Shown here piece by piece: positions 1 to 38,310 of a stretch of DNA of 38,310 nucleotides. Every line of letters begins with the position of its first letter. Positions within the stretch are counted from its first letter, which is position 1. The translations under genes were made by a program, and so were the position numbers. Source of the stretch: a phage. The DNA lies in sequence record PX946180.1; one strand, 5' to 3'. The notes below the pieces were generated by a model that had not been told where the DNA came from, searched no databases, and saw only the letters and a list, made by a program, of their open reading frames with translations.

Positions 1-857
1 GGGCATATTCGCAAGCAGGAGATTCCAGAGGTTCGACTCAAATCCTGATTAGTGATTGCCACACCGGCGATAACACTAAGATTGATATTTACGTGTACAA
101 CGAAATCGGAAGCCTGTCTGAGATACTGATATCCAACCCTATGGTGCGAAGAACCACGCAACCAGATGGTGCCGTAATAGCCCTTCAGGGGACTCGCGTA
201 AGCTGTAATGGTGGCAGCATTGTTAAGTCTGGCGACAGACTAACAGTACCGTGCTTCTCTCTGTTTAATACAGATAGTGCAGCTGTGCGTGGGGTTACAG
301 TTGGTAATGTGGGGCAATTCCTGAGTCAGTCAGGGGCTAACAACTCCCTTGTTGCTAACTGTACTGTGAACTGTAGCATTGTAGGAATAGGAGGGGAAGG
401 CACTACCTATGTAGGTAATAAATTCATTCATGGTGGTGCAGGCACAACAGATGTTGCAATTGATGCCTCGACATCTATTAACTATATTCTTTCCAATACC
501 TTCTCTGGTTTCTATCGTAATATATCTTGGAACTCACAAGCCATGAGTATTGTAGGTAATGTGAGTACAGGAACAACTGATGTATCATTGCGTATGTTTG
601 GGGATGGTATTCAGTTGCTAACCCATTCAGGTAATAAATGGGATGCGGCGAGTAACCCCGCCATCGTTGCTACAGTTAAACGTGAAGGATCCACTACCGC
701 TAAAGCTACCGCTTATGCTAGCGCAGCCCCTACTACCCTAACGTGGTCTATTGGTGACAGGGTAATCAATAATACCCCCGCTGTAGGTAGCCCGAAAGGT
801 TGGGTGTGCATCGCTTCCGGAACTCCTGGAACGTGGGTTAGCGAAGGTAATTTGTAA
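1..857 (+). CDS. tail fiber/tailspike, 3' part (continuation of the ORF starting at 36692 across the contig overlap); beta-helix depolymerase-like C-terminal region
   Basis: Same reading frame as 36692..38310 once the 127-bp terminal overlap is collapsed; Gly/Asn/Thr/Ser-rich repeats typical of right-handed beta-helix tailspikes; stop codon ends at 857. Confidence 0.85.
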   Translation, partial: AYSQAGDSRGSTQILISDCHTGDNTKIDIYVYNEIGSLSEILISNPMVRRTTQPDGAVIALQGTRVSCNGGSIVKSGDRLTVPCFSLFNTDSAAVRGVTVGNVGQFLSQSGANNSLVANCTVNCSIVGIGGEGTTYVGNKFIHGGAGTTDVAIDASTSINYILSNTFSGFYRNISWNSQAMSIVGNVSTGTTDVSLRMFGDGIQLLTHSGNKWDAASNPAIVATVKREGSTTAKATAYASAAPTTLTWSIGDRVINNTPAVGSPKGWVCIASGTPGTWVSEGNL

Positions 858-953
858 AATAAGGCTCCTTTGGAGGTAGAGGCTAACTACACGCTGACCA
901 ACGCATGGTAACAACTTTGGGTCACGGACGACCCGCTTTAAACTGGAGGTTTT

Positions 954-1148
954 ATGATTGAGTTAGACTTCAAGAATGAGGTCCTTAAAGCCTCTCCTAT
1001 CGTCGGGACCGCTGCGGCTGATGGTGCCAGTCGGTTCTTCTTCGGACTTACACTGAACGAATGGTTCTACGTTGCAGCTATCGCGTACACCGTTGTCCAG
1101 ATTGGTGTGTTAGTCTACAAAACGATTAAAGGAGGTGGTAAAACATGA
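954..1148 (+). CDS. class II holin (T7 gp17.5-like)
   Basis: 64 aa, one hydrophobic segment, recalled similarity to T7 gp17.5 (IVGT..FFGL.LNEWFYVAAIAYTVVQIG); lies between tail fiber and small terminase as in T7. Confidence 0.85.
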   Translation: MIELDFKNEVLKASPIVGTAAADGASRFFFGLTLNEWFYVAAIAYTVVQIGVLVYKTIKGGGKT

Positions 1149-1408
1149 CGCAGATGGACTTAGAGAAGTTCCTCTTAATGCTAGATACTGAACGTGCTCG
1201 ACTCATGCTGCAAGACCTGCGGGATGACTCTAAGCGTTCACCTCAGCTTTACAACGCCATTGAGAAGCTACTGGCTCGTCACAACTTCGTGCTAAGCAAG
1301 GTGTCTGTTGACGAGAAGACGCTAGCTGATATGGAGGCCCTGAACGCAGAGTACGATAAGGTGCTCTCCGCTACGGAAGATAATGACACTGGATATGGAG
1401 TGCAGTAA
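1145..1408 (+). CDS. terminase small subunit (T7 gp18-like)
   Basis: 87 aa; RSPQLYNAIEKLL motif matches recalled T7 gp18; ATG overlaps holin stop; AGGAGG RBS upstream. Confidence 0.85.
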   Translation: MTQMDLEKFLLMLDTERARLMLQDLRDDSKRSPQLYNAIEKLLARHNFVLSKVSVDEKTLADMEALNAEYDKVLSATEDNDTGYGVQ

Positions 1409-1422
1409 ATCTCTTAAGTGTT

Positions 1423-1460
1423 AGACTCAAGGTCATCGTCAGGTGGCCTTTATGATTAAC
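1423..1460 (+). promoter_or_regulatory. R1.1-like RNase III processing element (R18.5 position)
   Basis: Motif AGACTCAAGGTCAT..GTGGCCTTTATGATTA, one of four copies (also 6468, 9884, 17126); GTGGCCTTTATGATT core matches my recollection of the T7 R1.1 site. Confidence 0.5.
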
Positions 1461-1509
1461 ACTACGCGAGGTGCGATCTCGTGAAATCTGAGAAACAAGG
1501 AGGGCAACT

Positions 1510-1947
1510 ATGCTCAAACTTTTACGACAGGCCGTCCCTTGGCTGGTGGCAGGACTCCTGTTCTGCTCAGGTTACTGGGTGGCAGACAATAAGTGGGAGG
1601 CAAAGGTAAACGATGAATACATCACGAAACTTAAGGCACGAGAGAATCAACGGGCTGCTGTCCAAGGTGAAATCGACAAAGTGTCAGCAGAGTGGCAAGA
1701 CAAGATGTCCGCGCTGGAAGGCTCTACTGATAGGATTATTGCTGACCTTCAGTCTGACAATAAGCGGCTGCGCATCCGAGTCAACACCTCAGGTCTCACC
1801 GAGTCGGATATCAGTCGATGCTTCCCTAATGGTAGAGTCGAACTACACCCAGAAACTTCTAAAAGTCTTATCCGAATAACTCAGGAGGCAGACCTTAAGG
1901 AGAAGGCTCTTCAGGACACAATAAGGAGGCTTCAAGGTGTTAAGTGA
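1510..1947 (+). CDS. i-spanin Rz (T7 gp18.5-like)
   Basis: 145 aa; N-terminal TM segment followed by a charged coiled-coil region; position after small terminase. Confidence 0.8.
   Translation: MLKLLRQAVPWLVAGLLFCSGYWVADNKWEAKVNDEYITKLKARENQRAAVQGEIDKVSAEWQDKMSALEGSTDRIIADLQSDNKRLRIRVNTSGLTESDISRCFPNGRVELHPETSKSLIRITQEADLKEKALQDTIRRLQGVK
1613..1879 (+). CDS. o-spanin Rz1 embedded in the +1 frame of Rz (true start uncertain, probably internal)
   Basis: Embedded ORF with lipobox-like LTISGC followed by Pro/Ser-rich tail, typical of Rz1 lipoproteins; the first ~35 residues of the tracked ORF are probably not translated. Confidence 0.55.
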   Translation: MNTSRNLRHERINGLLSKVKSTKCQQSGKTRCPRWKALLIGLLLTFSLTISGCASESTPQVSPSRISVDASLMVESNYTQKLLKVLSE

Positions 1948-2374
1948 TTACTACAAAGTGGACCAGGCGAGTCCATCCGGTCTGGTCTCCGTTAGGACTG
2001 GAAAGCCTGTGGGGACGTTAAGTCGGATGGGATATTGGATAGTACAGACACGAAGTCTAGGCAGTAAGCGGGCACATCGCGTGATATGGGAACTAACCAA
2101 TGGTCCTATACCACATGGTATGCAAATAGACCACATCGACAGGAATCCCAGCAATAATACCTTAAGTAACTTACGGCTCGTTACTGCCGCTGAGAACACT
2201 TGGAATACTGGTAGCCATTATGACTCTAAGACAGGAGTGAAGTGCGTTACCCGTCACCAGAATGGTTATAGGATTCAGGTTAAACGCGGTAATGTCTATA
2301 TGCGAACAACACGTCCTACTTTAGAGGAGGCTATCTCTGTCCGGGACCTAATGCTGGAGGGACTCTATGTCTAA
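1937..2374 (+). CDS. HNH homing endonuclease (HNH_3 motif plus AP2-like DNA-binding region)
   Basis: 145 aa; motif [37 protein letters not shown]; overlaps Rz stop and large terminase start; T7 has no gene here. Confidence 0.85.
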
Positions 2375-4133
2375 GAAAACACCTGTTGAAAGACAGGCAG
2401 AAATGACCCAAAGGATGAGGGACGATTTCGTGTTCTTCATCTTCGTTCTCTGGAAAGCTCTTAGCCTTCCGGTTCCAACCCGCTGCCAGATAGATATGTG
2501 TAAGAAGCTGGCTGCTGGGGATAATCGCCGCTTCATCCTTCAGGCGTTCCGTGGTATTGGCAAGTCGTTTCTGACCTGTGGTTTCGTGGTCTGGAAACTA
2601 TGGAACAACCCAGACTTGAAGTTCATGATTGTGTCGGCCTCAAAGGAACGAGCCGATGCGAACTCCATCTTCATCAAGAGAATCATCGACCTCATGCCTC
2701 AGCTTCAGGAACTCAAACCTAAGCAGGGACAGCGAGATGCGGTTATCAGCTTCGACGTTGGGCCAGCCAAGCCAGACCACTCACCTTCTGTTAAGTCCGT
2801 TGGTATCACTGGTCAGTTGACTGGTAGTCGTGCTGACATACTGATTGCAGATGACGTGGAGGTTCCTAATAACTCTGCGACTCAGGCTGCACGAGACCGT
2901 CTGTCAGAGCTTGTGAAAGAGTTCGACGCTATCCTGAAGCCGGGAGGTACAATCATCTATCTGGGTACGCCTCAGAACGAGATGACCCTGTATCGTGAGC
3001 TGGAGGGTCGCGGCTATACGACGACTATCTGGCCTGCACGTTACCCTCGAGATAAGAAGGACTGGCAGTCTTACGGCGACCGTCTGGCTCCTATGCTTCA
3101 GGCAGAGCTGGAAGAGGACCCTGAATCCTTCTACTGGCGTCCGACCGATGAGGTACGATTCGATGATACGGACCTGAAGGAACGTGAGCTGTCCTATGGT
3201 AAGGCTGGCTTCGCGCTACAGTTCATGCTTAACCCGAACCTGAGTGATGCTGAGAAGTACCCTCTGAAGCTCCGTGACCTTATCGTAGCCGACTTGGACC
3301 CAGCGTCCAGCCCAATGGTCTACCAATGGTTGCCAAACCCTCAGAACAAGCGTGAGGACGTTCCTAACGTTGGACTCATGGGTGACTCATACCACACGTA
3401 TCAGACTGTAGGTTCTGCCTTCAGTTCGTACACCCAGAAGATTCTGGTCATTGACCCTAGTGGTCGTGGTAAGGATGAAACTGGTTATGCGGTACTGTAT
3501 CAGCTAAACGGCTACATCTTCGCTATGGAAGTTGGTGGTATGCGTGGTGGTTATGAAGACTCTACGCTGGAAGCCTTGGCTAAGATTGGTCGTAAGTGGA
3601 AGGTCAACGAATACGTCATTGAGGGTAACTTCGGTGATGGTATGTACCTTGAGCTATTCAAGCCTGTAGCGGCACGTATCCATCCTGCTGCTGTAACTGA
3701 AGTGAAGAGTAAGGGTCAGAAAGAACTCCGCATCTGTGACGTTCTGGAGCCTATCATGGGGTCTCACCGACTTATCGTTAACGCTTCTGCTATCGTCCAA
3801 GACTACCAGACAGCCTCTGATAAGGACGGCGTTCGTAACCCTATCTACTCTCTCTTCTACCAGATGACACGTATCTCTCGTGAACGTGGAGCCTTGGCAC
3901 ATGATGACCGACTTGATGCTCTGGCTATAGGTGTACAGTTCTTCGTTGAGTCTATGGCTAAGGATGCCAACAAAGGCGAACGTGAAGTCACTGAGGAGTG
4001 GCTGGAGGAACAGATGGAGAACCCACGGAAAGGCTTCGAGTCCATCCACACTGAGTTCTGGGACAATGGTGTCCGGGTAACTCACGATACGGGCGATGAG
4101 CTTGGGCTAGGGTCATACGTTACGTTCCACTAG
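2367..4133 (+). CDS. terminase large subunit (T7 gp19-like)
   Basis: 588 aa, collinear with recalled T7 gp19 (586 aa); Walker A-like GIGKS and nuclease region present. Confidence 0.95.
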
Positions 4134-4227
4134 CTGAATGAATAACTATAGGTGAAAGCTGCATGAATACGCAGTTAGTAACCTATAGTTACTACCAGTC
4201 TAACCTACTGTTTTACAAGGAGTTTGG

Positions 4228-4250
4228 ACTTAACTATCACTATAGGGAAG
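4228..4250 (+). promoter_or_regulatory. phage RNAP promoter (phiOR-like), +1 G at 4245
   Basis: TTAACTATCACTATAGGGAAG matches the window consensus; sits between terminase and the genome-end region as T7 phiOR does. Confidence 0.7.
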
Positions 4251-4430
4251 ACCCCCGGTTACTTATAGTATTACTGTAGTGAATATACATATGCAGACTT
4301 TATGCAAGACCTTAGGAGGCAGACTCCGAGTTCTTACCTAAGGCTTGCACCGATGGAAGGAGGGTGATATTAATCATAATCCCTCCAATACAGATAGTCA
4401 CCGACCATAGATACAGGAGGTATGTAGCAT

Positions 4431-4589
4431 ATGGCAAAGACCAAAGCTGTACTCAAAGCTCTGGCGACCAATCGAGCTACATACAGGTTTCTTGCTGCTG
4501 TTCTACTTGCTTCTGGCGTTACTGCTGGAAGTCAGTGGGTCGGGTGGGTCGAGACTCTCGTATGTTCTCTGGTGTCTCAGTGTAATTAA
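4431..4589 (+). CDS. small hypothetical membrane protein (gene 19.5 position)
   Basis: 52-aa ORF with AGGAGG 10 nt upstream and a hydrophobic core; below the 60-aa tracker threshold; preferred over the overlapping tracker ORF 4364..4585. Confidence 0.4.
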   Translation: MAKTKAVLKALATNRATYRFLAAVLLASGVTAGSQWVGWVETLVCSLVSQCN

Positions 4590-4865
4590 TGCAATCATGG
4601 TAACGATTCATGAAAGGAGGTAATATGATTGGTTATGGCGAAGGATGAAGAGCTAAGGTCAGTACGTGGATAAAGACTCACTCTACTGACCTTAGCTACT
4701 GTAGTCAAGGACTTTAGGTAACACCCTTCAGGCTCTCACTTCTGGTCTACCTACTGATTGGTTCACTGGTCGTCATCCGATGGCATTAGACCTACGGTCC
4801 TTGACCTACAGTAGCTGGCTCCTAAGGAGGGACGATGAGTTTTGGACCAAAAGTTTGAGACCACA

Positions 4866-5090
4866 TCTCACAGTTCAAGAACCTCAAGTCTCCCCATAGG
4901 CCCTCTTTCAGTCCAGACCAAAGGCCCTACCCCTAGACCTTCGGTCTAAACTTCAGGTCATTGACTCAAGGTCTACCCTAAGTCATGACGATAGGTCAGG
5001 GCTATGGCTGGTGGTCAGGACGATAGGTAGGGACTATGGGTCTTCTTTGAGTCTCTATCTGTATCAGACCTTGAGTCACTACCTACAGTC
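4866..5090 (+). repeat. candidate terminal-repeat (DTR) region of the linear genome, collapsed to one copy in this assembly; right boundary approximate
   Basis: Starts with TCTCACAG as the T7 left end does, followed by T7-like elements CCCCATAGG, ACCTTCGGT, CCCTAAG and GTCTCTATCTGTATCAG; comparison is from memory of the T7 terminal repeat. Confidence 0.35.
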
Positions 5091-5165
5091 TAACTACCTA
5101 CAGTATAACTACCTACAGTCATCAACCATCGGTAATGCCGCTACCTACAGTCAGAGACCTACAGT
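5077..5165 (+). repeat. short tandem repeat array (A)CTACCTACAGT(C), five copies
   Basis: Direct copies at about 5077, 5091, 5105, 5140 and 5155; analogous to the CCTAAAG-type repeat arrays just inside T7 genome ends. Confidence 0.7.
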
Positions 5166-5269
5166 TAATAGACACAAAGGATATAGACTTAAGGTCTAAG
5201 ACATGTTAGTCAAAGACTATAGCCTCTTACACCATGGGGTCGACGATAGCTTAATCGATATTATTTCAA

Positions 5270-5450
5270 ATTACCTATTGACTATAGGTCTAGACTATGG
5301 CTTAATAGCTTCCGTCAACACGACACGGCAACAACCGGATAGTGAAGACGCCGGGTCATCCCGGTTAAGTAGACAGCCTGATAAGTCGTACGAACAACAG
5401 GCAGATGACAGAAAGTAGTTGACAAGCAGTGACGATACGATGTAAGCTGT
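5270..5450 (+). promoter_or_regulatory. early host-RNAP promoter region (candidate sigma70 promoters, A1-A3 equivalents)
   Basis: TTGACT at 5278-5283 with possible -10 CTTAAT after 17 nt; TTGACA at 5419-5424 followed by TACGATGTA.CCACAT resembling T7 A3; region 5350-5400 resembles recalled T7 sequence CCGGATAAGTAGACAGCCTGATAAGTCG; exact -10 elements are ambiguous. Confidence 0.45.
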
Positions 5451-5636
5451 ACCACATCGAAACAACGGTGAAGACCAACACTGAAACGGTCTACCTGAAG
5501 TCTTCTGACTGAAGGGAATGCTCTTTAACAATCTGGATAACTCTTAATGTGCGCCGATAGCGACTAACTACAGGGTCTTTGAGTCTACACCTGAAGGCCC
5601 TGACTGATAGTCACTAACAACTGAGAGGATATAACT

Positions 5637-6143
5637 ATGGAACGTAACGCTAACGCATACTATGACCTGCTGGCTGCAACCGTTAAAGCATTTAACGAAC
5701 GTATTCGGTCCGACGAAATAGCTGAAGGTGATGACTACCACGATGCGCTGCATGAAGTCGTAGACGGTCAGGTTCCGCTCTATTACCACGAGATTTTTAC
5801 GGTGATGGCTGCTGATGGCATAGACCACGAGTTCGAAGACTCTGGGCTGATGCCTGAGACCAAGGACGTAACGCGCATACTGCAAGCTCGCATCTATGAG
5901 GCACTGTATAACGACGTGTCTAATAGCTCGGATGTGGTCTGGTTTGAGGCTGAAGAGAGCGACGAAGGGGATAAGTATTGGGTAGTTGACGCTAAAACGG
6001 GACTATTCGTTGAGCAAGCTGTACCTCTTGAGGTCGCTATTGCATCTGCCAAAGACCTCTATGCGGTAGGTCATCACATGAAAGTCGAAGACATTAACGA
6101 TAACGTAGTGTTCGACCCTGCGGCTGAAGAGGACTGCGAGTGA
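5637..6143 (+). CDS. ocr: Ocr-like anti-restriction DNA mimic (gene 0.3) with extra ~65-aa C-terminal extension
   Basis: 168 aa; VPLYYHEIFTVMAADGIDHEFEDSGLMPETKDVTRILQARIYE closely matches recalled T7 Ocr core; first gene after the early promoter region. Confidence 0.85.
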   Translation: MERNANAYYDLLAATVKAFNERIRSDEIAEGDDYHDALHEVVDGQVPLYYHEIFTVMAADGIDHEFEDSGLMPETKDVTRILQARIYEALYNDVSNSSDVVWFEAEESDEGDKYWVVDAKTGLFVEQAVPLEVAIASAKDLYAVGHHMKVEDINDNVVFDPAAEEDCE

Positions 6144-6301
6144 TGGTAACTTATGGTCTCTGCCAGCATCACGTCACCAACGCCCGGCTTATGGTCAAGA
6201 CCGGGCAATTAAACCACGATGCGACTATGCGTCACCTGAAAGTGGTCTACGAGGGCCGCAAGTGCATACACGACAGTGAGGACAAGCCAAATGATAACTG
6301 A
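6143..6301 (+). CDS. hypothetical early protein (52 aa)
   Basis: ATG overlaps the Ocr stop (TGATGG); uninterrupted 52-codon ORF; no recognised homolog. Confidence 0.4.
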   Translation: MVTYGLCQHHVTNARLMVKTGQLNHDATMRHLKVVYEGRKCIHDSEDKPNDN

Positions 6302-6464
6302 AGGTTCAATCATAGAGTATCGTTGTGAACAAGGTTATAACCTGAAAGGTAAGGTGTCTCAGGTCTATACTTCAGTAACAGGTAAGCGCTGCGTGGAGCT
6401 GACAAGTGGTGTGCGGATAGGTCTACATGAATGTAGGCTGCTGAATAAGCCAAGAACTGAGTGA
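6291..6464 (+). CDS. hypothetical early protein (57 aa; tracker ORF 6276..6464 trimmed to internal ATG)
   Basis: ORF in tracker list; GAGG about 10 nt upstream of ATG 6291; overlaps previous ORF. Confidence 0.4.
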   Translation: MITEGSIIEYRCEQGYNLKGKVSQVYTSVTGKRCVELTSGVRIGLHECRLLNKPRTE

Positions 6465-6467
6465 TAG

Positions 6468-6506
6468 ACGAGAGGTCATCGACTGATAGGTGGCCTCAAA
6501 GATTAC
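6468..6506 (+). promoter_or_regulatory. R1.1-like RNase III element (R0.5 position)
   Basis: GAGGTCATCGACTGATAGGTGGCCTCAAAGATTA, a diverged copy of the motif at 1423/9884/17126. Confidence 0.4.
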
Positions 6507-6530
6507 CACTTACATTGATAGGAGTTAACT

Positions 6531-6698
6531 ATGAAATTTACAGTCATCGCGCTTTACGTCACCATCATTCTGTCTTGGCTGACTGCGGTCATAGCCGATG
6601 GGAATGCACTACGCCTTGGTTGGCTGGCAGTTGATATCATATTCTCTCCGGCAGGGGTAGTGAGGGGCATCTTGATGTGGTTTGGATTGGCGGGATAA
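6531..6698 (+). CDS. small hydrophobic early protein (55 aa)
   Basis: GGAG RBS 7 nt upstream; sequence MKFTVIALYVTIILSWLTAVIA.. is predicted membrane-spanning. Confidence 0.5.
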   Translation: MKFTVIALYVTIILSWLTAVIADGNALRLGWLAVDIIFSPAGVVRGILMWFGLAG

Positions 6699-6701
6699 AC
6701 T

Positions 6702-6899
6702 ATGAGTCTTGCACTATTGATAGCCATAGGCTATGGACTTATCGCCTACGTGCTGGTGAGAGACATCAACAAAGCGCGTAAAGTCTACAACTTCAATTAT
6801 GTACGCCTGGGCCGCTGGACTGTGCGTCAACCTAACGGGCGTTTCATGCGCAACCTCGCGAACGTCTGGGATATAGCAACTCTTGGGAGCAAACTGTAA
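6702..6899 (+). CDS. small hydrophobic early protein (65 aa)
   Basis: Tracker ORF; N-terminal TM segment MSLALLIAIGYGLIAYVLV; tightly packed with neighbours. Confidence 0.5.
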   Translation: MSLALLIAIGYGLIAYVLVRDINKARKVYNFNYVRLGRWTVRQPNGRFMRNLANVWDIATLGSKL

Positions 6900-7159
6900 T
6901 GAAAACCGTATACACACACAAACCATCAAGCCGCAGCCGCATGGAACAAGCGCAGCGTGATATGTTCTTACAACGCCGCATGAGAGCTGAGGGCCATAAG
7001 TCCGAACTGATGTGTCTGGCGTATGGTGGACGACCAATCACTGACGATGGTAAACTTCTGGTCTCAGGCTGGAAGGCGATAGACCAACGGTCAACCATCA
7101 AGCACACGACCGAAGGAGACTTCAGCCATCTACACGCTAACCCTCTGATATGCAAGTAA
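6899..7159 (+). CDS. hypothetical early protein (86 aa)
   Basis: Tracker ORF; start overlaps previous stop; occupies the position where T7 has gene 0.7 but shows no kinase similarity. Confidence 0.5.
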   Translation: MKTVYTHKPSSRSRMEQAQRDMFLQRRMRAEGHKSELMCLAYGGRPITDDGKLLVSGWKAIDQRSTIKHTTEGDFSHLHANPLICK

Positions 7160-7164
7160 TTATG

Positions 7165-7187
7165 ACTTAACTATCACTATAGGACTC
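7165..7187 (+). promoter_or_regulatory. phage RNAP promoter directly upstream of the RNAP gene, +1 G at 7182
   Basis: TTAACTATCACTATAGGACTC; followed by GACTCAAGGTC motif. Confidence 0.65.
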
Positions 7188-7256
7188 AAGGTCTAAGACT
7201 CAAAGTGAAAGACCAAAGAGACTTTAAGTGAAAGACTAATAACAAGGACTTTAAGT

Positions 7257-9104
7257 ATGAGCGTCATCTCTATTGACAAACACGACTTCTCTGATGTGTC
7301 GAACGCCATTGAGCCGTTTAACCTGCTGGCTGACCACTACGGGCAAGACCTCGCAGTAAAGCAGCTTCAGCTTGAGCATGAGGCATACACTGAAGGCGAG
7401 CGACGTTTCATCAAGAACCTTGAGCGCCAGACTGAGCGCGGGGAACTGGCAGACAATCAGGTCGCCAAGCCTTTGATGCAGACTCTGGTCCCGACCATCG
7501 CTAAGGCTTTCCGTGAGTGGCATGAAGGCCCGGACGGTAAGTCCTCGACCTCTCGTCCAAGCGTAGCGTTCACCATGCTGAGCACTGACGAGAAGGCTGT
7601 CAAAGACCGCTCTCTGCTCATCTCTGCGGAGTCTGCTGCGGTCATCATACTGAAGGTCATTCTCAGCAAGCTGGTCAAGCCTGAAGGCATCCCGATAACT
7701 CCTATGGCGTCCGCGATAGGTCGAACACTGGAAGATGAAATCCGCTTTGGTCGCATCCGTGATCAGGAGAAGGAGCACTTCAAGAAGGCGATAGCTGAGA
7801 ACCTGAACAAGCGCGCAGGGGTATCCTACAAGAAAGCCTACATGCAAGCGGTTGAGACCTCCATGTTGGAGCAAGGCCAACTGGAAGATGCCTGGGGAAC
7901 TTGGAGTCCGACCGAGGCGGTCCATGTTGGCATCAAGATGCTTGAGATTGTCATCCAGTCTACTCAACTGGTAGAGCTTAAGCGTTATGGTGCTGGCAAT
8001 GCAGCGGCGGACGTTGAGATGGTCCACCTGTCAGACTTCTGGGTCAAGAAGATGGCTCAGCGTGGCTTCTCTCTTGCGGGAATCGCTCCAGTCTACCAGC
8101 CATGCGTAGTTCCGCCTAAGCCGTGGACCGGGGTGGTGGGTGGTGGGTACTGGGCTAAAGGCCGAAGACCACTACCACTGATTCGCTTAGGGTCTAAGTC
8201 TGCGGTGGCACGTTACGAAGATGTATACATGCCTGAAGTCTACGACGCTGTGAATATCATTCAGAATACACCTTGGAAAGTGAACAAGAAGGTTCTGAAC
8301 GTGGTGAACATGGTCGAGAAGCTGAACAACACGCCTATTGATGACATCCCTCAGATGGAACCGCTGAAGCCTGAGGACTATGCGGGTGAGACTGAAGAAG
8401 AACTTAAGGCATGGAAGAAAGCTGCTGCCGGTATCTATCGCCGCGAGAAGGCCCGACAGTCACGAAGATTGTCACTGAGCTTTATCGTTAACCAAGCGAA
8501 CAAGTTCTCTCAGTTCAAGGCTATCTGGTTCCCGTATAACATGGATTGGCGAGGTCGTGTCTACGCTGTCCCGATGTTCAACCCTCAGGGTAACGACATG
8601 CAAAAGGGACTCCTGACTCTGGCAGTCGGTAAGCCTATTGGTGCTGATGGTTTCAAATGGCTGAAGGTACGCAAGAAGGATACCACTCGTCTGAACCTGA
8701 TGTTCTTAGGGTCATTCAACCTTCAGCCTACAGTCAACAAAGGCGCGAAGAAAGAGCTTGACAAACACAAGCAGGAGTCAGGTATTAGCCCGAACTTCGT
8801 CCACTCACAAGATGGCAGTCACCTCCGCAAGACTGTAGTCCACACGCACCGCAAGTATGGCGTGATGTCGTTCGCAGTGATCCACGATAGCTTCGGGACC
8901 ATCCCGGCTGACGCTGAGTATCTGTTCCGTGGTGTCCGTGAGACGATGGTCGAGACCTACCGCGACAACGATGTGCTGCTTGACTTCTATGAGCAGTTTG
9001 AATACCAGCTTCATGAGAGCCAGCGCGACAAGCTGCCAGAGCTTCCGAAGAAAGGTGAACTGAATATCGAAGACATCCTGTCTTCAGACTTTGCATTCGC
9101 TTAA
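7257..9104 (+). CDS. T7-like single-subunit RNA polymerase with ~268-codon internal in-frame deletion (catalytic motifs A and B missing; probably non-functional)
   Basis: 615 aa versus 883 aa for T7 RNAP; N-terminal ~464 aa and C-terminal ~151 aa are collinear with T7 (promoter-binding domain, specificity loop, HKQESG..FVHSQDGSHLRK, IHDSFGT, terminal FAFA); junction GFKWLK/VRKKDTTRLNLMFLG at about 8664-8669; no DGSCSG or TLAYGS motif anywhere in the ORF. Confidence 0.85.
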   Translation: MSVISIDKHDFSDVSNAIEPFNLLADHYGQDLAVKQLQLEHEAYTEGERRFIKNLERQTERGELADNQVAKPLMQTLVPTIAKAFREWHEGPDGKSSTSRPSVAFTMLSTDEKAVKDRSLLISAESAAVIILKVILSKLVKPEGIPITPMASAIGRTLEDEIRFGRIRDQEKEHFKKAIAENLNKRAGVSYKKAYMQAVETSMLEQGQLEDAWGTWSPTEAVHVGIKMLEIVIQSTQLVELKRYGAGNAAADVEMVHLSDFWVKKMAQRGFSLAGIAPVYQPCVVPPKPWTGVVGGGYWAKGRRPLPLIRLGSKSAVARYEDVYMPEVYDAVNIIQNTPWKVNKKVLNVVNMVEKLNNTPIDDIPQMEPLKPEDYAGETEEELKAWKKAAAGIYRREKARQSRRLSLSFIVNQANKFSQFKAIWFPYNMDWRGRVYAVPMFNPQGNDMQKGLLTLAVGKPIGADGFKWLKVRKKDTTRLNLMFLGSFNLQPTVNKGAKKELDKHKQESGISPNFVHSQDGSHLRKTVVHTHRKYGVMSFAVIHDSFGTIPADAEYLFRGVRETMVETYRDNDVLLDFYEQFEYQLHESQRDKLPELPKKGELNIEDILSSDFAFA

Positions 9105-9116
9105 CAGGAGAGAGTT

Positions 9117-9317
9117 ATGAAATTTGTACACAAGAAGACCGGCGTTAATGGTGGGACTCAAATAGTGACCGTAACAGAGCACAATGGTAAGGGTCTGGTG
9201 AAGACCACGGTCATCCCTACAGAGCTGTCAAAGCGTCTTAACGTAACATTCAAGTGGCTGGTTAATCTGGTTAAGCAGACACACGAGCAAGCTCTTAAAG
9301 AGGAGGCTACCAAATGA
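9117..9317 (+). CDS. hypothetical early protein (66 aa)
   Basis: Tracker ORF with GGAGAGAG RBS; no recognised homolog; T7 has no gene between gene 1 and 1.1. Confidence 0.5.
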   Translation: MKFVHKKTGVNGGTQIVTVTEHNGKGLVKTTVIPTELSKRLNVTFKWLVNLVKQTHEQALKEEATK

Positions 9318-9395
9318 CAGGCCTACAGTTGCTGGCCTTGTGGCTGGGAGCACTCGCAGTATTCACTTTAATCCAACGCAGAAGAGGTTAACCCT

Positions 9396-9866
9396 ATGTT
9401 CGGTAAGTCAAAACTTGAAGCACAAATCGTAGAGTTGAGCATGAAGGTGGCATACTTGGAGCGAGCCGTAAAGGTCCGGGATAAGGACAACGAGAGACTG
9501 AAGGCTAAACTTGCTGAATCAGAGCGTAAGCGCCTAACGCCACCAGCGGCTGTAACTGTCAAGCGTATGGTCGGCATCAAGTTCAAGGAACTGTTCGACG
9601 GTAAGTATCAGCCCACTGAGTTCAAGATAGGTCTTGGAAAGTGTGGAAAGGTGGTTCACTACTTCGAGGTGACTAAGCGTGACTACCTGACGATTACCAT
9701 CCACCAGTACCACACAGACGGGTCATCTAAGGACTTTGAGTATCGACTTAGCGACATCGACGGTCGTATACAGTACGACTACGAGCCGATGCAGGTCTAC
9801 GGTGAGGAGGCAGAGCAGGAACGTATAGTCCAAGCCTTCCGCAACAGACCACGATTCGTACCCTAA
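9396..9866 (+). CDS. hypothetical early protein (156 aa), N-terminal coiled-coil
   Basis: Tracker ORF; GAGG RBS; charged heptad-like N-terminus (KLEAQIVELSMKVAYLERAVKVRDKDNERLKAKLAESERK); no recognised homolog. Confidence 0.6.
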   Translation: MFGKSKLEAQIVELSMKVAYLERAVKVRDKDNERLKAKLAESERKRLTPPAAVTVKRMVGIKFKELFDGKYQPTEFKIGLGKCGKVVHYFEVTKRDYLTITIHQYHTDGSSKDFEYRLSDIDGRIQYDYEPMQVYGEEAEQERIVQAFRNRPRFVP

Positions 9867-9884
9867 ACTATCACTATAGGATTA
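9862..9884 (+). promoter_or_regulatory. phage RNAP promoter (phi1.1-like), +1 G at 9879
   Basis: CCTAAACTATCACTATAGGATTA. Confidence 0.75.
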
Positions 9885-9928
9885 GACTCAAGGTCATGAC
9901 TAAAAGTCGTGGCCTTCATGATTAACCC
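9884..9928 (+). promoter_or_regulatory. R1.1-like RNase III processing element
   Basis: AGACTCAAGGTCATGACTAAAAGTCGTGGCCTTCATGATTAACCC; same position (between gene 1 and 1.1) and same core as recalled T7 R1.1. Confidence 0.55.
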
Positions 9929-9957
9929 TAAATAAACACTACTGGAGATTTAACCAC

Positions 9958-10137
9958 ATGTATCAGAACACTATCAACTTCGAGCGCATCCGTGAACGTC
10001 AACAGACTGAAGGCTACATCCCGAAGGGCCGCAAGCTGAACAAGACTAAGCGAGGCGGTGGTGTCAAGGGTGCTTTCCGCAACGCTGAAGGCAAAGACTC
10101 GCTGGTAAACCAAGAGAAGTATTTCGTAGGAGCATAA
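9958..10137 (+). CDS. gp1.1-like small basic protein (59 aa)
   Basis: GRKLNKTKR motif as in recalled T7 gp1.1; GGAG RBS; immediately precedes gp1.2 homolog. Confidence 0.65.
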   Translation: MYQNTINFERIRERQQTEGYIPKGRKLNKTKRGGGVKGAFRNAEGKDSLVNQEKYFVGA

Positions 10138-10141
10138 GGCT

Positions 10142-10405
10142 ATGGGCCGACTTTATAGTGGCAACATCAACGCTTTCAAAGCAGCGCGTAACAGACTTTA
10201 TCAGTTAGACTTCTTCGTGATACAGCAGGACTGGTACGACGCGCATTTTCGGAAAGAGTGTATGAGACTTCAAGTCGAGGACCGAGCTGGTGACATCTTC
10301 GCTCTTAAGACCTTCGCACACTACGACGAAGACGTACTGTACAACACTGCAACCGACTTCCTTAACGGTCTCGCTGACCAACTAGACACATGGAGCAAAT
10401 CATAA
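10142..10405 (+). CDS. gp1.2-like inhibitor of host dGTPase
   Basis: 87 aa; MGRLYSGN..AFKAA.N.L.QLD...DWYDA..RK.C.RL..EDR.G matches recalled T7 gp1.2. Confidence 0.85.
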   Translation: MGRLYSGNINAFKAARNRLYQLDFFVIQQDWYDAHFRKECMRLQVEDRAGDIFALKTFAHYDEDVLYNTATDFLNGLADQLDTWSKS

Positions 10406-11472
10406 TGACAACGACTATCAAAACTAACCCACACCGAGCTGTAGATTACTCTGAGTCTGGCGTTAAGAAAGCGCTGGAAGCTGCTGGGTCGCTGGAAGCT
10501 GAAGTGAAGTACGATGGTGTCCGGTTTAATCTTCCGGTCTTCCCTACTGGTGAGACTCAATGGTTGAGCCGTGAGTCCAAAGAGCTTCCAGCGCTTCAGC
10601 ATCTGAAGTCAGAACGTGGGAGTCCTACCGAATTAACAAACCGTGGAGACTGGCGATGGTTCCTTAAACAGGCTGGCTACGAAGGTACGGGCCTGATGAT
10701 TGACGGCGAGGTCATGGTTCCTGCAACCGACTTCAACACTTCCTCAGGTCTAATCCGTACCATGTGGTCAGACACTAAGAACTACGCTTGGAATGGCAAC
10801 CCCGATGCTGACATCGACACCAAGAAGAAGCATAAGGTCCCTTTCCATCTGGCAACCGACCACATCCGCGTGGTTGTCTACGGGGTCATCGACCTTAACG
10901 TCATCCTCGACCCGAAAGCCGAAGGTCCCATCCATAGCGTCACACGCCTGAAGGCCGAAGCTATCGTCCCTCTCCTCCAGAAATACTTCCCGGAAATCGA
11001 CTGGGTTCTGTCTGAGTCACACACGGTCTATGACCTTGAGTCGCTCAACTCCCTGTACGAAGAGAAGCGTCTGGAAGGACACGAGGGTCTGGTAGTCAAG
11101 GACCCACTTGGTAAATATAAGCGTGGCAAGAAGTCAGGCATGTGGAAAATGAAGCCTGAGGAGACCATCGACGGGACCGTGTGTGGACTCGTGTGGGGGA
11201 CTCCGGGTAAGGCTAACGAAGGCAAGGTAATTGGCTTCGAGGTTCTGCTTGAGGATGGCATGGTGGTTAACGCCTGTGGTCTGACTGAAGAGCAGAAGGA
11301 TGAGTTTACGGAAGCCTGTAACACTGATACATATATTCTCGGTGGAATCAATCCATACGAAGGCTGGCAGTGCGAAGTTCTCTTCATGGAGCGGTTCCCT
11401 GATGGCTCCCTTCGCCACCCTAGCTTCAAGTGCTGGCGTGGAACGGAAGACAATCCAACCGTTAAGAGCTAA
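10390..11472 (+). CDS. ATP-dependent DNA ligase (T7 gp1.3-like); true start may be the ATG at 10405
   Basis: Adenylation motif EVKYDGVR, IKTNP, KPEE.IDG.V.GLVWGT.G.ANEGKVIGFEVLLE and C-terminal DGSLRHPSF..RGTEDNP all match recalled T7 ligase. Confidence 0.95.
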   Translation: MEQIIMTTTIKTNPHRAVDYSESGVKKALEAAGSLEAEVKYDGVRFNLPVFPTGETQWLSRESKELPALQHLKSERGSPTELTNRGDWRWFLKQAGYEGTGLMIDGEVMVPATDFNTSSGLIRTMWSDTKNYAWNGNPDADIDTKKKHKVPFHLATDHIRVVVYGVIDLNVILDPKAEGPIHSVTRLKAEAIVPLLQKYFPEIDWVLSESHTVYDLESLNSLYEEKRLEGHEGLVVKDPLGKYKRGKKSGMWKMKPEETIDGTVCGLVWGTPGKANEGKVIGFEVLLEDGMVVNACGLTEEQKDEFTEACNTDTYILGGINPYEGWQCEVLFMERFPDGSLRHPSFKCWRGTEDNPTVKS

Positions 11473-11483
11473 CTAAACGTCAA

Positions 11484-11520
11484 CCCAGTGGTCTTCGGAC
11501 TGCTGGGTTTCTTTGCTTTG
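11484..11520 (+). terminator. rho-independent terminator, T7 TE equivalent
   Basis: 10-bp stem CCCAGTGGTC/GACTGCTGGG (two G-U pairs) with TTCG tetraloop followed by TTTCTTTGCTTTG; located just after the ligase gene as T7 TE is. Confidence 0.8.
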
Positions 11521-11554
11521 TGCTAGCAAGCTATCGTCTGGGCCACCAGCATGA

Positions 11555-11577
11555 CCTAAGCTATCACTATAGGACAA
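11555..11577 (+). promoter_or_regulatory. phage RNAP promoter, +1 G at 11572
   Basis: CCTAAGCTATCACTATAGGACAA. Confidence 0.75.
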
Positions 11578-11605
11578 CCCTAACTTCGACCTAAGGAGGC
11601 CGACC

Positions 11606-11860
11606 ATGTTTAAGAACTTAATGTTCAATCGTTATACCAGTACATTCCACCTGTCTCACAACCCGTTCGCTTGCATTAAGCGTAACGAGAAGCTGGGCTA
11701 CTTCGGGAAGGCCGTTAAGCTGTCACCTACAGTCTTCGCTCTCATTACTCCGGGCAAAGCTGAAGAGGCTCGCCAGAAGCGTGAGACCAACGTACCTGTG
11801 GTCTACACCAAGTGGCCTCGCGTTCGTCTGTTCGTTGAGTTCGTGAAGGAGGTGTTCTGA
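11606..11860 (+). CDS. gp1.6-like protein
   Basis: 84 aa; C-terminal WPRVRLFVEFVKEVF resembles recalled T7 gp1.6 end FPFVRLLLKRIKEVF. Confidence 0.7.
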   Translation: MFKNLMFNRYTSTFHLSHNPFACIKRNEKLGYFGKAVKLSPTVFALITPGKAEEARQKRETNVPVVYTKWPRVRLFVEFVKEVF

Positions 11861-12432
11861 TGACTCCTTATGATAATATGATCATCAAGCTAATCGATAT
11901 GAACGACGGTAAGCCAGACCATTTATATAACTGTTCCTTCGAGTGTGCTGGAGTTCCTTGTAACATCTGCCCCGCTAAGGATGATGACGATATGACCTTA
12001 GGTGAAATCCGAGCGATGGACCCACGTAAGCCCCATCTGAATAAACCAGAGGTAACTCCCCCAGATGAACAGCCTTCCACTGAGTCACACAGCTGCGAAA
12101 GTATGTGCAACTGTGAGCGGGACTATGATACAAGCGATGGACATGCCTTGGATTGTACTATCCACAACGCCACTGCCCCAGTAAATACAATCGAAGGTGT
12201 CACTAAGCCTTCCCATTACATGCTGTTCGACGACATTGAGGCCATCGAAGTGATTGCCCGTTCAATGACTCGTGAACAGTTCAAAGGGTACTGCTTCGGT
12301 AACGTCCTGAAGTATCGACTCCGGGCTGGTAAGAAGTCCGAGCTGGCTACTATGGAGAAGGACCTGAACAAAGCAGCCTTCTATCAGGAGCTGTTCGACC
12401 TACATAAAGGTAAGTGCTATGCTGCCGAGTGA
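11860..12432 (+). CDS. gp1.7-like nucleotide kinase
   Basis: 190 aa; Cys-rich N-terminus and C-terminal FKGYCFGNVLKYRLRAGKK motif as in recalled T7 gp1.7. Confidence 0.75.
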   Translation: MTPYDNMIIKLIDMNDGKPDHLYNCSFECAGVPCNICPAKDDDDMTLGEIRAMDPRKPHLNKPEVTPPDEQPSTESHSCESMCNCERDYDTSDGHALDCTIHNATAPVNTIEGVTKPSHYMLFDDIEAIEVIARSMTREQFKGYCFGNVLKYRLRAGKKSELATMEKDLNKAAFYQELFDLHKGKCYAAE

Positions 12433-12510
12433 GTGGTGCCGGGAGATGTATGAGAAGACCCTCAACCCGGACTACATTACGTTATACAACCAATGGAAGG
12501 AGCGCGGTTT

Positions 12511-12669
12511 ATGACTGAGGTTGAGAAGAAGTACATCGTGGAGCTTGAGGGTCGCGTTCAGTCCTTCGAGGTTCCGGTGTACGCAAAATCTCTTGAAGAG
12601 GCTACCCTGAAGTCCCAAGAGTATGAGGACGCTGGGTTTGTGGTCGGACGGATTCGTCCTGAGACCTAA
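12511..12669 (+). CDS. gp2-like inhibitor of host RNA polymerase
   Basis: 52 aa; [15 protein letters not shown]...[10 protein letters not shown] matches recalled T7 gp2 (HSFEVPIYAETLDEA...AGFEVTRVRP). Confidence 0.8.
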
Positions 12670-12687
12670 ACTATCACTGTAGGACAG
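12665..12687 (+). promoter_or_regulatory. phage RNAP promoter variant (phi2.5-like), +1 G at 12682
   Basis: CTAAACTATCACTGTAGGACAG, one substitution in the TATA core. Confidence 0.6.
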
Positions 12688-12726
12688 ACGTCCAGTTCGT
12701 AACTTTAAATTAGGAGATTTACACCG

Positions 12727-13425
12727 ATGGCTAAAGAGCAACTGAAGACTTTCACCACTCCGGTAGCTGGTATCGTTGAGCCTTACGCATGGCTGAACAA
12801 AGCAGACACCAAGTTCAACGAGCGTGGTGAACATAAGGTTAACCTGACTTTCAGTCTGGATGACCCGAAGGTCCGTAAGATGATTGATGTCTTACAGAAG
12901 ATTCACGACGATGCGTATGCGAAAGCACTCGCAGACCACGAGAAGAACCCACCTCAGGTTAAGCGTGGCAAGAAGCCTATTGAACCACGAGAAGGCGACA
13001 TGCCGTGGATTGAGAATGGTGACGGTACTGTTACCCTTAAGTTTAAATGCTTTGCGTCTTACCTGAAAGACGGCAAGTCCGAGCCTATCGTATTACGGTT
13101 CTACGACACAGATGCTAAACTCATCCGTGACGTCCCGAATATTGGCGCTGGGTCTAAGCTGAAGGTCAAGTTTAAAGTCCTGCCGTTCAAGTGGAACGCT
13201 GCGACTGGTGCAAGCGTTAAGCTCCAGCTTGAGTCCTGCCTTCTGGTAGAACTGAAGGAGTGGAAAGGTGATGGTACTGGTGGCGATGGTGGCTGGGGTG
13301 ATGATGAAGACCTTGGTACTGGCTACAAAGCGTCAACCGATGGTGACTTCAATGGCGATAGTGGCTTCGGTGAAGATGCCGAGGGTGGTGATGACTCTGA
13401 GTCCGGTGGCGATTACGACTTCTAA
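12727..13425 (+). CDS. single-stranded DNA-binding protein (T7 gp2.5-like)
   Basis: 232 aa; GDMPW..NGDGT.T.KFKC.AS, GSKLKVK, ASVKLQLES motifs and acidic C-terminus ending in F, as in recalled T7 gp2.5. Confidence 0.95.
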   Translation: MAKEQLKTFTTPVAGIVEPYAWLNKADTKFNERGEHKVNLTFSLDDPKVRKMIDVLQKIHDDAYAKALADHEKNPPQVKRGKKPIEPREGDMPWIENGDGTVTLKFKCFASYLKDGKSEPIVLRFYDTDAKLIRDVPNIGAGSKLKVKFKVLPFKWNAATGASVKLQLESCLLVELKEWKGDGTGGDGGWGDDEDLGTGYKASTDGDFNGDSGFGEDAEGGDDSESGGDYDF

Positions 13426-13427
13426 TC

Positions 13428-13880
13428 GTGGCTGCATGGACACAAAAACGGGGGCACTCTGTGGGTGCCTACCGCTCTGGACTTGAGGCCAAGAACCAGC
13501 AGTGGCTGGAGCAGAATGGCGTCAAAGCGGAGTACGAAAGCCATTATATCAACTATGTGATTCCGGCTTCCGACCACAAGTACACACCAGACTTCATCCT
13601 TCCGAACGGAATCATCGTCGAGACCAAAGGTATCTTCGACAGTGAGGACCGTAAGAAGCACCTTCTGGTACGAGAACAGCACCCAGAGTTAGACATCCGG
13701 TTCGTGTTCTCAAGTTCCCGCTCCAAGCTATACAAAGGGTCTCCGACCACGTATGGCGCATGGTGCGAAAAGAACGGATTTAAGTTTGCCGACAAGTTCA
13801 TCCCGGTTGAGTGGCTGCGAGAGGCGACTGTACGTCTGCCTTCAGGCATACTCATTCCAAAGAAGAAAGGAGTTAAGTAA
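13428..13880 (+). CDS. endonuclease I, Holliday junction resolvase (T7 gp3-like)
   Basis: 150 aa; YVIPAS.H.YTPDF.LPNGI.VETKG...DRKKHLL.REQHPELDIR.VFSSSR.KLYKGSPT.YG matches recalled T7 gp3. Confidence 0.95.
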   Translation: MAAWTQKRGHSVGAYRSGLEAKNQQWLEQNGVKAEYESHYINYVIPASDHKYTPDFILPNGIIVETKGIFDSEDRKKHLLVREQHPELDIRFVFSSSRSKLYKGSPTTYGAWCEKNGFKFADKFIPVEWLREATVRLPSGILIPKKKGVK

Positions 13881-14371
13881 TGAGCAAGAAGTTTAAACTG
13901 TCAGTAAATACGTGTGGCTGGCCTCGTGGGACCATCGTTACCAAGTGTGAGAAGGATCCCAGCCCATATCCGCACATGACCCTAGTTGAGTGCCACACTC
14001 CAGGCACCTACAAAAACGGGTCTAACGGCCACAATACTCAGCCTGATGGTATGTGGGGAGCATGGGTCTATGATCATGAACTTGAGGAAATAAAGCAGGA
14101 AGAGAAACTCACTGGTGTACAGACCACTCAGGTCCTGCCAGCCTCAAGCGTCCCTCCTGTCACCGTTAAACGCGAAGTCCTGACCATCGACAAGATTGGT
14201 GTAGGACAAACGTTCATCGTCCATGGTAAACCTGAGGAAGTTTACGTGAAGATTAGCAACTCACACGTCTTCAACCATAAGCGTCTCCAGATGCACACCA
14301 CGGATGCACAGCGCTTCACCCAGCACCTGAATCTGGTGGTAGTAGAATTGGTGGTGTACAATGGTAAGTAA
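13880..14371 (+). CDS. hypothetical protein (163 aa) inserted between endonuclease I and lysozyme
   Basis: Tracker ORF; start overlaps gp3 stop; no T7 counterpart at this position and no recognised domain. Confidence 0.6.
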   Translation: MSKKFKLSVNTCGWPRGTIVTKCEKDPSPYPHMTLVECHTPGTYKNGSNGHNTQPDGMWGAWVYDHELEEIKQEEKLTGVQTTQVLPASSVPPVTVKREVLTIDKIGVGQTFIVHGKPEEVYVKISNSHVFNHKRLQMHTTDAQRFTQHLNLVVVELVVYNGK

Positions 14372-14819
14372 GGTACAGTTCAACCCACGGTCCCGGACTG
14401 ACGCTATCTTCGTTCACTGTTCGGCTACCAAGCCAGAGATGGACATCGGGGTAGAGACCATCCGTATGTGGCACAAGCAGCAAGGCTGGCTGGACGTAGG
14501 CTACCACTTTATCATCAAGCGCGATGGTACTGTTGAAGAGGGTCGCCCTGTCAACGTAGTAGGGTCACACGTTAAGGACTGGAACTCACGGTCTGTAGGC
14601 GTCTGCCTTGTAGGTGGAATTGATGCTAAGGGTAAGTTTGAAGCTAACTTCACTCCGGCCCAGATGGACTCCCTGCGCAACAAGCTGGCTGACCTGAAGG
14701 TCCTGTATCCTCAGGCAGAAATCAAAGCACACCATGACGTAGCACCGAAGGCGTGTCCAAGTTTTGACTTGCAACGCTGGCTATCTACCAACGAACTGAG
14801 GACTTCCGACCATGGATAA
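14361..14819 (+). CDS. lysozyme / N-acetylmuramoyl-L-alanine amidase (T7 gp3.5-like)
   Basis: 152 aa; TDAIFVHCSATKP, WLDVGYHFIIKRDGTVE.GR, GVCLVGGID.KGKF.ANFTPAQM and HH.VAPKACPSFDL match recalled T7 lysozyme. Confidence 0.95.
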   Translation: MVSKVQFNPRSRTDAIFVHCSATKPEMDIGVETIRMWHKQQGWLDVGYHFIIKRDGTVEEGRPVNVVGSHVKDWNSRSVGVCLVGGIDAKGKFEANFTPAQMDSLRNKLADLKVLYPQAEIKAHHDVAPKACPSFDLQRWLSTNELRTSDHG

Positions 14820-14904
14820 AATAGACTTTATGCTTATCGTTCTGTTATCAGGAGCAATCACCTTCGTAGGATGGTGGTTCTTCCCTGAACACTTTGAAAT
14901 CTAA
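14812..14904 (+). CDS. small hydrophobic peptide (30 aa)
   Basis: ATG overlaps lysozyme stop, GAGGA 10 nt upstream; sequence MDKIDFMLIVLLSGAITFVGWWFF; below tracker threshold. Confidence 0.35.
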   Translation: MDKIDFMLIVLLSGAITFVGWWFFPEHFEI

Positions 14905-14918
14905 AGGAGAACAACTTA

Positions 14919-15134
14919 ATGATTAAACTCATCGAATTTCTTGGTCGTCTGGTGGTGCGTGGCTATCGTCGGGCTGCGGCTATGGAACGAAAGGTAGCAG
15001 CGAAGACTGCTGACGGTGCGGCTGATGCTGCTGCTCTGGCTGACAAACTGACCATCGCGTCACTGGAAGCTGGCATGAAGGCACGTCAAGCTGACACCAA
15101 AGCTGACCAGTTGGCTCAGTTCTTCAAAGACTAA
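14919..15134 (+). CDS. small conserved hypothetical protein (71 aa)
   Basis: Tracker ORF with AAGGAG RBS; N- and C-terminal motifs (LIEFLGRLVVRGY...QLAQFFKD) resemble a small T7 middle-gene product I recall only imperfectly. Confidence 0.55.
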   Translation: MIKLIEFLGRLVVRGYRRAAAMERKVAAKTADGAADAAALADKLTIASLEAGMKARQADTKADQLAQFFKD

Positions 15135-15152
15135 ACTATCACCTTAGGGATG
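15130..15152 (+). promoter_or_regulatory. degenerate phage RNAP promoter (phi4-like), +1 G at 15147
   Basis: CTAAACTATCACCTTAGGGATG, two mismatches to consensus in the -5 to -1 region. Confidence 0.45.
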
Positions 15153-15199
15153 GGACCATGAGTCCTGTCCCTTTGTTCGCATTTGTGATTAAGGAGTGA

Positions 15200-16903
<1,704 letters not shown>

Positions 16904-16956
16904 CTGGGAGTCATTCGACGAGTGGCAAGAACTCAACGATTCAGACAGGAGAAATA

Positions 16957-17121
16957 ATGTTAAGAAAACTTAAAGCTAGCTACCATCGGTTCATGTACAA
17001 ATGGTGGAGCGATGAAGCAACCTGCCTGTCCAACATTCTGGGAGACCAAAGGTTCGACTCTAAGGCATGGAAGAAAGCTAACCGTAAGTTTATGTACCAC
17101 TTCTTGCGTACAGACTTCTAG
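16957..17121 (+). CDS. small hypothetical protein (54 aa; tracker ORF 16882..17121 trimmed)
   Basis: AGGAGA RBS 6 nt upstream of ATG 16957; lies between gene 4 and gene 5. Confidence 0.45.
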   Translation: MLRKLKASYHRFMYKWWSDEATCLSNILGDQRFDSKAWKKANRKFMYHFLRTDF

Positions 17122-17125
17122 GTCT

Positions 17126-17168
17126 AGACTCAAGGTCATTCACAGCGAGTGGCCTTTATGATTAGACT
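17126..17168 (+). promoter_or_regulatory. R1.1-like RNase III processing element upstream of DNA polymerase
   Basis: AGACTCAAGGTCATTCACAGCGAGTGGCCTTTATGATTAGAC. Confidence 0.5.
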
Positions 17169-17184
17169 AAACGGAGGATTAACC

Positions 17185-19356
17185 ATGTTTGACCTTAAGA
17201 GTATCTGGGGTTCTGACATCGAGACCAACGGTCTCCTTGATACAGTCTCCCAGTTCCACTGTGGGGTCCTGATTAACGCCGAGTCGAATGAGACCCTTAA
17301 GTATGGGGTAGCTCCGATGGTCGGTATCGTCGGTGGCTTCAAAGAGTATGTTCAGAAGGTGGAAGAGATTGCCGCATCACCTGATGGTATGCTCGTCTTC
17401 CATAACGGTATCAACTATGACGTCCCGGCTATTGACAAGCTGAAACGTCTGTACTTTGGGAAACGATTTAACTTCCCGAAACACAAGATGATTGATACCT
17501 TGGTGCTGGGACGCTTGATGTATCCAAACATTAAGTTCTCGGACATGGGTGCTGTGAAAGCTGGTCGTCTGCCACCTCAGATGATGGGACGACAGTCTCT
17601 TGAGGCTTGGGGCTATCGTCTCGGTGAGATGAAAGGTGAATACAAACACGATTACGTTGCCAAATGCAAGGCTGAAGGTATCGAATATAAGGCTGGGGAC
17701 GAATGGTTGTTCCCGTCTCAGGAGATGCTGGACTATAACGTTCAAGACGTTGTGGTCACACTGGCGTTGTTCAAGAAGTTCCTGACTGACAAGTATTACT
17801 TCCAGTCTGAACAGTTCGCTTTCGACCAGATTTATGCGTTGCGTCTGGAACATGATGCTGCGTGGACCTGTGCGAAGATGGAACGTAACGGCTATCCGAT
17901 GAACATCGAGATGGTCGAAGGCTTATATCGTGAACTCACCGTCAAACGTGCAGAGCTGCTGGACAAGCTGCGTTCGACTTTCGGTAGCTGGTATGCACCG
18001 AAGGGTGGCAAGGAGTTCTTCAGGCATCCACGGACAGGCAAGGACCTTCCGAAGTATCCACGAGTCGTGTATCCTAAGGTCGGGTCAGTATTCAAGAAGC
18101 CGAAGAACAAAGCTCAACGCTTAGGTCTGGAGCCTTGCGAGTTCGACTCACGAGACACGATGGAGGGAGCACCATTCACGCCAATCACTTACGTTGAGTT
18201 TAATCCGGGAAGCGGAGACCACTTAGCGAAAGTCTTGATGGAGCGTGGTTGGGAGCCTGTGGACTTCACTGACACAGGGAAACCTGTAGTCGATGACGAG
18301 ACGTTAGAACACGTTAAGTTGCCAGACGCAGAGGCTCAGGCTTGCGTAGAGCTGGTCCGTGAGTATCTGGTAGTCCAGAAGCGCATCGGTCAGGCGGCTG
18401 AAGGTAAGAACGCATGGTTGAAACTTGTAGGTCCAGACGGACGTATGCACGGTTCAATCAACCCATGTGGTGCAGTAACCGGACGTGCGACTCATAGTAC
18501 ACCAAACATGGCTCAGGTCCCGGCTAACGGTGCCCCATATGGTGAGACTTGCCGTGGTGCTTTCGGTGCAGCGTGGAACAAGAAGGACGGTAAGTCAGAC
18601 CCTTGGATTCAAGTGGGTGTTGATGCCTCAGGTCTTGAGCTTCGTTGTCTGGGGAACCGAGCGGCTCCGTTTGATGGTGGTGCCTATGCGAAGACTGTGG
18701 TCGAAGGTGACATCCACTGGGCCAACGCAGTAAACGCTGGGTTAGCACCTAACGTCCCACGCGATAAGTCGAGCCACGACCATGATGCTTTCCGTAACAA
18801 CGCTAAGACGTTCATCTATGCGTTCCTGTATGGTGCAGGGGCCGCTAAGATTGGACTGATAGTAGGCGGTGGGAAGAAGGAAGGTTCAGCTCTCATGAAG
18901 AAATTCATTGAGGGCACACCAGCCATCAAGGACCTGCGAGATGCTGTGCAGAACACGCTCATCTCCGAGTCAAAATGGGTAGACGGTGAGAACATCGTGA
19001 AGTGGAAACGTCGCTGGCTAAAAGGTCTGGATGGTAGACGTATTCACATCCGGTCGCCACACTCAGCACTTAACGCATTACTTCAAGGCGATGGTGCGGT
19101 TGTCTGTAAGCACTGGATTGTCGAGACTGAACGTATGCTTGAAGAGGCAGGGTATGTTCACGGCTGGGAGGGAGACTTCGCGTACATGGCATGGGTTCAC
19201 GATGAGTTACAGATTGCTTGTCGTACTCAAGAAATAGCAGAACGTACAGTAGAAATTGCTCAACTTGCTATGCGTAAGGTGGGTGAGTTCTATAACTTTA
19301 AATGTGTCCTTGATACCGAAGGTAAGATTGGACCAACGTGGAAGGAGTGTCACTAA
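17185..19356 (+). CDS. DNA polymerase (T7 gp5-like, family A with 3'-5' exonuclease)
   Basis: 723 aa from ATG 17185 with GGAGG RBS (tracker start 17149 is probably upstream of the true start); collinear with recalled T7 gp5 across exo and pol motifs. Confidence 0.97.
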   Translation: MFDLKSIWGSDIETNGLLDTVSQFHCGVLINAESNETLKYGVAPMVGIVGGFKEYVQKVEEIAASPDGMLVFHNGINYDVPAIDKLKRLYFGKRFNFPKHKMIDTLVLGRLMYPNIKFSDMGAVKAGRLPPQMMGRQSLEAWGYRLGEMKGEYKHDYVAKCKAEGIEYKAGDEWLFPSQEMLDYNVQDVVVTLALFKKFLTDKYYFQSEQFAFDQIYALRLEHDAAWTCAKMERNGYPMNIEMVEGLYRELTVKRAELLDKLRSTFGSWYAPKGGKEFFRHPRTGKDLPKYPRVVYPKVGSVFKKPKNKAQRLGLEPCEFDSRDTMEGAPFTPITYVEFNPGSGDHLAKVLMERGWEPVDFTDTGKPVVDDETLEHVKLPDAEAQACVELVREYLVVQKRIGQAAEGKNAWLKLVGPDGRMHGSINPCGAVTGRATHSTPNMAQVPANGAPYGETCRGAFGAAWNKKDGKSDPWIQVGVDASGLELRCLGNRAAPFDGGAYAKTVVEGDIHWANAVNAGLAPNVPRDKSSHDHDAFRNNAKTFIYAFLYGAGAAKIGLIVGGGKKEGSALMKKFIEGTPAIKDLRDAVQNTLISESKWVDGENIVKWKRRWLKGLDGRRIHIRSPHSALNALLQGDGAVVCKHWIVETERMLEEAGYVHGWEGDFAYMAWVHDELQIACRTQEIAERTVEIAQLAMRKVGEFYNFKCVLDTEGKIGPTWKECH

Positions 19357-19520
19357 TGGCTAAAACTTATAGTGAGCAGGAGGTCAAAGACTTGATGCGG
19401 TCAGCTTGGTGGTGTGGACACGAGGAGTCTCGTTATAGTCCAAACCTCAGTGGTTCATGCAGTCGAGACATCCGTGAAATTCTTAAAGACCATAACGAAG
19501 AAGACGAAGGAGAAATCTAA
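19356..19520 (+). CDS. small hypothetical protein (54 aa)
   Basis: ATG overlaps DNAP stop (TAATG); trimmed from tracker ORF 19338..19520. Confidence 0.4.
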   Translation: MAKTYSEQEVKDLMRSAWWCGHEESRYSPNLSGSCSRDIREILKDHNEEDEGEI

Positions 19521-19792
19521 TGGCTATTACTAAACGCTTGACCTGTAAGTTTGACATGAAGATCGTCTTTACGTCTGAGGACGTTGAGTCATACGCTCTT
19601 GAGCTGGTGGAGCTGACCAAGTGTTATGTCTCCGGTGAGAAAATGGATGGTATGGCCCGTAAGCTGGTAGAGACTGCTGTAGAGCATGGGGTCGAAGCTG
19701 CCATTGAGCTGCACCTGAAGTCTGTTCTGGCGTCAAAACTGAAAGACGAGATGCAAGAGGTCTACAACATCAGCACGAGGTTCAAGCAATGA
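19520..19792 (+). CDS. gp5.5-like protein (assigned by position)
   Basis: 90 aa tracker ORF immediately upstream of the gp5.7 homolog; similarity to T7 gp5.5 not confirmed. Confidence 0.5.
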   Translation: MAITKRLTCKFDMKIVFTSEDVESYALELVELTKCYVSGEKMDGMARKLVETAVEHGVEAAIELHLKSVLASKLKDEMQEVYNISTRFKQ

Positions 19793-19998
19793 GTGAATAC
19801 TTACGGGTCCTAGCGGCCCTTAAGTCCTGCCCGAAGACCTTCCAGTCCAACTATGTGCGCAACAACGCTGCACTGGTGGCTGAGGCTGCGAGTCGTGGAC
19901 ATCTGAGCTGCCTGTCTATGGACGGGCGTAACAACGGTGCGTGGGAGATTACCGCTGCTGGCACCAAGTTCCTGAACCAACACGGAGGCTGTCTATGA
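19789..19998 (+). CDS. gp5.7-like protein
   Basis: 69 aa; LKSCPKTFQSNYVRNNA.LVAEAASRGH.SCL...GRN.GAWEITA.GT.FL...GGC nearly identical to recalled T7 gp5.7. Confidence 0.9.
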   Translation: MSEYLRVLAALKSCPKTFQSNYVRNNAALVAEAASRGHLSCLSMDGRNNGAWEITAAGTKFLNQHGGCL

Positions 19999-20231
19999 GT
20001 GAACTGGATTTACTGAAGAAGTTTGACGAGCTTATGTCACTCCTTAATGGTGAAGAGAACTCAATGGCTGAAGAGTTCCGCGAGGCTTTAGCAGCTAAGT
20101 TAGACCGTGCCGCTGATGATCGACTCTGGCGGGAGTGCTTGGAGTCTGGCGGGGTTGACAACTGGTCTTGGTTCTCTGAGTCACTGTCTGAAGGTGGATA
20201 CTACAAGGAGGACGACGATGACTTCGAATAA
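19995..20231 (+). CDS. acidic hypothetical protein (78 aa) at the gene 5.9 position
   Basis: ATG overlaps gp5.7 stop; strongly acidic, ends EDDDDFE; no sequence match to recalled T7 gp5.9. Confidence 0.5.
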   Translation: MSELDLLKKFDELMSLLNGEENSMAEEFREALAAKLDRAADDRLWRECLESGGVDNWSWFSESLSEGGYYKEDDDDFE

Positions 20232-21087
20232 GAAGATAGCTCTGGTTCTGGATGGTGACTACTTAGTGTTTTCGTCTATGGCTGCCGCAGAGGACGAGAC
20301 AGACTGGGGTGATGACATCTGGACCCTTATCTGCGACCATGAGAAGGCTCGTCGTATCCTTGAGAACACCATCGCTGAAATCGTTAAGAAGCGTAAGGCG
20401 TGGAAAGACGCTAAGATTGTGATGTGCTTTACTGACGATAACAACTGGCGTAAGGATGTTCTACCTACCTATAAGGCCAACCGTAAAGGTTCCCGCAAGC
20501 CTGTAGGTTACAAGAAGTTCGTAGCAGAAGTAATGGCTGACCCACGGTTCAACAGCTTCCTTCGTCCTACGCTTGAGGGTGATGACTGTATGGGTATCAT
20601 CGGGACCAGACCTCAGATTGTCGGATGTGACCATGCTGTTCTGGTGTCCTGCGACAAGGACTTCAAGACCATCCCAAACTGTGAGTTCTTCTGGTTAACC
20701 ACTGGTGAAATCCTGAGTCATACGACTGCCGAGGCAGACTACTGGCACATGGAGCAGACCATCAAGGGTGACACTACAGATGGCTACGGTGGTATTCCGG
20801 GGATGGGTGAGGACACCACTCGTGCGTTCCTTGACGAGCCGTACTACTTCGTGCAGGAGAGCCGTGAGCTTAAGACTGGTAAGAACAAAGGCCAGATTAA
20901 GACCGAATGGAAGAAGTACCCGAAGCGTGAAGACATGACGCTGTGGGACTGCATGGTTACACTGGCTGCTAAGGCTGGCATGACCGAGGATGAACTCCTG
21001 GTCCAAGCTCAGGTCGCCCGTATTTGTCGAGCCTCCGACTACGACCCTAAGTCCAAGGAGGTCATCCTGTGGACACCATCCATGTAG
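20218..21087 (+). CDS. 5'-3' exonuclease (T7 gp6-like)
   Basis: 289 aa from ATG 20218 (tracker ORF 20107 starts upstream in frame); WRK...YKANRK, PVGY, LEGDD.MG, SCDKDFKTIPNC, QTIKGD.TDGY, GKNKGQ and TLWDC match recalled T7 gp6. Confidence 0.95.
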   Translation: MTSNKKIALVLDGDYLVFSSMAAAEDETDWGDDIWTLICDHEKARRILENTIAEIVKKRKAWKDAKIVMCFTDDNNWRKDVLPTYKANRKGSRKPVGYKKFVAEVMADPRFNSFLRPTLEGDDCMGIIGTRPQIVGCDHAVLVSCDKDFKTIPNCEFFWLTTGEILSHTTAEADYWHMEQTIKGDTTDGYGGIPGMGEDTTRAFLDEPYYFVQESRELKTGKNKGQIKTEWKKYPKREDMTLWDCMVTLAAKAGMTEDELLVQAQVARICRASDYDPKSKEVILWTPSM

Positions 21088-21213
21088 TCTACTGGGCAGG
21101 ACTTCTGGCCCTTTACTGTATGTACGAGTGGTTCGGGTCGAACAACCGTCCTAAACACTGAGTCTAACCGATAGTCATATCCTATCAATCCAACAGTCAT
21201 CCATAGGTGAAAC

Positions 21214-21236
21214 ACTAAACTATCACTATAGGGACT
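21214..21236 (+). promoter_or_regulatory. phage RNAP promoter (phi6.5-like), +1 G at 21231
   Basis: CACTAAACTATCACTATAGGGACTT. Confidence 0.8.
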
Positions 21237-21297
21237 TTAGGACCTAAGATATGACTATAAGATAGACTTTAGTCTTAACTTAAAGAGGAGATTCAAG

Positions 21298-21570
21298 ATG
21301 GCGATTAATGCTATTGAAAACGTTGTTAAGCAGTTACAGGAAGAAAGACTTGATGTCCCTAACATCTCCCAGTCTGCCATCCAGTTCCTGCACGTATTGT
21401 TCAACGCAAGCTACGCTGAGAAGATGGGAGCTATTAGTCTCCTCAAGCAGCAAGGCTACAGCGATGCGTTCATTGCCGGGTTCATCAAGGGTCTCCAGTA
21501 TTGTTCTGACACTCTCGACTCTGCGATTGCTATGCGTCGTGAGCTGAAAGATACCGTTCAGTTCGATTAA
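21298..21570 (+). CDS. hypothetical protein (gene 6.5 position)
   Basis: 90 aa tracker ORF with AGAGGAGA RBS; first gene after the promoter at 21214. Confidence 0.6.
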   Translation: MAINAIENVVKQLQEERLDVPNISQSAIQFLHVLFNASYAEKMGAISLLKQQGYSDAFIAGFIKGLQYCSDTLDSAIAMRRELKDTVQFD

Positions 21571-21584
21571 CTGTAGGAGGGACT

Positions 21585-21809
21585 ATGTGTTTCAGTCCAA
21601 AGATTAGCACTCCGAAGCCTTCGGTCCAAGCACCTGAACCAGCACCTCTGAGTGAGGAAGTTGCGTCAGTTGACATCGGGGCTGAATCGGATGTGGACAC
21701 CAATGAGACCAAGGGTATCAAAGACCTTAAGGTTAAGAAGGAGTCTGCACCAAAAGATAAATCGTCAGTGAGCCGCGCTATGCGAGCCTCTGGCGTAAAC
21801 ATGGGGTAA
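21585..21809 (+). CDS. gp6.7-like virion protein
   Basis: 74 aa; N-terminal MCFSPKI.TPK and EPAPL..EV.SV match recalled T7 gp6.7. Confidence 0.85.
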   Translation: MCFSPKISTPKPSVQAPEPAPLSEEVASVDIGAESDVDTNETKGIKDLKVKKESAPKDKSSVSRAMRASGVNMG

Positions 21810-21813
21810 GACA

Positions 21814-22218
21814 ATGCTACCATATCTCAACTCACGCGAAGGTCGCCACATGTGTGCCTGTCGCCTCTGGGAAGACGGGCAGTCTAACTTCAAGTCATTC
21901 GAGGACTTCAAGGCTCATACTTACCGTATGGCTGACGAGTTCGATGGTGAAGAGTACACAATCTACGATGTCGCAGGTCAACCAGTAGCGTATCTCTACA
22001 TGCTGGCTACAGCATCTTGGCACCGACCGACTCCCGGTCTTGACCTTTCAATCGTCGCTATTCGTCGTGACTCGCAGTCCTCCCGCAAGGTTCTTGAGAC
22101 TGTCAGGCATATCATAGACGAAGAGTGCAAGCGTTGGGGTCTTGGCTGGTATTCTCGTGTCAAGCATGTTTCCGGGTCGGTAGACATCGTAACAACTAAG
22201 GAGATTAATCGTGGGTAA
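21814..22218 (+). CDS. gp7-like protein (assigned by position and size)
   Basis: 134 aa tracker ORF between the gp6.7 and gp7.3 homologs. Confidence 0.6.
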   Translation: MLPYLNSREGRHMCACRLWEDGQSNFKSFEDFKAHTYRMADEFDGEEYTIYDVAGQPVAYLYMLATASWHRPTPGLDLSIVAIRRDSQSSRKVLETVRHIIDEECKRWGLGWYSRVKHVSGSVDIVTTKEINRG

Positions 22219-22459
22219 ATCAATCAGTAAGGCTTTCAAGAAAGTGGTGAAAAGTACGTTAGGGACAGTGGGTCTTGGCTCTGACGATGCGCCTAAGGTT
22301 GTTGAGGCTCAGACCCCAGCAGCACCAGTGGAGGTACCGAACGATAAAGTGGAAGATGTGGATACCGAAGCAACCGCATCTGACGAGAAGAAAGTGAAGC
22401 GTTCCGGTAAGCGTAGCCTTCAGGTCTCTCGTACCTCTGGTGGCGGTATTTCTATTTAA
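22211..22459 (+). CDS. gp7.3-like tail/virion protein (GTG start)
   Basis: 82 aa; MGK.. start and C-terminal GKRSLQVSRTSGGGISI match recalled T7 gp7.3 (..SLSVARSSGGGINI); AAGGAG RBS 8 nt upstream. Confidence 0.8.
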   Translation: MGKSISKAFKKVVKSTLGTVGLGSDDAPKVVEAQTPAAPVEVPNDKVEDVDTEATASDEKKVKRSGKRSLQVSRTSGGGISI

Positions 22460-22470
22460 GGAGGTGACGA

Positions 22471-24039
22471 ATGGCTGAACGTGAAGGGTTCGCTGCTGAA
22501 GGAGCCAAAGCGGTCTATGACCGACTGAAGAACGGTAGACAGCCATATGAGACACGCGCTCAGAACTGTGCTGCTGTCACTATCCCGTCACTGTTTCCTA
22601 AGGAGTCCGATAACTCGTCTACTGAGTATACAACTCCGTGGCAAGCTGTAGGTGCTCGCTGCTTGAACAACTTGGCTGCAAAGCTGATGTTGGCGTTATT
22701 CCCTCAGTCACCGTGGATGCGACTAACAGTCTCCGAATATGAGGCCAAGACCTTGAGTCAAGACTCAGAGGCTGCTGCTCGTGTTGACGAAGGGCTGGCT
22801 ATGGTCGAGCGTGTATTGATGGCCTACATGGAGACCAACAGTTTTCGTGTGCCATTGTTCGAAGCTCTGAAGCAGCTTATCGTCTCCGGTAACTGTCTGC
22901 TCTACATTCCAGAGCCTGAACAGGGAACCTACAGTCCTATGCGAATGTACCGCTTAGTGTCTTACGTTGTTCAACGTGATGCTTTCGGTAATATCTTGCA
23001 GATTGTGACTCTCGACAAGGTAGCGTTCAGTGCTCTACCGGAAGACGTGAAGTCACAACTCAACGCAGACGACTATGAGCCTGACACCGAGCTGGAAGTG
23101 TATACGCACATCTATCGTCAGGACGACGAGTATCTACGCTATGAGGAAGTTGAAGGCATTGAGGTAGCAGGGACCGAGGGTTCCTACCCACTTACTGCAT
23201 GTCCATACATCCCGGTACGAATGGTTAGACTTGACGGTGAAGACTATGGTCGTTCTTATTGCGAGGAGTATCTGGGAGACCTGAACTCGCTGGAGACGAT
23301 TACAGAAGCTATCACCAAAATGGCTAAGGTAGCCTCCAAGGTGGTTGGCCTCGTTAACCCGAACGGTATCACGCAACCTCGTCGTCTGAACAAGGCGGCT
23401 ACAGGTGAGTTCGTGGCTGGTCGCGTTGAGGACATCAACTTCCTGCAACTGACGAAGGGTCAGGACTTTACGATTGCTAAGTCGGTAGCTGACGCTATCG
23501 AGCAACGTTTAGGCTGGGCCTTCCTTCTTAATAGTGCTGTTCAGCGTAATGCCGAGCGGGTCACTGCTGAAGAGATTCGTTATGTTGCTGGCGAACTGGA
23601 GGCGACCTTAGGTGGCGTGTACTCAGTACAATCACAAGAGCTTCAGTTACCTATAGTCCGTGTGCTGATGAACCAGCTTCAGTCTGCTGGCATGATTCCT
23701 GACCTCCCGAAAGAAGCGGTAGAGCCTACGGTCTCCACTGGTCTGGAAGCGTTAGGTCGTGGTCAAGACTTAGAGAAGCTGACTCAGGCAGTCAACATGA
23801 TGACCGGGCTACAGCCTCTGCAACAGGACCCAGACATTAACTTGCCGACCCTGAAGCTGCGACTGCTGAATGCCTTAGGCATTGACACCGCTGGTCTGCT
23901 GCTGACTCAGGACGAGAAGTTACAACGTATGGCTGAACAATCAGCTCAAGGAGCTGTGGTCAACGGTGCGTCTGCTGCTGGTTCTACTATGGGTGCTGCT
24001 GTAGGTCAGGGAGCTGGTGAGGACATGGCTCAAGCCTAA
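22471..24039 (+). CDS. portal (head-tail connector) protein (T7 gp8-like)
   Basis: 522 aa; size and position after gp7.3 as in T7 (536 aa); AGGAGG RBS. Confidence 0.9.
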   Translation: MAEREGFAAEGAKAVYDRLKNGRQPYETRAQNCAAVTIPSLFPKESDNSSTEYTTPWQAVGARCLNNLAAKLMLALFPQSPWMRLTVSEYEAKTLSQDSEAAARVDEGLAMVERVLMAYMETNSFRVPLFEALKQLIVSGNCLLYIPEPEQGTYSPMRMYRLVSYVVQRDAFGNILQIVTLDKVAFSALPEDVKSQLNADDYEPDTELEVYTHIYRQDDEYLRYEEVEGIEVAGTEGSYPLTACPYIPVRMVRLDGEDYGRSYCEEYLGDLNSLETITEAITKMAKVASKVVGLVNPNGITQPRRLNKAATGEFVAGRVEDINFLQLTKGQDFTIAKSVADAIEQRLGWAFLLNSAVQRNAERVTAEEIRYVAGELEATLGGVYSVQSQELQLPIVRVLMNQLQSAGMIPDLPKEAVEPTVSTGLEALGRGQDLEKLTQAVNMMTGLQPLQQDPDINLPTLKLRLLNALGIDTAGLLLTQDEKLQRMAEQSAQGAVVNGASAAGSTMGAAVGQGAGEDMAQA

Positions 24040-24057
24040 ACTATCACTATAGGAACA
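24035..24057 (+). promoter_or_regulatory. phage RNAP promoter (phi9-like), +1 G at 24052; transcript starts with a 9-bp stem
   Basis: CCTAAACTATCACTATAGGAACAACG; inverted repeat GGAACAACG (24052-24060) / CGTTGTTCC (24091-24099). Confidence 0.8.
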
Positions 24058-24128
24058 ACGTCTGGTCTACAATTTGTAGGTTTCTAGTCCCGTTGTTCCT
24101 ACCATTTCAATCAAAGGAGAATGACTCA

Positions 24129-25013
24129 ATGTCTCAATCAGTTTATGCCGAGTTCGGCGTTAGCTCTAATGCAATCACTGGTTCCGTTGAGGACCTGAAC
24201 GAACACCAGAAGTCTATGCTTGAACAGGACGTAGCTGTTCGTGATGGCGATGACGCTATTACCTTCAAGCAACTGGAAGCCGAGAACGAAGAGGCGACCG
24301 AAGAAGACGAGAACGTCGAAGAGACTGAAGGTGAAGACGACCACGAGTCCGATGACGAAGAGTCAGAGACCGATGGTGAGCAGCCTGAGTTCATCGAACT
24401 TGGTGATGCACCGAAAGAGCTGACCGAAAGTGTCGCCGCTCTTGATGAAAACGAAGCCGCATTCGACGACATGGTGTCTTCTGCTGTAGAAGCTGGCAAG
24501 GTCACTGCTGATGAAATTACCGCTATCAAGGCCGAATACGCCAAGGACGGTAAGCTGTCTGACGCATCCTACGCTAAGTTGCAGGAAGCAGGTTACACCA
24601 AGCGTTTCGTAGATTCGTTTGTCCGTGGTCAGGAAGCTCTGGCTGAACAGTACGCTGCTGGTGTGGTTCGCTATGCTGGTGGTGCTGAACAGTTTAATCG
24701 CATCCTGTCACACCTTGAGTCTAACGACCCGTCAACTCGTGAAGCACTGGAAGCTGCTATCGTTCGTAAGGACATTGCTACTACCAAAGCTCTGCTGAAT
24801 CTGGCTGGCAAGACTCTGGGTAAAGCTGTAGGCGTCAAACCTCAGCGTACCATCACCACTCAGGCTAAACCTGTGGTCGCACCTAAGGCTCCTCAGACCG
24901 AAGCATTCAGCTCCAAGGCTGACATGATTAAGGCTATGAGTGACCCGCGATACCTGCGTGACGCTAAGTACACGATGGAAGTTCGCGCTAAGGTAGCCGC
25001 CTCAAGCCTGTAG
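24129..25013 (+). CDS. capsid assembly scaffolding protein (T7 gp9-like)
   Basis: 294 aa from ATG 24129 (AAGGAG 9 nt upstream; tracker ORF starts at an upstream TTG); highly acidic middle; SYAKL.E.GYTK.F.DS..RGQEAL.EQY and KAMSDPRY match recalled T7 gp9. Confidence 0.92.
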   Translation: MSQSVYAEFGVSSNAITGSVEDLNEHQKSMLEQDVAVRDGDDAITFKQLEAENEEATEEDENVEETEGEDDHESDDEESETDGEQPEFIELGDAPKELTESVAALDENEAAFDDMVSSAVEAGKVTADEITAIKAEYAKDGKLSDASYAKLQEAGYTKRFVDSFVRGQEALAEQYAAGVVRYAGGAEQFNRILSHLESNDPSTREALEAAIVRKDIATTKALLNLAGKTLGKAVGVKPQRTITTQAKPVVAPKAPQTEAFSSKADMIKAMSDPRYLRDAKYTMEVRAKVAASSL

Positions 25014-25014
25014 G

Positions 25015-25037
25015 ACTAAACTATCACTATAGGGAGA
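25015..25037 (+). promoter_or_regulatory. phage RNAP late promoter (phi10-like), +1 G at 25032; 5' stem-loop in the leader
   Basis: GACTAAACTATCACTATAGGGAGACCA, best match to the T7 class III TATAGGGAGA start; leader GGGAGACC...GGTTTCCC can form an 8-bp stem as in the T7 phi10 transcript. Confidence 0.85.
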
Positions 25038-25139
25038 CCAAGAGAAAGACTCAAGGTTTCCCTATTACTTCAGTCCATACGGATTGGGCATACAGTAAGT
25101 AATAAACTTTATCTTTCAATTGTATAGGAGAATTATCAT

Positions 25140-25839
25140 ATGGCAAACGTTCCGGGTCAGAAAATTGGTACAGACCAAGGTAAAGGCAAATCCAGTTCCG
25201 ACGCTAATGGCTCTCCTGTGTAACCTCCCGGCTGCATCCAACGAGAACATTGCCGGTCTGGGCACTGCGTCAGTACTTGAAGTTGGTACTAAAGCCGACC
25301 TGAACACTCCGGCTAAGCTGGGTGAAGCAATCATCGGTCAACTGACCATTGCTCGTGCGAAGCTGACCTCCAACTACGTTCCTGCTGGCGACCGTTACTT
25401 CTACACCACGCCGGACAACTACTCTGCAATCCTCGCGGCTCTGATGCCGAACGCTGCCAACTATGCTGCGCTGATTGACCCAGAGACTGGTAACATCCGT
25501 AACGTGATGGGCTTCGTTGTTGTTGAAGTCCCGCATCTGGTGCAGGGTGGTGCTGGTGAGACCCGTGGTGACGATGGCATCACTATCGCTTCCGGCCAGA
25601 AACACGCATTCCCGGCGACTGCTGCTGACGATGTTAAAGTTGCTATGGACAACGTTGTGGGTCTGTTCTCTCACCGTTCTGCTGTGGGTACTGTGAAGCT
25701 GCGTGACTTGGCGCTGGAACGTGACCGTGACGTCGATGCTCAGGGCGACCTGATTGTTGGTAAGTACGCTATGGGTCACGGCGGCCTGCGTCCAGAAGCG
25801 GCAGGCGCACTGGTTTTCACAGCGGCGCTGGGGGGTTAA
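25140..25839 (+). pseudogene. major capsid protein gene (gene 10A), disrupted: first 16 codons and last ~205 codons present, ~120 central codons missing, junction out of frame
   Basis: ATG 25140 with RBS encodes MANVPGQKIGTDQGKG (matches the recalled T7 gp10 N-terminus) then stops at 25221-25223 after 27 codons; the +1 frame from about 25213 encodes LCNLPAASNENIAGLGTAS... to the stop at 25839, collinear with T7 gp10A residues ~145-345; only ~810 nt separate the phi10 start site from the capsid stop. Confidence 0.8.
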
Positions 25840-26102
25840 CGACCTTTAAGGCCCTCTCTACAGAGGGTCCTACCTTAGAGATGTACAGTTCTACGGTGGG
25901 GACCAGCCTGAAGGTTGACTTCCCTGAGCTTTCAGATGTGACCGATTGGTCGCTGCTTGAGGTGACTACGCCTGATGGTGTTAGCTACTCCCGTAGAACC
26001 AACAGTCTCTACTTCAAGGCCACCTCTGGCGTGGAAGGTCTAGTGATTGTTGAGTATGACGGTTCGCCTGTGCGTTCCTTCAACGTATCTTTCACAAACT
26101 AA
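25812..26102 (+). CDS. minor capsid 10B C-terminal extension reached by -1 programmed frameshift at GGTTTTC
   Basis: Slippery heptamer G GTT TTC at 25812-25818, five codons before the 10A stop, the same site as in T7; the -1 frame is open from there to the stop at 26102 (tracker ORF 25881..26102 is its 3' part); extension is rich in beta-strand-like residues. Confidence 0.65.
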   Translation, partial: GFHSGAGGLTTFKALSTEGPTLEMYSSTVGTSLKVDFPELSDVTDWSLLEVTTPDGVSYSRRTNSLYFKATSGVEGLVIVEYDGSPVRSFNVSFTN

Positions 26103-26105
26103 TTG

Positions 26106-26148
26106 AAACCCCTTGGGTGCCTTCGGGTGCTTGAGGGGTTTTTTTTGC
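26106..26148 (+). terminator. rho-independent terminator, T7 Tphi equivalent
   Basis: AACCCCTTGGGTGCCTTCGGGTGCTTGAGGGGTTTTTTTT: GC-rich hairpin followed by a run of eight T; directly after the capsid gene as T7 Tphi is. Confidence 0.85.
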
Positions 26149-26161
26149 TTAAGGAGGTCCT

Positions 26162-26728
26162 ATGGCTCAATACATTCCACTGAATGCTAACGATGACTTA
26201 GATGCCATCAACGATATGTTAGCTGCTATCGGTGAACCAGCAGTCCTGCAGCTTGACGAAGGTAACGCTGACGTCTCGAACGCACAACGTATCCTGCATC
26301 GTGTCAATCGTCAGGTCCAAGCTAAAGGCTGGAACTTTAACATCAACGAAGCTGCTGTACTGACACCTGATGTCCAAGACAATAGGATTCGATTCCTGCC
26401 GTCATACCTTCGTGTAATGACTGCCGGGGCCACCAGCTACTACAGCAACATGGGTGGATACCTGTACGACCTATCCACTCAGTCAACCACTTTCACCGAC
26501 CCTATAACGGTAGAGCTTGTTGAGATGAAACCGTTCTCTGAGATGCCTGTGGTATTCAGGGACTACATCGTTACCAAGGCCAGCCGTGAGTTCAACGCTA
26601 AGTTCTTCGGTAGCCCAGAGTCTGAACTGTACCTTCGTGAGCAGGAAGCAGAACTCTATCAGCAGGTCATGGAATACGAGATGGACACTGGTCGCTACAA
26701 CATGATGTCCGACATCGGGAGGGACTAA
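26162..26728 (+). CDS. tail tubular protein A (T7 gp11-like)
   Basis: 188 aa; IGEP, NA.RIL..NRQ.Q..GW.FNI.E, TKASR.FN..FFG.PE and EYEMD.G.YNM match recalled T7 gp11. Confidence 0.92.
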   Translation: MAQYIPLNANDDLDAINDMLAAIGEPAVLQLDEGNADVSNAQRILHRVNRQVQAKGWNFNINEAAVLTPDVQDNRIRFLPSYLRVMTAGATSYYSNMGGYLYDLSTQSTTFTDPITVELVEMKPFSEMPVVFRDYIVTKASREFNAKFFGSPESELYLREQEAELYQQVMEYEMDTGRYNMMSDIGRD

Positions 26729-26955
26729 TGGCAGCGCATAATCTGAAGATTCACCGCCAGCACTTTGGTCCGGTACAACTAGGCCTAAAGACAGCAGAAC
26801 TGAGACTTAACGACCGGGACTTTAAGGTTGGCGACTGGCTTATCCTGAATGAGTGGGACAACGGGTATACTGGGCAACAGGTAGCACGTAAGGTTGTCCA
26901 CATTGCTGACGTTGGTGACATCGCTGAGGGATACGTCCTAATGAGTATGATTTAA
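26728..26955 (+). CDS. small ASCH/DUF3850-like protein inserted between tail tubular genes
   Basis: 75 aa; pattern H..HFGPV..G.KTAELRLNDRDFKVGDWLILNEWD..YTG resembles the DUF3850/ASCH small PUA-like fold as I recall it; T7 gp11 and gp12 are adjacent with no gene between. Confidence 0.55.
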   Translation: MAAHNLKIHRQHFGPVQLGLKTAELRLNDRDFKVGDWLILNEWDNGYTGQQVARKVVHIADVGDIAEGYVLMSMI

Positions 26956-26964
26956 GGAGGGCCT

Positions 26965-29322
26965 ATGCCACTAATTACTCAATCAATCAAGAACCTTAAA
27001 GGTGGTATTAGCCAGCAGCCAGACATACTGAGGTTCTCAGACCAAGGCGAGGCGCAAGTTAACTGCTGGTCATCCGAAAGTGATGGACTCCAGAAGCGTC
27101 CACCTACAGTCTTCAAGCGACGTCTTAGCATCGACGTTGGGAGCAACCCTAAGTTCCACCTGATTAACCGTGATGAGCAGGAGCAGTATTACATCGTGTT
27201 CAACGGGTCCAACATTCAGGTAGTTGACTTGAGTGGTAATCAATACTCAGTTTCAGGTGCGGTAGATTACGTTGAGTCGTCCAACCCGCGAGATGACATC
27301 CGTGTCGTTACCGTTGCAGACTATACGTTCGTAGTTAACCGTAAGGTTGTAGTCAAAGGTGGAAGCGAGAAGTCACACTCTGGCTATAACCGCAAAGCAC
27401 GAGCTTTAATTAACCTGCGTGGTGGACAGTATGGTAGAACCCTTAAGGTGGGAATCAACGGAGGCGTTAAGGTCTCGCATAAGTTACCAGCAGGTAATGA
27501 TGCCGAGAATGACCCACCTAAGGTGGACGCTCAAGCCATTGGTGCAGCTCTGAGAGACCTTCTTGTTGCTGCCTATCCTACCTTCACGTTTGACCTTGGG
27601 TCTGGCTTCCTGCTAATCACAGCTCCTTCAGGGACCGACATTAACTCAGTGGAGACGGAGGATGGCTACGCTAACCAGCTAATAAGCCCAGTCCTAGACA
27701 CTGTGCAGACAATCTCTAAACTACCTCTTGCCGCTCCTAATGGATATATCATTAAGATTCAAGGTGAGACCAACAGTAGCGCCGATGAATACTACGTGAT
27801 GTATGACTCCAACACTAAGACGTGGAAGGAGACAGTGGAGCCGGGAGTTGTCACTGGGTTCGATGTCACCACAATGCCACATGCTCTTGTCAGACAGTCT
27901 GATGGCTCCTTTGAGTTCAAGACTCTGGATTGGTCCAAGCGTGGCTCTGGCAACGATGACACAAACCCTATGCCTAGCTTCGTGGATGCTGCGATTAATG
28001 ATGTGTTCTTCTACAGGAACAGACTTGGGTTCTTGTCAGGTGAGAACGTAATCATGAGCCGTTCAGCCAGCTACTTTGCGTTCTTCCCTAAGAGTGTGGC
28101 TACACTGAGCGATGATGACCCTATTGATGTAGCTGTAAGTCACCCTCGAATCTCAATCCTTAAGTATGCCGTTCCGTTTAGCGAGCAGCTACTACTTTGG
28201 TCGGATGAGGTGCAGTTCGTGATGACAAGCTCTGGGGTACTTACCTCGAGGTCTATCCAGCTTGATGTAGGCTCAGAGTTTGCCTTAGGCGACAATGCCA
28301 GACCGTTCGCTGTAGGACGCTCAGTCTTCTTCTCAGCGCCTCGTGGGTCATTCACCAGCATTAAGCGATACTTCGCTGTAGCTGATGTGTCTGATGTGAA
28401 GGATGCCGATGATACAACTGGTCACGTACTGTCCTACATCCCTAACGGGGTGTTTGATATTCAAGGTACAGGGACTGAGAACTACATCTGCGTCAACTCT
28501 ACAGGTGCATACAACCGAATCTACATCTACAAGTTCTTGTTTAAGGACGGCGTACAGCTTCAAGCCTCTTGGTCGCACTGGGAGTTCCCTAAAGCTGATA
28601 AGATTCTGGCGTCTGCGTCGATTGGCTCTACCATGTTCATTGTTCGTCAGCACCAAGGCGGCGTGGACCTTGAGCACCTTAAGTTCATCAAGGAGGCAAC
28701 TGACTTTCCATTAGAGCCGTATAGACTCCACGTTGACTCCAAGGTGTCTATGGTAATACCAATTGGCTCATACAACGCTGACACCTATAAGACTACGGTT
28801 GACATTGGCGCTGCTTATGGTGGCAACGCTCCGTCTCCCGGTCGGTACTATCTTATTGACAGTCAGGGTGCTTATGTGGACCTTGGGGACTTGACCAGTA
28901 GCTCTACTGTGGTTATCCTCAACGGCGATTGGTCAGGACGTACAGTGTTCATCGGACGGTCCTATCTGATGTCCTACAAGTTCTCACGGTTCCTGATTAA
29001 GATTGAAGATGATAGTGGCACTCAGTCTGAAGACACGGGTCGTCTACAGCTTCGTCGGGCTTGGGTCAACTACAAAGACACTGGCGCTCTGAGACTAATT
29101 GTCAGAAACGGTGAGCGGGAGTTCGTGAATACCTTCAACGGGTACACCCTTGGGCAGCAAACCATCGGGACTACAAACATCGGTGACGGGCAGTATCGCT
29201 TCGCTATGAATGGTAACGCATTAACCACGAGTCTAACCTTAGAGTCTGACTATCCTACCCCAGTGTCAATCGTTGGGTGTGGCTGGGAGGCGTCATACGC
29301 TAAGAAAGCTCGTTCCGTCTAA
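26965..29322 (+). CDS. tail tubular protein B (T7 gp12-like)
   Basis: 785 aa; N-terminus LITQSIKNLKGGISQQPDILR and internal motifs (DPIDVAVS, ILKYAVPFSE, GRLQLRRAWVNY, IVGCGWE) match recalled T7 gp12. Confidence 0.95.
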   Translation: MPLITQSIKNLKGGISQQPDILRFSDQGEAQVNCWSSESDGLQKRPPTVFKRRLSIDVGSNPKFHLINRDEQEQYYIVFNGSNIQVVDLSGNQYSVSGAVDYVESSNPRDDIRVVTVADYTFVVNRKVVVKGGSEKSHSGYNRKARALINLRGGQYGRTLKVGINGGVKVSHKLPAGNDAENDPPKVDAQAIGAALRDLLVAAYPTFTFDLGSGFLLITAPSGTDINSVETEDGYANQLISPVLDTVQTISKLPLAAPNGYIIKIQGETNSSADEYYVMYDSNTKTWKETVEPGVVTGFDVTTMPHALVRQSDGSFEFKTLDWSKRGSGNDDTNPMPSFVDAAINDVFFYRNRLGFLSGENVIMSRSASYFAFFPKSVATLSDDDPIDVAVSHPRISILKYAVPFSEQLLLWSDEVQFVMTSSGVLTSRSIQLDVGSEFALGDNARPFAVGRSVFFSAPRGSFTSIKRYFAVADVSDVKDADDTTGHVLSYIPNGVFDIQGTGTENYICVNSTGAYNRIYIYKFLFKDGVQLQASWSHWEFPKADKILASASIGSTMFIVRQHQGGVDLEHLKFIKEATDFPLEPYRLHVDSKVSMVIPIGSYNADTYKTTVDIGAAYGGNAPSPGRYYLIDSQGAYVDLGDLTSSSTVVILNGDWSGRTVFIGRSYLMSYKFSRFLIKIEDDSGTQSEDTGRLQLRRAWVNYKDTGALRLIVRNGEREFVNTFNGYTLGQQTIGTTNIGDGQYRFAMNGNALTTSLTLESDYPTPVSIVGCGWEASYAKKARSV

Positions 29323-29346
29323 CTTATTGAATGGCCTATAGATTTA

Positions 29347-29369
29347 CCTTAACTATCACTATAGGGACT
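29347..29369 (+). promoter_or_regulatory. phage RNAP promoter (phi13-like), +1 G at 29364
   Basis: CCTTAACTATCACTATAGGGACTA. Confidence 0.8.
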
Positions 29370-29398
29370 ATAGGCCCTTAAGGTTATAAGGAGACTTT

Positions 29399-29869
29399 AT
29401 GTATATTCGTAAGGCTACAGAACCAGATGTCCACTACTTTCTGTGGCATCTTTCAGCAGATGATGTTAATGAGTGCAAAGCAAACTATGGGTCAACCGTG
29501 GGTCTATCTGAAAGATTGCTTAAGCATTTATCTTCGTCATCTGTGGTTTTAACGAACAGTGTAGGTGAAGTGTTTGCCTATGGCGGGAACCAAGGGGACA
29601 ACGTATGGTTCTTGACTTCAGGTCTTGTCTACAAGCTGAGACCTAAAGAGAAGCGAGAGTTCATAAAGCGTATCTCTGAGTACAGGGACTTAATGTTAGA
29701 CCAATACGGGACCATCTGGAACTACGTGTGGTCAGGCAATAAGTCTCACATTAAATTCTTGAAGTTGCTTGGAGCTAAATTCCATGATGAGTGGACTGTA
29801 AGCCCAGTAACTGGTGAGCGTTTTCAACTATTCACTATCTCTAAGGAGGACGTATGTGCGAGCCAGTAA
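29399..29869 (+). CDS. internal virion protein gp13-like (assigned by position and size)
   Basis: 156 aa tracker ORF with AAGGAGA RBS, first gene after the promoter at 29347. Confidence 0.7.
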   Translation: MYIRKATEPDVHYFLWHLSADDVNECKANYGSTVGLSERLLKHLSSSSVVLTNSVGEVFAYGGNQGDNVWFLTSGLVYKLRPKEKREFIKRISEYRDLMLDQYGTIWNYVWSGNKSHIKFLKLLGAKFHDEWTVSPVTGERFQLFTISKEDVCASQ

Positions 29870-30441
29870 GTATCGGCATGGGTATTATGGCTGTAGCTGG
29901 TGCCACTATGTCCGCATCACAACAGGCCAAGGCTGAAGGTGCAGCAATTGACGCTCAGAACCGACAGGCTCAGGAAATGGTTAAGCAGATGAACTACTCT
30001 GACGCCAACCTGAGGATGCAGGAGCGAGACCTGAAGGAGCAGCAGATGGCTGAACTGACAGAGACCACGCTCAACGGTATCCGCAATCAGGGTATGGTCC
30101 GAGCTGCGGTGGCTGAGTCCGGTCTGGAAGGTAACTCTATGGACAGGATTGAACGTCAGGTCACAGGAGATACAGTCAAGGAGCGAGCAGGGATTACCGA
30201 AAGTTACAACCGAGACTATGCGGCTATCTTCGGGAACCGTATCGCCAACATTGAGAACACCAAGTCTGCTATCCGTGGTCAAGGCAGAATCATAAAGACC
30301 AGCCCACTGGCCCATGCACTTAATGTTGCTACCGCCGGGATGCAAGGTTACGCCGCTGGTAAGTCAATCTCTGGAGCGTCCAGCTCTGGCGGTGCTGCAC
30401 CAATTAGTGCTGCTAAAGGTACACCTACAGGTCATAGCTAA
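29854..30441 (+). CDS. internal virion protein B (T7 gp14-like)
   Basis: 195 aa versus 196 aa in T7; N-terminal hydrophobic segment; start overlaps gp13. Confidence 0.75.
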   Translation: MCEPVSIGMGIMAVAGATMSASQQAKAEGAAIDAQNRQAQEMVKQMNYSDANLRMQERDLKEQQMAELTETTLNGIRNQGMVRAAVAESGLEGNSMDRIERQVTGDTVKERAGITESYNRDYAAIFGNRIANIENTKSAIRGQGRIIKTSPLAHALNVATAGMQGYAAGKSISGASSSGGAAPISAAKGTPTGHS

Positions 30442-30452
30442 GAGGAGGACTA

Positions 30453-32735
30453 ATGGCTAGTAATATTGAATCAGCTCTGGCTAATCGGACAATGGGTCGT
30501 GGCAGAGCGCCGGGTAAAACTATAGCCGTCAACTATCAAGCAGCGAACGTTCAGGCGCCCACTGGTGACTCTGGTCTGGCGCGTGCGTTAACTAACTTCG
30601 TTGAGTCTGGGACTGGATTGTACAAGCAGTTCAAAGACGAGGAGAAGACCAGAGCTGACGAGCGGTCTAACGAGATTATCCGTAAGCTAACTCCTCAGCA
30701 GAGACGAGAGGCTATCCAGAACGGCACATTGCTGTATCAGGATGACCCTTACGCTATGGAAGCACTTCGAGTCAAGACTGGTCGTAATGCTGCCTTTGCT
30801 GTAGACGACGAGATTAACGTTAAGATTCAGAACGGTGAGTTCCGTACACGTCAGGAAATGGAAGAATATCGCCACCAGCGACTTCAGGATGCCGCTAAGT
30901 CCTATGCTGAAGAGGCGGGTATTAACCCTACCGACGAGTTCTTCCAGCGTGGATTCAACGATAACATCACTGACCGAAACATCGCTATCTACGGGTCCTT
31001 CAATAAATATTTCAGCAAGCAGTCTGAAGAGACAGCAATGTTGAACACTCGTATTGAGATGAACTCATTCCTGAACGATGGCGACCTGATGCGTTCACCT
31101 GAGTCTGGCAAGACCTTCATGGCCTACCTTCGTGATGGACTAACTACTGCTGCTATCCCCTCGGACCAGCGAGCGCGGGAGGTCATTACCCAGACGGTAC
31201 GTGACGCAATCCAGAAGTCAGGCGGCTCAAACTTCCTACAGCAAGTACGAGGCGAGCGAATCACCCTTAACGGCGTGGATGCTACAGTAGAAGAGATTGT
31301 AGGACCCGATGTCTTCAACGCTGCTATTGTTGAGGCACAAGGAACTGAGTACAAGCTGGTGGCTAAGTATCAGGAAGACTTAGCGTTAGGCGTTCAGTCT
31401 GCGATTCTTCAGGATGACCCAACCATCGGTCTGGCCCAGATTCAAAAACTCAAGGAGCAGAACAACCAGCTTCAACCCGGTGAAGAACTCACTCCTCAGC
31501 GCCAGATGCTTATTAACGCCGAAGCCACACTACTGGAAGCGGTAAAGCGTAAGTCTGCTGAACAGGCAAAGGAGAACACGAAGTTAATTCAGACCCAGAA
31601 CAAGCAACTGGTCATTGATCAAGTTTATCAGCGACGTCTTGCTGGGGACAACGTGTCCACCAACTATGAGGACCTTCCGGTCTCTGAAGCCACAGGAGAG
31701 TTCAAGCGTTCAGACATGAACAACTATGCGTCTGCTAAGCTACAGCAGATTGACCAGATGGACATCCCTGAGGCTGCTAAGGACGCACAGAAGGTTGCAT
31801 TATTAAGAGCTGACACTAACAACGGTCCGTTCCGTAATGCCTTCCAAACTCTTACTCAGGACGCTGCTGGTGAGTGGCAAGCTGCCGTCATCCGTGGACA
31901 GTACGACCCAGACAAGATGAAACGCTTCGAGTCTCTTCGTCGTGCCTACACTCAGGACCCTTCAAGTTTCGCTGCTCTGTATCCTGACCAAGCTCAGTTG
32001 TTCTCTACGTTCGACCAGATGGACAAGATGGGCCTTGACCCTCAGACGATGATTGAAGCTGATAAGCAAGCTGCAAGTCAAAGCCGTGAGATGCGCATGG
32101 AGTCAGACAAGGCGTGGCAGGAGCTGAAGAACGACTCCAAGAACACCCAGTTGTCTCGCCTCCCAACGTCTCTGGACTCAAGTGCTCGTAAGGTCTGGGA
32201 CTCATGGTACTATCGTACAGGTAACGCTGACGCTGCAACTCAGCAGACTCAACGTTGGCTGAATGAGAACACCGTAACGTTCCAGTCTGAAGGTTCTGAC
32301 GGTAAGTCAATCGGCATGGTGTCGAAGCACCAGCTTATGGTCGGGGATAACCCAGAGTCGTGGCAGGTGGGTCGAGACATTATCGACACAGCTCGTCAGC
32401 AGCTCATTAAGGCCAACCCTTGGGTAGTGAACTCTCAGTTGTCCGTTGTTGAACAGAACGGCTCTATCTTCCTCCAAGACGCTACAGGTACTATTCGTAT
32501 TCGCTACGATAAGGAACTTGTAGGTAAACTCTACCGCGAACAACAGCAAAAGGCACAAGACGCCGCATATGCTCAGGCAGAACGTGACGCTAACAAGCGA
32601 GCGCGTATCGTCGGAACTAAAGCTGCTGGTGACAAACGTCGAGCTGACCGAGAGGCCAACATCGAGAAGAGCGGTGGGATGTACAATGACGTCTCACTGG
32701 AGGGTATCGCAAACGTACTAATCGGTAAGGAGTAA
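30453..32735 (+). CDS. internal virion protein C (T7 gp15-like), ejectosome core
   Basis: 760 aa versus 747 aa in T7; position between gp14 and gp16. Confidence 0.8.
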   Translation: MASNIESALANRTMGRGRAPGKTIAVNYQAANVQAPTGDSGLARALTNFVESGTGLYKQFKDEEKTRADERSNEIIRKLTPQQRREAIQNGTLLYQDDPYAMEALRVKTGRNAAFAVDDEINVKIQNGEFRTRQEMEEYRHQRLQDAAKSYAEEAGINPTDEFFQRGFNDNITDRNIAIYGSFNKYFSKQSEETAMLNTRIEMNSFLNDGDLMRSPESGKTFMAYLRDGLTTAAIPSDQRAREVITQTVRDAIQKSGGSNFLQQVRGERITLNGVDATVEEIVGPDVFNAAIVEAQGTEYKLVAKYQEDLALGVQSAILQDDPTIGLAQIQKLKEQNNQLQPGEELTPQRQMLINAEATLLEAVKRKSAEQAKENTKLIQTQNKQLVIDQVYQRRLAGDNVSTNYEDLPVSEATGEFKRSDMNNYASAKLQQIDQMDIPEAAKDAQKVALLRADTNNGPFRNAFQTLTQDAAGEWQAAVIRGQYDPDKMKRFESLRRAYTQDPSSFAALYPDQAQLFSTFDQMDKMGLDPQTMIEADKQAASQSREMRMESDKAWQELKNDSKNTQLSRLPTSLDSSARKVWDSWYYRTGNADAATQQTQRWLNENTVTFQSEGSDGKSIGMVSKHQLMVGDNPESWQVGRDIIDTARQQLIKANPWVVNSQLSVVEQNGSIFLQDATGTIRIRYDKELVGKLYREQQQKAQDAAYAQAERDANKRARIVGTKAAGDKRRADREANIEKSGGMYNDVSLEGIANVLIGKE

Positions 32736-32739
32736 CATA

Positions 32740-35700
32740 ATGGCGACTCGTGGTATTCGCAATAACAATCCGGGGAACATCCGGGTAAGTAAGGACCAAT
32801 GGGAAGGAATGACTGGAGATGATGGCGCATTCGTCACCTTCGATAGTCCAGAGTCTGGCGTCCGAGCTTTAGGTAAAAACCTGCTGTCCTACGGTCGCCA
32901 AGGATATGACTCCATCGAGAAGATTATCAACCGATGGGCACCTCCTAACGAGAACGACACTCAGGCTTATATTGACTCAGTGGTGGCTGCGACTGGTATT
33001 CCAGCTACCCAGAGTCTAGACCTCTCTGACCCGGACACCCTGTCTTCTCTGGCACAAGCTATCAGCTTCCATGAGACAGGCTCCCGGTACGACCCTGAAG
33101 TCTATCAGCAGGGAGTCGCAAGAGCACTCAACGGTATCAGCCCAAAGACTCCACCAGTAAGCGCTAACGTATTTGACGCCCTCACGGAAGGACTCAAGGC
33201 TAAACCTAAAGTAGCTCTGGGCGAGAACCTTCCGACCGCTGCTGGTCTAAACATTGAGGGTCAAGCACCTGAAGCTCCCAACGAATCGTTCGGTGAGATG
33301 TTCTATAAAGCTACTGGGGAGACCATGCAGGAACGAGAGGACCGCTCTACGTGGTTCGGTTTCGGTGCGGCTACAGAAGCTGAAGTGAAGAACTCTATGG
33401 TCGGCGTGGCTATCCGCGCTGGTCAGACCGAGGACTCACTTGATGTCATTGGCGATGTGTTCAACCCGACCCGCTGGAACAACCATAAGTGGTCTCGTGA
33501 GGAGCTGGACCAGATTCGTAACTCTGGGGTTCTGCCTCAGTATTATGGGGTAATTACTGGTGGCTCCCCTCAGAACCTGACCGAGCTTATTAACTTGGCG
33601 CTTGAGAACCAGAAGTTGGACCAAGAGAAGGCCAAGGCCGGGACTGGCGCTCAGTTAGCCGCTGGTGTGATTGGTGCTGGTGTAGACCCGCTGACCTACG
33701 TTCCTATCGCTGGACAGGTTGGCAAAGGTGGTAAGCTGGTCAACAAGATGTTCACCGTGGCTGCTCAATCTGGAGCACTTGCTGGTGTATCAGAGATGGC
33801 CCGCACCTCAGTGGCTGGTGGTGATGCTCATGTGGCTGAGGCTATCCTTGGTGGTGCTCTCTTCGGTGGTGGCATGACGGCTATCGCTGATGGACTAGGC
33901 AGAGCCTTAGGTCGTAACACTAACGAGTTCGCTGGCCCAGCTACACGTCTGGAAGCTCGTGAGACAGCCCGTAACGTTGATGGTCAGGACCTGTCTCGTC
34001 TCCCTATTCAGGAAGGTGAGCAGACCTTTAGTCATCAAGGCGTTAAGTTCGCTGACGTTCCGAATGAGCCAGGCAGTGTACGACTTGAAGATGGTTCAAT
34101 CCTGATTGGTGAGAACCCTCTGAACCCTAAGACACGTCAAGTCTTTGACGAAGTGATTGAGCCGGAACGTGCAGCTGCTGGTGTGAACCTTGGTGGGCTA
34201 ACTGAGATTGGCCTGAAGCTGCTTCGGTCAGAGAACCCTGAGATTCGTGGAGTCGCTGCCGACTTAGTGCGCTCACCGACTGGTATGCAGTCAGGGGCCT
34301 CAGGTAAAATCGGGACCACTGCGTCAGACGTATTCGAAAGACTTCGTGCTGTGGACCATCGGTTCTACAACGACATCGATGATGCGGTTACTGAGGCACT
34401 AAAGGACCCGTACTTCCAGACAGCATTCTGGAGAGACTCTGGCGCATTCCGTCAGGACATCTACCAGCGTGTGTCTATGGCTATCGAAGATGGTAGTGGG
34501 AACCTGAAGGCTGAACTGACTCCGGGAGAACTGAAAGTCTATGACCTGCTGAAGAACCAGTTCGACGCCAAGCGTGAGATGATGGAGAACCCGGCTATGT
34601 TTGGTCGCCCAGACGCTCAGTCTATCTTTCCGGGTAGCCGCTTCAAGGGAACCTACGTCCCTCATGTGTATAGCAAACAGATGAAGGATTTGTACATCAA
34701 GGAGCTTGGTAGTCCAGAGGCGTTGCAGGAGGCCATCAAAAAGTCATGGTTGACCAGCTATGCGTCTCGACCTGAAGTCAAGAAACGCGTGGACGAGGCA
34801 CTCTTAGAGGCTGACCCTACGTTGACTCCAGAGGGACTTTCTGCTGCGGTCGATAAGTACGCCAACGATAAGGCTTACGGTATCTCTCACACCGAGCAGT
34901 TCGAACGTTCATCCGTAATGGAAGAGAACATCAACGGTCTGGTTGGTCTGGAGAACAACAGCTTCCTTGAGGCTCGTAACCTGTTCGATAGCGATATGTC
35001 AATCGTCCTGCCTAACGGTCAGACCTTCAGTGTCAACAACCTGCGTGAGTGGGACATGGACAAGATTGTCCCGGCCTACAACCGTCGAGTTAATGGCGAT
35101 ATTGCTATCATGGCTGGTACAGGCAAAACCACGAAGGACATGAAGGACTTGGTTGAGACCATGATGAACAAGGCTGGGGATGACGGTAAATTGAAAGGTG
35201 AGGTATCTACCTTACGTGACACCTTGAAGATTCTCACTGGTCGTGCTCGACGTGATGGTGCTGATGATGCAGCCTTCGCTACAGTGATGCGCACAATGAC
35301 AGACCTATCGTTCTTCGCTAAGAATGCCTATATGGGTGTTCAGAACTTAACGGAGATTGGTGGTATGCTGGCTCGTGGCAACGTTCGCGCCCTGCTGCAT
35401 GGAGTCCCGATGTTCCGTGACCTAGCCTTCCGTAACAAGAAGGTAGGGGCTTCAGAGATTAAGGACCTGCACAATGTTATCTTCGGTAAGGAACTGGATG
35501 ACTCAATCCGTCCGTCTAAACAGGATGTCATTGACCGTCTGCGGTCTTACAGTGACCTTGGTCGTGGTACAGCTACAGCTCTGGGGACTGCCAAGTATTA
35601 CACTGGTGAACTTGCAGTACGCTCTCCGTTCACTAAAGTCCTCAATGGTACGACCAACTACCTGTTAGATGCTGGACGTCAAGGCTTCCTGTCTGACATC

Positions 35701-36627
35701 GTTGAGCATAGCCTGACTGGTAGTAAGCGTAAGTTCGATGACCGCTGGCTGAAGACCGCTGGTATATCTGACGAGCAGTGGAATGGCATTAAGTCCCTAA
35801 TCCGTGAGTCAGTGACTCGTGGTCCAGACGGGAAGTACACCATCAAGGATAAGAAGGCGTTCAGTCAGGACCCAAGAGCTATGGACCTGTGGCGTATGGG
35901 TGACACCATCGCTGACGAAACGTTACTCCGTCCTCATAAGCTGTCCAACATGGACGCCAAGGCTTATGGTCCTCTCGCTAAGACTGTCCTTCAGTTTAAG
36001 AACTTCGTCATCAAGTCCATCAATGGGAGAACCATGCGAACCTTCTATAACGCCACGAAGAACAACCGAGCGATGGATGCTGCTCTGTCCACTGTGATGT
36101 CTATGGGACTTGCCGGTATCTACTACATGGCTCAGGCGCACGTCAAGGCTTACGCTATGCAGGATGGTCGAGACCGTGATTACCTCAAGCAAGCTCTGGA
36201 CCCGACGATGATTGGCTATGCGGCTCTGTCCCGTAGTTCACATCTGGGTGGTCCACTTGGGGTAGCTAACATTCTGGGTGGCATCGCTGGGTATGAGGAC
36301 ACTAAGATGCTCCGTTCGTCTATCCTACCCCGTTCGCCTACAGAGAAGCCTGAGCGTGCCATCGCGTATGGTGCAGCTACAAGTGACCCTGTGATGAATG
36401 TTGTTGGTAACTTCTTGGAGCAGGTCCCAGCTTTCGGATATGCTGCTAACGTAGGCGCTTCGGCTTACAACTTGGCTGGCTACCTCAAGGCTGATACTCG
36501 TGTCAACGAGCGTGACTACATGACCGGGATGTATAATACGTTCCGTGAACTGGTTCCGAACGACCCCATTACCCAGAAGCTGTTGCTTGGAACGTTTGAA
36601 GAGCAAGGCATCCACATCAAGGACTAA
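32740..36627 (+). CDS. internal virion protein D (T7 gp16-like) with non-T7 N-terminal domain
   Basis: 1295 aa; from about residue 200 onward collinear with recalled T7 gp16 (RLEARETARN, VRSPTGMQSGASGK, KAYGISH, RRVNGDIAIM, LRPHK, ALSRSS); the first ~130 aa carry GIRNNNPGNIR instead of the T7 transglycosylase TESRF region. Confidence 0.9.
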   Translation: MATRGIRNNNPGNIRVSKDQWEGMTGDDGAFVTFDSPESGVRALGKNLLSYGRQGYDSIEKIINRWAPPNENDTQAYIDSVVAATGIPATQSLDLSDPDTLSSLAQAISFHETGSRYDPEVYQQGVARALNGISPKTPPVSANVFDALTEGLKAKPKVALGENLPTAAGLNIEGQAPEAPNESFGEMFYKATGETMQEREDRSTWFGFGAATEAEVKNSMVGVAIRAGQTEDSLDVIGDVFNPTRWNNHKWSREELDQIRNSGVLPQYYGVITGGSPQNLTELINLALENQKLDQEKAKAGTGAQLAAGVIGAGVDPLTYVPIAGQVGKGGKLVNKMFTVAAQSGALAGVSEMARTSVAGGDAHVAEAILGGALFGGGMTAIADGLGRALGRNTNEFAGPATRLEARETARNVDGQDLSRLPIQEGEQTFSHQGVKFADVPNEPGSVRLEDGSILIGENPLNPKTRQVFDEVIEPERAAAGVNLGGLTEIGLKLLRSENPEIRGVAADLVRSPTGMQSGASGKIGTTASDVFERLRAVDHRFYNDIDDAVTEALKDPYFQTAFWRDSGAFRQDIYQRVSMAIEDGSGNLKAELTPGELKVYDLLKNQFDAKREMMENPAMFGRPDAQSIFPGSRFKGTYVPHVYSKQMKDLYIKELGSPEALQEAIKKSWLTSYASRPEVKKRVDEALLEADPTLTPEGLSAAVDKYANDKAYGISHTEQFERSSVMEENINGLVGLENNSFLEARNLFDSDMSIVLPNGQTFSVNNLREWDMDKIVPAYNRRVNGDIAIMAGTGKTTKDMKDLVETMMNKAGDDGKLKGEVSTLRDTLKILTGRARRDGADDAAFATVMRTMTDLSFFAKNAYMGVQNLTEIGGMLARGNVRALLHGVPMFRDLAFRNKKVGASEIKDLHNVIFGKELDDSIRPSKQDVIDRLRSYSDLGRGTATALGTAKYYTGELAVRSPFTKVLNGTTNYLLDAGRQGFLSDIVEHSLTGSKRKFDDRWLKTAGISDEQWNGIKSLIRESVTRGPDGKYTIKDKKAFSQDPRAMDLWRMGDTIADETLLRPHKLSNMDAKAYGPLAKTVLQFKNFVIKSINGRTMRTFYNATKNNRAMDAALSTVMSMGLAGIYYMAQAHVKAYAMQDGRDRDYLKQALDPTMIGYAALSRSSHLGGPLGVANILGGIAGYEDTKMLRSSILPRSPTEKPERAIAYGAATSDPVMNVVGNFLEQVPAFGYAANVGASAYNLAGYLKADTRVNERDYMTGMYNTFRELVPNDPITQKLLLGTFEEQGIHIKD

Positions 36628-36645
36628 ACTATCACTATAGGAAAC
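36623..36645 (+). promoter_or_regulatory. phage RNAP promoter (phi17-like), +1 G at 36640; imperfect 5' stem follows
   Basis: GACTAAACTATCACTATAGGAAACGG; inverted repeat AAACGGGAG / CTCCGTTT within the first 35 nt of the transcript. Confidence 0.8.
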
Positions 36646-36691
36646 GGGAGGCGCTACCATAGGTCTCCGTTTAAATCACAAAGGAGGCATA

Positions 36692-38310
36692 ATGTCCACG
36701 ATTACACAATTCCCTTCAGGAAACACTCAGTACAGGATTGAGTTCGACTACCTAGCCAGAACGTTTATTGTTGTTACGCTGGTGAATAGCTCTAACCCTA
36801 CCCTGAACCGTGTACTGGAAGTTGGTCGAGATTACCGATTCCTTAATCCAACGATGCTTGAGATGTTGGTTGACCAATCAGGTTTCGACATCGTTCGTAT
36901 TCACCGTCAGACTGGAACTGACTTAGTGGTAGACTTCAGGAATGGCTCAGTGTTGACAGCTAGTGACCTGACCAATGCAGAGCTTCAGGCTATCCATATT
37001 GCAGAAGAAGGTCGAGACCAAACTGTTGACTTAGCGAAGGAATATGCCGATGCTGCTGGTAACTCTGCTGGCAACGCTAAGGACAGCGAGGACGAAGCAC
37101 GCCGAATCGCTGAGAGTATCAAGGCAGCTGGTCTAACTGGCTATATTACCCGTAGATCCTTCGAGAAAGGCTTCAACGTTACAACATGGAACGAGGTCCT
37201 GCTATGGGAGGATGATGGTGAATATTACCGCTGGGATGGTACGCTCCCAAAGAACGTTCCTGCTGGCTCAACTCCTGAATCATCTGGTGGAATTGGATTA
37301 GGAGCGTGGGTTAGTGTTGGTGATGCATCGCTGAGATCTCAGATAGCCTCCGTAACCGGATTTAATCTTGTAGGTCAGGTGCCAGATGTAACTACATTAC
37401 GCAATACAGAACCGACAACAGACAGCAAGAGAATCCTCCTTCGCGAATACACAGCAGGCACAGGATATGGTGGCGGTCAGTTACGAGCAATCCTTGACGG
37501 AAGCTCTTACGTTGACAACGGCGTTACTGTGTTTAAAACAACTGGTGGTGCTGCATGGGTCCGCGTTAACGCAGATATCATTACATCCTTCATGGCGGGT
37601 GCTGTGCCTGATGCAGGTACTACTGATAACACGGCTGCTATTAATCGCTTCCTCGCCGCAGGTAAGAAATTGGTTATGAGGGATGGTATCTTTGGTCATT
37701 CTGGTCAAATTTCTTTGCAAACAGGTATATCTCTTGATTTATCTGGAGCGACAATAAAACCATCATCGACTCTACTCACCGCTGCTTGGGTGGGGAGCAA
37801 CTTGTTTGATGTAAAAATAACCGGCGGCGTGTTTGAAGGAACTGGCTTGGACAATACAGCTGGCAACGGCCATCTTTTGCTGCTTTCTAATTGCCAAGGG
37901 TGCTACGTAGATGGCACTACATTTACGAAATCTCCGCAGGATGGATTGCGATTTGTATCTTGTACACGATGTATTGCGAGTAACGCTATTTCGTACAACA
38001 ACCTTTCTGTAGGTATTCAAGACCGCGATGGGGATTACAACACTATCATTGGGTGTAAATGTAACGGTAATGGTAATACAGGAACGGTTGCTGGAGTTGG
38101 TGGTCGAGGTATTCTCACATGGCGTAGCTTTGGCACAAAAGTTATCGCCTGTGACGCGTTCAATAACACAGAGTATGGCATTCGGGCATATTCGCAAGCA
38201 GGAGATTCCAGAGGTTCGACTCAAATCCTGATTAGTGATTGCCACACCGGCGATAACACTAAGATTGATATTTACGTGTACAACGAAATCGGAAGCCTGT
38301 CTGAGATACT
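36692..38310 (+). CDS. tail fiber/tailspike, 5' part (T7 gp17-like N-terminal adaptor plus start of beta-helix domain); continues at 1..857
   Basis: ATG 36692 with AAGGAGG RBS; N-terminal ~150 aa resemble the recalled T7 gp17 tail-attachment domain (FDYLAR.F.VVTL, DYRF, LV.DF..GS.L.A.DL, HIAEE.RD); frame stays open to the window end and continues at position 1; total about 782 aa. Confidence 0.9.
   Translation, partial: MSTITQFPSGNTQYRIEFDYLARTFIVVTLVNSSNPTLNRVLEVGRDYRFLNPTMLEMLVDQSGFDIVRIHRQTGTDLVVDFRNGSVLTASDLTNAELQAIHIAEEGRDQTVDLAKEYADAAGNSAGNAKDSEDEARRIAESIKAAGLTGYITRRSFEKGFNVTTWNEVLLWEDDGEYYRWDGTLPKNVPAGSTPESSGGIGLGAWVSVGDASLRSQIASVTGFNLVGQVPDVTTLRNTEPTTDSKRILLREYTAGTGYGGGQLRAILDGSSYVDNGVTVFKTTGGAAWVRVNADIITSFMAGAVPDAGTTDNTAAINRFLAAGKKLVMRDGIFGHSGQISLQTGISLDLSGATIKPSSTLLTAAWVGSNLFDVKITGGVFEGTGLDNTAGNGHLLLLSNCQGCYVDGTTFTKSPQDGLRFVSCTRCIASNAISYNNLSVGIQDRDGDYNTIIGCKCNGNGNTGTVAGVGGRGILTWRSFGTKVIACDAFNNTEYGIRAYSQAGDSRGSTQILISDCHTGDNTKIDIYVYNEIGSLSEI
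38184..38310 (+). repeat. assembly overlap: exact copy of positions 1-127 (circular contig artifact)
   Basis: Direct comparison: 38184-38310 is identical to 1-127 and lies inside the tail fiber coding sequence. Confidence 0.9.

Follow-up and report, generated by a model that had tools for sequence, protein, structure and literature searches.

Results and discussion

The HNH gene at the junction of Rz and the large terminase gene

The window, by which we mean the whole stretch of phage DNA analysed here (38,310 nucleotides, sequence record PX946180.1), is a Kayfunavirus sequence, K1F-like and of the T7 group, with best matches about 94-95% identical over positions 870-5000. The genes around the junction between Rz and the large terminase gene (TerL) are as follows.

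954-1148: holin
1145-1408: small terminase subunit gp18
1510-1947, + strand: Rz i-spanin gene, upstream neighbour (phrog_1327, E 9e-54)
1613-1879: Rz1, embedded in Rz
1937-2374, + strand: HNH_3 endonuclease gene, 145 aa with a GTG start (ORF, Pfam and PHROG matches)
2356-2374, + strand: translation start of TerL, which the insert provides with its 3' end; kept in every deletion scar
2367-4133, + strand: TerL, T7 gp19 type, downstream neighbour (PF22530, E 6e-38)

A 145-aa HNH_3 ORF at 1937-2374, overlapping the Rz stop and the start of TerL, had been proposed in the first-pass annotation of this DNA, and the ORF, Pfam and PHROG analyses bore this out. The HNH protein matched Pfam HNH_3 (PF13392) with 74.1 bits (E 6.7e-21), the curated cut-off being 24.8 bits, and matched phrog_99 'HNH endonuclease' over residues 6-144 (E 4.8e-40). 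The ORF shares 11 nt with the end of the Rz ORF and 8 nt with the start of TerL, the latter in the sequence ATGTCTAA. A Shine-Dalgarno (SD) sequence, AAGGAGG, is present at 1923-1929 (+ strand) within the final Rz codons, 7 nt 5' of the HNH GTG. At the other end, a second SD sequence, GGAGGG (2356-2361), precedes the TerL ATG (2367-2369), and the HNH stop codon TAA lies at 2372-2374. Co-expression of the HNH gene with TerL, as had been suggested earlier, is plausible. The absence of any gene at the corresponding T7 junction, also claimed earlier, was confirmed in NC_001604, where the 21-nt gap between the end of Rz (37348) and the start of gene 19 (37370) carries no annotation.

The HNH gene is free-standing, with its own SD sequence and GTG start between Rz and TerL, outside any intron or intein. 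An Rfam search of the whole window matched no family, and therefore no group I intron is indicated. The HNH gene itself was the sole match, with no paralogue, when the HNH protein was used in tblastn against the window, and the second gene of phage CR44b, '3.8B', had no counterpart in the window. A promoter and terminator scan of positions 900-4700 gave counts at or below shuffle expectation. RNA was folded across both junctions (1890-1990 and 2300-2420) to check if the ribosome binding site of TerL or of the HNH gene was hidden in a hairpin that could be opened by upstream translation. The energies were no better than those of shuffled sequences (z -0.57 and -0.32); a structural switch is therefore unsupported and no claim is made for one.

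Catalytic core and predicted fold of the HNH protein

The closest solved structure by sequence was I-HmuI of phage SPO1 (1U3E), with only 22% identity to the HNH protein. In the phmmer alignment, residues D65, H66, N78 and N87 corresponded to positions 74, 75, 87 and 96 of 1U3E, and we take the active-site residues of I-HmuI to be Asp74, His75 and Asn96. An alignment of 27 homologues revealed invariant columns at H47, D65, H66, L79, R80, N87 and N90. The HNH catalytic residues are intact in the alignment with I-HmuI, and their loss, which had been weighed earlier, was not borne out. The corresponding features are given below.

2120-2206, + strand: beta-beta-alpha-metal catalytic core, residues 62-90 (phmmer alignment, conservation and model)
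2129-2131, + strand: catalytic codon D65
2132-2134, + strand: catalytic codon H66
2168-2170, + strand: catalytic codon N78
2195-2197, + strand: catalytic codon N87
2234-2356, + strand: predicted C-terminal AP2-like DNA-binding domain, residues about 100-140 (sheet plus helix)

An AlphaFold2 model of the HNH protein, built on the 27-homologue alignment, had a mean pLDDT of 90.5 and comprised three parts, namely N-terminal strands, the beta-beta-alpha core (strands 62-66 and 79-83, helix 84-89) and a C-terminal three-stranded sheet with a helix (residues 104-140). In more distant homologues, the segment aligned with residues 100-140 matched Pfam AP2. The HNH protein itself gave no match to the Pfam AP2 model or to NCBIfam, and since a direct AP2 match is lacking, the AP2 assignment rests on the fold and on the aligned homologues. 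The fold is predicted to be that of an I-HmuI-like nuclease with a C-terminal AP2-like domain. I-HmuI differs in being encoded in a group I intron and in having a helical, helix-turn-helix C-terminal domain, whereas the gene in the window is free-standing and its C-terminal domain is predicted to be AP2-like.

The packaging HNH proteins of the HK97 gp74 type are likewise HNH-superfamily nucleases encoded beside terminase genes. In a fold comparison, with GVE2 5H0O and Gme 4H9D as structural examples of the gp74 type, the HNH protein resembled I-HmuI overall and a gp74-like fold was not matched. Nor is the HNH protein of the PF01844 type expected of a gp74-type packaging cofactor.

Distribution of two HNH alleles among related phages

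We examined 258 phage records matching the Rz-TerL region. The HNH allele of the window (allele A) was present at exactly the same site, at 95-98% nucleotide identity, in 14 of the 258, namely CR44b (two records), seven Salmonella phages, TH16, vB_EcoP-101118UKE1, two unannotated Kayfunavirus assemblies and Hafnia phage yong1. All of the allele-A carriers are Kayfunavirus, and their isolation hosts include Citrobacter, Salmonella, Escherichia and Hafnia. A second allele (allele B), with about 66% protein and about 73% DNA identity to allele A, occupied the same site in about 40 records, including those of CR8 (Caroctavirus) and PRF-SP1 (Kayfunavirus). The remaining records (about 200 of the 258) had neither allele and carried either nothing or other cargo. 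Because of this patchy occurrence, the HNH gene is not a core gene, and its earlier description as a mobile insert, not a gene common to the whole clade, stands. Two of the records that matched the Kayfunavirus region are labelled 'Staphylococcus phage MBBL139' (OR786095.1), with allele-B HNH included in the match, and 'Enterococcus phage EFA-1' (MT350292.1); mislabelled hosts or contaminated samples are the probable cause.

The last 75 nt of the HNH gene (2300-2374, + strand) were near-identical between allele A and the allele B of CR8 and PRF-SP1, whereas the gene body was only about 66-72% identical, which marks a recombination or homogenisation boundary inside the HNH gene. Homologues at 49-56% identity were found on metagenomic T7-like contigs, in which TerL had about 65-70% DNA identity. 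These homologues too lie directly 5' of TerL, with the stop codon overlapping the ATG and an SD sequence in the last codons. On one such contig a second HNH_3 gene (174 aa, 5201-5725) lies directly 3' of TerL, which is thus bracketed by two HNH genes. More distant HNH_3 members in other T7-like phages adjoin the ligase gene or occupy the T7 3.8 position. T7 gene 3.8 and other such genes of the Autographiviridae belong to the same Pfam family, with about 36% identity over residues 7-105, and are likewise small, free-standing and patchy in T7-like genomes. Their locus differs, being between genes 3.5 and 4 in T7 and by the ligase gene in others, and their target specificity is presumably different from that of the HNH protein described here. 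The clade of the latter is specifically tied to the start of TerL, which fits a target site there and would also fit a functional link to TerL.

Pairwise comparison of five allele-A HNH copies gave 7-17 synonymous and 2-9 non-synonymous changes, and dN/dS values of 0.05-0.17. The allele-A HNH gene is under purifying selection, and these dN/dS values show that the ORF is genuine and did not arise by chance.

Previously described copies of the gene

The HNH gene at the Rz/TerL junction, its overlaps and its spontaneous loss are already known, having been annotated and published (CR44b; PMC8861465). Gene 3.8A of CR44b (YP_009007189), annotated in its record as 'predicted homing endonuclease', is the same gene at the same site, with 98.6% amino acid identity by blastp and 97% nucleotide identity. 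It has the same overlap of its GTG with the Rz stop and of its TAA with the TerL ATG, and its product differs by two residues (R106H and E130D in CR44b). ORF48 of Hafnia phage Ca (GenBank vB_HpaA_yong1, MK610268.1) is also the gene of the window, at the same site (PMC8861465). The ORF has been described as 143 aa long and 97% identical to the CR44b protein, with GTG/TGA and ATG/TAA overlaps, and a spontaneous 397-bp deletion of the HNH gene was reported, the complete genome making up >98% in large plaques and the deleted genome >98% in small plaques (PMC8861465). The authors speculated on effects on terminase or lysin expression and cited the precedent of HK97 gp74 (PMC8861465). In the yong1 record, TGGA is the only repeat at a spacing of 397 nt and is a candidate for the deletion junction. 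The same record has an extra T at about 470-480 (CCGTTTAGG vs CCGTTAGG), which frameshifts the HNH gene, and hence only a 45-aa 'homing endonuclease' is annotated there.

Empty sites, deletion scars and other cargo at the junction

The states of the junction were compared in 15 relatives. In the first type of empty site (K1F and ST31), the TGA of Rz overlaps a TTG start of TerL. In the second (Milel, pO2 and GA2A), the TAA of Rz overlaps a GTG start of TerL, AAGGAGGTTGCGTGGCGAATAAGAAAACACC; here no trace of HNH was found, and the 5' sequence of TerL is that of the window. The occupied states carry allele A (the window, CR44b and others) or allele B (CR8, PRF-SP1 and others). Comparison with the relatives without the gene (K1F, ST31, Milel, pO2 and GA2A), which the first-pass annotation had recommended for defining the insertion boundaries, placed the insert between the Rz stop and the TerL start. 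The insert thus lies between two genes that overlap stop-to-start in the empty-site relatives, and a stop/start overlap is kept at both of its ends. The AAGGAGG in the last Rz codons, which serves the TerL GTG at the Milel/pO2 empty site, serves the HNH GTG in the window. With its 3' end the insert contributes a new GGAGGG and ATG, so that TerL starts with MSKK... instead of M(V)ANKK....

Two types of deletion scar were seen. KM02, Penshu1 and R1 keep the first ~27 and the last ~31 nt of the HNH ORF, joined at GTGGACC|TAATG; R1 has the same junction with a 3-nt insertion. Ro45lw keeps the first ~19 and the last ~57 nt, joined at CTAC. The short repeats at these junctions are present in the intact gene of the window.

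1960-1964, + strand: GGACC direct repeat, 5 nt, left copy
2344-2348, + strand: GGACC direct repeat, right copy (KM02-type microhomology)
1951-1954, + strand: CTAC short repeat of the Ro45lw junction, left copy (right copy at 2316-2319)

Removal of the 384 nt between the GGACC copies gives the exact KM02/Penshu1 junction and is in frame. In Ro45lw, as we read the sequence, a 365-nt out-of-frame deletion was accompanied by a 1-nt deletion that restores the same stop. The 3' remnant of Ro45lw encodes part of the conserved C-terminal helix and is therefore HNH-derived, not a site that was never occupied. The KM02-type and Ro45lw scars are two independent losses. Every scar genome keeps, on our reading, a mini-ORF between the GTG of the HNH gene and the TAA that overlaps the start codon of TerL, and the four scar phages (KM02, Penshu1, R1 and Ro45lw) are isolated, plaque-forming phages.

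Such losses bear on whether the ORF could be what is left of an old insertion, inactive and decaying. Deletions, both spontaneous and natural, occur often, as the scars and the Hafnia phage indicate (PMC8861465), and the deposited yong1 record has its 1-nt frameshift. However, the ORF is full-length with its catalytic residues intact, and synonymous changes (7-17) outnumber non-synonymous ones (2-9) in pairs of allele-A copies; we consider decay extremely improbable.

Other cargo was also found at the junction. phiYIO1-1 carries a third HNH_3 gene with 36% identity (1249-1632 of the junction sequence), Baskent_phicoli_1 a conserved 56-aa ORF (1249-1419 of the junction sequence), and Bas105 a 140-aa ORF of no recognisable family together with a 56-aa ORF (1002-1607 of the junction sequence). 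To judge from these sequences, cargo of various kinds settles at the Rz/TerL junction in Kayfunavirus, which makes it a general hotspot. Between gp18 and Rz, phiYIO1-1 has a further small gene for a putative endonuclease (520-795).

A signature of lateral transfer and the 5' tract of TerL

Allele B provided a clear signature of lateral transfer. Between PRF-SP1 and CR8, which belong to different genera, Rz is 63% identical, whereas the HNH gene is 98% and nt 1-200 of TerL are 98-99% identical; beyond this, TerL identity falls to 89% over nt 200-300 and then to 76-91%. Allele B thus appears to have moved together with the adjoining flank of TerL.

The window itself has a sharply bounded tract at the start of TerL.

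2367-2583, + strand: 5' tract of TerL (about codons 1-72), whose end lies just past the Walker-A GIGKS codons

Compared with the K1F/ST31 type, the first ~200-217 nt of TerL in the window are about 60-78% identical and the sequence thereafter is 94-100% identical; the last 200 nt of Rz are 52-65% identical. The differences within the tract are dense, mostly synonymous, and stop abruptly at about 2583. Compared with CR44b, the differences lie mainly in the 5' half of Rz. The tract is common to alleles A and B, to the scar genomes and, from about codon 20, to phiYIO1-1. Allele A thus has mosaic flanks and a common TerL 5' tract that is also found without HNH, and its transfer signature is weaker than that of allele B. 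We had considered the divergence of the TerL 5' end from K1F as proof of co-conversion with HNH; this view was weakened since the Milel/pO2 types share the tract without having the gene. As the type-2 empty sites have it, the tract is an older junction allele and was not necessarily made by the endonuclease.

The allele-B data also bear on a role of the nuclease as a weapon against competing phages, host DNA or plasmids, for instance through exclusion of markers from co-infecting relatives, in which the gene would not be copied into the target. The gene is intact, under purifying selection and located among late-transcribed genes, and with its match to the I-HmuI-like fold it could be a nicking enzyme able to harm a competitor without efficient homing. 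Relatives of the I-HmuI class cut one strand of the DNA instead of breaking both. However, the allele-B cassette and its TerL flank reach 98-99% identity across two genera in which Rz reaches 63%, which shows that the gene itself moves along with this flank, and exclusion and homing are not mutually exclusive. Competition without homing is thus, in our estimate, very unlikely.

A probable free-standing homing endonuclease at the start of TerL

The T-even seg and mob genes encode free-standing homing endonucleases that engage in 'intronless homing'; they lie between conserved genes, are patchy in occurrence, and their flanks move with them (co-conversion). The seg/mob enzymes are mostly GIY-YIG or belong to other HNH subfamilies, and their cleavage sites have been mapped experimentally. 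The HNH locus of the window is like them in being inserted between conserved genes, in its patchiness and, for allele B, in flanking sequence that appears to have moved with it. We consider it likely that the ORF is a free-standing homing endonuclease with an I-HmuI-like HNH and an AP2-like domain, specific for the Rz/TerL junction. The comparisons show an intact gene, its family and fold, a patchy occurrence at one fixed site, empty sites, deletion scars and a transfer signature for allele B; enzymatic activity, target position, the mode of cutting (nick or double-strand break) and the homing event itself are inferred.

Homing would take place when a phage carrying the HNH gene and a relative lacking it infect the same cell. 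The enzyme would then nick or cut the genome without the gene, at its Rz/TerL junction or within the initial ~220 nt of its TerL, and repair on the HNH-carrying template would bring in the HNH gene and about 200 nt from the 5' end of TerL. The carrier genome would be spared either through interruption of the site by the insert or through the difference in its own TerL 5' sequence. Insertion would preserve translational coupling through the chain of overlaps from Rz to HNH to TerL.

Coupling of this kind raises the question of whether the HNH gene, or its translated segment, has been co-opted for TerL, be it as a translational coupler or as a nuclease partner in concatemer processing. We regard such co-option as unlikely, even though several observations would suit it: the stop/ATG overlap with TerL is kept even in the 49-56% homologues of divergent contigs, the last 75 nt of the ORF are almost invariant between alleles A and B, all scars keep the mini-ORF (in frame in KM02, with the stop restored in Ro45lw), dN/dS is 0.05-0.17, and the deleted genome of the Hafnia phage predominates in small plaques (PMC8861465). 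However, K1F, ST31, T7 and about 200 related records are without the gene here, the scar phages were isolated as plaque formers, and RNA folding at both junctions resembled that of shuffled sequences (z -0.3 and -0.6). Two or three in-frame scars are also too few to be set against chance, which is about 1 in 3 per event. Further, TerL here is of the T7 type (PF22530) and not of the Terminase_1 family, to which Kala et al. 2014 linked HNH cofactors, according to PMC8861465. Nor is the HNH protein an indispensable terminase partner across this group of phages, being absent in T7, K1F, ST31 and about 200 records and deleted in KM02, Penshu1, R1 and Ro45lw. The view of the protein as a packaging cofactor of the gp74 type is therefore weak, given the wrong HNH subfamily and fold, the wrong terminase type, its absence from most relatives and its deletion in isolated phages.

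A further proposal, which we find doubtful, is that TerL expression has come to depend on translation through the mobile HNH element, so that the mini-ORF would be kept by selection after loss of the gene. This would account for the near-invariance of the last 75 nt, for scars that are in frame or have the frame restored, and for the small-plaque deletion variant of the Hafnia phage. With a sample of two or three events, retention of the mini-ORF in the scars is treated as a lead.

Of the two roles left open in the first-pass annotation, homing is favoured over a packaging cofactor because of the fold, the transfer signature of allele B and the deletion scars in isolated phages. Other observations weigh against homing. 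The fixed place by TerL in distant phages and the purifying selection would equally fit beneficial vertical inheritance, and the plaque data of Hafnia phage Ca suggest that losing the segment has a cost.

The finding of the gene alone matters little, as it is a 98.6%-identical orthologue of an annotated 'homing endonuclease'. What we add are the two kinds of empty site, the two independent microhomology scars, the cross-genus identity of allele B and the distant homologues that abut TerL. The junction combines both empty-site types, a pair of diverged alleles, a third, more distant HNH gene, independent scars and a sharp TerL boundary by the Walker-A codons. It offers a convenient natural setting in which to study how a free-standing homing endonuclease is gained, replaced by another allele and lost in T7-like phages. 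The comparison also gives a concrete region in which to search for the site of cleavage, which may fall across the insertion point or, in the K1F-type allele, at the equivalent of 2540-2585 over the Walker-A codons. A point of use in phage engineering is that cargo is tolerated between Rz and TerL as long as the translational overlaps are kept.

Other features of the window

The phage RNA polymerase gene (7257-9104) has 615 codons as compared to 893 in relatives. An in-frame block of about 834 nt, equivalent to residues ~471-749 of the ST31 polymerase, is absent after 8668. The missing block holds much of the catalytic domain, and Pfam RNA_pol matches profile positions 284-376 only. The extra polymerase DNA was covered in all 12 of the 12 relatives listed. 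The short gene could be an artefact of assembly, or the phage may have been engineered or its genome be defective through deletion. Relatives exceed the window in length by 1-2 kb.

Short direct-repeat arrays, with four copies of ACTACCTACAGTCTA at 5078-5154 and 23-26-nt repeats at 4790-5300, lie between gene 19.5 and the early region (ocr gene, 5637-6143). Since T7-like genomes have their terminal repeat or concatemer junction at this place, the window looks like a circularly permuted whole genome. Finally, a 163-aa ORF (13880-14371), which had no Pfam match, lies between the genes for endonuclease I (13428-13880) and amidase/lysozyme (14361-14819) and overlaps both neighbours by a few bases, in which it resembles an inserted accessory gene.

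Follow-up and report, generated by a model that had tools for sequence, protein, structure and literature searches.

Eleven K1F-class phage promoters, one of them before gene 1, in a Kayfunavirus record with private deletions in its RNA polymerase and capsid genes

We analysed a phage sequence of 38,310 nt (PX946180.1); "the window" refers to this whole stretch. It is a circularly permuted, SPAdes-style contig whose ends overlap by 127 nt and which has the appearance of a clean, circular, isolate-style assembly. The gene order is of the T7 type, with 50 EcoDS1 proteins matched in order, and the genome is fully syntenic with Kayfunavirus records and about 92% identical to them at the nucleotide level; several of these records align with 84-86% of the first 25 kb, again at about 92% identity. 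Judged by its sequence, the genome is a Kayfunavirus (Autographiviridae, Studiervirinae), a T7-family phage resembling K1F and EcoDS1. The essential gene set of an autonomous lytic phage is incomplete, as gene 1, which encodes the RNA polymerase (RNAP), lacks 278 codons and gene 10, which encodes the major capsid protein, has lost 350 bp and is frameshifted. The features of the window are as follows.

4228..4250, + strand: phiOR-equivalent promoter ACTTAACTATCACTATAGGGAAG, +1 G at 4245; 94 nt past gene 19, 5' of gp19.5 and the terminal-repeat region; identical 23-mer is phiOR in EcoDS1 (38500)
4866..5056 (approximate), + strand: direct terminal repeat, a single assembled copy corresponding to the physical genome ends; alignments to the EcoDS1 and K1F ends and starts overlap here
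5278..5454, + strand: host sigma-70 early promoters (5278-5314, 5419-5454), homologous to EcoDS1-annotated ones
7165..7187, + strand: gene 1 (RNAP) promoter, +1 G at 7182, 75-nt leader to the ATG at 7257; 23/23 identical to 'phi' EcoDS1 2244-2266, K1F 2474 and UKE1 12378
7257..9104, + strand: gene 1 remnant, 615-aa in-frame ORF; deletion junction 8669/8670, 834 bp (278 codons) gone
9862..9884, + strand: phi1.1-like promoter between genes 1.05 and 1.1 (EcoDS1 6034), overlapping the stop of the ORF that ends at 9866; strong hairpin follows (z -3.8)
11482..11519, + strand: TE-like early terminator, 3' of the ligase gene (EcoDS1 'TE' annotation)
11555..11577, + strand: phi1.6 promoter with one deviation, TAAGCTATC (EcoDS1 phi1.6 at 7725)
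12665..12687, + strand: phi2.5 promoter, CACTGTAGG variant, overlapping the gene 2 stop (EcoDS1 phi2.5 at 8719)
15130..15152, + strand: gene 4 promoter, CACCTTAGG variant, lowest score (30.8 bits); hairpin begins at +1 (z -2.8); EcoDS1 11107
21214..21236, + strand: phi6.5 promoter, full consensus (EcoDS1 phi6.5)
21243..21265, + strand: promoter-like element, degenerate (CCTAAGATATGACTATAAGATAG, 14.7 bits), 29 nt past the 21214 site; conserved across K1F, EcoDS1 and UKE1
24035..24057, + strand: phi9 promoter, overlapping the gene 8 stop; stable 5' hairpin (z -4.9); EcoDS1 phi9 at 19813
25015..25037, + strand: phi10 promoter, sole copy with the full GGGAGA start; stable 5' hairpin (z -5.1); EcoDS1 20819
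25140..25827, + strand: gene 10 (major capsid) remnant, ATG at 25140; 350-bp deletion at 25205|25206
26105..26152, + strand: T-phi-like terminator, 3' of gene 10 (EcoDS1 terminator annotation 22122-22157)
29347..29369, + strand: phi13 promoter (EcoDS1 phi13 at 25367)
36623..36645, + strand: phi17 promoter, overlapping the gene 16 stop; weak 5' hairpin (z -1.5); EcoDS1 phi17 at 33040

Searching the window for TAAACTATCACTATAGG with up to three mismatches gave exactly 11 matches, all on the + strand, whereas 0.06 were expected by chance (positions 4230, 7167, 9864, 11557, 12667, 15132, 21216, 24037, 25017, 29349 and 36625). These matches are the eleven 23-mers pointed out in a sequence-only reading of the window, offset by 2. 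A position weight matrix (PWM) was made from the 23-mers and both strands were scanned. The eleven sites scored 30.8-37.2 bits, the runner-up on either strand was the copy at 21243 with 14.7 bits, and all remaining positions reached at most 6.6 bits; i.e., a gap of 16 bits separates the eleven sites from the next best. Both approaches confirmed the motif at eleven + strand sites and none on the - strand. Perfect copies of CT[AT]AACTATCACTATAGG are present in 8 of the 11 promoters, and the other three have one or two deviations. The promoters extend from -17 to +6 with the G of TATAGG as the predicted start, are all co-oriented with the genes, and lie just 5' of gene blocks, with short leaders (34-186 nt from promoter to next ATG) to the ribosome-binding site (RBS) and ATG. 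The sequence-only reading had placed all copies in intergenic gaps. This is not so for five sites (9862, 12665, 15130, 24035 and 36623): there, the promoter's own TAA provides the stop of the ORF before it, and the overlap covers only the last 5 nt of that ORF. Of the 5' stem-loops described after three late promoters, those at 24035 (z -4.9) and 25015 (z -5.1) were recovered, whereas that at 36623 was weak (z -1.5); comparable hairpins, absent from that description, also follow 9862 (z -3.8) and 15130 (z -2.8).

We compared these sites with known promoters. EcoDS1 (EU734172) carries eleven annotated 'phi' promoters, which correspond one-to-one to the present eleven in the same order and gene neighbourhoods, and the promoter 23-mers of EcoDS1 and K1F (DQ111067) are identical to the present ones or one base apart. 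All eleven, the gene 1 copy included, were also found in K1F and UKE1, and the TE and T-phi terminators of EcoDS1 and K1F are in matching places. The promoters themselves show no difference from those of EcoDS1 and K1F, whereas the genome is about 8% diverged from these phages, has another tailspike receptor-binding domain, and has one private deletion in gene 1 and another in gene 10. The sequence ACTTAACTATCACTATAGGGA is active in vitro as a promoter with the related Ro45Iw RNAP, used as a purified full-length enzyme (PMC12272871); this minimal promoter is the same as bases 1-21 of the 4228 site and is 1-3 bases off the other sites, although the present genome encodes only a core-deleted version of the enzyme. 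The same repeats have been described in Kayfunavirus phage Sparklingdew (PMC13298934), and the K1F loop/promoter pair is in use as an orthogonal system (PMC11880802).

The eleven repeats are very probably the cognate promoters of the Kayfunavirus single-subunit RNAP, belonging to the K1F specificity class. If they were instead dispersed elements of another kind, for instance signals for recombination, packaging or replication, the one point in favour would be that the start sites in the present genome are predicted from homology. T7 promoters have the identical core CACTATAGG, the sites all point the same way 5' of gene blocks, short leaders connect them to the RBS and ATG, their homologues include annotated promoters and ones validated by experiment (PMC12272871), and from lineage to lineage they change together with the specificity loop of the RNAP, all of which leaves a non-promoter role extremely improbable. 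As cognate promoters of the K1F class, these eleven sites and their specificity are already known. The suggestion that this phage has its own promoter specificity was right in that the motif differs from that of T7, but the specificity is not new; it is the known K1F/Kayfunavirus class annotated in EcoDS1.

The class II/III promoters of T7 (TAATACGACTCACTATAGGGAGA) have the same 23-bp architecture and +1 G, and phi10 of the present phage is identical to T7 from -8 to +6, whereas eight upstream positions differ (-17, -16, -15, -14, -12, -11, -10 and -9). The element made up of the core and the class-specific bases at -9 to -12 (AACTAT) is present in the eleven sites, three of them having the one or two deviations mentioned above. 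As in T7, late genes are preceded by consensus copies and middle genes by variants, a 5' hairpin is found on the gene 10 leader, phiOR lies near the right end, and T-phi follows gene 10. T7 has 17 promoters, whereas the present phage has 11 and lacks phiOL. At T7 positions 754 and 756 in the specificity loop, the present RNAP has S and N in place of Q754 and R756. T7 lacks a phage promoter directly before gene 1, where the weak E. coli C promoter (at 3113; phiOL is at 405) is the only one, whereas the present phage has a phage promoter there. The sequence-only reading had named no T7 promoter at this position and had put the present one about 70 bp before the RNAP start codon; both points were correct, and 7165-7187 ends 69 nt before the ATG at 7257.

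The gene 1 promoter is shared with EcoDS1 and K1F, the site starting 92 bp before the ATG. In IMG/VR, it was found in all 21 contigs with an RNAP at least 79% identical, with the +1 located 76-103 nt before the ATG, and in 0 of 57 contigs with an RNAP 58-63% identical. Across these contigs, the promoter before gene 1 is a conserved, genus-typical feature of the clade. In the lineage with a T3-like loop RLDLMFLGTFRLQ, the gene 1 promoter becomes TTAAACCCTCACTATAGG, a motif that occurs five times in each such genome, and in a third lineage it becomes GGAAGGTACACTATAGG. Comparing the specificity loop with the promoter, as had been proposed, showed that the gene 1 promoter covaries with the loop across lineages. 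The gene 1 leader is nearly invariant across relatives; no significant RNA structure was found in it.

In the circuit that we propose, the host sigma-70 early promoters would drive early transcription, the gene 1 remnant included. The host RNAP would make the first phage RNAP, which would then transcribe its own gene from the gene 1 promoter. We infer this positive feedback, which is most likely, as well as the start sites at the predicted +1 G's, from homology, conservation and covariation. The specificity loop (...RLNLMFLGSFNLQ...) would read promoter positions -8 to -11, as in T7, and the N-terminal domain of the RNAP would read the AT-rich -13 to -17 and melt TATA. Transcription would proceed rightward through the gene blocks and end at TE (11482) or T-phi (26105). 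Consensus promoter copies are located before late genes 6.5, 9, 10, 13 and 17, and copies with one or two deviations before middle genes 1.6, 2.5 and 4.

In the given sequence, this circuit is broken, with the gene 1 core and gene 10 deleted. Alignment showed that an in-frame 834-bp deletion removed the equivalents of T7 residues 463-739 from gene 1, including D537, K631 and Y639. The remnant keeps the N-terminal domain, specificity loop and C-terminus without the catalytic palm/fingers core; i.e., the K1F-type loop RLNLMFLGSFNLQ is still encoded, in an enzyme that lacks the equivalents of T7 463-739. Its Pfam RNA_pol match covers profile positions 284-376 only, compared with 1-376 in EcoDS1. 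The 615-aa product might still be active, given that the ORF is in frame and that the promoter-binding N-terminal domain, the specificity loop and the C-terminal HDSFG/FAFA motifs are kept, or another encoded polymerase might read the promoters. However, one of the two catalytic aspartates (D537) and the O-helix K631 and Y639 are gone with about 280 Pfam profile positions, every other ORF of useful size is a T7-family homologue, and no other RNAP-sized ORF was left unaccounted for among the ORFs of the genome. We therefore consider it hardly conceivable that the genome encodes a working polymerase in either way. By its coding content, the RNAP gene as given cannot encode an active enzyme, and the statement that this genome lacks a functional RNAP was borne out for the given sequence.

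In gene 10, 22 native codons are followed by the 350-bp deletion, which shifts the frame and yields a 27-aa stub; residues 140-346 are still present, in another frame. The sequence-only reading had missed the capsid gene deletion, and likewise the privacy and freshness of both lesions. Neither deletion was found in about 200 Kayfunavirus records, neither junction among 80 IMG/VR RNAP loci, and the junction as an exact 30-mer was absent from viral, metagenome and genome collections. Microhomology at both junctions is only 0-1 bp. The contig-private changes in the remnants comprise 68 synonymous and 8 nonsynonymous ones, as in intact genes. Both deletions are private to the contig and look very recent; therefore, they are not descriptive of the lineage. 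Because the lesions are private and fresh, the paradox of promoters without a polymerase belongs to a defective or artefactual assembly and not to the phage lineage.

We consider the chances about even that the deletions arose during or after data generation, through post-assembly editing or because the assembler favoured rare molecules that were chimeric or carried deletions, and that the real phage is intact in genes 1 and 10. If so, the paradox is an artefact too. In T7, most spontaneous deletions form between short direct repeats, whereas these junctions have almost no microhomology. The absence of the junctions from all records, loci and collections searched and the lack of any sign of relaxed selection in the remnants also point to an artefact, and a phage without RNAP and capsid forms no plaques, yet the contig is clean, circular and isolate-style. 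On the other hand, a k=127 de Bruijn assembler needs a shared 126-mer to join sequences and the flanks share none; therefore, the junctions were in the reads or were edited in. In addition, no intact parent sequence was found in our searches.

Provided that the contig is unedited, the junctions must have been in the sequenced molecules. The contig may then be an abundant helper-dependent deletion genome (defective-interfering (DI) or 'cheater'), which has lost the RNAP core and capsid, kept its cis elements, and is propagated by a co-infecting intact Kayfunavirus with an RNAP that would read these same promoters; we hold this reading tentatively, at clearly less than even chances. As would suit a DI genome, each deletion is contained within a gene for a diffusible, trans-acting protein, whereas nothing is missing from the 11 promoters, the two terminators, the terminal repeat or the remaining essential genes. 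The promoters are identical in all Kayfunaviruses examined; therefore, complementation is plausible. T7-type packaging is site-specific and not headful, and a genome 1.2 kb shorter could therefore be packaged. However, the junctions do not recur in independent samples, the 30-mer being absent from the collections and no relative having either deletion, and it is demanding that two independent deletions should dominate one population. We found no natural T7-family DI genome in our search of the literature, and know of no description of one in a T7-like phage. T7 phages from which gene 1 was deleted in the laboratory, and which are grown on hosts that supply the RNAP, likewise keep their promoters and, as do the DI genomes of other viruses, depend on a polymerase supplied in trans; unlike them, the present genome is also broken in the capsid gene and has no known complementing host or helper. 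To use its promoters and to form particles, it would need both proteins from a helper Kayfunavirus. That it is a true abundant 'cheater', which keeps every promoter and recruits the helper polymerase to over-express a promoter-binding, inactive RNAP fragment, seems unlikely.

The record cannot be an autonomous phage, and its deletions matter mainly as a curation warning; they would be of interest only if they come from a real helper-dependent population. Transfer from EcoDS1 and K1F provides a complete transcription map for the genome. Among relatives with an RNAP at least 79% identical, the gene 1 promoter has been kept through at least two promoter specificity switches, and this pattern of conservation is good evolutionary evidence that positive feedback of the RNAP on its own gene would be a selected trait of the clade.

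The sequence-only reading had described eleven phage-type promoters, all on the + strand, and the motif searches bore this out. The 17-mer TAAACTATCACTATAGG, allowing at most three mismatches, matched the window exactly eleven times and always on the + strand, where 0.06 matches were expected by chance. The eleven 23-mers were then turned into a weight matrix, which was scanned over both strands; the sites themselves scored 30.8–37.2 bits, far above any other site, with the runner-up (21243) at 14.7 bits and the rest at 6.6 bits or less. The sites, with the stop codons that five of them contain, are as follows.

4228, + strand: promoter
7165–7187, + strand: promoter upstream of gene 1 (RNAP)
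9862, + strand: promoter; its TAA is the stop codon of gp1.05 (9864–9866)
11555, + strand: promoter
12665, + strand: promoter; its TAA is the stop codon of gp2 (12667–12669)
15130, + strand: promoter; its TAA is the stop codon of a gp3.7-like ORF (15132–15134)
21214, + strand: promoter
24035, + strand: promoter; its TAA is the stop codon of gp8 (24037–24039)
25015, + strand: promoter
29347, + strand: promoter
36623, + strand: promoter; its TAA is the stop codon of gp16 (36625–36627)

The copies had been placed always in intergenic gaps, which does not hold for the five sites that overlap the final 5 nt of the upstream ORF. At these five sites the TAA, at -15 to -13 of the promoter, does double duty, so that coding and regulatory signals overlap compactly. 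The predicted +1 G's are at 4245, 7182, 9879, 11572, 12682, 15147, 21231, 24052, 25032, 29364 and 36640, and the copies at 11555, 12665 and 15130 are variants of the motif. Hairpins had been proposed at the 5' ends of three late transcripts; they proved significant at 24035 (z -4.9) and at 25015 (z -5.1), the one after 36623 was weak (z -1.5), and similar hairpins that had not been listed follow 9862 and 15130. The runner-up at 21243–21265, CCTAAGATATGACTATAAGATAG, is a degenerate promoter-like copy 29 nt downstream of phi6.5; it is identical in K1F, EcoDS1 and UKE1 and may be the vestige of a tandem promoter or belong to a processing site. Scanned in full against Rfam, the window returned zero hits.

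Searches with the RNAP region and with the first 25 kb matched some 200–700 phage records, with Kayfunavirus genomes (K1F, EcoDS1, ST31 and LM33_P1-like phages) on top at about 92% nucleotide identity, and 50 EcoDS1 proteins were located in the window in T7 order. The EcoDS1 GenBank record (EU734172) already annotates exactly eleven "phi" promoters, namely before gene 1, after gene 1.05, phi1.6, phi2.5, before gene 4, phi6.5, phi9, before gene 10, phi13, phi17 and phiOR. The window promoters correspond to these one-to-one with the order kept, the 23-mers being identical or one base apart, and the same set is found in K1F and vB_EcoP-101118UKE1. In vitro transcription in a 2025 JBC paper gave ACTTAACTATCACTATAGGGA, the window motif, as the minimal promoter of the related Ro45Iw RNAP (PMC12272871). 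The same CTWAACTATCACTATAGG repeats at CDS 3' ends were noted in the 2026 description of Kayfunavirus Sparklingdew (PMC13298934), and the specificity loop of K1F, paired with its promoter, is established as an orthogonal part (PMC11880802). Compared with the T7 promoter TAATACGACTCACTATAGGGAGA, the window motif differs at -17, -16, -15, -14, -12, -11, -10 and -9, whereas the phi10 copy is identical to T7 from -8 to +6. The specificity loop keeps the equivalents of T7 R746, N748 and Q758 and carries S and N at positions 754 and 756, as do all K1F-type enzymes. The window promoters are real and appear to work as in T7, and close relatives already provide both annotation and experimental support for them.

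Positions 1–127 and 38184–38310 are identical, leaving 38,183 unique bases; therefore, the record is a circularised SPAdes-type contig (k=127 de Bruijn signature). A gene 17 (tailspike) broken at the window ends was rejected, as the cut lies inside the gene and counting the overlap only once gives an intact ORF of 782 aa. The terminal repeat is present as a single assembled copy at about 4866–5056. Just to its right, at 5078–5165, lie five + strand copies of ACCTACAGT, a cluster that includes a 15-bp tandem array of 2.9 copies and resembles the arrays of short repeats beside the T7 concatemer junction; the whole window holds ten copies vs 0.46 expected. The C-terminal two-thirds of gene 17 (37337–38310 and 1–857) form the receptor-binding domain, a right-handed beta-helix. 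At the DNA level the phage collection held nothing close to this domain, and its more distant protein set (~70%) came from Enterobacter genomes, which points to a host-range module gained horizontally and perhaps to a non-K1 host.

The genome had been said to be unable to make a working cognate polymerase, which is correct for the sequence as given. The gene 1 ORF (7257–9104) encodes 615 aa instead of the expected 893. Alignment to EcoDS1 gp1 and T7 gp1 (NC_001604) showed a single clean gap that keeps the frame, 278 codons (834 bp) long, at junction 8669|8670, corresponding to T7 residues 463–739; D537, K631 and Y639 are missing, and the N-terminal domain, specificity loop and D812 are retained. 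The Pfam RNA_pol profile matched the product at positions 284–376 only, vs 1–376 in EcoDS1, and no alternative ORF in the window could supply a polymerase. With the catalytic core lost, a partial RNA_pol match and no substitute ORF, no working polymerase can come from this sequence. We considered whether the 834 bp is instead an intron or intein insertion in the relatives; this was rejected because the segment encodes the conserved palm/fingers core and is found in T7 too.

The sequence-only reading missed a second lesion, in gene 10 (major capsid; 25140–25827). The gene starts normally at 25140 and runs for 22 codons, after which 350 bp are lost at junction 25205|25206 with a frameshift; the product is a 27-aa stub, and residues 140–346 survive in another frame. 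The genome is thus doubly defective, in two essential genes. The remaining essential genes gave full-length single alignments, and elsewhere the window differs in length from EcoDS1, UKE1 and K1F only through polymorphisms of accessory genes, each common to at least one relative.

Neither junction was seen elsewhere. The gene 1 junction was bridged by 0 of 199 phage-collection records, an internal RNAP gene deletion occurred in 0 of 80 IMG/VR RNAP loci, and the junction as an exact 30-mer had no match in viral, metagenome or genome collections; at the gene 10 junction, every listed relative aligned as two pieces 350 bp apart. An intact parent was not recovered either: a 35-mer from the left flank hit seven contigs, each at ~92% identity and with gene 1 at full length, none of them the parent; exact-protein look-ups of gp1, gp16 and gp19 and an exact tailspike 41-mer search gave no match; and the best gp17 protein hits (86–91% identity) covered part of the protein. 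Microhomology- or repeat-mediated deletion was rejected, the homology common to both sides being at most 1 bp at either junction. In relatives, the two boundaries of the gene 1 deletion have an 11-bp direct repeat, CTGATGGTTTC (DGF in both copies), 15 and 18 nt upstream of them, one copy within 8620–8669 on the window side and the other near the relatives' right boundary; recombination across it was ruled out because the expected product differs from the observed junction. Since a k=127 graph needs a shared 126-mer to make such joins, they either pre-existed in the sequenced molecules or were added later. We consider it about an even chance that the deletions are an artefact or edit. Window-private substitutions in the remnants (synonymous:nonsynonymous 52:6, 9:2 and 7:0) follow the pattern of intact genes, indicating that the remnants have been under purifying selection until essentially now; given the total of 68 synonymous vs 8 nonsynonymous changes, pseudogenisation in the distant past and a satellite lifestyle of long standing were both rejected. 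That the deletions represent a real, abundant helper-dependent variant is possible but rather doubtful, and there is a modest chance that the window is a natural defective-interfering T7-family genome; a literature search on T7 cheaters or DI genomes yielded nothing directly relevant. Under either origin, promoters without a polymerase are a property of the record, not of the phage lineage.

As the earlier reading stated, T7 has no phage promoter before gene 1; its record shows phiOL at 405 and otherwise just the E. coli C promoter at 3113. Ten relatives show hardly any variation in the gene-1 promoter 23-mer or in its 75-nt leader. The promoter is a trait conserved in the clade and not peculiar to the window genome. 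The leader (7182–7256) shows 0–2 differences across relatives vs ~8% genome-wide divergence, and within it AAGTGAAAGAC and GACTTTAAGT each occur twice as internal repeats; no significant RNA fold, RNase III-like or other, was predicted in it.

We surveyed 78 scorable IMG/VR contigs, measuring RNAP identity against EcoDS1 gp1. A phage-type promoter with its +1 76–103 nt before the gene 1 ATG was present in all 21 contigs with RNAP at least 79% identical, and none was found within 600 nt of the ATG in the 57 contigs at 58–63% identity. In a lineage with a T3-like loop (RLDLMFLGTFRLQ), the gene-1 promoter is TTAAACCCTCACTATAGG, and both genomes of that lineage have this motif five times. A third lineage (loop RIKLMFMGVQYRP) has GGAAGGTACACTATAGG as its gene-1 promoter, with a second copy after gene 1.

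L047 (IMGVR_UViG_2974571109_000001) and L028 (IMGVR_UViG_3300045988_000030): T3-like loop; RNAP 88% identical; promoter ..AAACCCTCACTATAGG
L025 (IMGVR_UViG_2700988933_000001): third lineage; RNAP 79% identical; promoter GGAAGGTACACTATAGG

That the gene-1 site was kept through these specificity changes, tracking the polymerase, speaks for a functional, selected promoter. The simplest reading is that RNAP synthesis in this clade would be under positive feedback via this promoter. The specificity-switched relatives (L047/L028 and L025) are natural pairs of RNAP and promoter co-evolution inside one clade.

Follow-up and report, generated by a model that had tools for sequence, protein, structure and literature searches.

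A predicted T7-type concatemer junction between genes 19.5 and 0.3 of a circularised Kayfunavirus assembly

The 1-kb block at positions 4590-5636 of the window (the whole 38,310-nt stretch of phage DNA analysed, record PX946180.1) is very probably a T7-type concatemer junction, with the physical genome ends predicted at 4866 and 5056 and the terminal repeat present once in a circularised contig. By homology, the block consists of the right unique end (4590-4865), the repeat (4866-5056) and the left-end control region (5057-5636). A length of about 38,374 bp (38,183 bp of unique sequence plus 191 bp) is expected for the virion DNA, which would start at 4866 and end with a second copy of 4866-5056. 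A first-pass annotation of this DNA had placed the ends inside the block, with a start near 4866 and a direct repeat of roughly 160-220 bp collapsed to one copy, and comparison with related phages bore out all three proposals.

Form of the assembly and location of the block

Sequence comparison identifies the window as a K1F-like relative of T7 from the genus Kayfunavirus (subfamily Studiervirinae), which shares ~93% identity with Kayfunavirus genomes over ~91% of a 24-kb stretch. Its gene order is collinear with that of ASO2B and follows a T7-like map. Self-comparison of the window revealed an exact 127-nt overlap between its two ends, and the unique length without this overlap is 38,183 bp. 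Removing the overlap and closing the molecule gives a single stop-free frame of 799 codons, which extends from 36641 through the window ends to 857 and carries a T7 gp17-type N-terminus. Thus, the overlap and the unbroken gene 17 frame identify the sequence as a circularised, short-read-style assembly, which was opened arbitrarily inside gene 17. Short-read assemblers commonly drop one copy of a T7-like terminal repeat and open the contig mid-genome (PMC10438801). The features that define the position of the block are as follows.

1-127, no strand: assembly overlap, identical to 38184-38310; contig opened inside gene 17
2367-4133, plus strand: large terminase, gene 19 (Pfam PF22530, T7 terminase RNaseH-like domain, E 6e-38)
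4228-4250, plus strand: phiOR, phage-polymerase promoter reading toward the junction (23-mer identical to the annotated EcoDS1 phiOR)
4431-4589, plus strand: gene 19.5, last gene of the linear genome (from the ORF list; homologous to the annotated gp19.5 of PE3-1 and EcoDS1)
5637-6143, plus strand: gene 0.3, ocr-like anti-restriction protein, first gene into the cell (Pfam PF08684, ocr, E 1e-29)

The block had been described as non-coding, and this description holds: gene 19.5 ends at 4589, the ocr-like gene 0.3 begins at 5637, and the sequence between them contains nothing but ORFs that are not conserved and an ORF remnant of 7 codons. In K1F, gene 19.5 is followed by a 23-codon ORF, of which 7 codons are left in the window. 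The exact gp19.5 protein is also carried by 19 public contigs. The closest known junctions are those of the Kayfunavirus genomes of Morganella phage MopsHU1 (LC799501), Citrobacter phage SH4 (KU687350), EcoDS1 (NC_011042) and K1F (NC_007456). The window encodes both the small (gp18) and the large (gp19) T7-type terminase subunits, which match PF11123 and PF22530, respectively. Over the parts compared, the large terminase shares 97.9% identity with that of MopsHU1 and 92.3% with that of SH4, and the same cutting specificity is therefore expected.

Predicted genome ends and terminal repeat

The predicted ends are defined by one feature.

4866-5056, no strand: predicted 191-bp direct terminal repeat in single copy; virion DNA would begin with base 4866 and finish with base 5056 (homology to annotated repeats)

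Virtual concatemer junctions of EcoDS1 and K1F, each composed of the right end without its repeat and the left end, were aligned to the window. The 68 nt at 4866-4933, beginning with TCTCACAGTTCAAG, are identical to the start of the EcoDS1 record and differ by one base from K1F, and window positions 4831-4865 are identical to the EcoDS1 and K1F sequence immediately left of their right-hand repeat. A search with 4866-5056 (E-values 3e-81 for MopsHU1, 8e-63 for SH4 and 1e-41 for EcoDS1) showed that 12 of 60 evenly sampled relatives have records beginning at the base homologous to 4866, namely MopsHU1, SH4, EcoDS1, YZ1, 216Ecol046PP, SH3, K1F, Penshu1, HC12, T7M, T3 and Sekstaphage-1. For SH3, SH4 and SH5, the ends come from run-off Sanger sequencing of phage DNA (PMC4925675), and for MopsHU1 and Penshu1, PhageTerm called the repeats; therefore, the record starts of these relatives reflect more than convention. 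The octamer TCTCACAG, with which the T7 repeat begins and which the first-pass annotation had pointed out, is present at 4866-4873, its sole plus-strand occurrence. Since an 8-mer alone is near chance expectation (~1 in 38 kb, both strands), its significance rests on the extended 68-nt homology.

The right end of the repeat is located by five annotated repeats, which share one aligned boundary with GAGTC(T/C)CT on the repeat side and ATCTGTAT on the other. The same boundary, GAGTCTCT followed directly by ATCTGTAT, is found in the window and in its Kayfunavirus relatives. The homology-based repeat length of 191 bp falls within the range proposed before and compares with 195 bp in MopsHU1, 191 bp in SH4, 179 bp in Penshu1, 178 bp in EcoDS1 and 178 bp in K1F (the last by self-comparison). 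The predicted right boundary may be off by 1-2 nt, because the SH4 repeat is 190 bp in the paper and 191 bp in the record, and that of K1F 179 bp in the literature and 178 bp in the record. The window repeat is 95.4% identical to the MopsHU1 repeat and 89.1% identical to that of SH4.

A self-search of the window found no second copy of the repeat, in agreement with the single copy claimed earlier and with the circularised form of the contig. Instead of an assembler collapse, the single copy could represent a natural junction of intracellular concatemeric DNA from a metagenome or from infected cells, which we regard as rather unlikely and which would still produce progeny ending at 4866 and 5056. 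T7-type concatemers do carry one repeat per junction (PMC10438801), and each of ten public metagenome contigs with an identical gp19.5 continues across the junction, none of them ending at 4866 or 5056. On the other hand, the 127-nt overlap shows only that the assembly graph was closed, and virion DNA with terminal repeats produces this too. Collapse and a natural junction predict the same sequence and are therefore inseparable by sequence, and both place the ends of the packaged genome at the same two positions.

The repeat is longer here than in K1F and EcoDS1 (191 versus 178 bp) because of a 57-nt middle segment (4934-4990), which is common only to the window, SH4 and MopsHU1 and is replaced in K1F, EcoDS1 and Penshu1. 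With repeat lengths of 178 to 195 bp in the genus, the ends might lie within the block at boundaries other than the homology-based ones, for example as a result of this lineage-specific segment. Such a shift is very improbable, since both boundaries lie in conserved sequence outside the variable middle, and SH4 (191 bp, determined) and MopsHU1 (195 bp, PhageTerm) have the same middle segment together with the same boundaries. It is scarcely credible that the phage has no fixed ends, with a circular or headful-packaged, permuted genome and a block that is only an early regulatory region. The contig does close on itself, but its terminase is of the T7 type and shares 98% identity with the enzyme of a phage whose short terminal repeats were defined by PhageTerm, the junction shows homology over its full length to ends mapped by experiment, and a headful-packaging annotation was not seen in any Studiervirinae record among the hits.

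With ends at 4866 and 5056, the predicted junction resembles those of the four Kayfunavirus comparators in its first base and first 68 nt (the same or nearly so), in the sequence left of the cut, in its position between genes 19.5 and 0.3, and in the presence of an inverted repeat, ACCTACAGT arrays, an A1-like promoter and an R0.3-like hairpin; it has a different number of ACCTACAGT units. The corresponding region of T7 (NC_001604) contains a 160-bp repeat, CCTAAAG arrays, phiOL, the promoters A1, A2 and A3, the RNase III site R0.3 and gene 0.3. The window shares with T7 the start TCTCACAGT, the TGAG...CTCA inversion around the right cut, a repeat that ends just before ATCTGT, and short repeats on both flanks. 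In contrast to the 160-bp repeat of T7, the window repeat has 191 bp, and the two are alignable only over ~90 nt at 67% identity.

Probable control elements around the predicted cuts

Five elements lie close to the two predicted cuts.

4651-4697, no strand: perfect inverted repeat, 14-bp arms around a loop of 19 nt, AGCTAAGGTCAGTA...TACTGACCTTAGCT, kept in relatives
4790-4812, plus strand: two ACCTAC(G/A)GT units left of the repeat, conserved in relatives; counterpart of the T7 right-hand array
4833-4865, plus strand: 33-nt block abutting the right-end cut, candidate terminase recognition sequence, near-invariant in relatives
5055-5064, plus strand: concatemer-junction motif CTATCTGTAT; the homologous CTATCTGT is annotated 'concatemeric junction' in EcoDS1 and PE3-1
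5079-5165, plus strand: five (C/G)(T/A)ACCTACAGT units and one degenerate unit; counterpart of the T7 left-hand CCTAAAG array

In a conservation profile of ten relatives, the strongest island (4830-4929) surrounds the left-hand cut. The 33-nt block within it is identical in nine of the ten aligned relatives and has one mismatch in the tenth. It can be partly aligned with T7, and TGAGA/TCTCA is inverted around the cut (4856-4870). This conservation suggests that 4833-4865 is likely to be the terminase recognition sequence. Further upstream, the arms CTAAGGTCAGT and ACTGACCTTAG of the inverted repeat are kept in all four relatives examined (EcoDS1, K1F, SH4 and MopsHU1), whose right ends are annotated or self-evident. 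The centre of the inverted repeat lies 159-186 nt left of the repeat start in these relatives and 192 nt left of it in the window.

At the right-hand cut, the heptamer ATCTGTA (5057-5063) agrees at six of seven positions with ATCTGTT, the class II pause/termination signal of T7. All 11 aligned sequences retain ATCTGTA, and the plus strand of the window contains it once. The T7 signal is found at the T7 concatemer junction, and T7 polymerase reportedly tolerates no base change in it (bioRxiv 10.1101/2021.01.11.426313).

The short-repeat array right of the repeat had been reported as five copies. Four exact copies of CTACCTACAGT are indeed present (at 5079, 5094, 5109 and 5141), but the fifth, AGACCTACAGT at 5155-5165, matches the unit at only 9 of 11 positions. 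The core 9-mer ACCTACAGT occurs ten times in the window versus 0.46 expected, a number reached in none of 100 shuffles, and six of these copies fall within 4804-5165. All three plus-strand occurrences of GACGATAG in the window are located in the 4590-5636 block. The number of units in the 5079-5165 array varies among relatives, and T7 has CCTAAAG as its unit where the window has ACCTACAGT.

The remainder of the left-end control region carries two predicted host promoters and a hairpin.

5278-5314, plus strand: A1-like host promoter, TTGACT, 17 nt, CTTAAT, start at ~5314 (aligns with EcoDS1 469-505, annotated as 'host RNAP promoter', and with T7 A1)
5419-5456, plus strand: second host promoter, TTGACA, 18 nt, TAAGCT (5443-5448), GTACCAC, start at A5456 (corresponds to EcoDS1 609-647)
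5558-5616, plus strand: predicted hairpin resembling the RNase III site R0.3 of T7, shortly before gene 0.3 (homology and predicted fold)

Both -35 boxes, TTGACT at 5278 and TTGACA at 5419, are located where the first-pass annotation had put them. The A1-like promoter is kept in relatives and has the geometry of T7 A1, with 7 nt from CTTAAT to the predicted start. The second promoter aligns upstream with T7 A2 and downstream with T7 A3, including the A3 start context GTACCAC-A, and looks like an A2/A3 fusion, a single hybrid corresponding to two T7 promoters. It had been read as an A3-like promoter with a shortened spacer. The 11-nt distance between TTGACA and TACGAT (5436-5441) is correct, but all nine aligned relatives having this promoter keep the register TTGACA-18-TAnnnT, and their -10 hexamer is TAAGCT, TAGCAT, TAGTAT or TAATAT; therefore, the predicted -10 of the window is TAAGCT with an 18-nt spacer, and the predicted start is A5456. 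TACGAT falls inside this spacer and was rejected. An alternative -10 had been allowed for from the outset, and TAAGCT takes that place, 7 nt before the T7-A3-like GTACCAC-A start; GTACCAC-A directly follows the -10 in seven of the nine relatives.

The proposed T7-like architecture of the left end is only partly retained, with short-repeat arrays and a predicted R0.3-like hairpin, but there are two host promoters before gene 0.3 versus three in T7, and phiOL is missing. EcoDS1 has a third host promoter within a ~150-bp insertion, which is absent from the window and from K1F. No match to the 23-nt phage promoter within eight mismatches was found in 4866-5636, whereas ten plus-strand sites elsewhere in the window lie within six mismatches of it. 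A phiOL-like candidate overlapping the -35 region of the A1-like promoter (TTGACTATAGG) was rejected, as it requires an indel relative to the phage promoter consensus. Another TTGACT, at 4961 inside the repeat, matches the T7 A1 -35/spacer at 18 of 21 bases and is probably not a functional promoter, the hexamer 17 nt downstream being CATGAC. A consensus promoter and terminator scan returned three minus-strand promoter-like hits versus 2.6 expected, that is, chance level, and zero terminators; it missed both homologous host promoters because their -10 hexamers (CTTAAT and TAAGCT) are below its threshold.

The T7 sequence noticed earlier at about 5521, near the R0.3 site, is the 17-mer GCTCTTTAACAATCTGG at 5520-5536, which precedes the hairpin and is identical in T7 at 813-829. 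The predicted fold of the hairpin consists of a stem, an internal loop and a second stem, the topology of the T7 R0.3 region, and like its T7 counterpart it lies before the ocr gene. The lower stem has A-U and C-G where T7 has G-U and A-U pairs, with pairing kept, and the indels of relatives (an insertion in SH4 and a deletion in Penshu1) affect the apex only. The fold z-score is modest (-1.8), and no Rfam match was obtained in 4200-5800 at E-values up to 1; Rfam has no family for this hairpin. On the basis of homology and predicted structure, we consider 5558-5616 a putative R0.3-like RNase III processing hairpin.

Proposed packaging route and deletions in genes 1 and 10

The homology that places the ends and elements can be combined with the T7 paradigm, from which the following steps are inferred. 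Replication would generate head-to-tail concatemers with one repeat per junction. The phage RNA polymerase, transcribing from phiOR (4228), would pause at ATCTGTA (5057), and the terminase (gp18/gp19) would cut between 4865 and 4866 and between 5056 and 5057. Duplication of the repeat would give each packaged genome a copy at both ends. On infection, the 4866 end would enter the cell first, and host RNA polymerase would start at ~5314 and 5456, 449 and 591 nt from that end. The R0.3-like hairpin would be where RNase III processes the transcript, and the first protein made would be the ocr-like one. The single-base difference between ATCTGTA and the T7 class II signal ATCTGTT counts against the junction-pause step.

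Comparison with PE3-1 and ASO2B also revealed two deletions elsewhere in the window. Gene 1 (RNA polymerase, 7257-9104, 615 aa) lacks 278 codons in frame (834 nt, aa 472-749), and the deleted part contains PIAFDGSCSGIQHF and TKRSVMTLAYGS, which correspond to catalytic motifs A and B of T7 RNA polymerase. In the major capsid gene, 350 nt are missing between 25205 and 25206, and the frame is shifted after codon 22. Each of 20 other core genes checked forms a single frame, and 19 of them align over essentially their full length; gene 17 diverges beyond its N-terminal 223 aa. The RNA polymerase deletion junction occurs in no phage record, the best eight records among the matches listed for the capsid junction all have the 350 nt, and IMG/VR scans gave no match to either junction. 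Look-ups of the exact protein sequences of the truncated RNA polymerase, Ocr and the large terminase likewise found no record.

Since its own RNA polymerase gene is without the catalytic core, this genome alone could not carry out the transcription-coupled steps. One doubtful explanation is a defective 'cheater' genome, which would be replicated and packaged only with a co-infecting helper while keeping its cis elements (phiOR, the cut-site block, the terminal repeat, the junction motif and the early promoters). An assembly or editing artefact fits the deletions equally well. In either case, the deletions leave the predicted end positions unchanged.

These results are chiefly of practical use. 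For the record itself, the correct re-opening would place the first base at 4866, repeat 4866-5056 at the far end and delete the 127-nt overlap, giving ~38,374 bp, and the promoter annotation is corrected at the -10 of the second host promoter. T7-type ends of this kind are already known and nothing in them should surprise a specialist; the junction extends a well-described class by one member and poses no new question about it. Within the window, only the deletions in genes 1 and 10 might be of interest to a specialist. If the cheater explanation were true, the window would represent a natural satellite-like derivative of a T7-type phage, in which selection acts on the junction block.

Sequence around the predicted left genome end

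Four features lie between gene 19.5, the last gene of the linear genome, and the right part of the predicted 191-bp terminal repeat (4866-5056), the left boundary of which (4865/4866) is taken as the cut:

4614-4621, strong Shine-Dalgarno sequence (AAGGAGGT)
4625-4648, 7-codon ORF following this Shine-Dalgarno sequence
4651-4697, inverted repeat (perfect 14 bp, 19-nt loop)
4934-4990, 57-nt middle segment of the terminal repeat

The 7-codon ORF appears to be what is left of a small gene downstream of gene 19.5. At the same site K1F has a 23-codon ORF, whereas EcoDS1 has neither of the two. The arms of the inverted repeat are kept in EcoDS1, K1F, SH4, and MopsHU1, where its centre lies 159-186 nt to the left of the cut, compared to 192 nt in the window. 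No T-run was found downstream of the window copy. This inverted repeat may be related to the hairpin intermediate that has been proposed to take part in duplicating the T7 repeat.

The middle segment of the terminal repeat is common to the window, SH4, and MopsHU1, whereas K1F, EcoDS1, and Penshu1 contain other sequence in its place, indicating that the terminal repeat is mosaic. Within this segment, ATTGACTCAAGGTCTACCCTA resembles the -35/spacer region of the T7 A1 promoter (18 of 21 bases match), and no credible -10 element was found for it.

Tail-fibre gene, other ORFs, and insertions

The window ends, both of which lie inside the tail-fibre gene 17, carry an exact duplication, which resembles the k-mer overlap that an assembler leaves on a circular path and should be trimmed ahead of annotation. 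This duplication and the other segments are as follows:

1-127 and 38184-38310, identical 127-nt window ends
1937-2374, 145-codon ORF directly upstream of the large terminase gene
9396-9866, insertion relative to phage ASO2B, with a 156-codon ORF downstream of gene 1.1
19362-19517 and 20003-20230, two short insertions relative to ASO2B close to genes 5.5-6

The gene 17 product diverges from that of ASO2B past the N-terminal 223 amino acids, and its C-terminal part (encoded from approximately 37360 to 857, through the window ends) bears no relation to the K1F-type endosialidase, suggesting a different host receptor. In related metagenome contigs, an ORF equal in length and position to the 145-codon ORF has been called an HNH_3 endonuclease (PF13392), whereas other relatives have a 53-56-codon ORF instead. 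Based on the call for this counterpart and on the shorter ORF in the other relatives, the 145-codon ORF is probably a mobile homing endonuclease.

Deletions in the RNA polymerase and major capsid genes

Two genes of the window are shortened by internal deletions:

7257-9104, phage RNA polymerase gene, 615 codons only (deletion junction at 8668-8670)
25140-25827, major capsid gene, lacking 350 nt corresponding to aa 23-139 (deletion junction at 25205/25206)

Compared to PE3-1 gp1 (893 aa), the RNA polymerase gene lacks 278 codons (aa 472-749) in frame, including both PIAFDGSCSGIQHF and TKRSVMTLAYGS, which would correspond to the T7 RNA polymerase catalytic motifs A and B. Its junction was found in none of the 197 matching phage records and was not found in IMG/VR, and an exact-protein look-up returned no record of the 615-codon product. 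The 350-nt loss in the major capsid gene shifts the frame, leading to a stop a few codons past the junction. This junction was likewise not found in IMG/VR, and the missing 350 nt are present in all eight best-matching records among the matches listed.

The comparison with ASO2B covered 20 further core genes, each of which is in a single frame, with 19 of them aligned over essentially their full length and gene 17 being the exception. Both deletions hit essential trans-acting genes, with all cis elements (phiOR, cut-site block, terminal repeat, junction motif, and early promoters) intact. The two deletions could be an assembly or editing artefact, or else the genome represented by the window could be defective or helper-dependent.

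Follow-up and report, generated by a model that had tools for sequence, protein, structure and literature searches.

The interval spanning positions 6143 to 7159 is the kind of early (class I) region, made up of accessory genes, that K1F-type Kayfunaviruses ordinarily carry, and the absence of a gene 0.7 kinase from it is a trait of the lineage. The interval lies in sequence record PX946180.1, whose full 38,310 nucleotides (hereafter the window) are a circularly closed, K1F-like Kayfunavirus genome. DNA identity to K1F and to many other Kayfunavirus records is 88–92% across most of the region. An initial annotation had drawn attention to five small open reading frames (ORFs) of 52, 57, 55, 65 and 86 amino acids in this interval, where T7 encodes a protein kinase and host shut-off factor. 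All five are present on the + strand within the interval (Table 1) and are genuine genes, but their arrangement is already known and not unusual. The observation is therefore correct yet ordinary, because these genes are the usual early accessory set of K1F-like phages. We estimate a probability of roughly 0.85 for this explanation as a whole, including the kinase absence as a lineage trait and the roles proposed below for individual ORFs.

Table 1 Features of the early block and its flanks, with positions in the window
Feature	Position	Strand	Size	Description
Candidate host sigma-70 early promoter, TTGACA-N18-TAAGCT	5419..5448	+		Upstream of ocr; consensus pattern match and sequence reading
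ocr (gp0.3)	5637..6143	+	168 aa	Anti-restriction DNA mimic; left edge of block
ORF1	6143-6301	+	52 aa from ATG	K1F gp0.35 orthologue; T7 gp0.4 homologue
Inserted cassette	6277..6457	+		Approximate extent; hypervariable slot at 3′ end of gp0.4-like gene
ORF2	6291-6464	+	57 aa from ATG	Accessory cassette gene
Conserved hairpin	6458..6512	+		Sequence homologue of T7 RNase III site R0.5; shared blocks and fold
ORF3	6531-6698	+	55 aa	Hydrophobic; K1F gp0.36 orthologue; T7 gene 0.5 position
ORF4	6702-6899	+	65 aa	Predicted N-terminal membrane anchor; K1F gp0.37 orthologue; '0.6' in other records
ORF5	6899-7159	+	86 aa	Soluble basic protein; K1F gp0.38 orthologue
Phage-RNAP promoter motif TTAACTATCACTATAGGAC	7166..7184	+		Between ORF5 and gene 1; right edge of block
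Intrinsic terminator	11482..11519	+		Just 3′ of ligase gene, T7 TE position; 12-bp stem, 6 GC pairs, T-rich tail

Pooled pN/pS values calculated against homologous loci are 0.31, 0.11, 0.19, 0.27 and 0.33 for ORF1 to ORF5, respectively, with ocr providing a comparison value of 0.24. These values show that all five ORFs are under purifying selection. Each ORF also matches a PHROG family of its own (E values from 6e-8 to 1e-43), and the starts are preceded by AGGAG- or GAGGA-type Shine–Dalgarno sequences or exhibit stop/start coupling. Specifically, a single base is shared at the ocr/ORF1 junction (TGATG) and at the ORF4/ORF5 junction (TAATG), ORF1 and ORF2 overlap by 11 nt, and ORF3 and ORF4 are separated by 3 nt, whereas the 66-nt spacer between ORF2 and ORF3 contains a conserved hairpin.

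The idea that some or all of these ORFs are spurious frames in a non-coding leader is hardly credible. The ORFs are very short, ORF2 is missing from most relatives, and Pfam and NCBIfam scans of all five yielded nothing significant (the Pfam release used lacks PF26807 and PF27024). However, such frames would not be expected to combine low pN/pS values, start signals and a PHROG family for every ORF, nor to include a protein such as ORF2, whose fold is predicted confidently and is conserved in unrelated phages. A GTG-initiated ORF at 6461-6634, which overlaps both the hairpin and ORF3 and matches phrog_36394, exhibits a pN/pS of 0.87 and was rejected as coding.

The same layout is found in Escherichia phage K1F (AM084414 and DQ111067), where gp0.3, gp0.35, gp0.36, gp0.37, gp0.38 and gp1 occur in the order, orientation and spacing seen in the window. 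Protein identities to K1F are 78% for ORF1, 84% for ORF3, 95% for ORF4 and 87% for ORF5, and both genomes have an R0.5-like hairpin, a promoter before gene 1 and no kinase. The window differs by one additional gene: a cassette gene encoding 57 aa is inserted at the 3′ end of gp0.35, in a slot that is empty in K1F. This gene is also present in Salmonella phages of the PRF-SP1, STP-SP and CRW-SP series and in a Logan contig (SRR34217579_111525, called L046), all of which match the window in the order of their ocr, gp0.4-like, 57-, 55- and 65-aa genes. Indeed, the 57-aa protein of the window is 96.5% identical to that of the PRF-SP1-type phages and L046. In L046 the 86-aa gene comes next, as it does in the window, although its RNA polymerase is full length (893 aa), unlike that of the window. 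PRF-SP1 differs in having an additional 185-aa ORF, a 108-aa form of gp0.38, and a gp0.4-like gene of 55 aa in which the window is short of 9 nt. These related early regions reveal a normal K1F-type layout (gp0.35–0.38 in K1F and the first four ORFs in PRF-SP1) in which the small ORFs do not stand in for the kinase, contrary to what the word 'instead' in the initial annotation implies.

The T7 early region (0.3, 0.4, R0.5, 0.5, 0.6, 0.7, R1 and 1) provides a collinear framework for this comparison. Its ocr, gp0.4 and R0.5 are homologous to their equivalents in the window, and in both genomes a small hydrophobic peptide is encoded after R0.5. In contrast, T7 0.5 and 0.6 are unrelated in sequence to the window ORFs in those positions, gp0.7 is absent from the window, and ORF5 has no T7 counterpart.

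The absence of the kinase was upheld on re-examination, which found no kinase domain. A tblastn search of the window with T7 gp0.7 gave a best E value of 8.6, a profile HMM constructed from 23 homologues of the T7 kinase gave a best E value of 6.9 against all six frames of the whole window, and no kinase PHROG (phrog_2828) is among the matches of the five ORFs. The Pfam release used here lacks PF27024 (Phage_T7_kinase), and T7 gp0.7 itself goes unrecognised by it. A kinase was found in none of 14 Kayfunavirus-like loci, and phages of the K1F-like lineage that lack the T7 kinase have long been known.

Although the kinase is lacking, the accompanying claim that small ORFs are present instead of it does not hold, as T7 itself has a homologue of ORF1, gp0.4, and the 65- and 86-aa genes occur together with a kinase elsewhere. 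It is improbable that the small ORFs, especially those for the two membrane proteins, have taken over the host shut-off role of a lost kinase or act in superinfection exclusion. This proposal would fit the location of the ORFs, which lie between ocr and gene 1 as gene 0.7 does in T7, and the prediction that two products are membrane proteins. It could also draw on the basic character and helical N terminus of ORF5, which loosely resemble the basic shut-off domain of gp0.7. However, a 244-aa kinase is encoded together with ORF4 and ORF5 homologues in Dev2, IMM-002 and the locus L045, and a kinase likewise coexists with 65- and 86-aa genes in L037, which resembles Citrobacter phage CR8. These two genes are therefore not kinase substitutes, and the T7 counterpart of ORF1 coexists with gp0.7 as well. 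We also rejected ORF5 as a detached C-terminal shut-off (DNA-binding) domain of gp0.7, given that hhalign profiles of the gp0.38 family and of 19 shut-off-domain sequences matched with a probability of only 0.8%. With regard to exclusion, no known exclusion protein was matched in PHROGs, Pfam or NCBIfam, but exclusion proteins do not constitute one sequence family, and thus the missing homology decides nothing; the present data neither favour nor oppose the exclusion or takeover role initially suggested for the membrane proteins.

Phages of the Dev2 and IMM-002 type, which belong to the same genus according to the taxonomy lines of their records, carry ORF4 (80–84%) and ORF5 homologues directly upstream of gene 1. 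In these phages, a kinase-only gp0.7 homologue and a 0.3 gene of the S-AdoMet-lyase type replace ocr, the gp0.4-like gene and the 55-aa peptide. A missing kinase is characteristic of the lineage whose early region combines Ocr with gp0.4 (K1F type), and it does not reflect a replacement event in this genome.

Sequence homology identifies ORF1 as a gp0.4-family peptide. BLASTP aligns it to T7 gp0.4 with modest similarity (39% over 41 aa, pairwise E value of 2e-6), and there are reciprocal PHROG cross-matches involving phrog_5058, phrog_7202 and phrog_25044, wherein ORF1 matches phrog_7202 at 1.7e-4 and T7 gp0.4 matches phrog_5058 at 9e-5. Precomputed matches to PF26807 (Phage_T7_GP04) exist for the L046 orthologue, which is roughly 90% identical to ORF1, and for L047, whereas BLASTP produced no alignment between ORF1 and the CR8-like gp0.4 homologue. 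ORF1 also has the layout characteristic of gp0.4, being about 50 aa long, located directly after gene 0.3 with a stop/start overlap, and upstream of an R0.5 homologue. In T7, nt 1278 belongs to both gene 0.3 and gene 0.4, and the same 1-nt overlap occurs in the window at 6143. An alternative GTG start at 6140 would extend ORF1 to 53 aa.

T7 gp0.4 is an FtsZ inhibitor that blocks Z-ring assembly and cell division, and it is carried by T7 alongside gp0.7. By analogy, we infer that ORF1 most probably halts division in the same manner, through binding to FtsZ. Infection by K1F has been reported to cause FtsZ mislocalization and a block in division (PMC9372555).

The conserved hairpin between the gp0.4-like region and ORF3 is a putative RNase III site. 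Like its T7 homologue R0.5, it is irregular and resides between gene 0.4 and the next gene. Sequence blocks CUGAGUGAUAGAC...GGUC...GUGGCCU...GAUUAcCACUU match T7 positions 1427-1480, between genes 0.4 and 0.5. The structure has a predicted minimum free energy of -19.6 kcal/mol, with a z score of -4.5 in the window versus -3.0 in T7, and it is nearly invariant in 14 relatives despite differing flanking cassettes. An Rfam scan of positions 4100-9200, which include the hairpin, returned no match.

A hypervariable cassette slot adjoins the hairpin just upstream. The left boundary of the cassette (...CTGAG/GA, where the slash marks the junction) provides a Shine–Dalgarno sequence, and the right boundary is CTGAG/TGATAGAC. 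Comparison of the window with 17 relatives shows 6 empty slots and 12 with an insert, which is 25 to 560 nt long and lies between the same boundary sequences in every case. Insertion of the cassette remodelled the 3′ end of ORF1. The slot holds different genes in different relatives, and ORF2, a predicted small β-barrel protein, is part of the mobile cassette found here. Records of the Kayfunavirus type that contain ORF2 number 23, and roughly 47 distant copies occur in unrelated phages, but it is missing from K1F, EPr2, pO91 and 11 IMG/VR loci, and its family comprises only 9 clusters in 5.8e9 proteins.

AlphaFold2 predicts a five-stranded SH3/Tudor/Sm-like β-barrel for ORF2 (pLDDT 84.6), in which Cys12, Cys34 and Cys48 are conserved and His46 is near-invariant. 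The UniRef name 'Sushi domain-containing protein' is unsupported, as the weak Pfam Sushi match (E value of 0.037) falls below the cut-off. The most likely role of ORF2 is a strain-specific one, in either host takeover or counter-defence. A more specific proposal, that ORF2 inhibits a host RNA-binding or termination factor and represents the functionally important novelty of this genome, is very improbable. Its fold-level matches do include YaeO/Rof (6jie_A, TMq 0.56), Hfq and Sm proteins, and virulent phages that are unrelated to one another exchange the gene, a behaviour often seen in genes for counter-defence or takeover. However, all matches in the PDB are at the fold level only, with E values of at least 0.04 and identities of 8–26%, and Tudor, BirA C-terminal and phage neck domains score as well as YaeO, Hfq and Sm proteins. 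The equal scores of such unlike proteins mean that the fold class alone is supported. Furthermore, the closest BFVD structures are all uncharacterised phage proteins.

The 55- and 65-aa products had been described as membrane-spanning, and a hydropathy check bears this out, with one strong predicted transmembrane segment in each. This check used the Kyte–Doolittle and Hessa scales, and the same two scales revealed no strong segment in ORF1, ORF2 or ORF5. The segment of ORF3 encompasses residues 3-21 (Kyte–Doolittle 19-mer mean of 2.28, summed Hessa dGapp of -1.7), and a second hydrophobic stretch is marginal. ORF3 matches phrog_7319 (E value of 7e-24) and has an AGGAG sequence 7 nt before its ATG. 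It was found in five fetched relatives (K1F, L010, L013, L046 and JSS1/L049), and its presence in PRF-SP1 was judged from ORF size and position, whereas other relatives have different hydrophobic peptides of 29–41 aa in its place. ORF3 shares position and hydrophobicity with T7 gp0.5 (phrog_16572), with no BLASTP or PHROG cross-match between them. It is predicted to be a small inner-membrane peptide and is a positional analogue of T7 0.5.

In ORF4, which matches phrog_2385 (E value of 3e-32), the transmembrane segment is formed by residues 1-19 (Kyte–Doolittle 2.32, Hessa -1.26). The remaining tail is very basic and highly conserved, with a pI of 11.0 and a net charge of +8 for the whole protein, and is predicted to face the cytoplasm because of the positive-inside rule. 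This family is present in 216 phage records and in essentially all Kayfunaviruses, and has distant homologues in Klebsiella T7-like phages; homologues of 38–45% are located upstream of the kinase in Klebsiella-phage-like loci. T7 gp0.6 is an inhibitor of MreB. Despite the '0.6' label given to ORF4 homologues in DQ111067, Dev2 and IMM-002, neither BLASTP nor PHROG searches matched ORF4 to T7 0.6A or gp0.6 (phrog_8393). ORF4 is a positional analogue of T7 0.6 without a sequence relationship.

ORF5 matches phrog_7066 (E value of 1e-43) and is confined to Kayfunaviruses and close relatives. Its 136 clusters are all unnamed or hypothetical and reside mostly on contigs of about 40 kb. An exhaustive profile search recovered only 13 representative clusters in 1.84e9 proteins, all of 57–122 aa, and thus none of the remote gp0.38 homologues is long enough for an added domain. 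The C-terminal sequence HTTxGDFSHLHANPLICK is invariant. An AlphaFold2 model based on 28 sequences has a pLDDT of 55 and therefore offers no usable fold.

ORF5 is nearly always co-inherited with ORF4, and its start overlaps the ORF4 stop in an arrangement indicative of translational coupling. From this coupling and co-inheritance, we would guess that the two proteins act jointly on a host target. Two broader proposals are that ORF4 and ORF5 form a conserved two-protein host-takeover module with an uncharacterised target, and that ORF2 is a portable counter-defence protein or host-factor inhibitor that passes from one virulent phage to another, unrelated one by way of a dedicated CTGAG-bounded slot. 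Taken jointly, these two assignments are doubtful.

As a discovery, this region matters little, as it is annotated without a kinase in the K1F GenBank records and in more than 200 related phage records. The analysis is of use for annotation, in that ORF1 can be labelled as a gp0.4-family putative FtsZ inhibitor, the hairpin as a putative R0.5-type RNase III site and the 57-aa gene as a mobile cassette. K1F and its relatives are a phage group used in therapy research, and four conserved early proteins there have no assigned function. Our literature search uncovered no expression or functional data on these proteins for any Kayfunavirus, and no paper that mentions gp0.36–0.38. Recent work (PMC13645617) showed that the T7 kinase disarms many bacterial defences, and thus the small ORFs of kinase-less relatives are a natural place in which to seek alternative counter-defence genes.

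On the left side of the block, ocr matches PF08684 (E value of 1.2e-29) and phrog_2568 and is 52% identical to T7 gp0.3. The candidate promoter upstream is one that we take to resemble T7 A3, and a simple promoter scan yielded sites no more numerous than those in shuffled sequence. On the right side, the phage promoter sequence ACTATCACTATAGG has 8 exact occurrences, all on the + strand, and allowing up to three mismatches gives 12 matches versus 3.3 expected by chance. The motif before gene 1 is kept in K1F, EPr2 and pO91, whereas T7 annotation lists no phage promoter there. Such a promoter directly upstream of gene 1 means that regulation is not identical to that of T7. The region before gene 1 also lacks a significant fold (z score of -0.98), and thus no R1-type site is claimed there.

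By analogy with T7, the five ORFs, which lie between ocr and the phage RNA polymerase gene, are presumably carried on one polycistronic early RNA that the host RNA polymerase makes within the first few minutes after infection. RNase III would process this RNA at the hairpin homologous to R0.5, and stop/start coupling would account for part of its translation. The early unit holding the five ORFs would run from host-type promoters ahead of ocr to the terminator that follows the ligase gene.

The oddest feature of the window lies outside the five-ORF block and concerns the RNA polymerase gene. Its deletion junction was not found in IMG/VR or JGI metagenome contigs, and the deletion itself is in frame, spans 834 nt and removes the catalytic core.

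All five small open reading frames that the initial annotation placed at 6143–7159 were found with the boundaries and lengths it gave. Chance does not account for these frames. Codon-wise comparison with homologous loci reveals purifying selection on ORF1 to ORF5, with pooled pN/pS values of 0.31, 0.11, 0.19, 0.27 and 0.33, respectively; the values are 0.24 for ocr and 0.87 for an overlapping GTG frame (6461–6634). Single-base overlaps join ocr to ORF1 and ORF4 to ORF5, ORF1 and ORF2 overlap by 11 nt, and gaps of 66 nt and 3 nt precede ORF3 and ORF4. The starts either follow a GAGGA or AGGAG motif or are coupled to the preceding stop. Each ORF matches its own PHROG of unknown function.

Features of the early region and other loci in the window
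Feature	Position	Strand	Description
145-aa ORF	1937–2374		between Rz/Rz1 and large terminase genes
Candidate early promoter	5419		A3-like, TTGACA-N18-TAAGCT, upstream of ocr
ocr	5637–6143		168 aa
ORF1	6143–6301	+	52 aa
ORF2	6291–6464	+	57 aa
Hairpin	6458–6512		intergenic
ORF3	6531–6698	+	55 aa
ORF4	6702–6899	+	65 aa
ORF5	6899–7159	+	86 aa
Phage-promoter motif	7166–7184	+	full TTAACTATCACTATAGGAC, directly upstream of RNA polymerase gene
Leader	7185–7256		
RNA polymerase gene	7257–9104		615 aa
Terminator	11482		just after ligase gene

The identity and orthology of the five genes are clear. A megablast search with 5600–7300 matched 237 phage records, with Escherichia phage K1F and other Kayfunavirus on top (88–92% identity over most of the query), and K1F is collinear with the window across the whole genome at 79–98% identity. 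In K1F, the interval from ocr to gene 1 is annotated with gp0.35 (49 aa), gp0.36 (55 aa), gp0.37 (65 aa) and gp0.38 (86 aa), in the same order as ORF1 (78% identity), ORF3 (84%), ORF4 (95%) and ORF5 (87%); ORF2 is the sole part of the block missing there. The feature is thus already known, as K1F records annotate these genes and the same order is deposited for many phages.

No kinase is encoded anywhere in the window, and the initial annotation was right on this: re-examination with T7 gp0.7 by tblastn (best E 8.6) and with a 23-homologue T7-kinase profile against all six frames (best E 6.9) found none. However, the proposal that the small ORFs are present instead of the kinase does not hold, so the initial annotation was correct in its observation and only partly right in its interpretation. 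Kayfunavirus, by the records' own taxonomy, comprises two kinds of early region. In the K1F type, ocr is accompanied by a gp0.4-like gene and no kinase is present (14 of 14 Kayfunavirus-like loci compared), whereas phages of the Dev2/IMM-002 type carry a gene 0.3 of the S-AdoMet-lyase type together with a 244-aa, kinase-only homologue of gp0.7. Searching with the kinase of a Dev2-type locus recovered the latter in about 46 phage records at 80–90% identity; the two that were checked, Dev2 and IMM-002, carry this genus name. In both early-region types, gene 1 is immediately preceded by homologues of ORF4 and ORF5, and a Citrobacter phage CR8-like locus has a gp0.4 homologue, the kinase, ORF4 and ORF5 all together. 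The five ORFs therefore did not replace the kinase. A separate idea, that gp0.38 is a detached gp0.7 shut-off domain, was excluded by profile comparison (probability 0.8%).

ORF1 and T7 gp0.4 are homologous. The two share 39% identity over 41 residues (BLASTP, pairwise E 2e-6), have reciprocal PHROG matches plus a third PHROG common to both, and each start on the final base of the stop codon of gene 0.3. An orthologue roughly 90% identical to ORF1, in the closely related Logan contig SRR34217579_111525, has a precomputed match to Pfam PF26807 ('Phage_T7_GP04'). Direct Pfam scans were empty because the version used lacks PF26807 and PF27024. T7 gp0.4 inhibits FtsZ (Kiro et al. 2013, cited in PMC9372555), and infection by K1F is reported to cause FtsZ mislocalisation and a block of cell division (PMC9372555). 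ORF1 probably inhibits FtsZ as well.

The intergenic hairpin is homologous in sequence to the T7 region between genes 0.4 and 0.5, which holds the RNase III processing site R0.5 (RNase III sites are not listed in the T7 record itself). Both contain the blocks CUGAGUGAUAGAC, GGUC, GUGGCCU and GAUUAYCACUU and adopt the same irregular hairpin fold (z of -4.5 in the window and -3.0 in T7), and the hairpin is nearly invariant in 14 relatives despite differing flanking genes. RNase III would process the transcript at this putative site. With a gp0.4 homologue, an R0.5-type hairpin and a hydrophobic peptide in succession, the block is collinear with T7: 0.3, 0.4, R0.5, a small hydrophobic peptide in the 0.5 slot, a '0.6' slot and gene 1.

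Hydrophobicity analysis on two scales supports the description of the 55-aa and 65-aa products as membrane proteins. ORF3 has one strong transmembrane segment (residues 3–21), as does ORF4 (residues 1–19), followed by a strongly basic tail that would be cytoplasmic by the positive-inside rule; no comparable segment was found in ORF1, ORF2 or ORF5. ORF3 is present in only a minority of relatives, and different hydrophobic peptides of 29–41 aa occupy its slot in others. T7 gp0.5 resembles ORF3 in position and hydrophobicity, but not in sequence. ORF4 occurs in 216 phage records. In Klebsiella-phage-like loci, homologues with 38–45% identity precede the kinase gene and retain the N-terminal hydrophobic segment, RD-x-x-K-x-x-KV and TVR-x-PNGRF.

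Alignment of 17 relatives with the window reveals that ORF2 is a cassette in a hypervariable slot where the gp0.4-like gene ends. Six sequences have an empty slot (...GCTGAG/TGATAGAC, the slash marking the junction), and 12 carry inserts of 25 to 560 nt between ...CTGAG/GA, which provides a Shine-Dalgarno sequence, and CTGAG/TGATAGAC. The ORF2 protein is rare (nine clusters among 5.8 billion proteins) and is deposited in 23 Kayfunavirus-type records, 20 of them Salmonella phages of the PRF-SP/STP-SP/CRW-SP series at 96.5% identity; PRF-SP1, the member inspected, has the ORF order of the window. Unrelated phages, among them the 87-kb phage mistaenkt, have copies that are about 50% identical. 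AlphaFold2 predicts a confident five-stranded small beta-barrel (pLDDT 84.6). In the PDB it matches generic barrels (Tudor, Sm, Hfq, YaeO and BirA-C) with E of at least 0.04, so the model supports an assignment to fold class only.

ORF5 belongs to a narrow family: there are 136 clusters at 90% identity, but a set of 1.84 billion proteins holds only 13 representatives at 50%. The His-rich C terminus does not vary, and the structure prediction cannot be relied on (pLDDT 55). Relatives have a further variable slot between the gp0.37 and gp0.38 genes, holding a 185-aa ORF in PRF-SP1 (1652–2209 of that locus) and an endonuclease VII-annotated gene in IMM-002 (2720–3142); gp0.38 is also seen with N-terminal extensions (108, 130 and 139 aa).

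Host RNA polymerase would transcribe the block early, from promoters upstream of ocr to the terminator after the ligase gene. ORF2 to ORF5 are early accessory genes, probably host-directed, and coupling and co-inheritance suggest a joint role for ORF4 and ORF5. Our literature search found no mention of gp0.36–0.38.

The most notable feature of the window lies outside the block, in an internally deleted RNA polymerase gene. Relative to the 894-aa K1F product, an in-frame deletion removes 834 nt (278 codons) at a junction near 8670 with 3 nt of microhomology (TAC). No counterpart of T7 RNA polymerase residues ~463–730, which include catalytic Asp537 and the O-helix, was found anywhere in the window. 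With this stretch missing, the polymerase should have no activity, and the phage should not be able to express its middle and late genes by itself. The deletion occurs in 0 of 217 related phage records (the Logan relative encodes 893 aa), and its junction was found neither in IMG/VR nor in JGI metagenome contigs. The identical 127 nt at both ends (1–127 and 38184–38310) indicate a circularly closed assembly of ~38.18 kb (~38,183 unique bases), and the overlap length suggests that the assembler used a de Bruijn graph at k = 127. A graph artefact at this k cannot account for a microhomology of 3 nt; the likely explanations are a deletion variant that depends on a helper, a chimeric read path or an engineered genome.

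The promoter motif before this gene is conserved in K1F, EPr2 and pO91 and includes one of eight exact copies of ACTATCACTATAGG in the window, all on the + strand. T7 annotation, in contrast, lists no phage promoter before gene 1, which suggests that the polymerase of Kayfunaviruses positively regulates its own gene. The leader contains a repeated AAGTGAAAGAC(C/T)AA motif (7201–7214 and 7225–7238), also conserved in K1F, EPr2 and pO91. Its fold is not significant (z -0.98), so no equivalent of the T7 RNase III site R1 is evident.

Gene content and order are T7-like and permuted, the window opening inside the tail-fibre gene and running through its 3′ end, holin, Rz/Rz1, terminase, the genome ends, ocr and the RNA polymerase gene. 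The 145-aa ORF has an HNH-type motif by eye and no match in an NCBIfam scan; as K1F has no sequence aligned to 1789–2415, it is probably a homing-endonuclease insertion. The ocr product is longer than that of T7 (117 aa), with a C-terminal extension of ~55 residues common to K1F; many relatives lack the extension, their matches ending at about residue 103–112. The tail-fibre gene (37344–38310 and 1–857) matches K1F only in its N-terminal part. Since the remainder, including 93–857, does not align to the K1F endosialidase, the phage probably recognises a surface polysaccharide different from that of K1F.

Follow-up and report, generated by a model that had tools for sequence, protein, structure and literature searches.

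The RNA polymerase (RNAP) gene of the phage studied here is a null allele, and the genome that carries it is a doubly defective Kayfunavirus genome. We analysed a DNA stretch of 38,310 nucleotides (record PX946180.1), referred to below as the window, in which the open reading frame, alignments and Pfam matches identify gene 1 (7257–9104, plus strand) as a deletion allele encoding an RNAP remnant of 615 aa. The enzyme is well known, and so is the phage genus, of which this phage is a new member; the allele in the window is one of loss of function. As written, the sequence is therefore that of an ordinary phage in crippled form, and it represents neither a new kind of polymerase nor a new system.

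Gene 1 has lost the catalytic core of the polymerase

A codon-level DNA alignment with three relatives, each with a gene of 2682 nt, contains one 834-nt gap after base 8669, and the sequences on both sides are 91–95% identical. At the junction (8669/8670, plus strand), 834 bp (278 codons) that all relatives have are gone, with a 1-nt (C) microhomology, and the protein reads ...GFKWLKV/RKKDTTRLNL... The missing codons are 472–749 of the 893-aa polymerase, about 463–739 in T7 numbering. From the published T7 RNAP domain map, we take this block to be the second half of the first palm segment together with almost all of the fingers.

The retained 5' part (7257–8669, plus strand; aa 1–471, about T7 1–462) comprises the N-terminal domain, the thumb and the start of the palm, including DWRGR, the T/DxxGR motif, at aa 430. 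According to the alignments, the retained 3' part (8670–9104, plus strand; aa 472–615, about T7 740–883) comprises the specificity loop, the equivalent of His784, motif C HDSFG at aa 543 with the second catalytic Asp (T7 D812), the FAFA terminus and the stop codon. These flanks are 96–98% identical in amino acid sequence to the 893-aa homologues, and the alignment at hand for the remnant shows 97–98% identity over its whole length. Profile comparisons divide the protein in the same way: HMMER aligns residues 1–473 with T7 RNAP (1aro, 1cez) residues 1–464, and residues 462–615 with T7 729–883. The RPOL_N family (PF14700) matches aa 35–336 over profile positions 1–333 of 334 (E = 4.9e-16), and the RNA_pol family (PF00940) matches over profile positions 284–376 of 448 only. 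A contiguous palm-fingers-palm core, found in full-length proteins of about 800–960 aa, is absent from the 615-aa product.

The motif A signature DGSCSG, with the catalytic Asp (T7 D537), stands at aa 547 in the relatives, inside the deleted block, and is missing from the ORF even when searched for by a relaxed pattern. The motif B or O-helix signature TLAYGS (T7 K631 and Y639) stands at aa 646 in the relatives and was found neither in the ORF nor in the six frames of the window. T7-family RNAPs need the motif A aspartate and the O-helix residues for nucleotide addition. Because the motif A aspartate and the nucleotide-binding residues of the O-helix and motif B are lost, the 615-aa product cannot catalyse nucleotide addition and hence cannot polymerise RNA. 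We also considered that the missing block had been relocated or the gene split, and rejected both, since searching the entire window with the 834-bp block by blastn and tblastn returned chance matches only.

The initial annotation of this DNA had described a 615-aa ORF with an in-frame loss of the palm/fingers block, and this is borne out by the gap of exactly 834 nt and by the split HMMER match; alignment to T7 RNAP and close relatives confirmed the gap. Some of its boundaries have to be moved. The junction had been placed at 8664–8669, which is the right region, but the exact position is 8669/8670, one codon rightward. Likewise, the two-block layout stands, but the collinear parts are 471 and 144 aa long instead of about 464 and 151, and the internal block, given as T7 residues of about 467–734, is indeed missing but extends over about 463–739. 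The motif scan and the alignment agree with its statement that DGSCSG and TLAYGS are absent and that motif C and the specificity loop are kept. Its judgement that the protein is very unlikely to polymerise gains support from the loss of motifs A and B, which are not encoded elsewhere in the window. Its suggestion that the protein could bind promoters is speculative.

A second deletion disrupts the capsid gene

Comparison of every CHX131 protein with the window revealed that the major capsid protein is interrupted too. The start of gene 10A (25140–25223, plus strand) is truncated: 22 native codons are followed by a frameshift, and a stop codon ends the product after 27 aa. At the junction (25205/25206, plus strand), 350 bp that are present in all relatives are gone, namely capsid codons 23–139 plus 2 nt, with zero microhomology. 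The out-of-frame 3' remnant (25207–25839, plus strand) is 210 aa long and matches the Pfam Gp10A-like profile over positions 81–279 of 279. No phage record or public assembly that we searched has the same gene 10A junction.

DNA alignment with five whole relatives identified exactly two window-specific deletions, the 834-bp one in gene 1 and the 350-bp one in gene 10A, which lie 16.5 kb apart; the remaining length differences are HNH homing-endonuclease genes or small variable ORFs that the relatives have or lack. Since gene 10A also carries a frameshifting deletion, the reading of the window as a defective genome is reinforced. The RNAP core and the capsid gene are destroyed, and the promoters, the terminal repeat and the other genes are intact. 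The lesion in gene 10A had gone unnoticed in the initial annotation.

The remaining genome is that of a complete Kayfunavirus

The window represents the whole genome, in circularly permuted form, of a T7-like phage that belongs to Kayfunavirus (K1F-like, Studiervirinae). Collinear relatives are Monomax, CHX131, ST31, CR44b, TH16, SP7 and ASO2B, at about 92–95% nucleotide identity, and the window has the features of the genus: a T7-like gene order, K1F-type promoters, a length of about 39–40 kb and more than 90% nucleotide identity. The genome measures 38.2 kb, and 39.4 kb with the two deletions restored. We looked for a closer parent genome from which to reconstruct the event, but even the nearest genomes in Logan and ENA are only about 92% identical in nucleotide sequence. 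In a collection of 15 billion proteins, exact copies are missing for nine of the ten large proteins, and the phage itself is apparently new to the sequence resources searched.

By direct comparison, the first 127 bp (1–127, strand not applicable) are identical to 38184–38310. Without this overlap, the window is a unique circle of 38,183 bp, and the 782-aa tailspike gene is intact across the join. An end overlap of 127 bp is what a circularised contig from a k=127 de Bruijn assembly characteristically shows. The terminal repeat is represented by a single collapsed copy (4866–5057, plus strand), which matches both ends of CR44b and the terminal-repeat annotation of that genome. The primase-helicase, DNA polymerase, exonuclease, portal and scaffold genes are full length, as are those of the tail tube, internal virion proteins, tailspike, holin, spanins and terminase. 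The only stretches of at least 40 bp in the window that are unmatched in five relatives are the receptor-binding part of the tailspike, to which other phages have distant homologues, plus five short ones in variable small-gene regions.

The phage promoter sequence AACTATCACTATAGG occurs eleven times in the genome: the promoter pattern AACTATCACTATAGGRA has 11 plus-strand matches against 0.15 expected, which substantiates the eleven phage-type promoters initially reported. One of the 11 matches, AACTATCACTATAGGAC (7169–7185, plus strand), lies just upstream of gene 1, where CR44b also has an annotated promoter. The loss of motifs A and B supports the further proposal that the genome is unable to run its own phage promoters. 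The early genes and the remnant could still be expressed by the host RNA polymerase, and the 11 phage-promoter units would stay silent. If a polymerase were supplied in trans, there would still be no capsid formed.

The short polymerase is not shared with relatives

Among the best 120 of 676 close matches, all 120 homologues are 893 aa long, and the block deleted here is nearly invariant among the 893-aa homologues. A 200-nt probe spanning the junction is not covered in one piece by any of 970 phage records. We further scanned 1.84 billion cluster representatives (50% identity) with HMMER, which gave 6052 matches, and examined the best 150. The near-full-length representatives listed (about 800–960 aa) match in two or three stretches, the N-terminal stretch stopping near query residue 472; the few listed that match in one stretch are all fragments. 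A related RNAP with the same 615-aa architecture, the finding that the initial annotation had named as telling against its reading, appears neither among the best 120 of the 676 close matches nor among the best 150 of the 6052 cluster representatives.

No exact copy of the 615-aa protein exists in the collection of 15 billion proteins. Searches of viral and metagenome contigs with exact and degenerate patterns for the junction gave no match, and the same allele had none in E. coli genomes or plasmids. A lineage with a naturally short RNAP is ruled out by the 893-aa homologues, the 970 records and the split matches of the cluster representatives; by these sequence comparisons, the gene 1 deletion is not a lineage feature. 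We also inspected LM33_P1, whose RNAP is annotated as two coding sequences, and found a point disruption in a gene of the normal 2682 nt, unrelated to the present allele.

These comparisons also bear on whether the 615-aa protein could be a functional RNA polymerase, either compact or split. In favour of such an enzyme, the frame is preserved, and the N-terminal domain, the specificity loop and motif C are kept. However, motifs A and B are gone and a complementing fragment is not in the window; the deleted block is nearly invariant in homologues, the architecture is unseen among the best matches considered above, and gene 10A is disrupted as well. We regard a functional mini-polymerase as effectively excluded.

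The gene 1 deletion is very recent or not biological

The retained 615 residues contain a single private substitution, which is not at an invariant site, and functional homologues have an average of 0.88. Because one private substitution is close to this average, there has been no decay since the gene 1 deletion. The retained allele is without drift, and the deletion is therefore very recent or not biological. An old pseudogene is ruled out by the same counts (1 private substitution, 0 at invariant sites).

The two breakpoints share little: the homology is 1 nt in the RNAP gene and 0 nt in the capsid gene, and both deletions begin at a codon boundary (phase 0). Near the RNAP breakpoints, the relatives carry an 11-nt direct repeat, CTGATGGTTTC, with one copy starting 26 nt upstream of the left breakpoint and the other 29 nt upstream of the right one. 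The left copy is retained in the window (8644–8654, plus strand), and the second copy lies in the relatives near the right breakpoint, within the deleted block. Chance alone would rarely place a repeat of this length close to both RNAP breakpoints (P about 0.013). The register of the repeat, however, is off by 3 nt from that of the junction, and recombination between its copies would yield another sequence than the one observed. At the capsid breakpoints, the longest shared string is 8 nt, also out of register.

Several routes to the junctions were considered and rejected. For repeat-mediated deletion in gene 1, the junctions predicted from the 11-nt repeat and from GTAC each differ from the observed sequence. 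Restriction-site scars at GGTACG and GCTAAT were not convincing by eye. Homing endonucleases were dismissed, since the HNH genes of relatives adjoin genes 5, 8, 16 and 19, not genes 1 or 10.

The same breakpoints bear on a collapse during assembly, in which a jump between repeats left out 834 bp and 350 bp although all molecules in fact carried them. In favour of such a jump, the window is a contig of the short-read graph type and the 11-nt repeat lies near the RNAP breakpoints. However, a jump needs a shared k-mer, and 11 nt (RNAP) and 8 nt (capsid) are far below the usual k, let alone 127; moreover, the observed junctions differ from the products of recombination through those repeats. We consider this origin very improbable. 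The initial annotation had counted a read-collapse artefact among its explanations, beside a helper-dependent genome and an engineered deletion, and the 127-bp overlap of the k=127 type, the breakpoint homology of 0–1 nt and the out-of-register 11-nt repeat now weigh against it.

Discussion

We tentatively favour, as plausible though short of probable, that the stock or sample contained real deletion-bearing molecules that depend on an intact sibling phage. In the mechanism we propose, a very recent 834-bp deletion, almost without breakpoint homology, would have cut an ordinary 893-aa Kayfunavirus polymerase. An intact sibling phage in co-infected cells would supply RNA polymerase and capsid protein in trans, and the deleted genomes would be replicated, transcribed and packaged solely under such co-infection. 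A de Bruijn assembler would then have followed the deletion junctions. The gene 1 and gene 10A deletions need not share one molecule and may belong to different sub-populations.

Several observations are consistent with this helper-dependent origin. Both deletions are exact and window-specific, and motifs A and B are encoded nowhere else in the window. The remaining core genes are full length, and the 11 promoters and the single terminal-repeat copy are present. A junction in a k=127 graph requires spanning reads, and there is no repeat near this k at either breakpoint. Both lost functions are diffusible proteins, and every cis element that we checked is retained, as expected for a genome living off a helper. 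The retained polymerase residues are free of decay, and the 11-nt repeat close to the two ends of the RNAP deletion (P about 0.013) may point to misalignment in a natural event.

Other observations point away from it. Only 1184 bp (about 3%) are removed, with no apparent advantage in replication or packaging, and because a genome shorter by about 3% gains nothing obvious, a doubly defective genotype is unexpected as the assembled path. Neither junction is present in any public assembly searched. The codon-boundary starts and the round 350 bp would be explained no less well by design or by an edit in silico. As described in PMC5630979 (citing Studier et al. 1979; Kong & Masker 1994), spontaneous T7 deletions classically occur between short direct repeats. 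Since the classical T7 deletions covered by that account use direct repeats, the gene 1 and gene 10A junctions, which share 1 nt and 0 nt, are atypical of them. Our literature search found no natural defective-interfering or cheater genomes for T7-like phages (Autographiviridae). The stronger statement that this is a naturally arising helper-dependent T7-like defective genome, abundant enough in a stock or environmental sample to assemble as a closed genome, seems to us unlikely.

The deletions may instead be non-biological, introduced during or after data handling by a manual or scripted edit of the contig, by deliberate perturbation for a test sequence, or through a chimeric or low-quality consensus; the real phage would then have normal genes for an 893-aa RNAP and a capsid protein of about 349 aa. 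This origin is possible, but we regard it as doubtful. The junction homology of 0–1 nt is what random cuts would leave, both deletions start at codon phase 0 and one is exactly 350 bp, the retained coding sequence has not decayed, and two lethal lesions sit within an otherwise pristine genome, nine of whose ten large proteins have no exact copy for cross-checking. However, the contig otherwise resembles an untouched raw assembly that has kept its 127-bp overlap, and an 11-nt repeat near the RNAP breakpoints is improbable for a random cut (P about 0.013). There is no further sign of manipulation, the unmatched stretches being the tailspike part and the variable small-gene regions.

Deliberate construction deserves the same scrutiny. 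Gene-1 deletion phages on RNAP-expressing hosts are standard tools, and genes 1 and 10A are both classic trans-complementable T7 targets. The window could in principle derive from an engineered knock-out of RNAP activity and capsid grown on a trans-complementing host, for example a biocontained or non-replicating derivative. The RNAP deletion is codon-precise and in frame, which would spare polar effects; the capsid deletion begins at a codon boundary; and the junctions are seamless, without microhomology. However, neither junction has a scar, marker, reporter or heterologous DNA, only seamless parental joins, and a 350-bp capsid frameshift is odd compared with clean removal of the gene. The chassis would be a wild Kayfunavirus, new to the resources searched and about 92–93% identical to anything public, and a literature search on T7-like phages found no paper on such a double knock-out construct. 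An engineered origin strikes us as improbable.

Returning to the helper-dependent origin, if the deleted molecules are real and frequent, they would make cheating and complementation readily accessible to study in a T7-like phage, and, if this holds true, graph assemblers can emit defective variants as 'complete' circular genomes. If the junctions lack read support, the finding amounts to no more than a useful catch for quality control. The main present value of the analysis is an annotation and quality flag: the record is unfit for annotation or use (therapy, taxonomy, enzyme mining) as a complete viable phage, and genes 1 and 10A should be flagged as disrupted.

Comparison with known systems

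The closest counterparts of the remnant are the gene 1 RNAPs of Kayfunavirus (CR44b gp1, ST31, CHX131 and Monomax), with which it shares collinear flanks, the position of the gene and the upstream phage promoter. The DWRGR, specificity-loop and motif C sequences are the same as in these enzymes, and T7 RNAP (1CEZ, 1ARO) is more distant. Unlike the 893-aa Kayfunavirus RNAPs, the present product lacks residues 472–749, including motifs A and B.

Laboratory T7 phages with gene 1 deleted (Studier-type Δ1 strains) are grown on hosts that supply T7 RNAP. As in Δ1 T7 strains, expression of the class II and III genes of the window would depend on a polymerase in trans. In contrast to those strains, the window combines an internal in-frame excision in a wild Kayfunavirus with a capsid-gene frameshift.

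Like spontaneous T7 deletions as described in PMC5630979, those found here are internal and a few hundred bp long, and the RNAP breakpoints both have a copy of an 11-nt direct repeat nearby. Unlike them, the present junctions have no more than 1 nt and 0 nt in common, with the repeat out of register, and the classical deletions affect early DNA that is non-essential, whereas genes 1 and 10 are hit here.

Defective interfering or 'cheater' viral genomes are known, for example the MS2 cheaters (PMC7442481), and have been reviewed (PMC7232179). In contrast to such genomes, only about 3% of the sequence is removed here, and no replication advantage is apparent. Like them, the genome has lost essential trans functions and kept its cis elements, and it is expected to propagate only with an intact virus.

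Disruption of the major capsid gene

The major capsid gene 10A (window 25140-25839) is disrupted by a 350-bp deletion that causes a frameshift. The deletion begins at codon 23 and its junction lies at 25205|25206, where microhomology is absent. In all relatives examined, gene 10A is intact and encodes about 349 aa.

Downstream, genes 10A and 11 are separated by a spacer (window 25839-26162) that spans the 10B extension and terminator region. It exceeds the corresponding spacer of CR44b, SP7 and ASO2B by about 130 bp, but CHX131 shares the longer form.

Overlapping the RNA polymerase gene 1, we observed a 258-aa antisense ORF on the minus strand (window 7251-8027), most probably a side effect of codon bias rather than a gene. 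The RNA polymerase of LM33_P1 (LT594300.1, locus 458-3139) is annotated as two CDS of 656 and 229 aa. We considered whether this split represents a related lesion and rejected the idea: both CDS fit inside the normal 2682-nt span, and the split reflects a point frameshift or stop in that record, unrelated to the 834-bp deletion in gene 1 of the window.

Contig ends and the tailspike gene

Positions 1-127 of the window are identical to 38184-38310, and this exact 127-bp end overlap indicates that the window is a circularised assembly contig of the k=127 type, with a unique length of 38,183 bp once the overlap is removed. A single collapsed copy of the terminal repeat, about 190 bp long and matching both ends of CR44b, is located at 4866-5057 and marks where the ends of the physical genome lie. 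A phage promoter (4232-4248) lies close to the right genome end.

The contig break falls within the tailspike gene 17, which is intact over the join (36692-38310 joined to 128-857) and encodes 782 aa. Its receptor-binding part (~560 aa) shares at most about 51% identity with anything in the phage collection, and the best match is Escherichia phage KKP 3715, an unrelated phage of 71 kb. Sequence comparison thus suggests a little-described, depolymerase-type domain gained by horizontal transfer.

Homing endonucleases and variable small ORFs

A 145-aa HNH_3 homing-endonuclease ORF (window 1937-2374) lies between the Rz-like gene 18.5 and the terminase gene 19. At window 9396-9866, an ORF of 156 aa encodes a T3 gene-1.05 domain (PF25755). 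SP7 also has this ORF, but the other four of the five relatives compared do not.

Gene 5 of the window is uninterrupted. Relative to the window, the DNA polymerase gene of CHX131 (PV611674.1) is split by about 600 bp containing an HNH (gp5.3-like) ORF, at about 36745-37345 in reverse-complement coordinates of that record; an insertion of the homing-endonuclease or intron type may account for this interruption. In the relatives, HNH genes are located elsewhere than the HNH_3 ORF of the window: they precede genes 5, 8 and 16 or follow gene 19, and the window has none of them.

Follow-up and report, generated by a model that had tools for sequence, protein, structure and literature searches.

Can a T7-like phage genome that is damaged in both its RNA polymerase gene and its major capsid gene, and otherwise intact, be a real genome, and if so, how might it persist? 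The stretch that raises this question belongs to a 38,310-nt phage sequence (record PX946180.1), analysed here over its whole length and called the window. By sequence comparison, the window is the genome of a K1F-like (T7 family) Escherichia coli phage of the genus Kayfunavirus (Autographiviridae, Studiervirinae), with 92–95% nucleotide identity to many isolates: its first 25 kb match Kayfunavirus records at 92–93% identity over 82–86% of the query, its late region matches them at 95% identity over 94%, and its divergence from every deposited isolate is 5–8%. Membership of the genus is set by a threshold of ~70% genome-wide nucleotide similarity together with T7-type collinear gene order, and the gene order of the window is collinear with that of T7-type relatives, which places it within the genus. 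A functional single-subunit RNA polymerase, a further mark of the genus, is lacking: the gene is there, minus 278 codons that include the catalytic Asp and the O-helix. The window is thus a damaged member of Kayfunavirus rather than a nonmember.

The contig was assembled as a circle, with an exact 127-nt end overlap and 38,183 unique bp.

38184 to 38310, no strand assigned: end repeat of 127 nt, exact copy of window positions 1 to 127

This repeat is the overlap that a k=127 de Bruijn-graph assembler leaves on a circular path and is nonbiological. The original prediction of an otherwise intact T7-like genome of 38 kb stands as to its type; a unique length of 38.3 kb does not, since bases 1–127 recur as bases 38184–38310.

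The first lesion removes exactly 834 nt, codons 472–749 of 893, from the polymerase gene and leaves the reading frame open.

7257 to 9104, plus strand: truncated single-subunit RNA polymerase gene, 615 aa (893 aa in all relatives)
8644 to 8654, plus strand: 11-nt direct repeat CTGATGGTTTC, one copy of which survives here; intact relatives have a copy 14–18 nt upstream of each breakpoint
8668 to 8670, plus strand: polymerase deletion junction GAAGGTA/CGCAAG, 834 nt out, joined on a codon boundary (Val471/Arg750) with 1 nt of microhomology

In blastn against MZ234021, window position 8668 corresponds to reference position 13881 and window position 8670 to reference position 14717; the flanks lie 835 nt apart in 28 related loci and 1 nt apart in the window, and when the protein is aligned with 120 homologues the gap spans columns 472–749 (278 codons, in frame). 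The GTA codon at the left edge is natural in 4 of the 28 relatives, so the junction can be read as clean without any untemplated base. The remnant retains the N-terminal promoter-binding domain, the thumb, the specificity loop, and the C-terminal palm, and Pfam RNA_pol matches it at profile positions 284–376 of 448 only. The missing part corresponds to T7 residues ~463–739, including Asp537 and the O-helix (Lys631, Tyr639); with the catalytic palm and the fingers deleted, no active phage RNA polymerase is possible. The 11-nt repeat near the breakpoints, which at the peptide level is a DGFxW repeat, has a local score of 11 (empirical p ~0.005 against random position pairs).

The second lesion lies 16.5 kb away in the major capsid gene, where a net 350 nt (codons 23–139 plus 1 nt) are lost and the frame is shifted.

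25020 to 25037, plus strand: phi10-type phage promoter ACTATCACTATAGGGAGA, intact, upstream of the capsid gene
25126 to 25131, plus strand: ribosome-binding site AGGAGA, between this promoter and the capsid gene
25140 to 25223, plus strand: capsid reading frame from the native start (22 native codons up to the junction, then 5 frameshifted ones before a stop), a 27-aa peptide
25205 to 25206, plus strand: capsid deletion junction GACGCT/AATGG, 350 nt out, no microhomology, frameshift
25207 to 25839, plus strand: leftover C-terminal part of the major capsid protein (residues 140–349), out of frame, with the native stop at 25839
26105 to 26150, plus strand: intact T-phi-like terminator after the capsid unit, a 17-bp stem followed by a T run

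Translation from the ATG at 25140 gives MANVPGQKIGTDQGKGKSSSDANGSPV and then a stop. Aligned to MZ234021, window position 25205 corresponds to reference position 31235, and positions 25206/25207 to the base or bases just before codon 140. The C-terminal remnant, which Pfam Gp10A-like matches at profile positions 81–279 of 279, starts at a native internal Met codon and has no ribosome-binding site. Because the region of the N-arm, E-loop, and spine helix is deleted and the frame is broken, no capsid protein is possible. Essential function, whose loss by deletion marks a defective viral genome (DVG), has gone with the polymerase catalytic core and the N-terminal third of the capsid protein. Blastn and protein alignment thus bear out the in-frame polymerase deletion and the frameshifting capsid deletion that had been read from the letters alone. 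Neither missing segment is present elsewhere in the window, which rules out relocation within it.

The rest of the genome is in good order, as had also been claimed. All other core genes of the reference are matched at full length and with no frameshift, and the tailspike (782 aa) is intact once the contig is circularised (36692–38183 plus 1–857). Eight exact and three near copies of the phage promoter ACTATCACTATAGG, all on the plus strand (0.26 expected by chance), occupy the same relative sites as in relatives; such promoters along one strand are a further feature of the genus. A promoter core also stands directly before the damaged polymerase gene.

7170 to 7183, plus strand: core of a phage-type promoter, lying directly upstream of the polymerase gene and shared by all eight relatives examined

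Between the terminase and the early genes (window positions 871–5643) there are no large gaps relative to a complete relative. The predicted cis signals for replication and packaging, whose retention is another mark of a DVG, are kept: the promoters, the region after gene 1 in which T7-type replication origins lie, and the terminal-repeat and packaging region. With these elements and all other genes intact, trans-complementation would be possible.

We searched for either lesion elsewhere and retrieved none. All of ~195 phage records have both the 834 nt and the 350 nt, the 120 best matches to the 615-aa product in a search of 5.8 billion proteins are all 893 aa long, and the polymerase is full length in 80 IMG/VR loci save two cut by a contig end, the uncut loci matching from residue 1 (4 or 8 in three loci) to residue 893. 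Junction k-mers are absent from IMG/VR, JGI metagenomes, and GTDB genomes, and no phage, plasmid, or E. coli genome showed the lesions when compared with the junction regions by megablast. In a search for a near-identical parent, the closest Logan, ENA, and IMG contigs were ~92–96% identical in the polymerase region, so that the breakpoints can be defined only against relatives. Nor did the literature yield anything specific on natural defective interfering tailed phages or on engineered Kayfunavirus double deletions.

The surviving polymerase sequence suggests that the damage is young. The remnant has 1 private amino acid change, compared with a mean of 0.87 in functional homologues, and its two halves have identical nearest relatives, so it probably descends from a single recent parent; the lack of decay argues that the lesions are recent. 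Long-term pseudogene decay is ruled out by the same two results, and there was no sign that the polymerase junction joins two known strains. By eye, no restriction site is common to the breakpoints, which speaks against a restriction-based deletion. Slippage between repeats was likewise rejected, the 11-nt repeat adjoining the join and differing from the join itself. With 0–1 nt of microhomology, the joins favour illegitimate end-joining or template switching over classical repeat slippage.

The absence of decay would also fit genes that are truly intact, and this brings in the possibility of a library or assembly artefact, in which the real genome is undamaged and chimeric amplification molecules (e.g., from multiple-displacement amplification or heavy PCR on scant template) entered the circular path. 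As its 127-nt end overlap indicates, the contig was built from short reads on a de Bruijn graph, its lesions are unique in public data, a doubly defective genome is biologically awkward, and two lesions in one library would suit an artefact-prone preparation. In favour of real deletions, the lesions are so rare among relatives that two in one contig point to a common cause at the level of the sample rather than to independent assembler glitches. Repeat collapse or gap closing by the assembler takes a direct repeat of about k−1 bases common to both breakpoints, or else a shared overlap of 10 nt or more where they join; we find 0–1 nt at the joins and, off the join, a longest nearby repeat of 11 nt, too little for graph collapse or for gap closing of the SPAdes type. 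A k=127 graph could not have made the joins by itself, and so the sequenced molecules must have carried them. Random chimeric reads, moreover, are individually rare and tend to be pruned, most chimeras made by amplification are inversions and usually show several nucleotides of microhomology, and 0 of ~400 related assembled genomes has a comparable lesion. We therefore regard an artefact of sequencing as unlikely, if deserving of serious attention, and rank it as less likely than a helper-dependent defective genome.

The confinement of the damage to two genes had been called nonrandom, an argument made post hoc: since essential genes make up most of a T7-like genome, a pair of deletions placed at random would often strike two of them. 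Polymerase and capsid genes are commonly supplied in trans in T7 technology, which had suggested a deliberately engineered, nonpropagating phage whose host provides both proteins. The polymerase deletion, in frame and exactly on codon boundaries, would suit such a design, and for T7 there are approaches that rely on phages deficient in essential genes (PMC12664982). Engineered T7 genomes of this kind (gene 1 deletion or complemented capsid, used with helper strains, display vectors, and defect-complementation editing; PMC12664982) have the same two functions supplied in trans, but they are made in T7 itself, by defined and usually whole-gene deletions or cassettes, none of which is seen in the window. 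Here, the junctions join native sequence directly, with no scar, recombination site, marker, or foreign sequence; every segment of the window has a phage-type explanation, and no foreign DNA was found in it. Each deletion takes only part of its gene, and the design is inconsistent, the frame being kept in one and shifted in the other. The backbone, too, is no laboratory phage: beyond its 92–95% identity to the nearest records, its tailspike is, judged by the receptor-binding domain, new among cultured phages (50,697 phage records contain no close relative of that domain), and none of the nine large window proteins looked up is present in a collection of 15 billion proteins. Exact look-ups, which took in the truncated polymerase, gp16, the portal, and nine other products, matched a single small protein, the 188-aa tail tubular protein A (gp11). 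The promoter core differs from that of T7 at −8 to −12, a change on which standard T7 polymerase helper strains would fail, so they would not complement this genome. A helper plasmid, for which a search of the source had been proposed, was looked for in the collections, and no plasmid or E. coli genome there has this polymerase gene. The lack of scars and foreign DNA and the new tailspike make engineering very improbable, and the least supported of the three explanations offered in the original prediction; its description of the locus is upheld, and its other two proposals, a defective genome maintained by a helper and a contig from a mixed population, are both viable.

In the mixed-population explanation both deletions are real and lie on different molecules, whether or not wild type is also present, and the phase of the contig is chimeric. 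Each single mutant would retain the gene missing from the other, so that the two could complement each other in co-infected cells, as foot-and-mouth disease virus's defective genomes are known to do (PMC8877645). The distance between the lesions far exceeds a short-read insert, and the assembly would accordingly hold no phasing information. The clean circular path through both junctions suggests, on the premise that assemblers prune low-coverage alternatives, that the deletion alleles are not minor, and if both exceed 50%, some molecules must have both. No precedent among tailed phages is known either, and we consider this explanation improbable.

Our preferred reading, held tentatively and at somewhat under an even chance, is that the contig reflects real deletion alleles in an uncultured Kayfunavirus population and represents a recent defective viral genome, most probably with both lesions. 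Such a genome would have arisen by illegitimate, essentially homology-free joining. Infecting alone, it would have only its early region transcribed, by the host polymerase, and would leave zero progeny. In co-infection, the polymerase of an intact relative would act on its unchanged promoters and heads would be built from the capsid protein of this helper. T7-type packaging cuts concatemers at specific sites and is not headful, so a genome shorter by 3% should still be packaged. At high multiplicity of infection, it might behave as a cheater or defective interfering (DI) genome.

The closest known counterparts, and a real precedent for the polymerase lesion, are spontaneous T7 gene 1 deletion genomes, which, as PMC8877645 summarises, arise at ~1e-8 and, given polymerase in trans, outgrow the wild type (Yin 1993; Kong & Yin 1995). 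As described there, they share with the window genome a T7-family background, an internal polymerase gene deletion, and an otherwise intact genome, and are normally packaged while needing polymerase in trans, as we infer for the window genome. They are of laboratory origin and depend on T7 polymerase-expressing hosts, whereas the window genome comes from an uncultured Kayfunavirus and is also hit in a second essential gene, that for the capsid. With no polymerase-supplying host known and the capsid gene also damaged, a co-infecting phage would be the only plausible supplier. Short direct repeats usually bound the spontaneous T7 deletions described in the literature (Studier; Scearce, Pierce & Masker 1991, cited in PMC8877645); those mutants, too, lose hundreds of base pairs, and an 11-nt repeat adjoins both polymerase breakpoints here, but the joins in the window are nearly blunt and fall outside the repeat, with 0–1 nt of microhomology. 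Within Kayfunavirus, high-throughput sequencing of one lysate of Hafnia phage Ca detected complete and internally deleted genomes together (PMC8861465); that deletion, of 397 bp, removes a homing-endonuclease gene, while those in the window affect core essential genes. As in the DI particles of RNA viruses (VSV, influenza) and the miniphages of filamentous phages, essential coding is lost, cis signals are kept, and a helper would be required; classical DI genomes, however, have lost most of the genome and have a large replication advantage, whereas the window has lost only 3% and keeps ~50 genes.

Several points tell against the defective-genome reading: the capsid deletion shows no evident cis advantage, neither junction is replicated independently in public sequences, the joins are nearly blunt, unlike the usual repeat-bounded T7 deletions, and natural DI genomes are poorly documented for tailed lytic phages, none having been found in our literature searches. 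That a natural DI genome of a virulent T7-like phage was the major allele of an environmental or gut population, or that polymerase-minus and capsid-minus genomes formed a mutually complementing pair, is a bolder proposal, to which we give only a slim chance.

If the lesions are an artefact, they are a caution that essential genes may be silently deleted in part within contigs flagged complete and circular. Real deletions would show that helper-dependent cheaters can dominate populations of lytic tailed phages, at least for a time, beyond engineered laboratory systems, which would affect the reading of “complete” circular viral contigs, estimates of infectious versus total particles, and the quality control of phage-therapy lysates. 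Should a natural DI genome or a complementing pair prove to be the source, this would be the first natural cheater dynamics in the Autographiviridae caught by metagenomic assembly.

The window belongs to the genus Kayfunavirus (K1F-like, Autographiviridae): by Megablast, its first 25 kb share 92-93% identity with dozens of Escherichia, Salmonella, Citrobacter, and Klebsiella isolates, and its late region ~95%. Positions 1-127 are identical to 38184-38310, an exact 127-nt overlap of the kind produced when a de Bruijn-graph assembler run at k=127 closes a circular path. The 38-kb genome of the original prediction is T7-like, as proposed; with the overlap counted once, its unique sequence is 38,183 bp, derived from short-read assembly. 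It contains no ambiguous bases, and restoring 834 and 350 nt would bring it to 39,367 bp, a common size in the genus. These are the lengths of the two lesions, an in-frame loss in the RNA polymerase gene and a frameshifting loss in the capsid gene, both of which we confirm. The relevant features are as follows.

Features of the window
7257-9104: RNA polymerase ORF, 615 aa (893 aa in every relative)
25020-25037: phi10-type promoter, intact, ahead of the capsid gene
Full-length core genes: ligase, SSB, endonuclease I, lysozyme, primase-helicase, DNA polymerase, exonuclease
Full-length core genes, continued: portal, scaffold, tail tubular A and B, internal proteins, holin, both terminase subunits

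In the polymerase gene, the blastn alignment with the reference phage genome MZ234021 breaks at window 8668/8670 (reference 13881/14717), a MAFFT alignment with 120 homologues shows one gap (columns 472-749), and the two flanks lie 835 nt apart in 28/28 related loci. Comparison with T7 RNA polymerase places the lost segment at approximately residues 463-739, the stretch of that enzyme that holds the palm insertion, the fingers (O-helix residues Lys631 and Tyr639 among them), and the catalytic residue Asp537. The remnant retains the N-terminal domain, thumb, specificity loop, Asp812, and C-terminal FAFA, and its Pfam match to the catalytic-domain profile (448 positions) is limited to 284-376. 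With Asp537 and the O-helix region gone and the profile match partial, the 615-aa product is catalytically dead. Upstream of the gene by ~75 nt is a perfect phage-polymerase promoter core (7170-7183), kept in 8/8 relatives examined, an arrangement implying that gene 1 is positively autoregulated in Kayfunavirus, unlike the classical picture of T7, where gene 1 is transcribed by host polymerase only.

The capsid gene has an undamaged ribosome-binding site and start codon (25140), but past codon 22 its sequence resumes at the base just ahead of codon 140, so that 350 nt net are missing, and translation stops after 27 residues. Residues 140-349 are retained in another frame up to the native stop at 25839, the match to the Gp10A-like Pfam profile starts only at position 81, and no ribosome-binding site was found ahead of the internal Met codon at 25207.

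The claim that only these two genes are damaged was borne out by tblastn of 60 annotated reference proteins against the window, in which all other core genes are full length and unbroken; the search found no copy of the missing polymerase and capsid segments anywhere in the window. The tailspike gene, split by the artificial ends of the contig, encodes an intact 782-aa protein. Regulatory elements are likewise preserved, with eight exact phage promoter cores whose relative positions match those in relatives and a T-phi-like terminator after the capsid unit.

Three other loci were noted. An HNH (HNH_3) endonuclease ORF (1937-2374) lies between the Rz-like lysis gene and the large terminase, overlapping the terminase start, the position at which Hafnia phage Ca carries a 397-bp element, between its lysin and large-terminase ORFs, that is polymorphic within one lysate (PMC8861465). 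A 156-aa homologue of T3 gene 1.05 (9396-9866), followed directly by a phage promoter at 9867, is an insertion relative to MZ234021, whose 38-aa ORF it divides (halves at 9340-9396 and 9860-9922); its presence in some relatives and absence from others suggest a mobile or mosaic module. The gp1.7-like (DUF3310) ORF (11860-12432) encodes 190 aa, compared with 112-156 aa in relatives, and has a divergent N-terminal extension.

The polymerase join (GAAGGTA/CGCAAG) lies precisely at a codon boundary, with an ambiguity of 1 nt, and its left-edge codon, GTA, is natural in 4/28 relatives, so no untemplated base is required; the capsid join (GACGCT/AATGG) has no microhomology. Since overlaps of 0-1 nt are too short for a k=127 (or even k=21) graph or a 10-nt gap closer, we rejected a join made by either, and the sequenced molecules must themselves have carried the joins, leaving true deletion genomes and amplification chimeras as sources. 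In intact genomes, each polymerase breakpoint is preceded, 14-18 nt upstream, by a copy of an 11-nt direct repeat (CTGATGGTTTC), a similarity seen in ~0.5% of random position pairs, which is suggestive of a genuine mis-alignment event even though the join is outside the repeat. This repeat partly encodes an internal peptide repeat, GADGFKWLKV (~462-471; window 8637-8669) and TPDGFPVWQEY (~738-749), whose two copies bracket exactly the missing block; the right-hand copy, present in relatives, is deleted here.

Each of the ~195 phage records per junction region carries the extra 834 or 350 nt. The best 120 polymerase homologues from a search of 5.8 billion clustered proteins are all 893 aa, 80 IMG/VR polymerase loci are full length except for two interrupted by a contig end, and both junction sequences are absent from IMG/VR, JGI metagenomes, and GTDB genomes. 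Thus, the lesions are unique to this contig and their type is rare (< ~1 in 300 assemblies), and two in one contig argue for a single sample-level cause, not two independent accidents. The polymerase remnant has one private amino-acid change (mean 0.87 in functional homologues over the same columns), no secondary stops or frameshifts, and identical nearest relatives for both halves. We therefore rejected an old, decaying lineage; either the deletions arose very recently or they are not real. Chimeras formed during amplification or library preparation, which the assembler routed into the circular path, would explain why the lesions are unique and show no decay, but sit poorly with near-blunt direct joins and with the rarity of such lesions in ~400 related assemblies, and we regard this explanation as possible but doubtful. 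Less probable still are real deletions on separate molecules, including two mutually complementing defective genomes; in that case the contig would be chimeric in phase, because the lesions are 16.5 kb apart.

The interpretation in the original prediction is partly supported: its defective genome or mixed population is plausible, whereas its remaining proposal, deliberate engineering, is very improbable. No scar, recombination site, marker, or foreign segment was found, and the design would be inconsistent, with both deletions partial and only one in frame. The backbone is 5-8% divergent from all deposited phages, and the C-terminal beta-helix receptor-binding part of the tailspike (37340-38183 plus 1-857) has no close relative in 50,697 phage records, its sole match being weak (173 nt, 76%, Enterobacter phage); the phage therefore appears uncultured. 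Of nine large window proteins looked up in a 15-billion-protein collection, none is present (only the 188-aa gp11 was found), and this polymerase gene is absent from the plasmids and complete E. coli genomes searched. In addition, the promoter differs from that of T7 at positions -8 to -12, which determine specificity for the polymerase, and ordinary strains supplying T7 polymerase would therefore fail to complement the phage.

We tentatively favor, as the most likely explanation, a recently arisen helper-dependent defective genome, which has lost two essential functions and kept all cis elements and all other genes. Alone, it would undergo early transcription by host polymerase only and yield no progeny. 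With an intact co-infecting relative as helper, the helper polymerase would act on the unchanged promoters, helper capsid protein would build heads, and site-specific concatemer packaging would take a genome 3% shorter. Given the coupling of genome entry to transcription in T7-type phages, the polymerase deletion may, speculatively, bring the downstream origin in earlier; the capsid deletion has no evident comparable advantage and may be a passenger. As relayed in PMC8877645, T7 gene 1 deletion genomes appear at ~1e-8 and outgrow the wild type if the polymerase is provided in trans, and in continuous culture shorter variants take over from longer ones (Yin 1993, Kong & Yin 1995); a Kayfunavirus lysate with complete and deleted genomes mixed has also been described (PMC8861465). 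In kind, such a genome is a deletion-type defective genome of T7-like phages, a known class.

Follow-up and report, generated by a model that had tools for sequence, protein, structure and literature searches.

Two types of gene described behind the RNA polymerase gene (gene 1) of T7-like phages come closest to the locus analysed here. Gene 1.05 of T3 and phiYeO3-12 (PF25755, phrog_6379) encodes a 90-aa protein that consists of a conserved beta-domain alone; the gene stands behind a phage promoter of its own, phi1.05, with an origin upstream, and its 3' end overlaps the phi1.1 promoter, after which follow R1.1, gene 1.1 and gene 1.2. In KP32 and other Przondoviruses the same slot holds gp05 ("fusion protein, other name gp1.05") or a homolog of it (phrog_6440), in which a coiled coil precedes PF25755; KP32 gp05 itself starts with a transmembrane helix. 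The order gene 1, gene 1.05, phi1.1 promoter, R1.1, gene 1.1, gene 1.2 is common to phiYeO3-12, KP32 and EcoDS1, and the slot between gene 1 and gene 1.1 is in fact occupied in most Studiervirinae, T7 being the exception with no genes there. In the literature on gp1.05/PF25755 and on the early accessory genes of T7-like phages or Przondoviruses, we encountered gp1.05 in annotation tables only.

We analysed a stretch of phage DNA of 38,310 nucleotides (sequence record PX946180.1, henceforth the window), the genome of a Kayfunavirus (K1F/EcoDS1/ST31-like) whose nearest relatives are likewise Kayfunaviruses. A preliminary description of it had reported two early genes of 66 and 156 aa in an interval that is non-coding in T7 and had recognised a homolog for neither; because T7 served as the reference, an ordinary feature seemed unusual. 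The interval, from the end of gene 1 at 9104 to the start of the gp1.1 homolog at 9958, measures 853 bp (about 850 bp had been estimated). Both open reading frames lie on the + strand exactly where they had been placed, and the ribosome-binding sites judged plausible for them can be read as AGGAGAG ahead of 9117 and GAGG ahead of 9396. The count of two was right as far as it went, both genes being genuine, but it left out a third ORF of 25 codons in what had been taken for a spacer. The gene order around the larger ORF agrees with that of Erwinia phage L1 as well. The genes of the region are as follows:

7257..9104, + strand: gene 1, T7-type RNA polymerase (615 aa; in-frame 834-nt internal deletion)
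9117..9317, + strand: ORF A, 66-aa basic protein (Kayfunavirus-specific family phrog_8082, E 1.1e-37, full length)
9314..9391, + strand: mini-ORF of 25 codons, encoding MTGLQLLALWLGALAVFTLIQRRRG (start codon shared in part with the stop codon of ORF A, ATGA)
9396..9866, + strand: ORF B, 156-aa gene 1.05 homolog (PF25755, E 9.4e-25; phrog_8103, E 6.6e-56)
9958..10137, + strand: T7 gp1.1 homolog, 59 aa (PF08200, E 5.6e-11; phrog_4383, E 4.8e-42)
10142..10405, + strand: gp1.2, dGTPase inhibitor (PF10922, E 2.1e-34)

ORF A and ORF B are genuine genes, far beyond chance, as follows from their full-length PHROG matches and from mean pairwise dN/dS values of 0.22 and 0.24, respectively, among 8–10 related genomes. 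The statement that they have no recognisable homologs did not hold, since each belongs to an established family, and among K1F/T3-type phages both are conserved accessory genes of an ordinary sort.

ORF B belongs to the gene 1.05 family

The match of ORF B to PF25755 (Phage_T3_1_05) scored 86.8 bits against a gathering cut-off of 27, with residues 58–129 covering positions 2–73 of the 73 in the profile. Three residues are invariant across 140 divergent representatives of the family (G79, C83 and Q104) and nine others are at least 90% conserved (F76, G81, G84, V87, K112, F114, Y116, G123 and R124); the window protein has all of them, and thus the motif G-x-G-x-C-G ... Q ... K-x-F-x-Y ... G-R. 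From its N-terminus the protein is laid out as a leucine-zipper coiled coil, the PF25755 beta-domain and a C-terminal helix. The coiled-coil N-terminus had been noticed before, and the AlphaFold helix agrees with it, as do the residues that we read from the sequence at heptad positions a and d (L7, I11, L14, V18, L21, V25, L35 and L39). These parts, and a direct repeat that flanks the gene, lie at the following positions:

9396..9545, + strand: coiled-coil (leucine zipper) module of ORF B, residues 1–50 (AF2 helix 2–47, block pLDDT 86–90)
9567..9782, + strand: PF25755 domain of ORF B, residues 58–129 (Pfam match)
9391..9396, + strand: left ACCCTA copy of a 6-bp direct repeat flanking ORF B
9860..9865, + strand: right ACCCTA copy of the same repeat

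Homologs of ORF B fall into 244 protein clusters. The PF25755 family is found in 490–624 phage records and fills this slot in T3-like, KP32-like and further T7-like phages. The gene is syntenic with phiYeO3-12 gene 1.05 and with KP32 gp05. With the T3-type protein it shares the conserved beta-domain, the slot behind gene 1 and the overlap of its 3' end with a phi1.1 promoter, but it adds the 50-residue leucine zipper in front and has no promoter of its own; the missing phi1.05-type promoter is a regulatory difference and not a difference in protein family. With KP32 gp05 it shares the succession of coiled coil and PF25755, whereas it lacks the transmembrane helix at the start; instead, the window has a gene for a 25-aa transmembrane peptide 4 nt upstream, separate from ORF B. 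Architectures of all three kinds recur in the family: among the 139 members that could be classed (140 scanned), 70 have the domain alone, 52 an N-terminal membrane helix, which is long in 48 and short in 4, and the remaining 17 a coiled coil without such a helix. Among close relatives of the window the zipper segment occurs as two discrete mosaic alleles, and ORF B is also mosaic in one loop of the domain.

Comparison of the interval across related phages found the same slot filled, with ORF B open to natural deletion. The gene is missing in 9 of the 29 related loci (K1F and eight more), deleted exactly between the ACCCTA repeats; the K1F junction falls precisely at the repeat. The SH3 copy carries a nonsense codon at codon 71. 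Given these precise K1F-type deletions and the SH3 stop codon, ORF B is dispensable in nature.

A different affiliation of the domain, as a module like DUF3223/HamC that might act, for example, as a decoy of a Hachiman defence component, was suggested by a single PADLOC match of the window ORF B to HamC2 (DUF3223), which is weak (E 0.0067, 15 bits). The match occurs in 1 of the 140 family representatives, and a scan of the 140 members at E values up to 1 does not place DUF3223 among the 25 Pfam families matched most often. With 139 of 140 relatives lacking the match we dropped this Hachiman type II lead, which we regard as extremely improbable.

ORF A and the naming of its orthologs

ORF A aligns over residues 1–66 to all 66 positions of the phrog_8082 profile. 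Its homologs (147 protein clusters from 221 Kayfunavirus-type phage records) all cover at least 80% of the query, and in the several Kayfunavirus-type genomes in which position was checked they lie right behind gene 1. Published names for this gene are positional and inconsistent: the K1F "gp1.1" (CAJ29348, record AM084414) is the same gene, and the EcoDS1 "gp1.1" (ACF15787) and the CR44b "1.05" belong to the same family, these orthologs showing 72–82% identity to ORF A at the same position straight after gene 1. ORF A is nevertheless unrelated to T7 gp1.1. The PF08200 match belongs to the downstream gene at 9958–10137, which is the "gp1.15" of K1F, and ORF A itself had no Pfam match at E values up to 1, to PF08200 and PF10922 or to any other family.

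In the AF2 model of ORF A (pLDDT 75), two helices come after three strands. A fold match raised the idea that the protein is a structural relative, or paralog, of gp1.2 that would inhibit a host dNTP-degrading enzyme and so act as a second protector of the nucleotide pool. While the gp1.2 of the window itself matches PDB entries 2mdp and 7u65_G (E ~4e-32), ORF A has no detectable sequence or profile similarity to T7 gp1.2 (PDB 7u65/2mdp), the profile-profile comparison of the two families (hhalign) gave a probability of 0.2%, and the model behind the fold match reaches a pLDDT of only 75. The paralog candidate was rejected on the profile comparison, and we hold such a kinship to be very improbable.

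A predicted membrane-peptide gene between ORF A and ORF B

The supposed spacer between the two genes gave negative results in RNA-structure tests (fold z = +1.3 against shuffled sequences, no covarying pairs) and had no Rfam match, and it was on this account that the 25-codon mini-ORF was recognised. Its start codon shares bases with the stop codon of ORF A, and 4 nt separate its TAA from the ATG of ORF B, so that the three cistrons are predicted to be translationally coupled, the middle one to both neighbours. The peptide, MTGLQLLALWLGALAVFTLIQRRRG, has one predicted transmembrane helix and a basic tail, with a mean hydropathy of 2.24 in the core. In all 29 related loci the ORF is exactly 78 nt long, with 25 distinct DNA sequences encoding 13 peptides, and the core is present in 219 phage records, 162 of which are at least 95% identical.

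Conservation of this kind might also be expected if positions 9318–9395 were kept at the nucleic-acid level, whether for ribosome binding at ORF B, for RNA processing or as a component of the origin, and the 25 codons were untranslated. The Shine-Dalgarno sequence of ORF B does lie inside the mini-ORF, and the pS of the mini-ORF, 0.30, is below the dS of the flanking genes (0.35–1.3), which suggests added constraint at the nucleotide level. Substitutions are, however, specific to the reading frame: pN/pS is 0.25 in frame and 1.18 and 1.13 in the other two, and 17 of the 36 variable columns fall at third codon positions. Besides the fixed length, a start codon (ATG or GTG) is kept in all loci compared and a GAGG/GGAG motif stands some 7–12 nt upstream in nearly all, and the RNA tests cited above argue in the same direction. 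We therefore find an untranslated element improbable. Frame-specific purifying selection, start and stop codons, a ribosome-binding site and a hydrophobic helix together indicate that the mini-ORF is a conserved coding gene. No other element of the interval is as conserved as this 25-codon membrane-peptide gene, which most annotations have overlooked.

No relatives of the peptide were found in Pfam or PHROGs. A Pfam scan did not bear out the RefSeq label "DUF2842 domain-containing protein" on the IMM-002 copy. Bacterial type I toxin-like peptides are similarly very short, with one hydrophobic helix and a charged end. Small single-pass membrane proteins made early by phages offer a further likeness, PhiNM1 Gp11 for instance, which shares with the mini-ORF peptide the very short length, the single hydrophobic helix, a charged end and early expression (predicted for the mini-ORF). 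That the mini-ORF encodes a detached membrane anchor of ORF B, in place of the helix that KP32 gp05 carries itself, was considered and lost ground: Erwinia phage L1 has no such ORF, and the mini-ORF is retained in genomes that lack ORF B and is therefore not simply an anchor split off from it.

Transcription signals and the state of gene 1

A conserved promoter and an R1.1-like element had been described downstream of ORF B, and both are present; together with two further signals they frame the interval as follows:

7160..7192, + strand: phage RNA polymerase promoter 5' of gene 1 (core 7170–7184, exact ACTATCACTATAGGA core, PWM score 37.6)
9857..9889, + strand: phi1.1-equivalent phage promoter (core 9867–9881, ACTATCACTATAGGA), overlapping the ORF B stop codon
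9882..9925, + strand: R1.1-like RNA hairpin, candidate RNase III processing site (12-bp upper stem 9890–9916; MFE -17.3 kcal/mol, z = -2.83)
11482..11509, + strand: early terminator, TE-like (12-bp stem, then a T-run), just past the ligase gene

Each of the downstream signals has a counterpart in annotated relatives. The phi1.1-like promoter agrees in position with phi1.1 of phiYeO3-12, at the end of gene 1.05, and with an annotated promoter of EcoDS1; the R1.1 stem-loop is annotated at the same relative place in phiYeO3-12, and TE at the equivalent position in EcoDS1 and phiYeO3-12. The terminator is predicted to end the early transcription unit. In the window as a whole we found ten strong phage promoters, copies of the ACTATCACTATAGGA-type site with PWM scores of 36–43. 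Between gene 1 and the end of ORF B there is none (PWM scan of 9000–9866, best score -7.6), and the same scan found no weak phage promoter ahead of ORF A or ORF B. With a promoter-free interval and a terminator past the ligase gene, ORF A, the mini-ORF and ORF B would be part of the early (class I) unit, in line with their earlier description as accessory genes of the early region; the timing is read from consensus sites. Since the T3-like gene 1.05 stands behind its own phage promoter, "early" does not extend to the family as a whole.

Gene 1 itself is damaged in the window. Residues 1–471 of its RNA polymerase align with residues 1–471 of the ST31 enzyme and residues 461–615 with 738–893; motif C (HDSFG) is retained, but not motif A (DGSCSG) or motif B (KRSVMTLAY), from which the 834-nt deletion is predicted to inactivate the polymerase. 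The polymerase C-terminal segment used for dN/dS runs across the deletion junction; its value is invalid for comparisons with the window and was disregarded.

Possible roles of the interval genes

Searches with both proteins identified their families and gave no functional match in Pfam, PADLOC, PDB or fold comparisons. Sequence searches of solved structures with ORF A, ORF B and a profile of the 140 family members gave no meaningful matches, and for the ORF B model PDB matches were limited to its helix, the structural models of the two proteins being of moderate confidence (pLDDT 73–75). No catalytic family in Pfam, NCBIfam or PADLOC matched the proteins of the interval, and the NCBIfam scan returned nothing useful for them. 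The host-takeover or anti-defence role that had been proposed is a reasonable guess, made from position only. Evolutionary rates do set the two genes apart: ORF A and ORF B each have a dN/dS roughly five-fold the value for the neighbouring gp1.1 homolog (mean pairwise 0.05), and this faster evolution, taken with the discrete mosaic alleles, would fit host-facing proteins.

ORF A and ORF B might alternatively serve the phage's own replication, or the organisation of its transcription, at the primary origin, as small basic factors that would bind DNA or RNA at the origin and promoter cluster of this interval. Both proteins are indeed basic (pI 10.0 and 9.3), and in phiYeO3-12 the replication origin is annotated as overlapping the start of gene 1.05. 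Yet ORF B is missing from T7, from K1F and from the other deleted loci with viability kept, neither protein matches a DNA-binding family, the AP2 score was no better than those of unrelated folds (LptE, T3SS chaperones, AcrIF24), and many members of the PF25755 family are predicted to be membrane-anchored. A role at the origin thus seems unlikely to us.

We lean, by a modest degree, towards reading the interval as the usual accessory slot, holding three coupled early cistrons whose products are non-enzymatic and likely act as stoichiometric binders of host or phage partners. On this reading the three would be carried on the gene 1 message, transcribed by the host RNA polymerase early and, at a later stage, from the phage promoter at 7170, until the terminator past the ligase gene. 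Soon after infection, at the inner membrane or close to it, their products may then bind host (or phage) partners stoichiometrically. The leucine zipper of ORF B would make it a dimer, with the conserved beta-domain as the binding module. In other genera the PF25755 domain would be free, as in T3, or held at the membrane by a helix at its own N-terminus, as in KP32, and in Kayfunaviruses a separate membrane peptide is encoded right ahead of ORF B. Binding, membrane location and any part in host takeover or anti-defence are what we infer from these features. A bolder version, to which we give only a small chance, albeit a better one than to a function at the origin, would make PF25755 an early effector whose N-terminal module sets its site of action and which, together with ORF A and the 25-aa peptide, disables a membrane-associated host function or defence.

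Significance for T7-like phages

Nothing in the interval indicates a new kind of system. What it offers is a caution for genome scanning: an interval fuller than that of T7 is the norm in the wider T7 group, and both genes reported here have family names. The gene 1.05 family, which is very widespread, comes in three architectures that hint at a role close to the membrane. Phage therapy work makes use of Kayfunaviruses and Przondoviruses, and the roles of their early accessory proteins are for that reason of practical interest; if the effector reading of PF25755 were true, it would cover 490–624 genome records of T7-like phages, including many therapeutic Klebsiella phages.

Gene content of the gene 1–gene 1.1 interval

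The interval between gene 1 (the T7-type phage RNA polymerase gene, 7257–9104) and the homolog of T7 gp1.1 measures 853 bp, in keeping with the roughly 850 bp of the preliminary description, and the two ORFs placed there, ORF A (66 aa) and ORF B (156 aa), are found at exactly 9117–9317 and 9396–9866, with ribosome-binding sites visible in the sequence of both. The conserved promoter and R1.1-like element described after them were also recovered, the latter as a hairpin in the same place as the annotated R1.1 RNase III site of the T3-type phage phiYeO3-12. A third, much smaller ORF (mini-ORF) lies between ORF A and ORF B.

Features of the interval and its surroundings (window positions, + strand coordinates)
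7160–7192: full-strength phage promoter (site at 7170), ending some 75 nt short of gene 1
9314–9391: mini-ORF, 25 codons, encoding MTGLQLLALWLGALAVFTLIQRRRG
9867–9881: core of a phage promoter overlapping the ORF B stop codon, one of ten strong copies
9890–9916: 12-bp hairpin (z = -2.8)
9958: start of the T7 gp1.1 homolog (PF08200 match)
10142: start of gp1.2 (PF10922 match), after the gp1.1 homolog
11482–11509: strong terminator just 3' of the ligase gene, at the place of TE in annotated relatives

In BLAST comparisons of the gene 1–gene 1.1 region and a 15-kb stretch with phage genomes, the window grouped with Kayfunaviruses (K1F, EcoDS1, ST31, Baskent_phicoli_1 and others) at about 83–92% nucleotide identity. 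Bases 1–127 are identical to 38184–38310; identical ends of 127 bases are a signature of circular closure with a k-mer of 127, and suggest such an assembly for the window. Compared with K1F the window is permuted, its position ~5096 aligning with position 246 of K1F.

Both ORFs belong to known families

No homolog had been recognised for either protein, a view that homology searches overturned. ORF B matched Pfam PF25755, "Enterobacteria phage T3 gene 1.05 protein" (86.8 bits, cut-off 27), and phrog_8103 (E 6.6e-56), and its homologs form 244 clusters in the protein database, all with PF25755; the EcoDS1 copy is already named gp1.05. By tblastn the domain occurs in 490–624 phage records, the figure varying with the family member used as query, mostly from Klebsiella phages (296–345 records) and otherwise from phages of Escherichia, Salmonella, Yersinia, Pectobacterium, Erwinia, Pseudomonas and Aeromonas. 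These records are about 38–43 kb long and, when they start at the left end, carry the match at about 5–6.5 kb. ORF A matched phrog_8082 (E 1.1e-37); its homologs make up 147 protein clusters and are found in 221 phage records, of which essentially all are of Kayfunavirus type. The closest database matches share 91% identity with ORF B and 95% with ORF A.

The same slot is filled in related phages. The order in phiYeO3-12 is gene 1, promoter phi1.05, origin, gene 1.05, promoter phi1.1 overlapping the end of gene 1.05, R1.1, gene 1.1 and gene 1.2, while the Przondovirus KP32 has gp05 ("other name gp1.05") directly after gene 1; the synteny of the window is that of both. Since homologs occupy this position in most T7 relatives, T7 is the exception and the interval itself is ordinary. 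The identity, synteny and accessory status of the genes are firm.

The records of K1F (AM084414), EcoDS1 (EU734172), CR44b (NC_023576), Dev2 (HG813241) and IMM-002 (NC_048071) do not agree on what the genes of this interval are called. ORF A homologs are called gp1.1 (K1F) or 1.05 (CR44b), the true gp1.1 homolog being "gp1.15" of K1F, and those of ORF B gp1.05, gp1.06, 'fusion protein' or 'microtubule-binding protein'.

A conserved 25-codon gene between ORF A and ORF B

The 78-nt "spacer" between the two ORFs is nearly invariant in an alignment of ten genomes, the flanking genes having dS of 0.35–1.3. The ATG of the mini-ORF shares bases with the stop codon of ORF A (ATGA), and 4 nt separate its TAA from the start of ORF B. 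It is 78 nt long in 29 of 29 loci, starts with ATG (once GTG) and is preceded by a GAGG/GGAG motif in nearly all. Its 25 distinct DNA sequences encode only 13 peptides, with a pN/pS of 0.25 in frame vs 1.18 and 1.13 in the other two frames; judged by these substitutions, it shows frame-specific purifying selection. An RNA explanation was not supported, there being no significant fold, covariation or Rfam family. The core of the mini-ORF occurs in 219 phage records, 162 of them at 95% identity or more, and nothing else in the interval is as well conserved. The product, a single helix that is hydrophobic (mean hydropathy 2.24) and has one basic end, is a predicted single-pass membrane peptide.

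Given the frame-specific pattern, a spacer without translation at 9318–9395 is quite unlikely. Most records leave the mini-ORF unannotated. Common gene callers have a minimum of 90 nt, and a length of 78 nt would explain the omission. CHRF_10022 annotates a 38-aa extended form and IMM-002 a 25-aa CDS labelled 'DUF2842 domain-containing protein', a label unsupported by a Pfam scan.

Architecture of the gene 1.05 family

The coiled-coil N-terminus ascribed to ORF B is borne out by its AlphaFold model (pLDDT 73), with a helix at 2–47, a five-stranded beta-domain at 53–134 and a C-terminal helix. Residues that fall on heptad a/d positions, as read from the sequence (L7, I11, L14, V18, L21, V25, L35, L39), give the N-terminal helix a leucine-zipper pattern. 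Among close relatives (alignment A1) the zipper and one domain loop occur as discrete alternative alleles and the domain core is invariant. The zipper (9396–9545) has two types, AQIKELSMKVAYLERAV... and ARIAELEKLVKKQDTNL..., as has the loop, IGLGKCGKVVHYFEVTKRD and TGPGNCGKNVKHFTISKT, and zipper and loop types are combined mosaically.

An exhaustive profile search of 1.8 billion proteins returned only 151 representative clusters of the family, the distant members sampled coming from phage contigs of roughly 39–45 kb. The domain stands by itself in 70 of the 139 representatives that could be classed; in 48 it is preceded by an N-terminal membrane helix and a coiled coil, in 4 by a membrane helix, and in 17, including ORF B of the window, by a coiled coil without membrane helix. 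KP32 gp05 is of the membrane-anchored form, whereas ORF B lacks the membrane helix.

Selection, gene gain and gene loss

ORF A and ORF B are under purifying selection, with mean pairwise dN/dS of 0.22 and 0.24, vs 0.05 for the neighbouring gp1.1. A 6-bp direct repeat, ACCCTA, flanks ORF B (9391–9396 and 9860–9865). K1F lacks ORF B and is joined exactly at ACCCTA (5540–5560 of its locus, L003), the same state being found in 9 of the 29 loci (K1F and eight others), all of which keep the mini-ORF, its stop running straight into the promoter. A few of these loci represent one phage taken from two collections. ORF B behaves as a cassette lost (or gained) by short-repeat recombination and, judging by the K1F-type loss and a stop in Citrobacter phage SH3, is naturally dispensable. 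In SH3 a single stop at codon 71 interrupts the gene 1.05 homolog (locus L006, 1012–1482) in frame and the remainder of the frame is intact, reflecting either recent pseudogenisation or a sequencing error. By such comparisons the slot is a hot spot of accessory gene gain and loss, different phages having different small genes in it. In EcoDS1 an extra 76-aa ORF (phrog_28104; locus L001, 1621–1851) separates gene 1 from the ORF A homolog.

Transcription of the interval

Ten strong copies of the phage promoter CCTAAACTATCACTATAGGA were found in the window. Beside them are a weaker promoter-like site, ACTATCACCTTAGGG (15125–15157, score 25.9), and, immediately 3' of the promoter at 21219, a degenerate copy (21238–21270, score 11.9). 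The stretch 9000–9866 holds no promoter-like site, the best promoter weight matrix score being -7.6 vs 36–43 for real sites; T3-type phages provide gene 1.05 with its own phage promoter, whereas ORF B has none. The promoter upstream of gene 1 is followed by ACTCAAGGT, as at the phi1.1 promoter, and would let the phage polymerase transcribe its own gene together with the three small ORFs; T7 is not known to have a phage promoter before gene 1. Going by these consensus sites and the terminator after the ligase gene, the three ORFs would be carried on the gene 1 message as early-class genes. An origin- or transcription-related role of their products, in a slot that in phiYeO3-12 adjoins the origin, is unlikely.

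A deletion in gene 1

The gene 1 product has 615 aa vs about 893 aa, owing to an in-frame deletion of 834 nt with its junction near 8668/8669. Missing are residues 472–749 of the full-length ST31 polymerase, and with them motifs A (DGSCSG) and B (KRSVMTLAY); in ST31 an 11-nt repeat, CTGATGGTTTC, lies about 15–20 nt upstream of both breakpoints. No record in the phage database matched across the junction in a single match, and both sides were matched separately in 197. Such a polymerase should be inactive and the genome could not, on this reading, transcribe its middle and late genes unaided; either this is a defective variant or the assembly is in error here. The deletion is more unusual than ORF A and ORF B, and lies outside that finding.

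Possible function of the three products

In the literature searched, gp1.05 appears in annotation tables only, and PDB searches, among them one with a 140-member profile, turned up no sequence relative of either ORF A or ORF B. ORF A may resemble gp1.2 in fold, an intriguing match with gp1.2 encoded close by, but profile comparison of the two families was negative and the resemblance is one of fold only; a gp1.2-like function is very unlikely. A relationship of the ORF B domain to HamC/DUF3223 comes from a weak PADLOC match (E 0.0067) but, this being shared by 0 of the other 139 family members, is extremely improbable.

All three products are small and without catalytic signatures, are taken to evolve about 5x faster than gp1.1 (going by the dN/dS of ORF A and ORF B) and are encoded in an early region where the neighbours that have been characterised target host proteins, the example in this window being gp1.2 with dGTPase. 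For these reasons the best supported reading is that they would bind host or phage partners stoichiometrically early in infection, ORF B as a zipper-mediated dimer presenting the PF25755 domain. The frequent anchoring in the family and the adjacent membrane peptide would place their action at the inner membrane. Taken as a whole we hold this reading to be probable by a small measure; binding and localisation are what we infer, as any anti-defence role would be.

The finding of ORF A and ORF B is real but ordinary, as they are new copies of known, widely annotated families. What is added to the biology of these phages is only the overlooked gene for a predicted 25-codon membrane peptide and a view of the gene 1.05 family as having three architectures.

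Follow-up and report, generated by a model that had tools for sequence, protein, structure and literature searches.

Gene 3.2 of Kayfunavirus phages: a conserved gene between endonuclease I and lysozyme with an apparently exchangeable N-terminal module

Gene 3.2 and its transcription unit

The stretch of DNA analysed in this study (referred to as the window; 38,310 nt, record PX946180.1) is an essentially complete, circularly permuted genome of a K1F-like, T7-type phage (Kayfunavirus). A megablast search with positions 12000-16000 revealed 92-94% identity to the Kayfunavirus genomes SP7, K1F, Baskent_phicoli_1 and Bas105. Since the same 127 nt are present at both ends of the window (1-127 and 38184-38310), the record represents a genome of approximately 38,183 bp that was circularised and permuted in assembly. 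Late genes precede the early region in this arrangement (terminase at 2367-4133, ocr at 5637-6143).

Gene 3.2 (13880-14371, + strand) was recognised in the ORF listing and by its matches to PHROG families and orthologues. It comprises 163 sense codons, starting with the ATG at 13880, and a stop codon at 14369-14371. It is preceded by gene 3 (13428-13880, +), encoding endonuclease I of the Phage_endo_I type (the Pfam assignment of gp3 was made on orthologues in related loci), and is followed by gene 3.5 (14361-14819, +), encoding an amidase/lysozyme of the Amidase_2 type. The junction of genes 3 and 3.2 reads ...GTTAAGTAATGAGC... and contains a fused stop/start (TAATG), in which the final A of the gene 3 stop codon (TAA, 13878-13880) is shared with the ATG of gene 3.2. 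The Shine-Dalgarno sequence read upstream of this ATG, AAGGAG (13867-13872, +), is located within the 3' end of gene 3, at a spacing of 7 nt from the start codon. At the opposite end, the last 11 nt of gene 3.2 overlap the start of gene 3.5, whose ATG is at 14361. Both the presence of a 163-aa ORF between the endonuclease I and lysozyme genes and its overlaps with the two neighbours, as described in the initial annotation, were confirmed in the ORF listing and in the sequence. Because gene 3.2 overlaps both neighbours, it is plausible that its translation is coupled to that of gp3 upstream and of the lysozyme downstream.

The gene had also been considered as an addition relative to T7, and this proved correct: T7 genes 3 and 3.5 abut at position 10706 with nothing between them, and T7 carries no gene 3.2. 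The T3 record gives a similar indication, as the amidase match there extends into the region annotated as gene 3. No RNA family of Rfam was matched within positions 13300-15300, and a repeat scan of positions 13300-15000 detected no repeats, including any flanking gene 3.2.

Transcription units of the window can be delimited with the aid of a repeat family, CTAAACTATCACTATAGG(G/A), which is presumably the set of phage-RNAP promoters. Eight copies start at positions 4229, 9863, 12666, 15131, 24036, 25016, 29348 and 36624; more promoter-like copies begin at approximately 7165, 11556 and 21214. The copy upstream of gene 2.5 (CTAAACTATCACTGTAGGACAG; 12666-12688, +) and the next one, upstream of gene 4 (15131-15153, +), bracket genes 2.5, 3, 3.2, 3.5 and 3.7. 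Because no further promoter-like copy occurs between these two repeats and no intrinsic-terminator-like site was found on the + strand of positions 13036-15131, co-transcription of the bracketed genes is plausible, which supports the initial proposal that gene 3.2 is transcribed together with its neighbours. Elsewhere among the class II genes, the ORF at 11860-12432 (190 aa) matched DUF3310 and that at 9396-9866 (156 aa) matched the T3 gene 1.05 family, both of which are uncharacterised.

A separate observation concerned the phage RNA polymerase gene (7257-9104, +), which encodes only 615 aa, compared with 893 aa of K1F gp1. Residues 1-471 and 738-893 of K1F gp1 align to the window polymerase in the same frame, and approximately 834 nt (K1F 3979-4813) are missing, with a clean junction near position 8670 (...AAGGTAC followed by GCAAGAAGG...). 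The in-frame deletion takes out a central segment of the polymerase and, judging from the alignment, would be expected to inactivate the enzyme. Possible explanations are an assembly artefact, an engineered phage, or a genome that is defective or depends on a helper.

Distribution and modular architecture of the gp3.2 family

The window protein matches phrog_16385 over its full length (residues 1-163, E 7e-94) and phrog_15211 over residues 94-163 (E 5.7e-40), both of which are labelled "unknown function". Its full-length amino acid identity is 93% to gp3.2 of Escherichia phage EcoDS1 and 81% to that of Escherichia phage K1F; these two orthologues occupy the same position and overlap their neighbours in the same way. 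A further orthologue, that of Cronobacter phage Dev2 and of SH4, differs in consisting of the 74-aa C-terminal domain alone; it was named gp3.2, with no function given, in the SH4 genome paper (PMC4925675). Homologues were detected by tblastn in 221 GenBank phage records, e.g. EcoDS1, K1F, LM33_P1 and CR44b (in which the gene is designated 3.01), and more than 250 database proteins are homologous to gp3.2. The gene family is therefore not new: its annotation goes back to the K1F and EcoDS1 genomes. The initial annotation had left room for a widely conserved gene-3.x family of known function. Wide conservation, under the name gp3.2, was indeed found, as was the presence of the gene in relatives and its absence from T7; the known function was not, and our search of the literature, covering gp3.2/gene 3.2, Kayfunavirus and screens for accessory or anti-defence genes, yielded no functional study, in keeping with the label of unknown function in the initial annotation.

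When the window lysozyme was used as the tblastn query, 216 records were obtained at an identity of at least 80%, and about 1650 at lower identity. From the similar numbers of records (approximately 221 versus 216) it follows that the phages carrying gp3.2 are roughly those with a Kayfunavirus-type gp3.5. Gene 3.2 lies between genes 3 and 3.5 in the window, K1F, Vec13, SH4 and STP-SP4, as well as in the distant loci L005, L008 and L009. When 1.84 billion cluster representatives were searched exhaustively with an HMMER profile, only 17 clusters were returned, restricted to phages, with no relatives beyond the gp3.2 family; the most distant clusters (P0129, P0130 and P0135) come from T7-like contigs, in which the gene is again placed between the Phage_endo_I and Amidase_2 genes. 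A word-indexed search with the distant C-domain profile returned 8 close members and missed the distant ones. Gene 3.2 therefore marks the genus as a whole, in a fixed syntenic position, and is not a sporadic insertion.

Two phages were observed to have an additional ORF separating gene 3.2 from the lysozyme gene. In the Salmonella phage STP-SP4 (L003) this is a 149-aa ORF (1784-2233), unrelated to gene 3.2, which resembles an HNH-type homing endonuclease (a call made by eye from the sequence, not by an HMM). In L005, a distant T7-like metagenomic phage, it is a 118-aa ORF (6456-6812) with no Pfam family.

Sequence comparison within the family points to a ~70-aa C-terminal domain as its constant core (residues 95-163, corresponding to phrog_15211; 14162-14368, +), a small predicted beta-barrel with the motif Y..ISNSHVFN....QMHTT...RF. 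The window contains the full invariant form, Y-x3-SNSH-x-FN-x4-Q-x-H-x-T-x3-R; residues Y122, S126, N127, S128, H129, F131, N132, Q137, H139, T141 and R145 are invariant even at 34% identity. The domain is mildly basic in most members (pI 9-10), with a pI of 6.3 in P0135, and the protein, which contains no hydrophobic segment, is described from its sequence as soluble.

The C-domain is joined to the N-terminal module by a conserved Pro-rich peptide, VLPASSVPPVTVKR (residues 85-98; 14132-14173, +). It is encoded by nine distinct DNA versions, whose 11 variable sites are all third-codon positions and leave the amino acids unchanged. It was found alongside N-modules A, B, C and E, is absent from the 74-aa stand-alone forms, and is predicted by AlphaFold2 to be disordered (pLDDT <60). 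This pattern of substitutions marks the segment as a conserved, apparently functional peptide rather than a neutral spacer.

The N-terminal part of the window protein (residues 1-72; 13880-14095, +) is a module that we designated type A, with the signature GWPxGTIVTKC...QPDGMWGAWV. Unrelated N-modules are present in other phages: type B in Vec13, type C in STP-SP4 and MII_004, type D in L017 and L024, and additional types in P0124, P0129 and P0135. Some phages carry double modules (A+B or A+C, giving proteins of 220-227 aa), and others have no N-module, as in the 74-aa SH4/Dev2 forms and 13 of the 22 IMG/VR loci. Coverage of the type A query reached 80% or more in only 55 of the 221 GenBank records. 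Comparison with Vec13 placed the borders of the exchange: the two nucleotide sequences are ≥90% identical as far as about position 13870, drop to approximately 30% identity over 13880-14130, and recover to ≥83% from 14137. Phages with flanking genes 97-100% identical can differ by replacement of the whole N-module, and on these comparisons the module behaves as a cassette that is exchangeable among otherwise near-identical phages. The type of N-module has no obvious association with host genus.

Exchange also appears to have occurred on a finer scale. In codons 24-53 (13956-14040), module A of the window differs from that of L010 at 17 of ~20 synonymous and 23 of ~70 non-synonymous sites, with dS saturated within this patch and the flanking codons nearly identical. 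Such a distribution indicates fine-scale mosaic recombination, with import from a divergent lineage.

The alternative N-modules form no family of their own in a PHROG scan, and a search with N-module B retrieved one odd protein only, P0143 (98 aa, from a ~40 kb Logan contig). This protein consists of N-module B and a VLPASSVPPVTV linker, continues with RLPSGILIP..., the C-terminal tail of endonuclease I, and has no gp3.2 C-domain; it may be the result of a rearrangement at TV(K)R microhomology or an assembly chimera. In a paralogue test, hhalign aligned only 17 columns of N-module B with the C-domain at 28% probability, too little for us to claim an internal duplication.

Predicted folds and selection

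Structure prediction and a structural search had been proposed as a check in the initial annotation, and these gave a fold class for the protein. Using a 45-sequence alignment, AlphaFold2 modelled residues 1-70 as a five-stranded barrel (pLDDT 88-95), with values below 50 for the C-terminal half. When residues 81-163 were run alone with a more diverse 29-sequence alignment, the core of the C-domain reached pLDDT 86-93 and comprised six strands and a short helix. The N-module is a confidently predicted five-stranded small barrel with structural matches to SH3 domains, and on these models the whole of gp3.2 would form two small beta-barrels, of which the C-terminal one is tentatively placed in the same SH3-like class. 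Foldseek searches of BFVD returned members of the family, followed by many uncharacterised phage proteins of 70-85 aa. These beta-barrels (e.g. from Escherichia phages 172-1, ECBP2 and EP335) resemble gp3.2 in predicted fold and size (E 3e-3 to 5e-2, TM 0.5-0.66), but differ in sequence (10-17% identity, no common motif) and in genomic context, and are likewise uncharacterised.

At the sequence level, searches of Pfam, NCBIfam, PADLOC and PDB sequences with the window protein and nine variant architectures produced sub-threshold noise only (DUF3748, at 16.7 bits against a cutoff of 27, and fragments of Cas6 and DruB). The window protein matched none of the SH3, SH3b, KOW, Tudor and FeoA families of Pfam above the gathering threshold, no known defence-system protein of PADLOC, and no anti-defence family among the several covered by Pfam and PHROGs. 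The SH3-like assignment is therefore one of predicted fold class and not of membership in an SH3 sequence family. The fold predicted for the N-module, and tentatively for the C-domain, is that of eukaryotic SH3 domains, FeoA and the C-terminal SH3-like domain of DtxR/IdeR. Like DtxR, gp3.2 combines an SH3-like barrel with a conserved Pro-rich peptide of its own, and by analogy this suggests a possible mode of peptide docking, either intramolecular or to a partner.

The two parts of the protein evolve at different rates. Constraint acts on the C-domain as a protein, because its median dN/dS is ~0.13 at a dS of 0.3-1.3 (Nei-Gojobori); N-module A changes more rapidly (dN/dS 0.26-0.46 in comparisons with unsaturated dS). 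Among 31 related loci, the identity of the C-domain to that of the window tracks gp3, gp3.5 and gp4 (in the most distant phage, 43% for the C-domain compared with 67% for gp3, 54% for gp3.5 and 50% for gp4). These values point to strong purifying selection on the C-domain, which changes at about as slow a pace as gp3, gp3.5 and gp4. Its variants do not co-vary with those of gp3 or gp3.5 across the 31 loci.

Possible roles of gp3.2

The conserved synteny is compatible with the suggestion of the initial annotation that gp3.2 might modulate gp3 or gp3.5 or act on the host. The idea of an obligate partner encoded by a neighbouring gene is weakened, because no co-variation with gp3 or gp3.5 was observed and ORFs are tolerated between genes 3.2 and 3.5. 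Our preferred, still tentative reading (probability roughly 0.45) is that gp3.2 would be a non-enzymatic binding or adaptor protein, with the constant C-domain serving as a dock and the variable N-module providing interaction. We infer such a role because the protein has neither a catalytic-family signature nor a conserved set of metal ligands and its predicted fold class is mainly a binding one. Docking would involve the invariant polar patch of the C-domain (SNSH.FN / QMHTT / RF), perhaps with the Pro-rich peptide as well, and a partner shared by the whole genus, which might be a class II protein of the phage or a universally conserved host machine. The swappable N-barrel would add or tune a second, strain-variable and probably host-directed interaction. 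In a more specific version, which we regard as rather unlikely, gp3.2 would be a plug-in adaptor of a type not recognised before in T7-type phages. The C-barrel and the Pro-rich peptide would form an anchor, with the phage RNAP-lysozyme complex or the replisome as candidate sites, and the N-barrels, exchanged through recombination with breakpoints precisely at the stop codon of gene 3 and at the linker, would bring in or inactivate host factors that differ between strains, for instance defence proteins. If this were true, the locus would form a compact unit that determines host range inside the cell.

Several other explanations were weighed against the adaptor role. The cassette swaps between phages with 97-100% identical flanking genes, the fine-scale mosaicism within module A and the confinement of the family to phages (17 clusters in 1.84 billion representatives) would all suit a protein dedicated as a whole to anti-defence or host takeover, with N-module diversity as the product of an arms race. 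We consider this doubtful, since typical anti-defence genes occur sporadically, whereas the strongly conserved core is found throughout the genus; 13 of the 22 IMG/VR loci have no N-module at all, module type shows no obvious link with host genus, and no support was found in the literature. Similarly doubtful is a nucleic-acid-binding helper of DNA metabolism, in which a basic C-barrel (KOW/Tudor/L2/EF-P-like) would assist or restrain the co-translated endonuclease I: a basic charge is not a constant feature of the family (the C-domain of P0135 has a pI of 6.3), R145 is the sole invariant basic residue, and no known nucleic-acid-binding family was matched. The proximity of the amidase gene recalls lysin subunits of the PlyCB/PlyCA type, in which a small non-catalytic protein likewise adjoins and is co-expressed with a peptidoglycan hydrolase. 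It is nevertheless improbable that gp3.2 is a separately encoded wall-binding or regulatory subunit of gp3.5, in the style of a two-component endolysin. It has no homology to PlyCB/PlyCA and no SH3b Pfam match, the host is Gram-negative, ORFs are inserted between genes 3.2 and 3.5 (the HNH ORF of STP-SP4 and the 118-aa ORF of L005), and relatives with a similar amidase lack gene 3.2 (T7 and T3 use an enzyme of ~68% identity with no such partner). Enterobacterial peptidoglycan is uniform, which would moreover leave the variable modules unexplained.

The invariant S-N-S-H / Q-M-H-T-T patch could also be read as the site of a small ligand or a metal, e.g. in a sponge for signalling nucleotides; this too has little likelihood, given that no homology to a known sponge or metal-binding family was found and that the genus-wide, core-like distribution is atypical of sponges. 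A zinc-binding protein had been hinted at by the Cys/His-containing strings CGWPRG, CEKDPSPYPH and ECHTPG. These are present, and the window protein has C12, C23, C37, H32 and H39, but they do not amount to a conserved Cys/His metal site: C23 alone is the same in all 45 homologues, Ala usually stands in place of C12 and Ser in place of C37, H32 and H39 vary, and the other N-modules and the 74-aa forms have no such residues. Zinc binding is accordingly very improbable. Least probable of all is a chance ORF or a recent mobile insertion such as a homing endonuclease, to which the location between genes that abut in T7 bears some resemblance. A run of 163 consecutive sense codons has a chance probability of ~4e-4, homologues number more than 250 among database proteins and are encoded in 221 phage genomes, and dN/dS reveals purifying selection; conservation is genus-wide, flanking repeats are lacking, and there is no match to HNH, GIY(-YIG) or LAGLIDADG nucleases. 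Conservation, selection and the lack of a nuclease match led us to reject the zinc-binding, homing endonuclease and chance ORF readings alike, and the ORF at 13880-14371 is a genuine protein-coding class II gene.

Gene 3.2 is among the few genus-defining genes by which K1F-like phages differ from T7 and T3; the K1F-like phages have uses in therapy and engineering. To its earlier annotation the present analysis adds a domain architecture, a conserved peptide, cassette behaviour with mapped recombination breakpoints, a selection pattern and an invariant core surface. If the N-modules do not target host factors, gp3.2 would simply add to the small accessory-like proteins that make up phage dark matter. 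If they do, the locus would provide a handle for understanding or engineering post-adsorption host range in Kayfunavirus.
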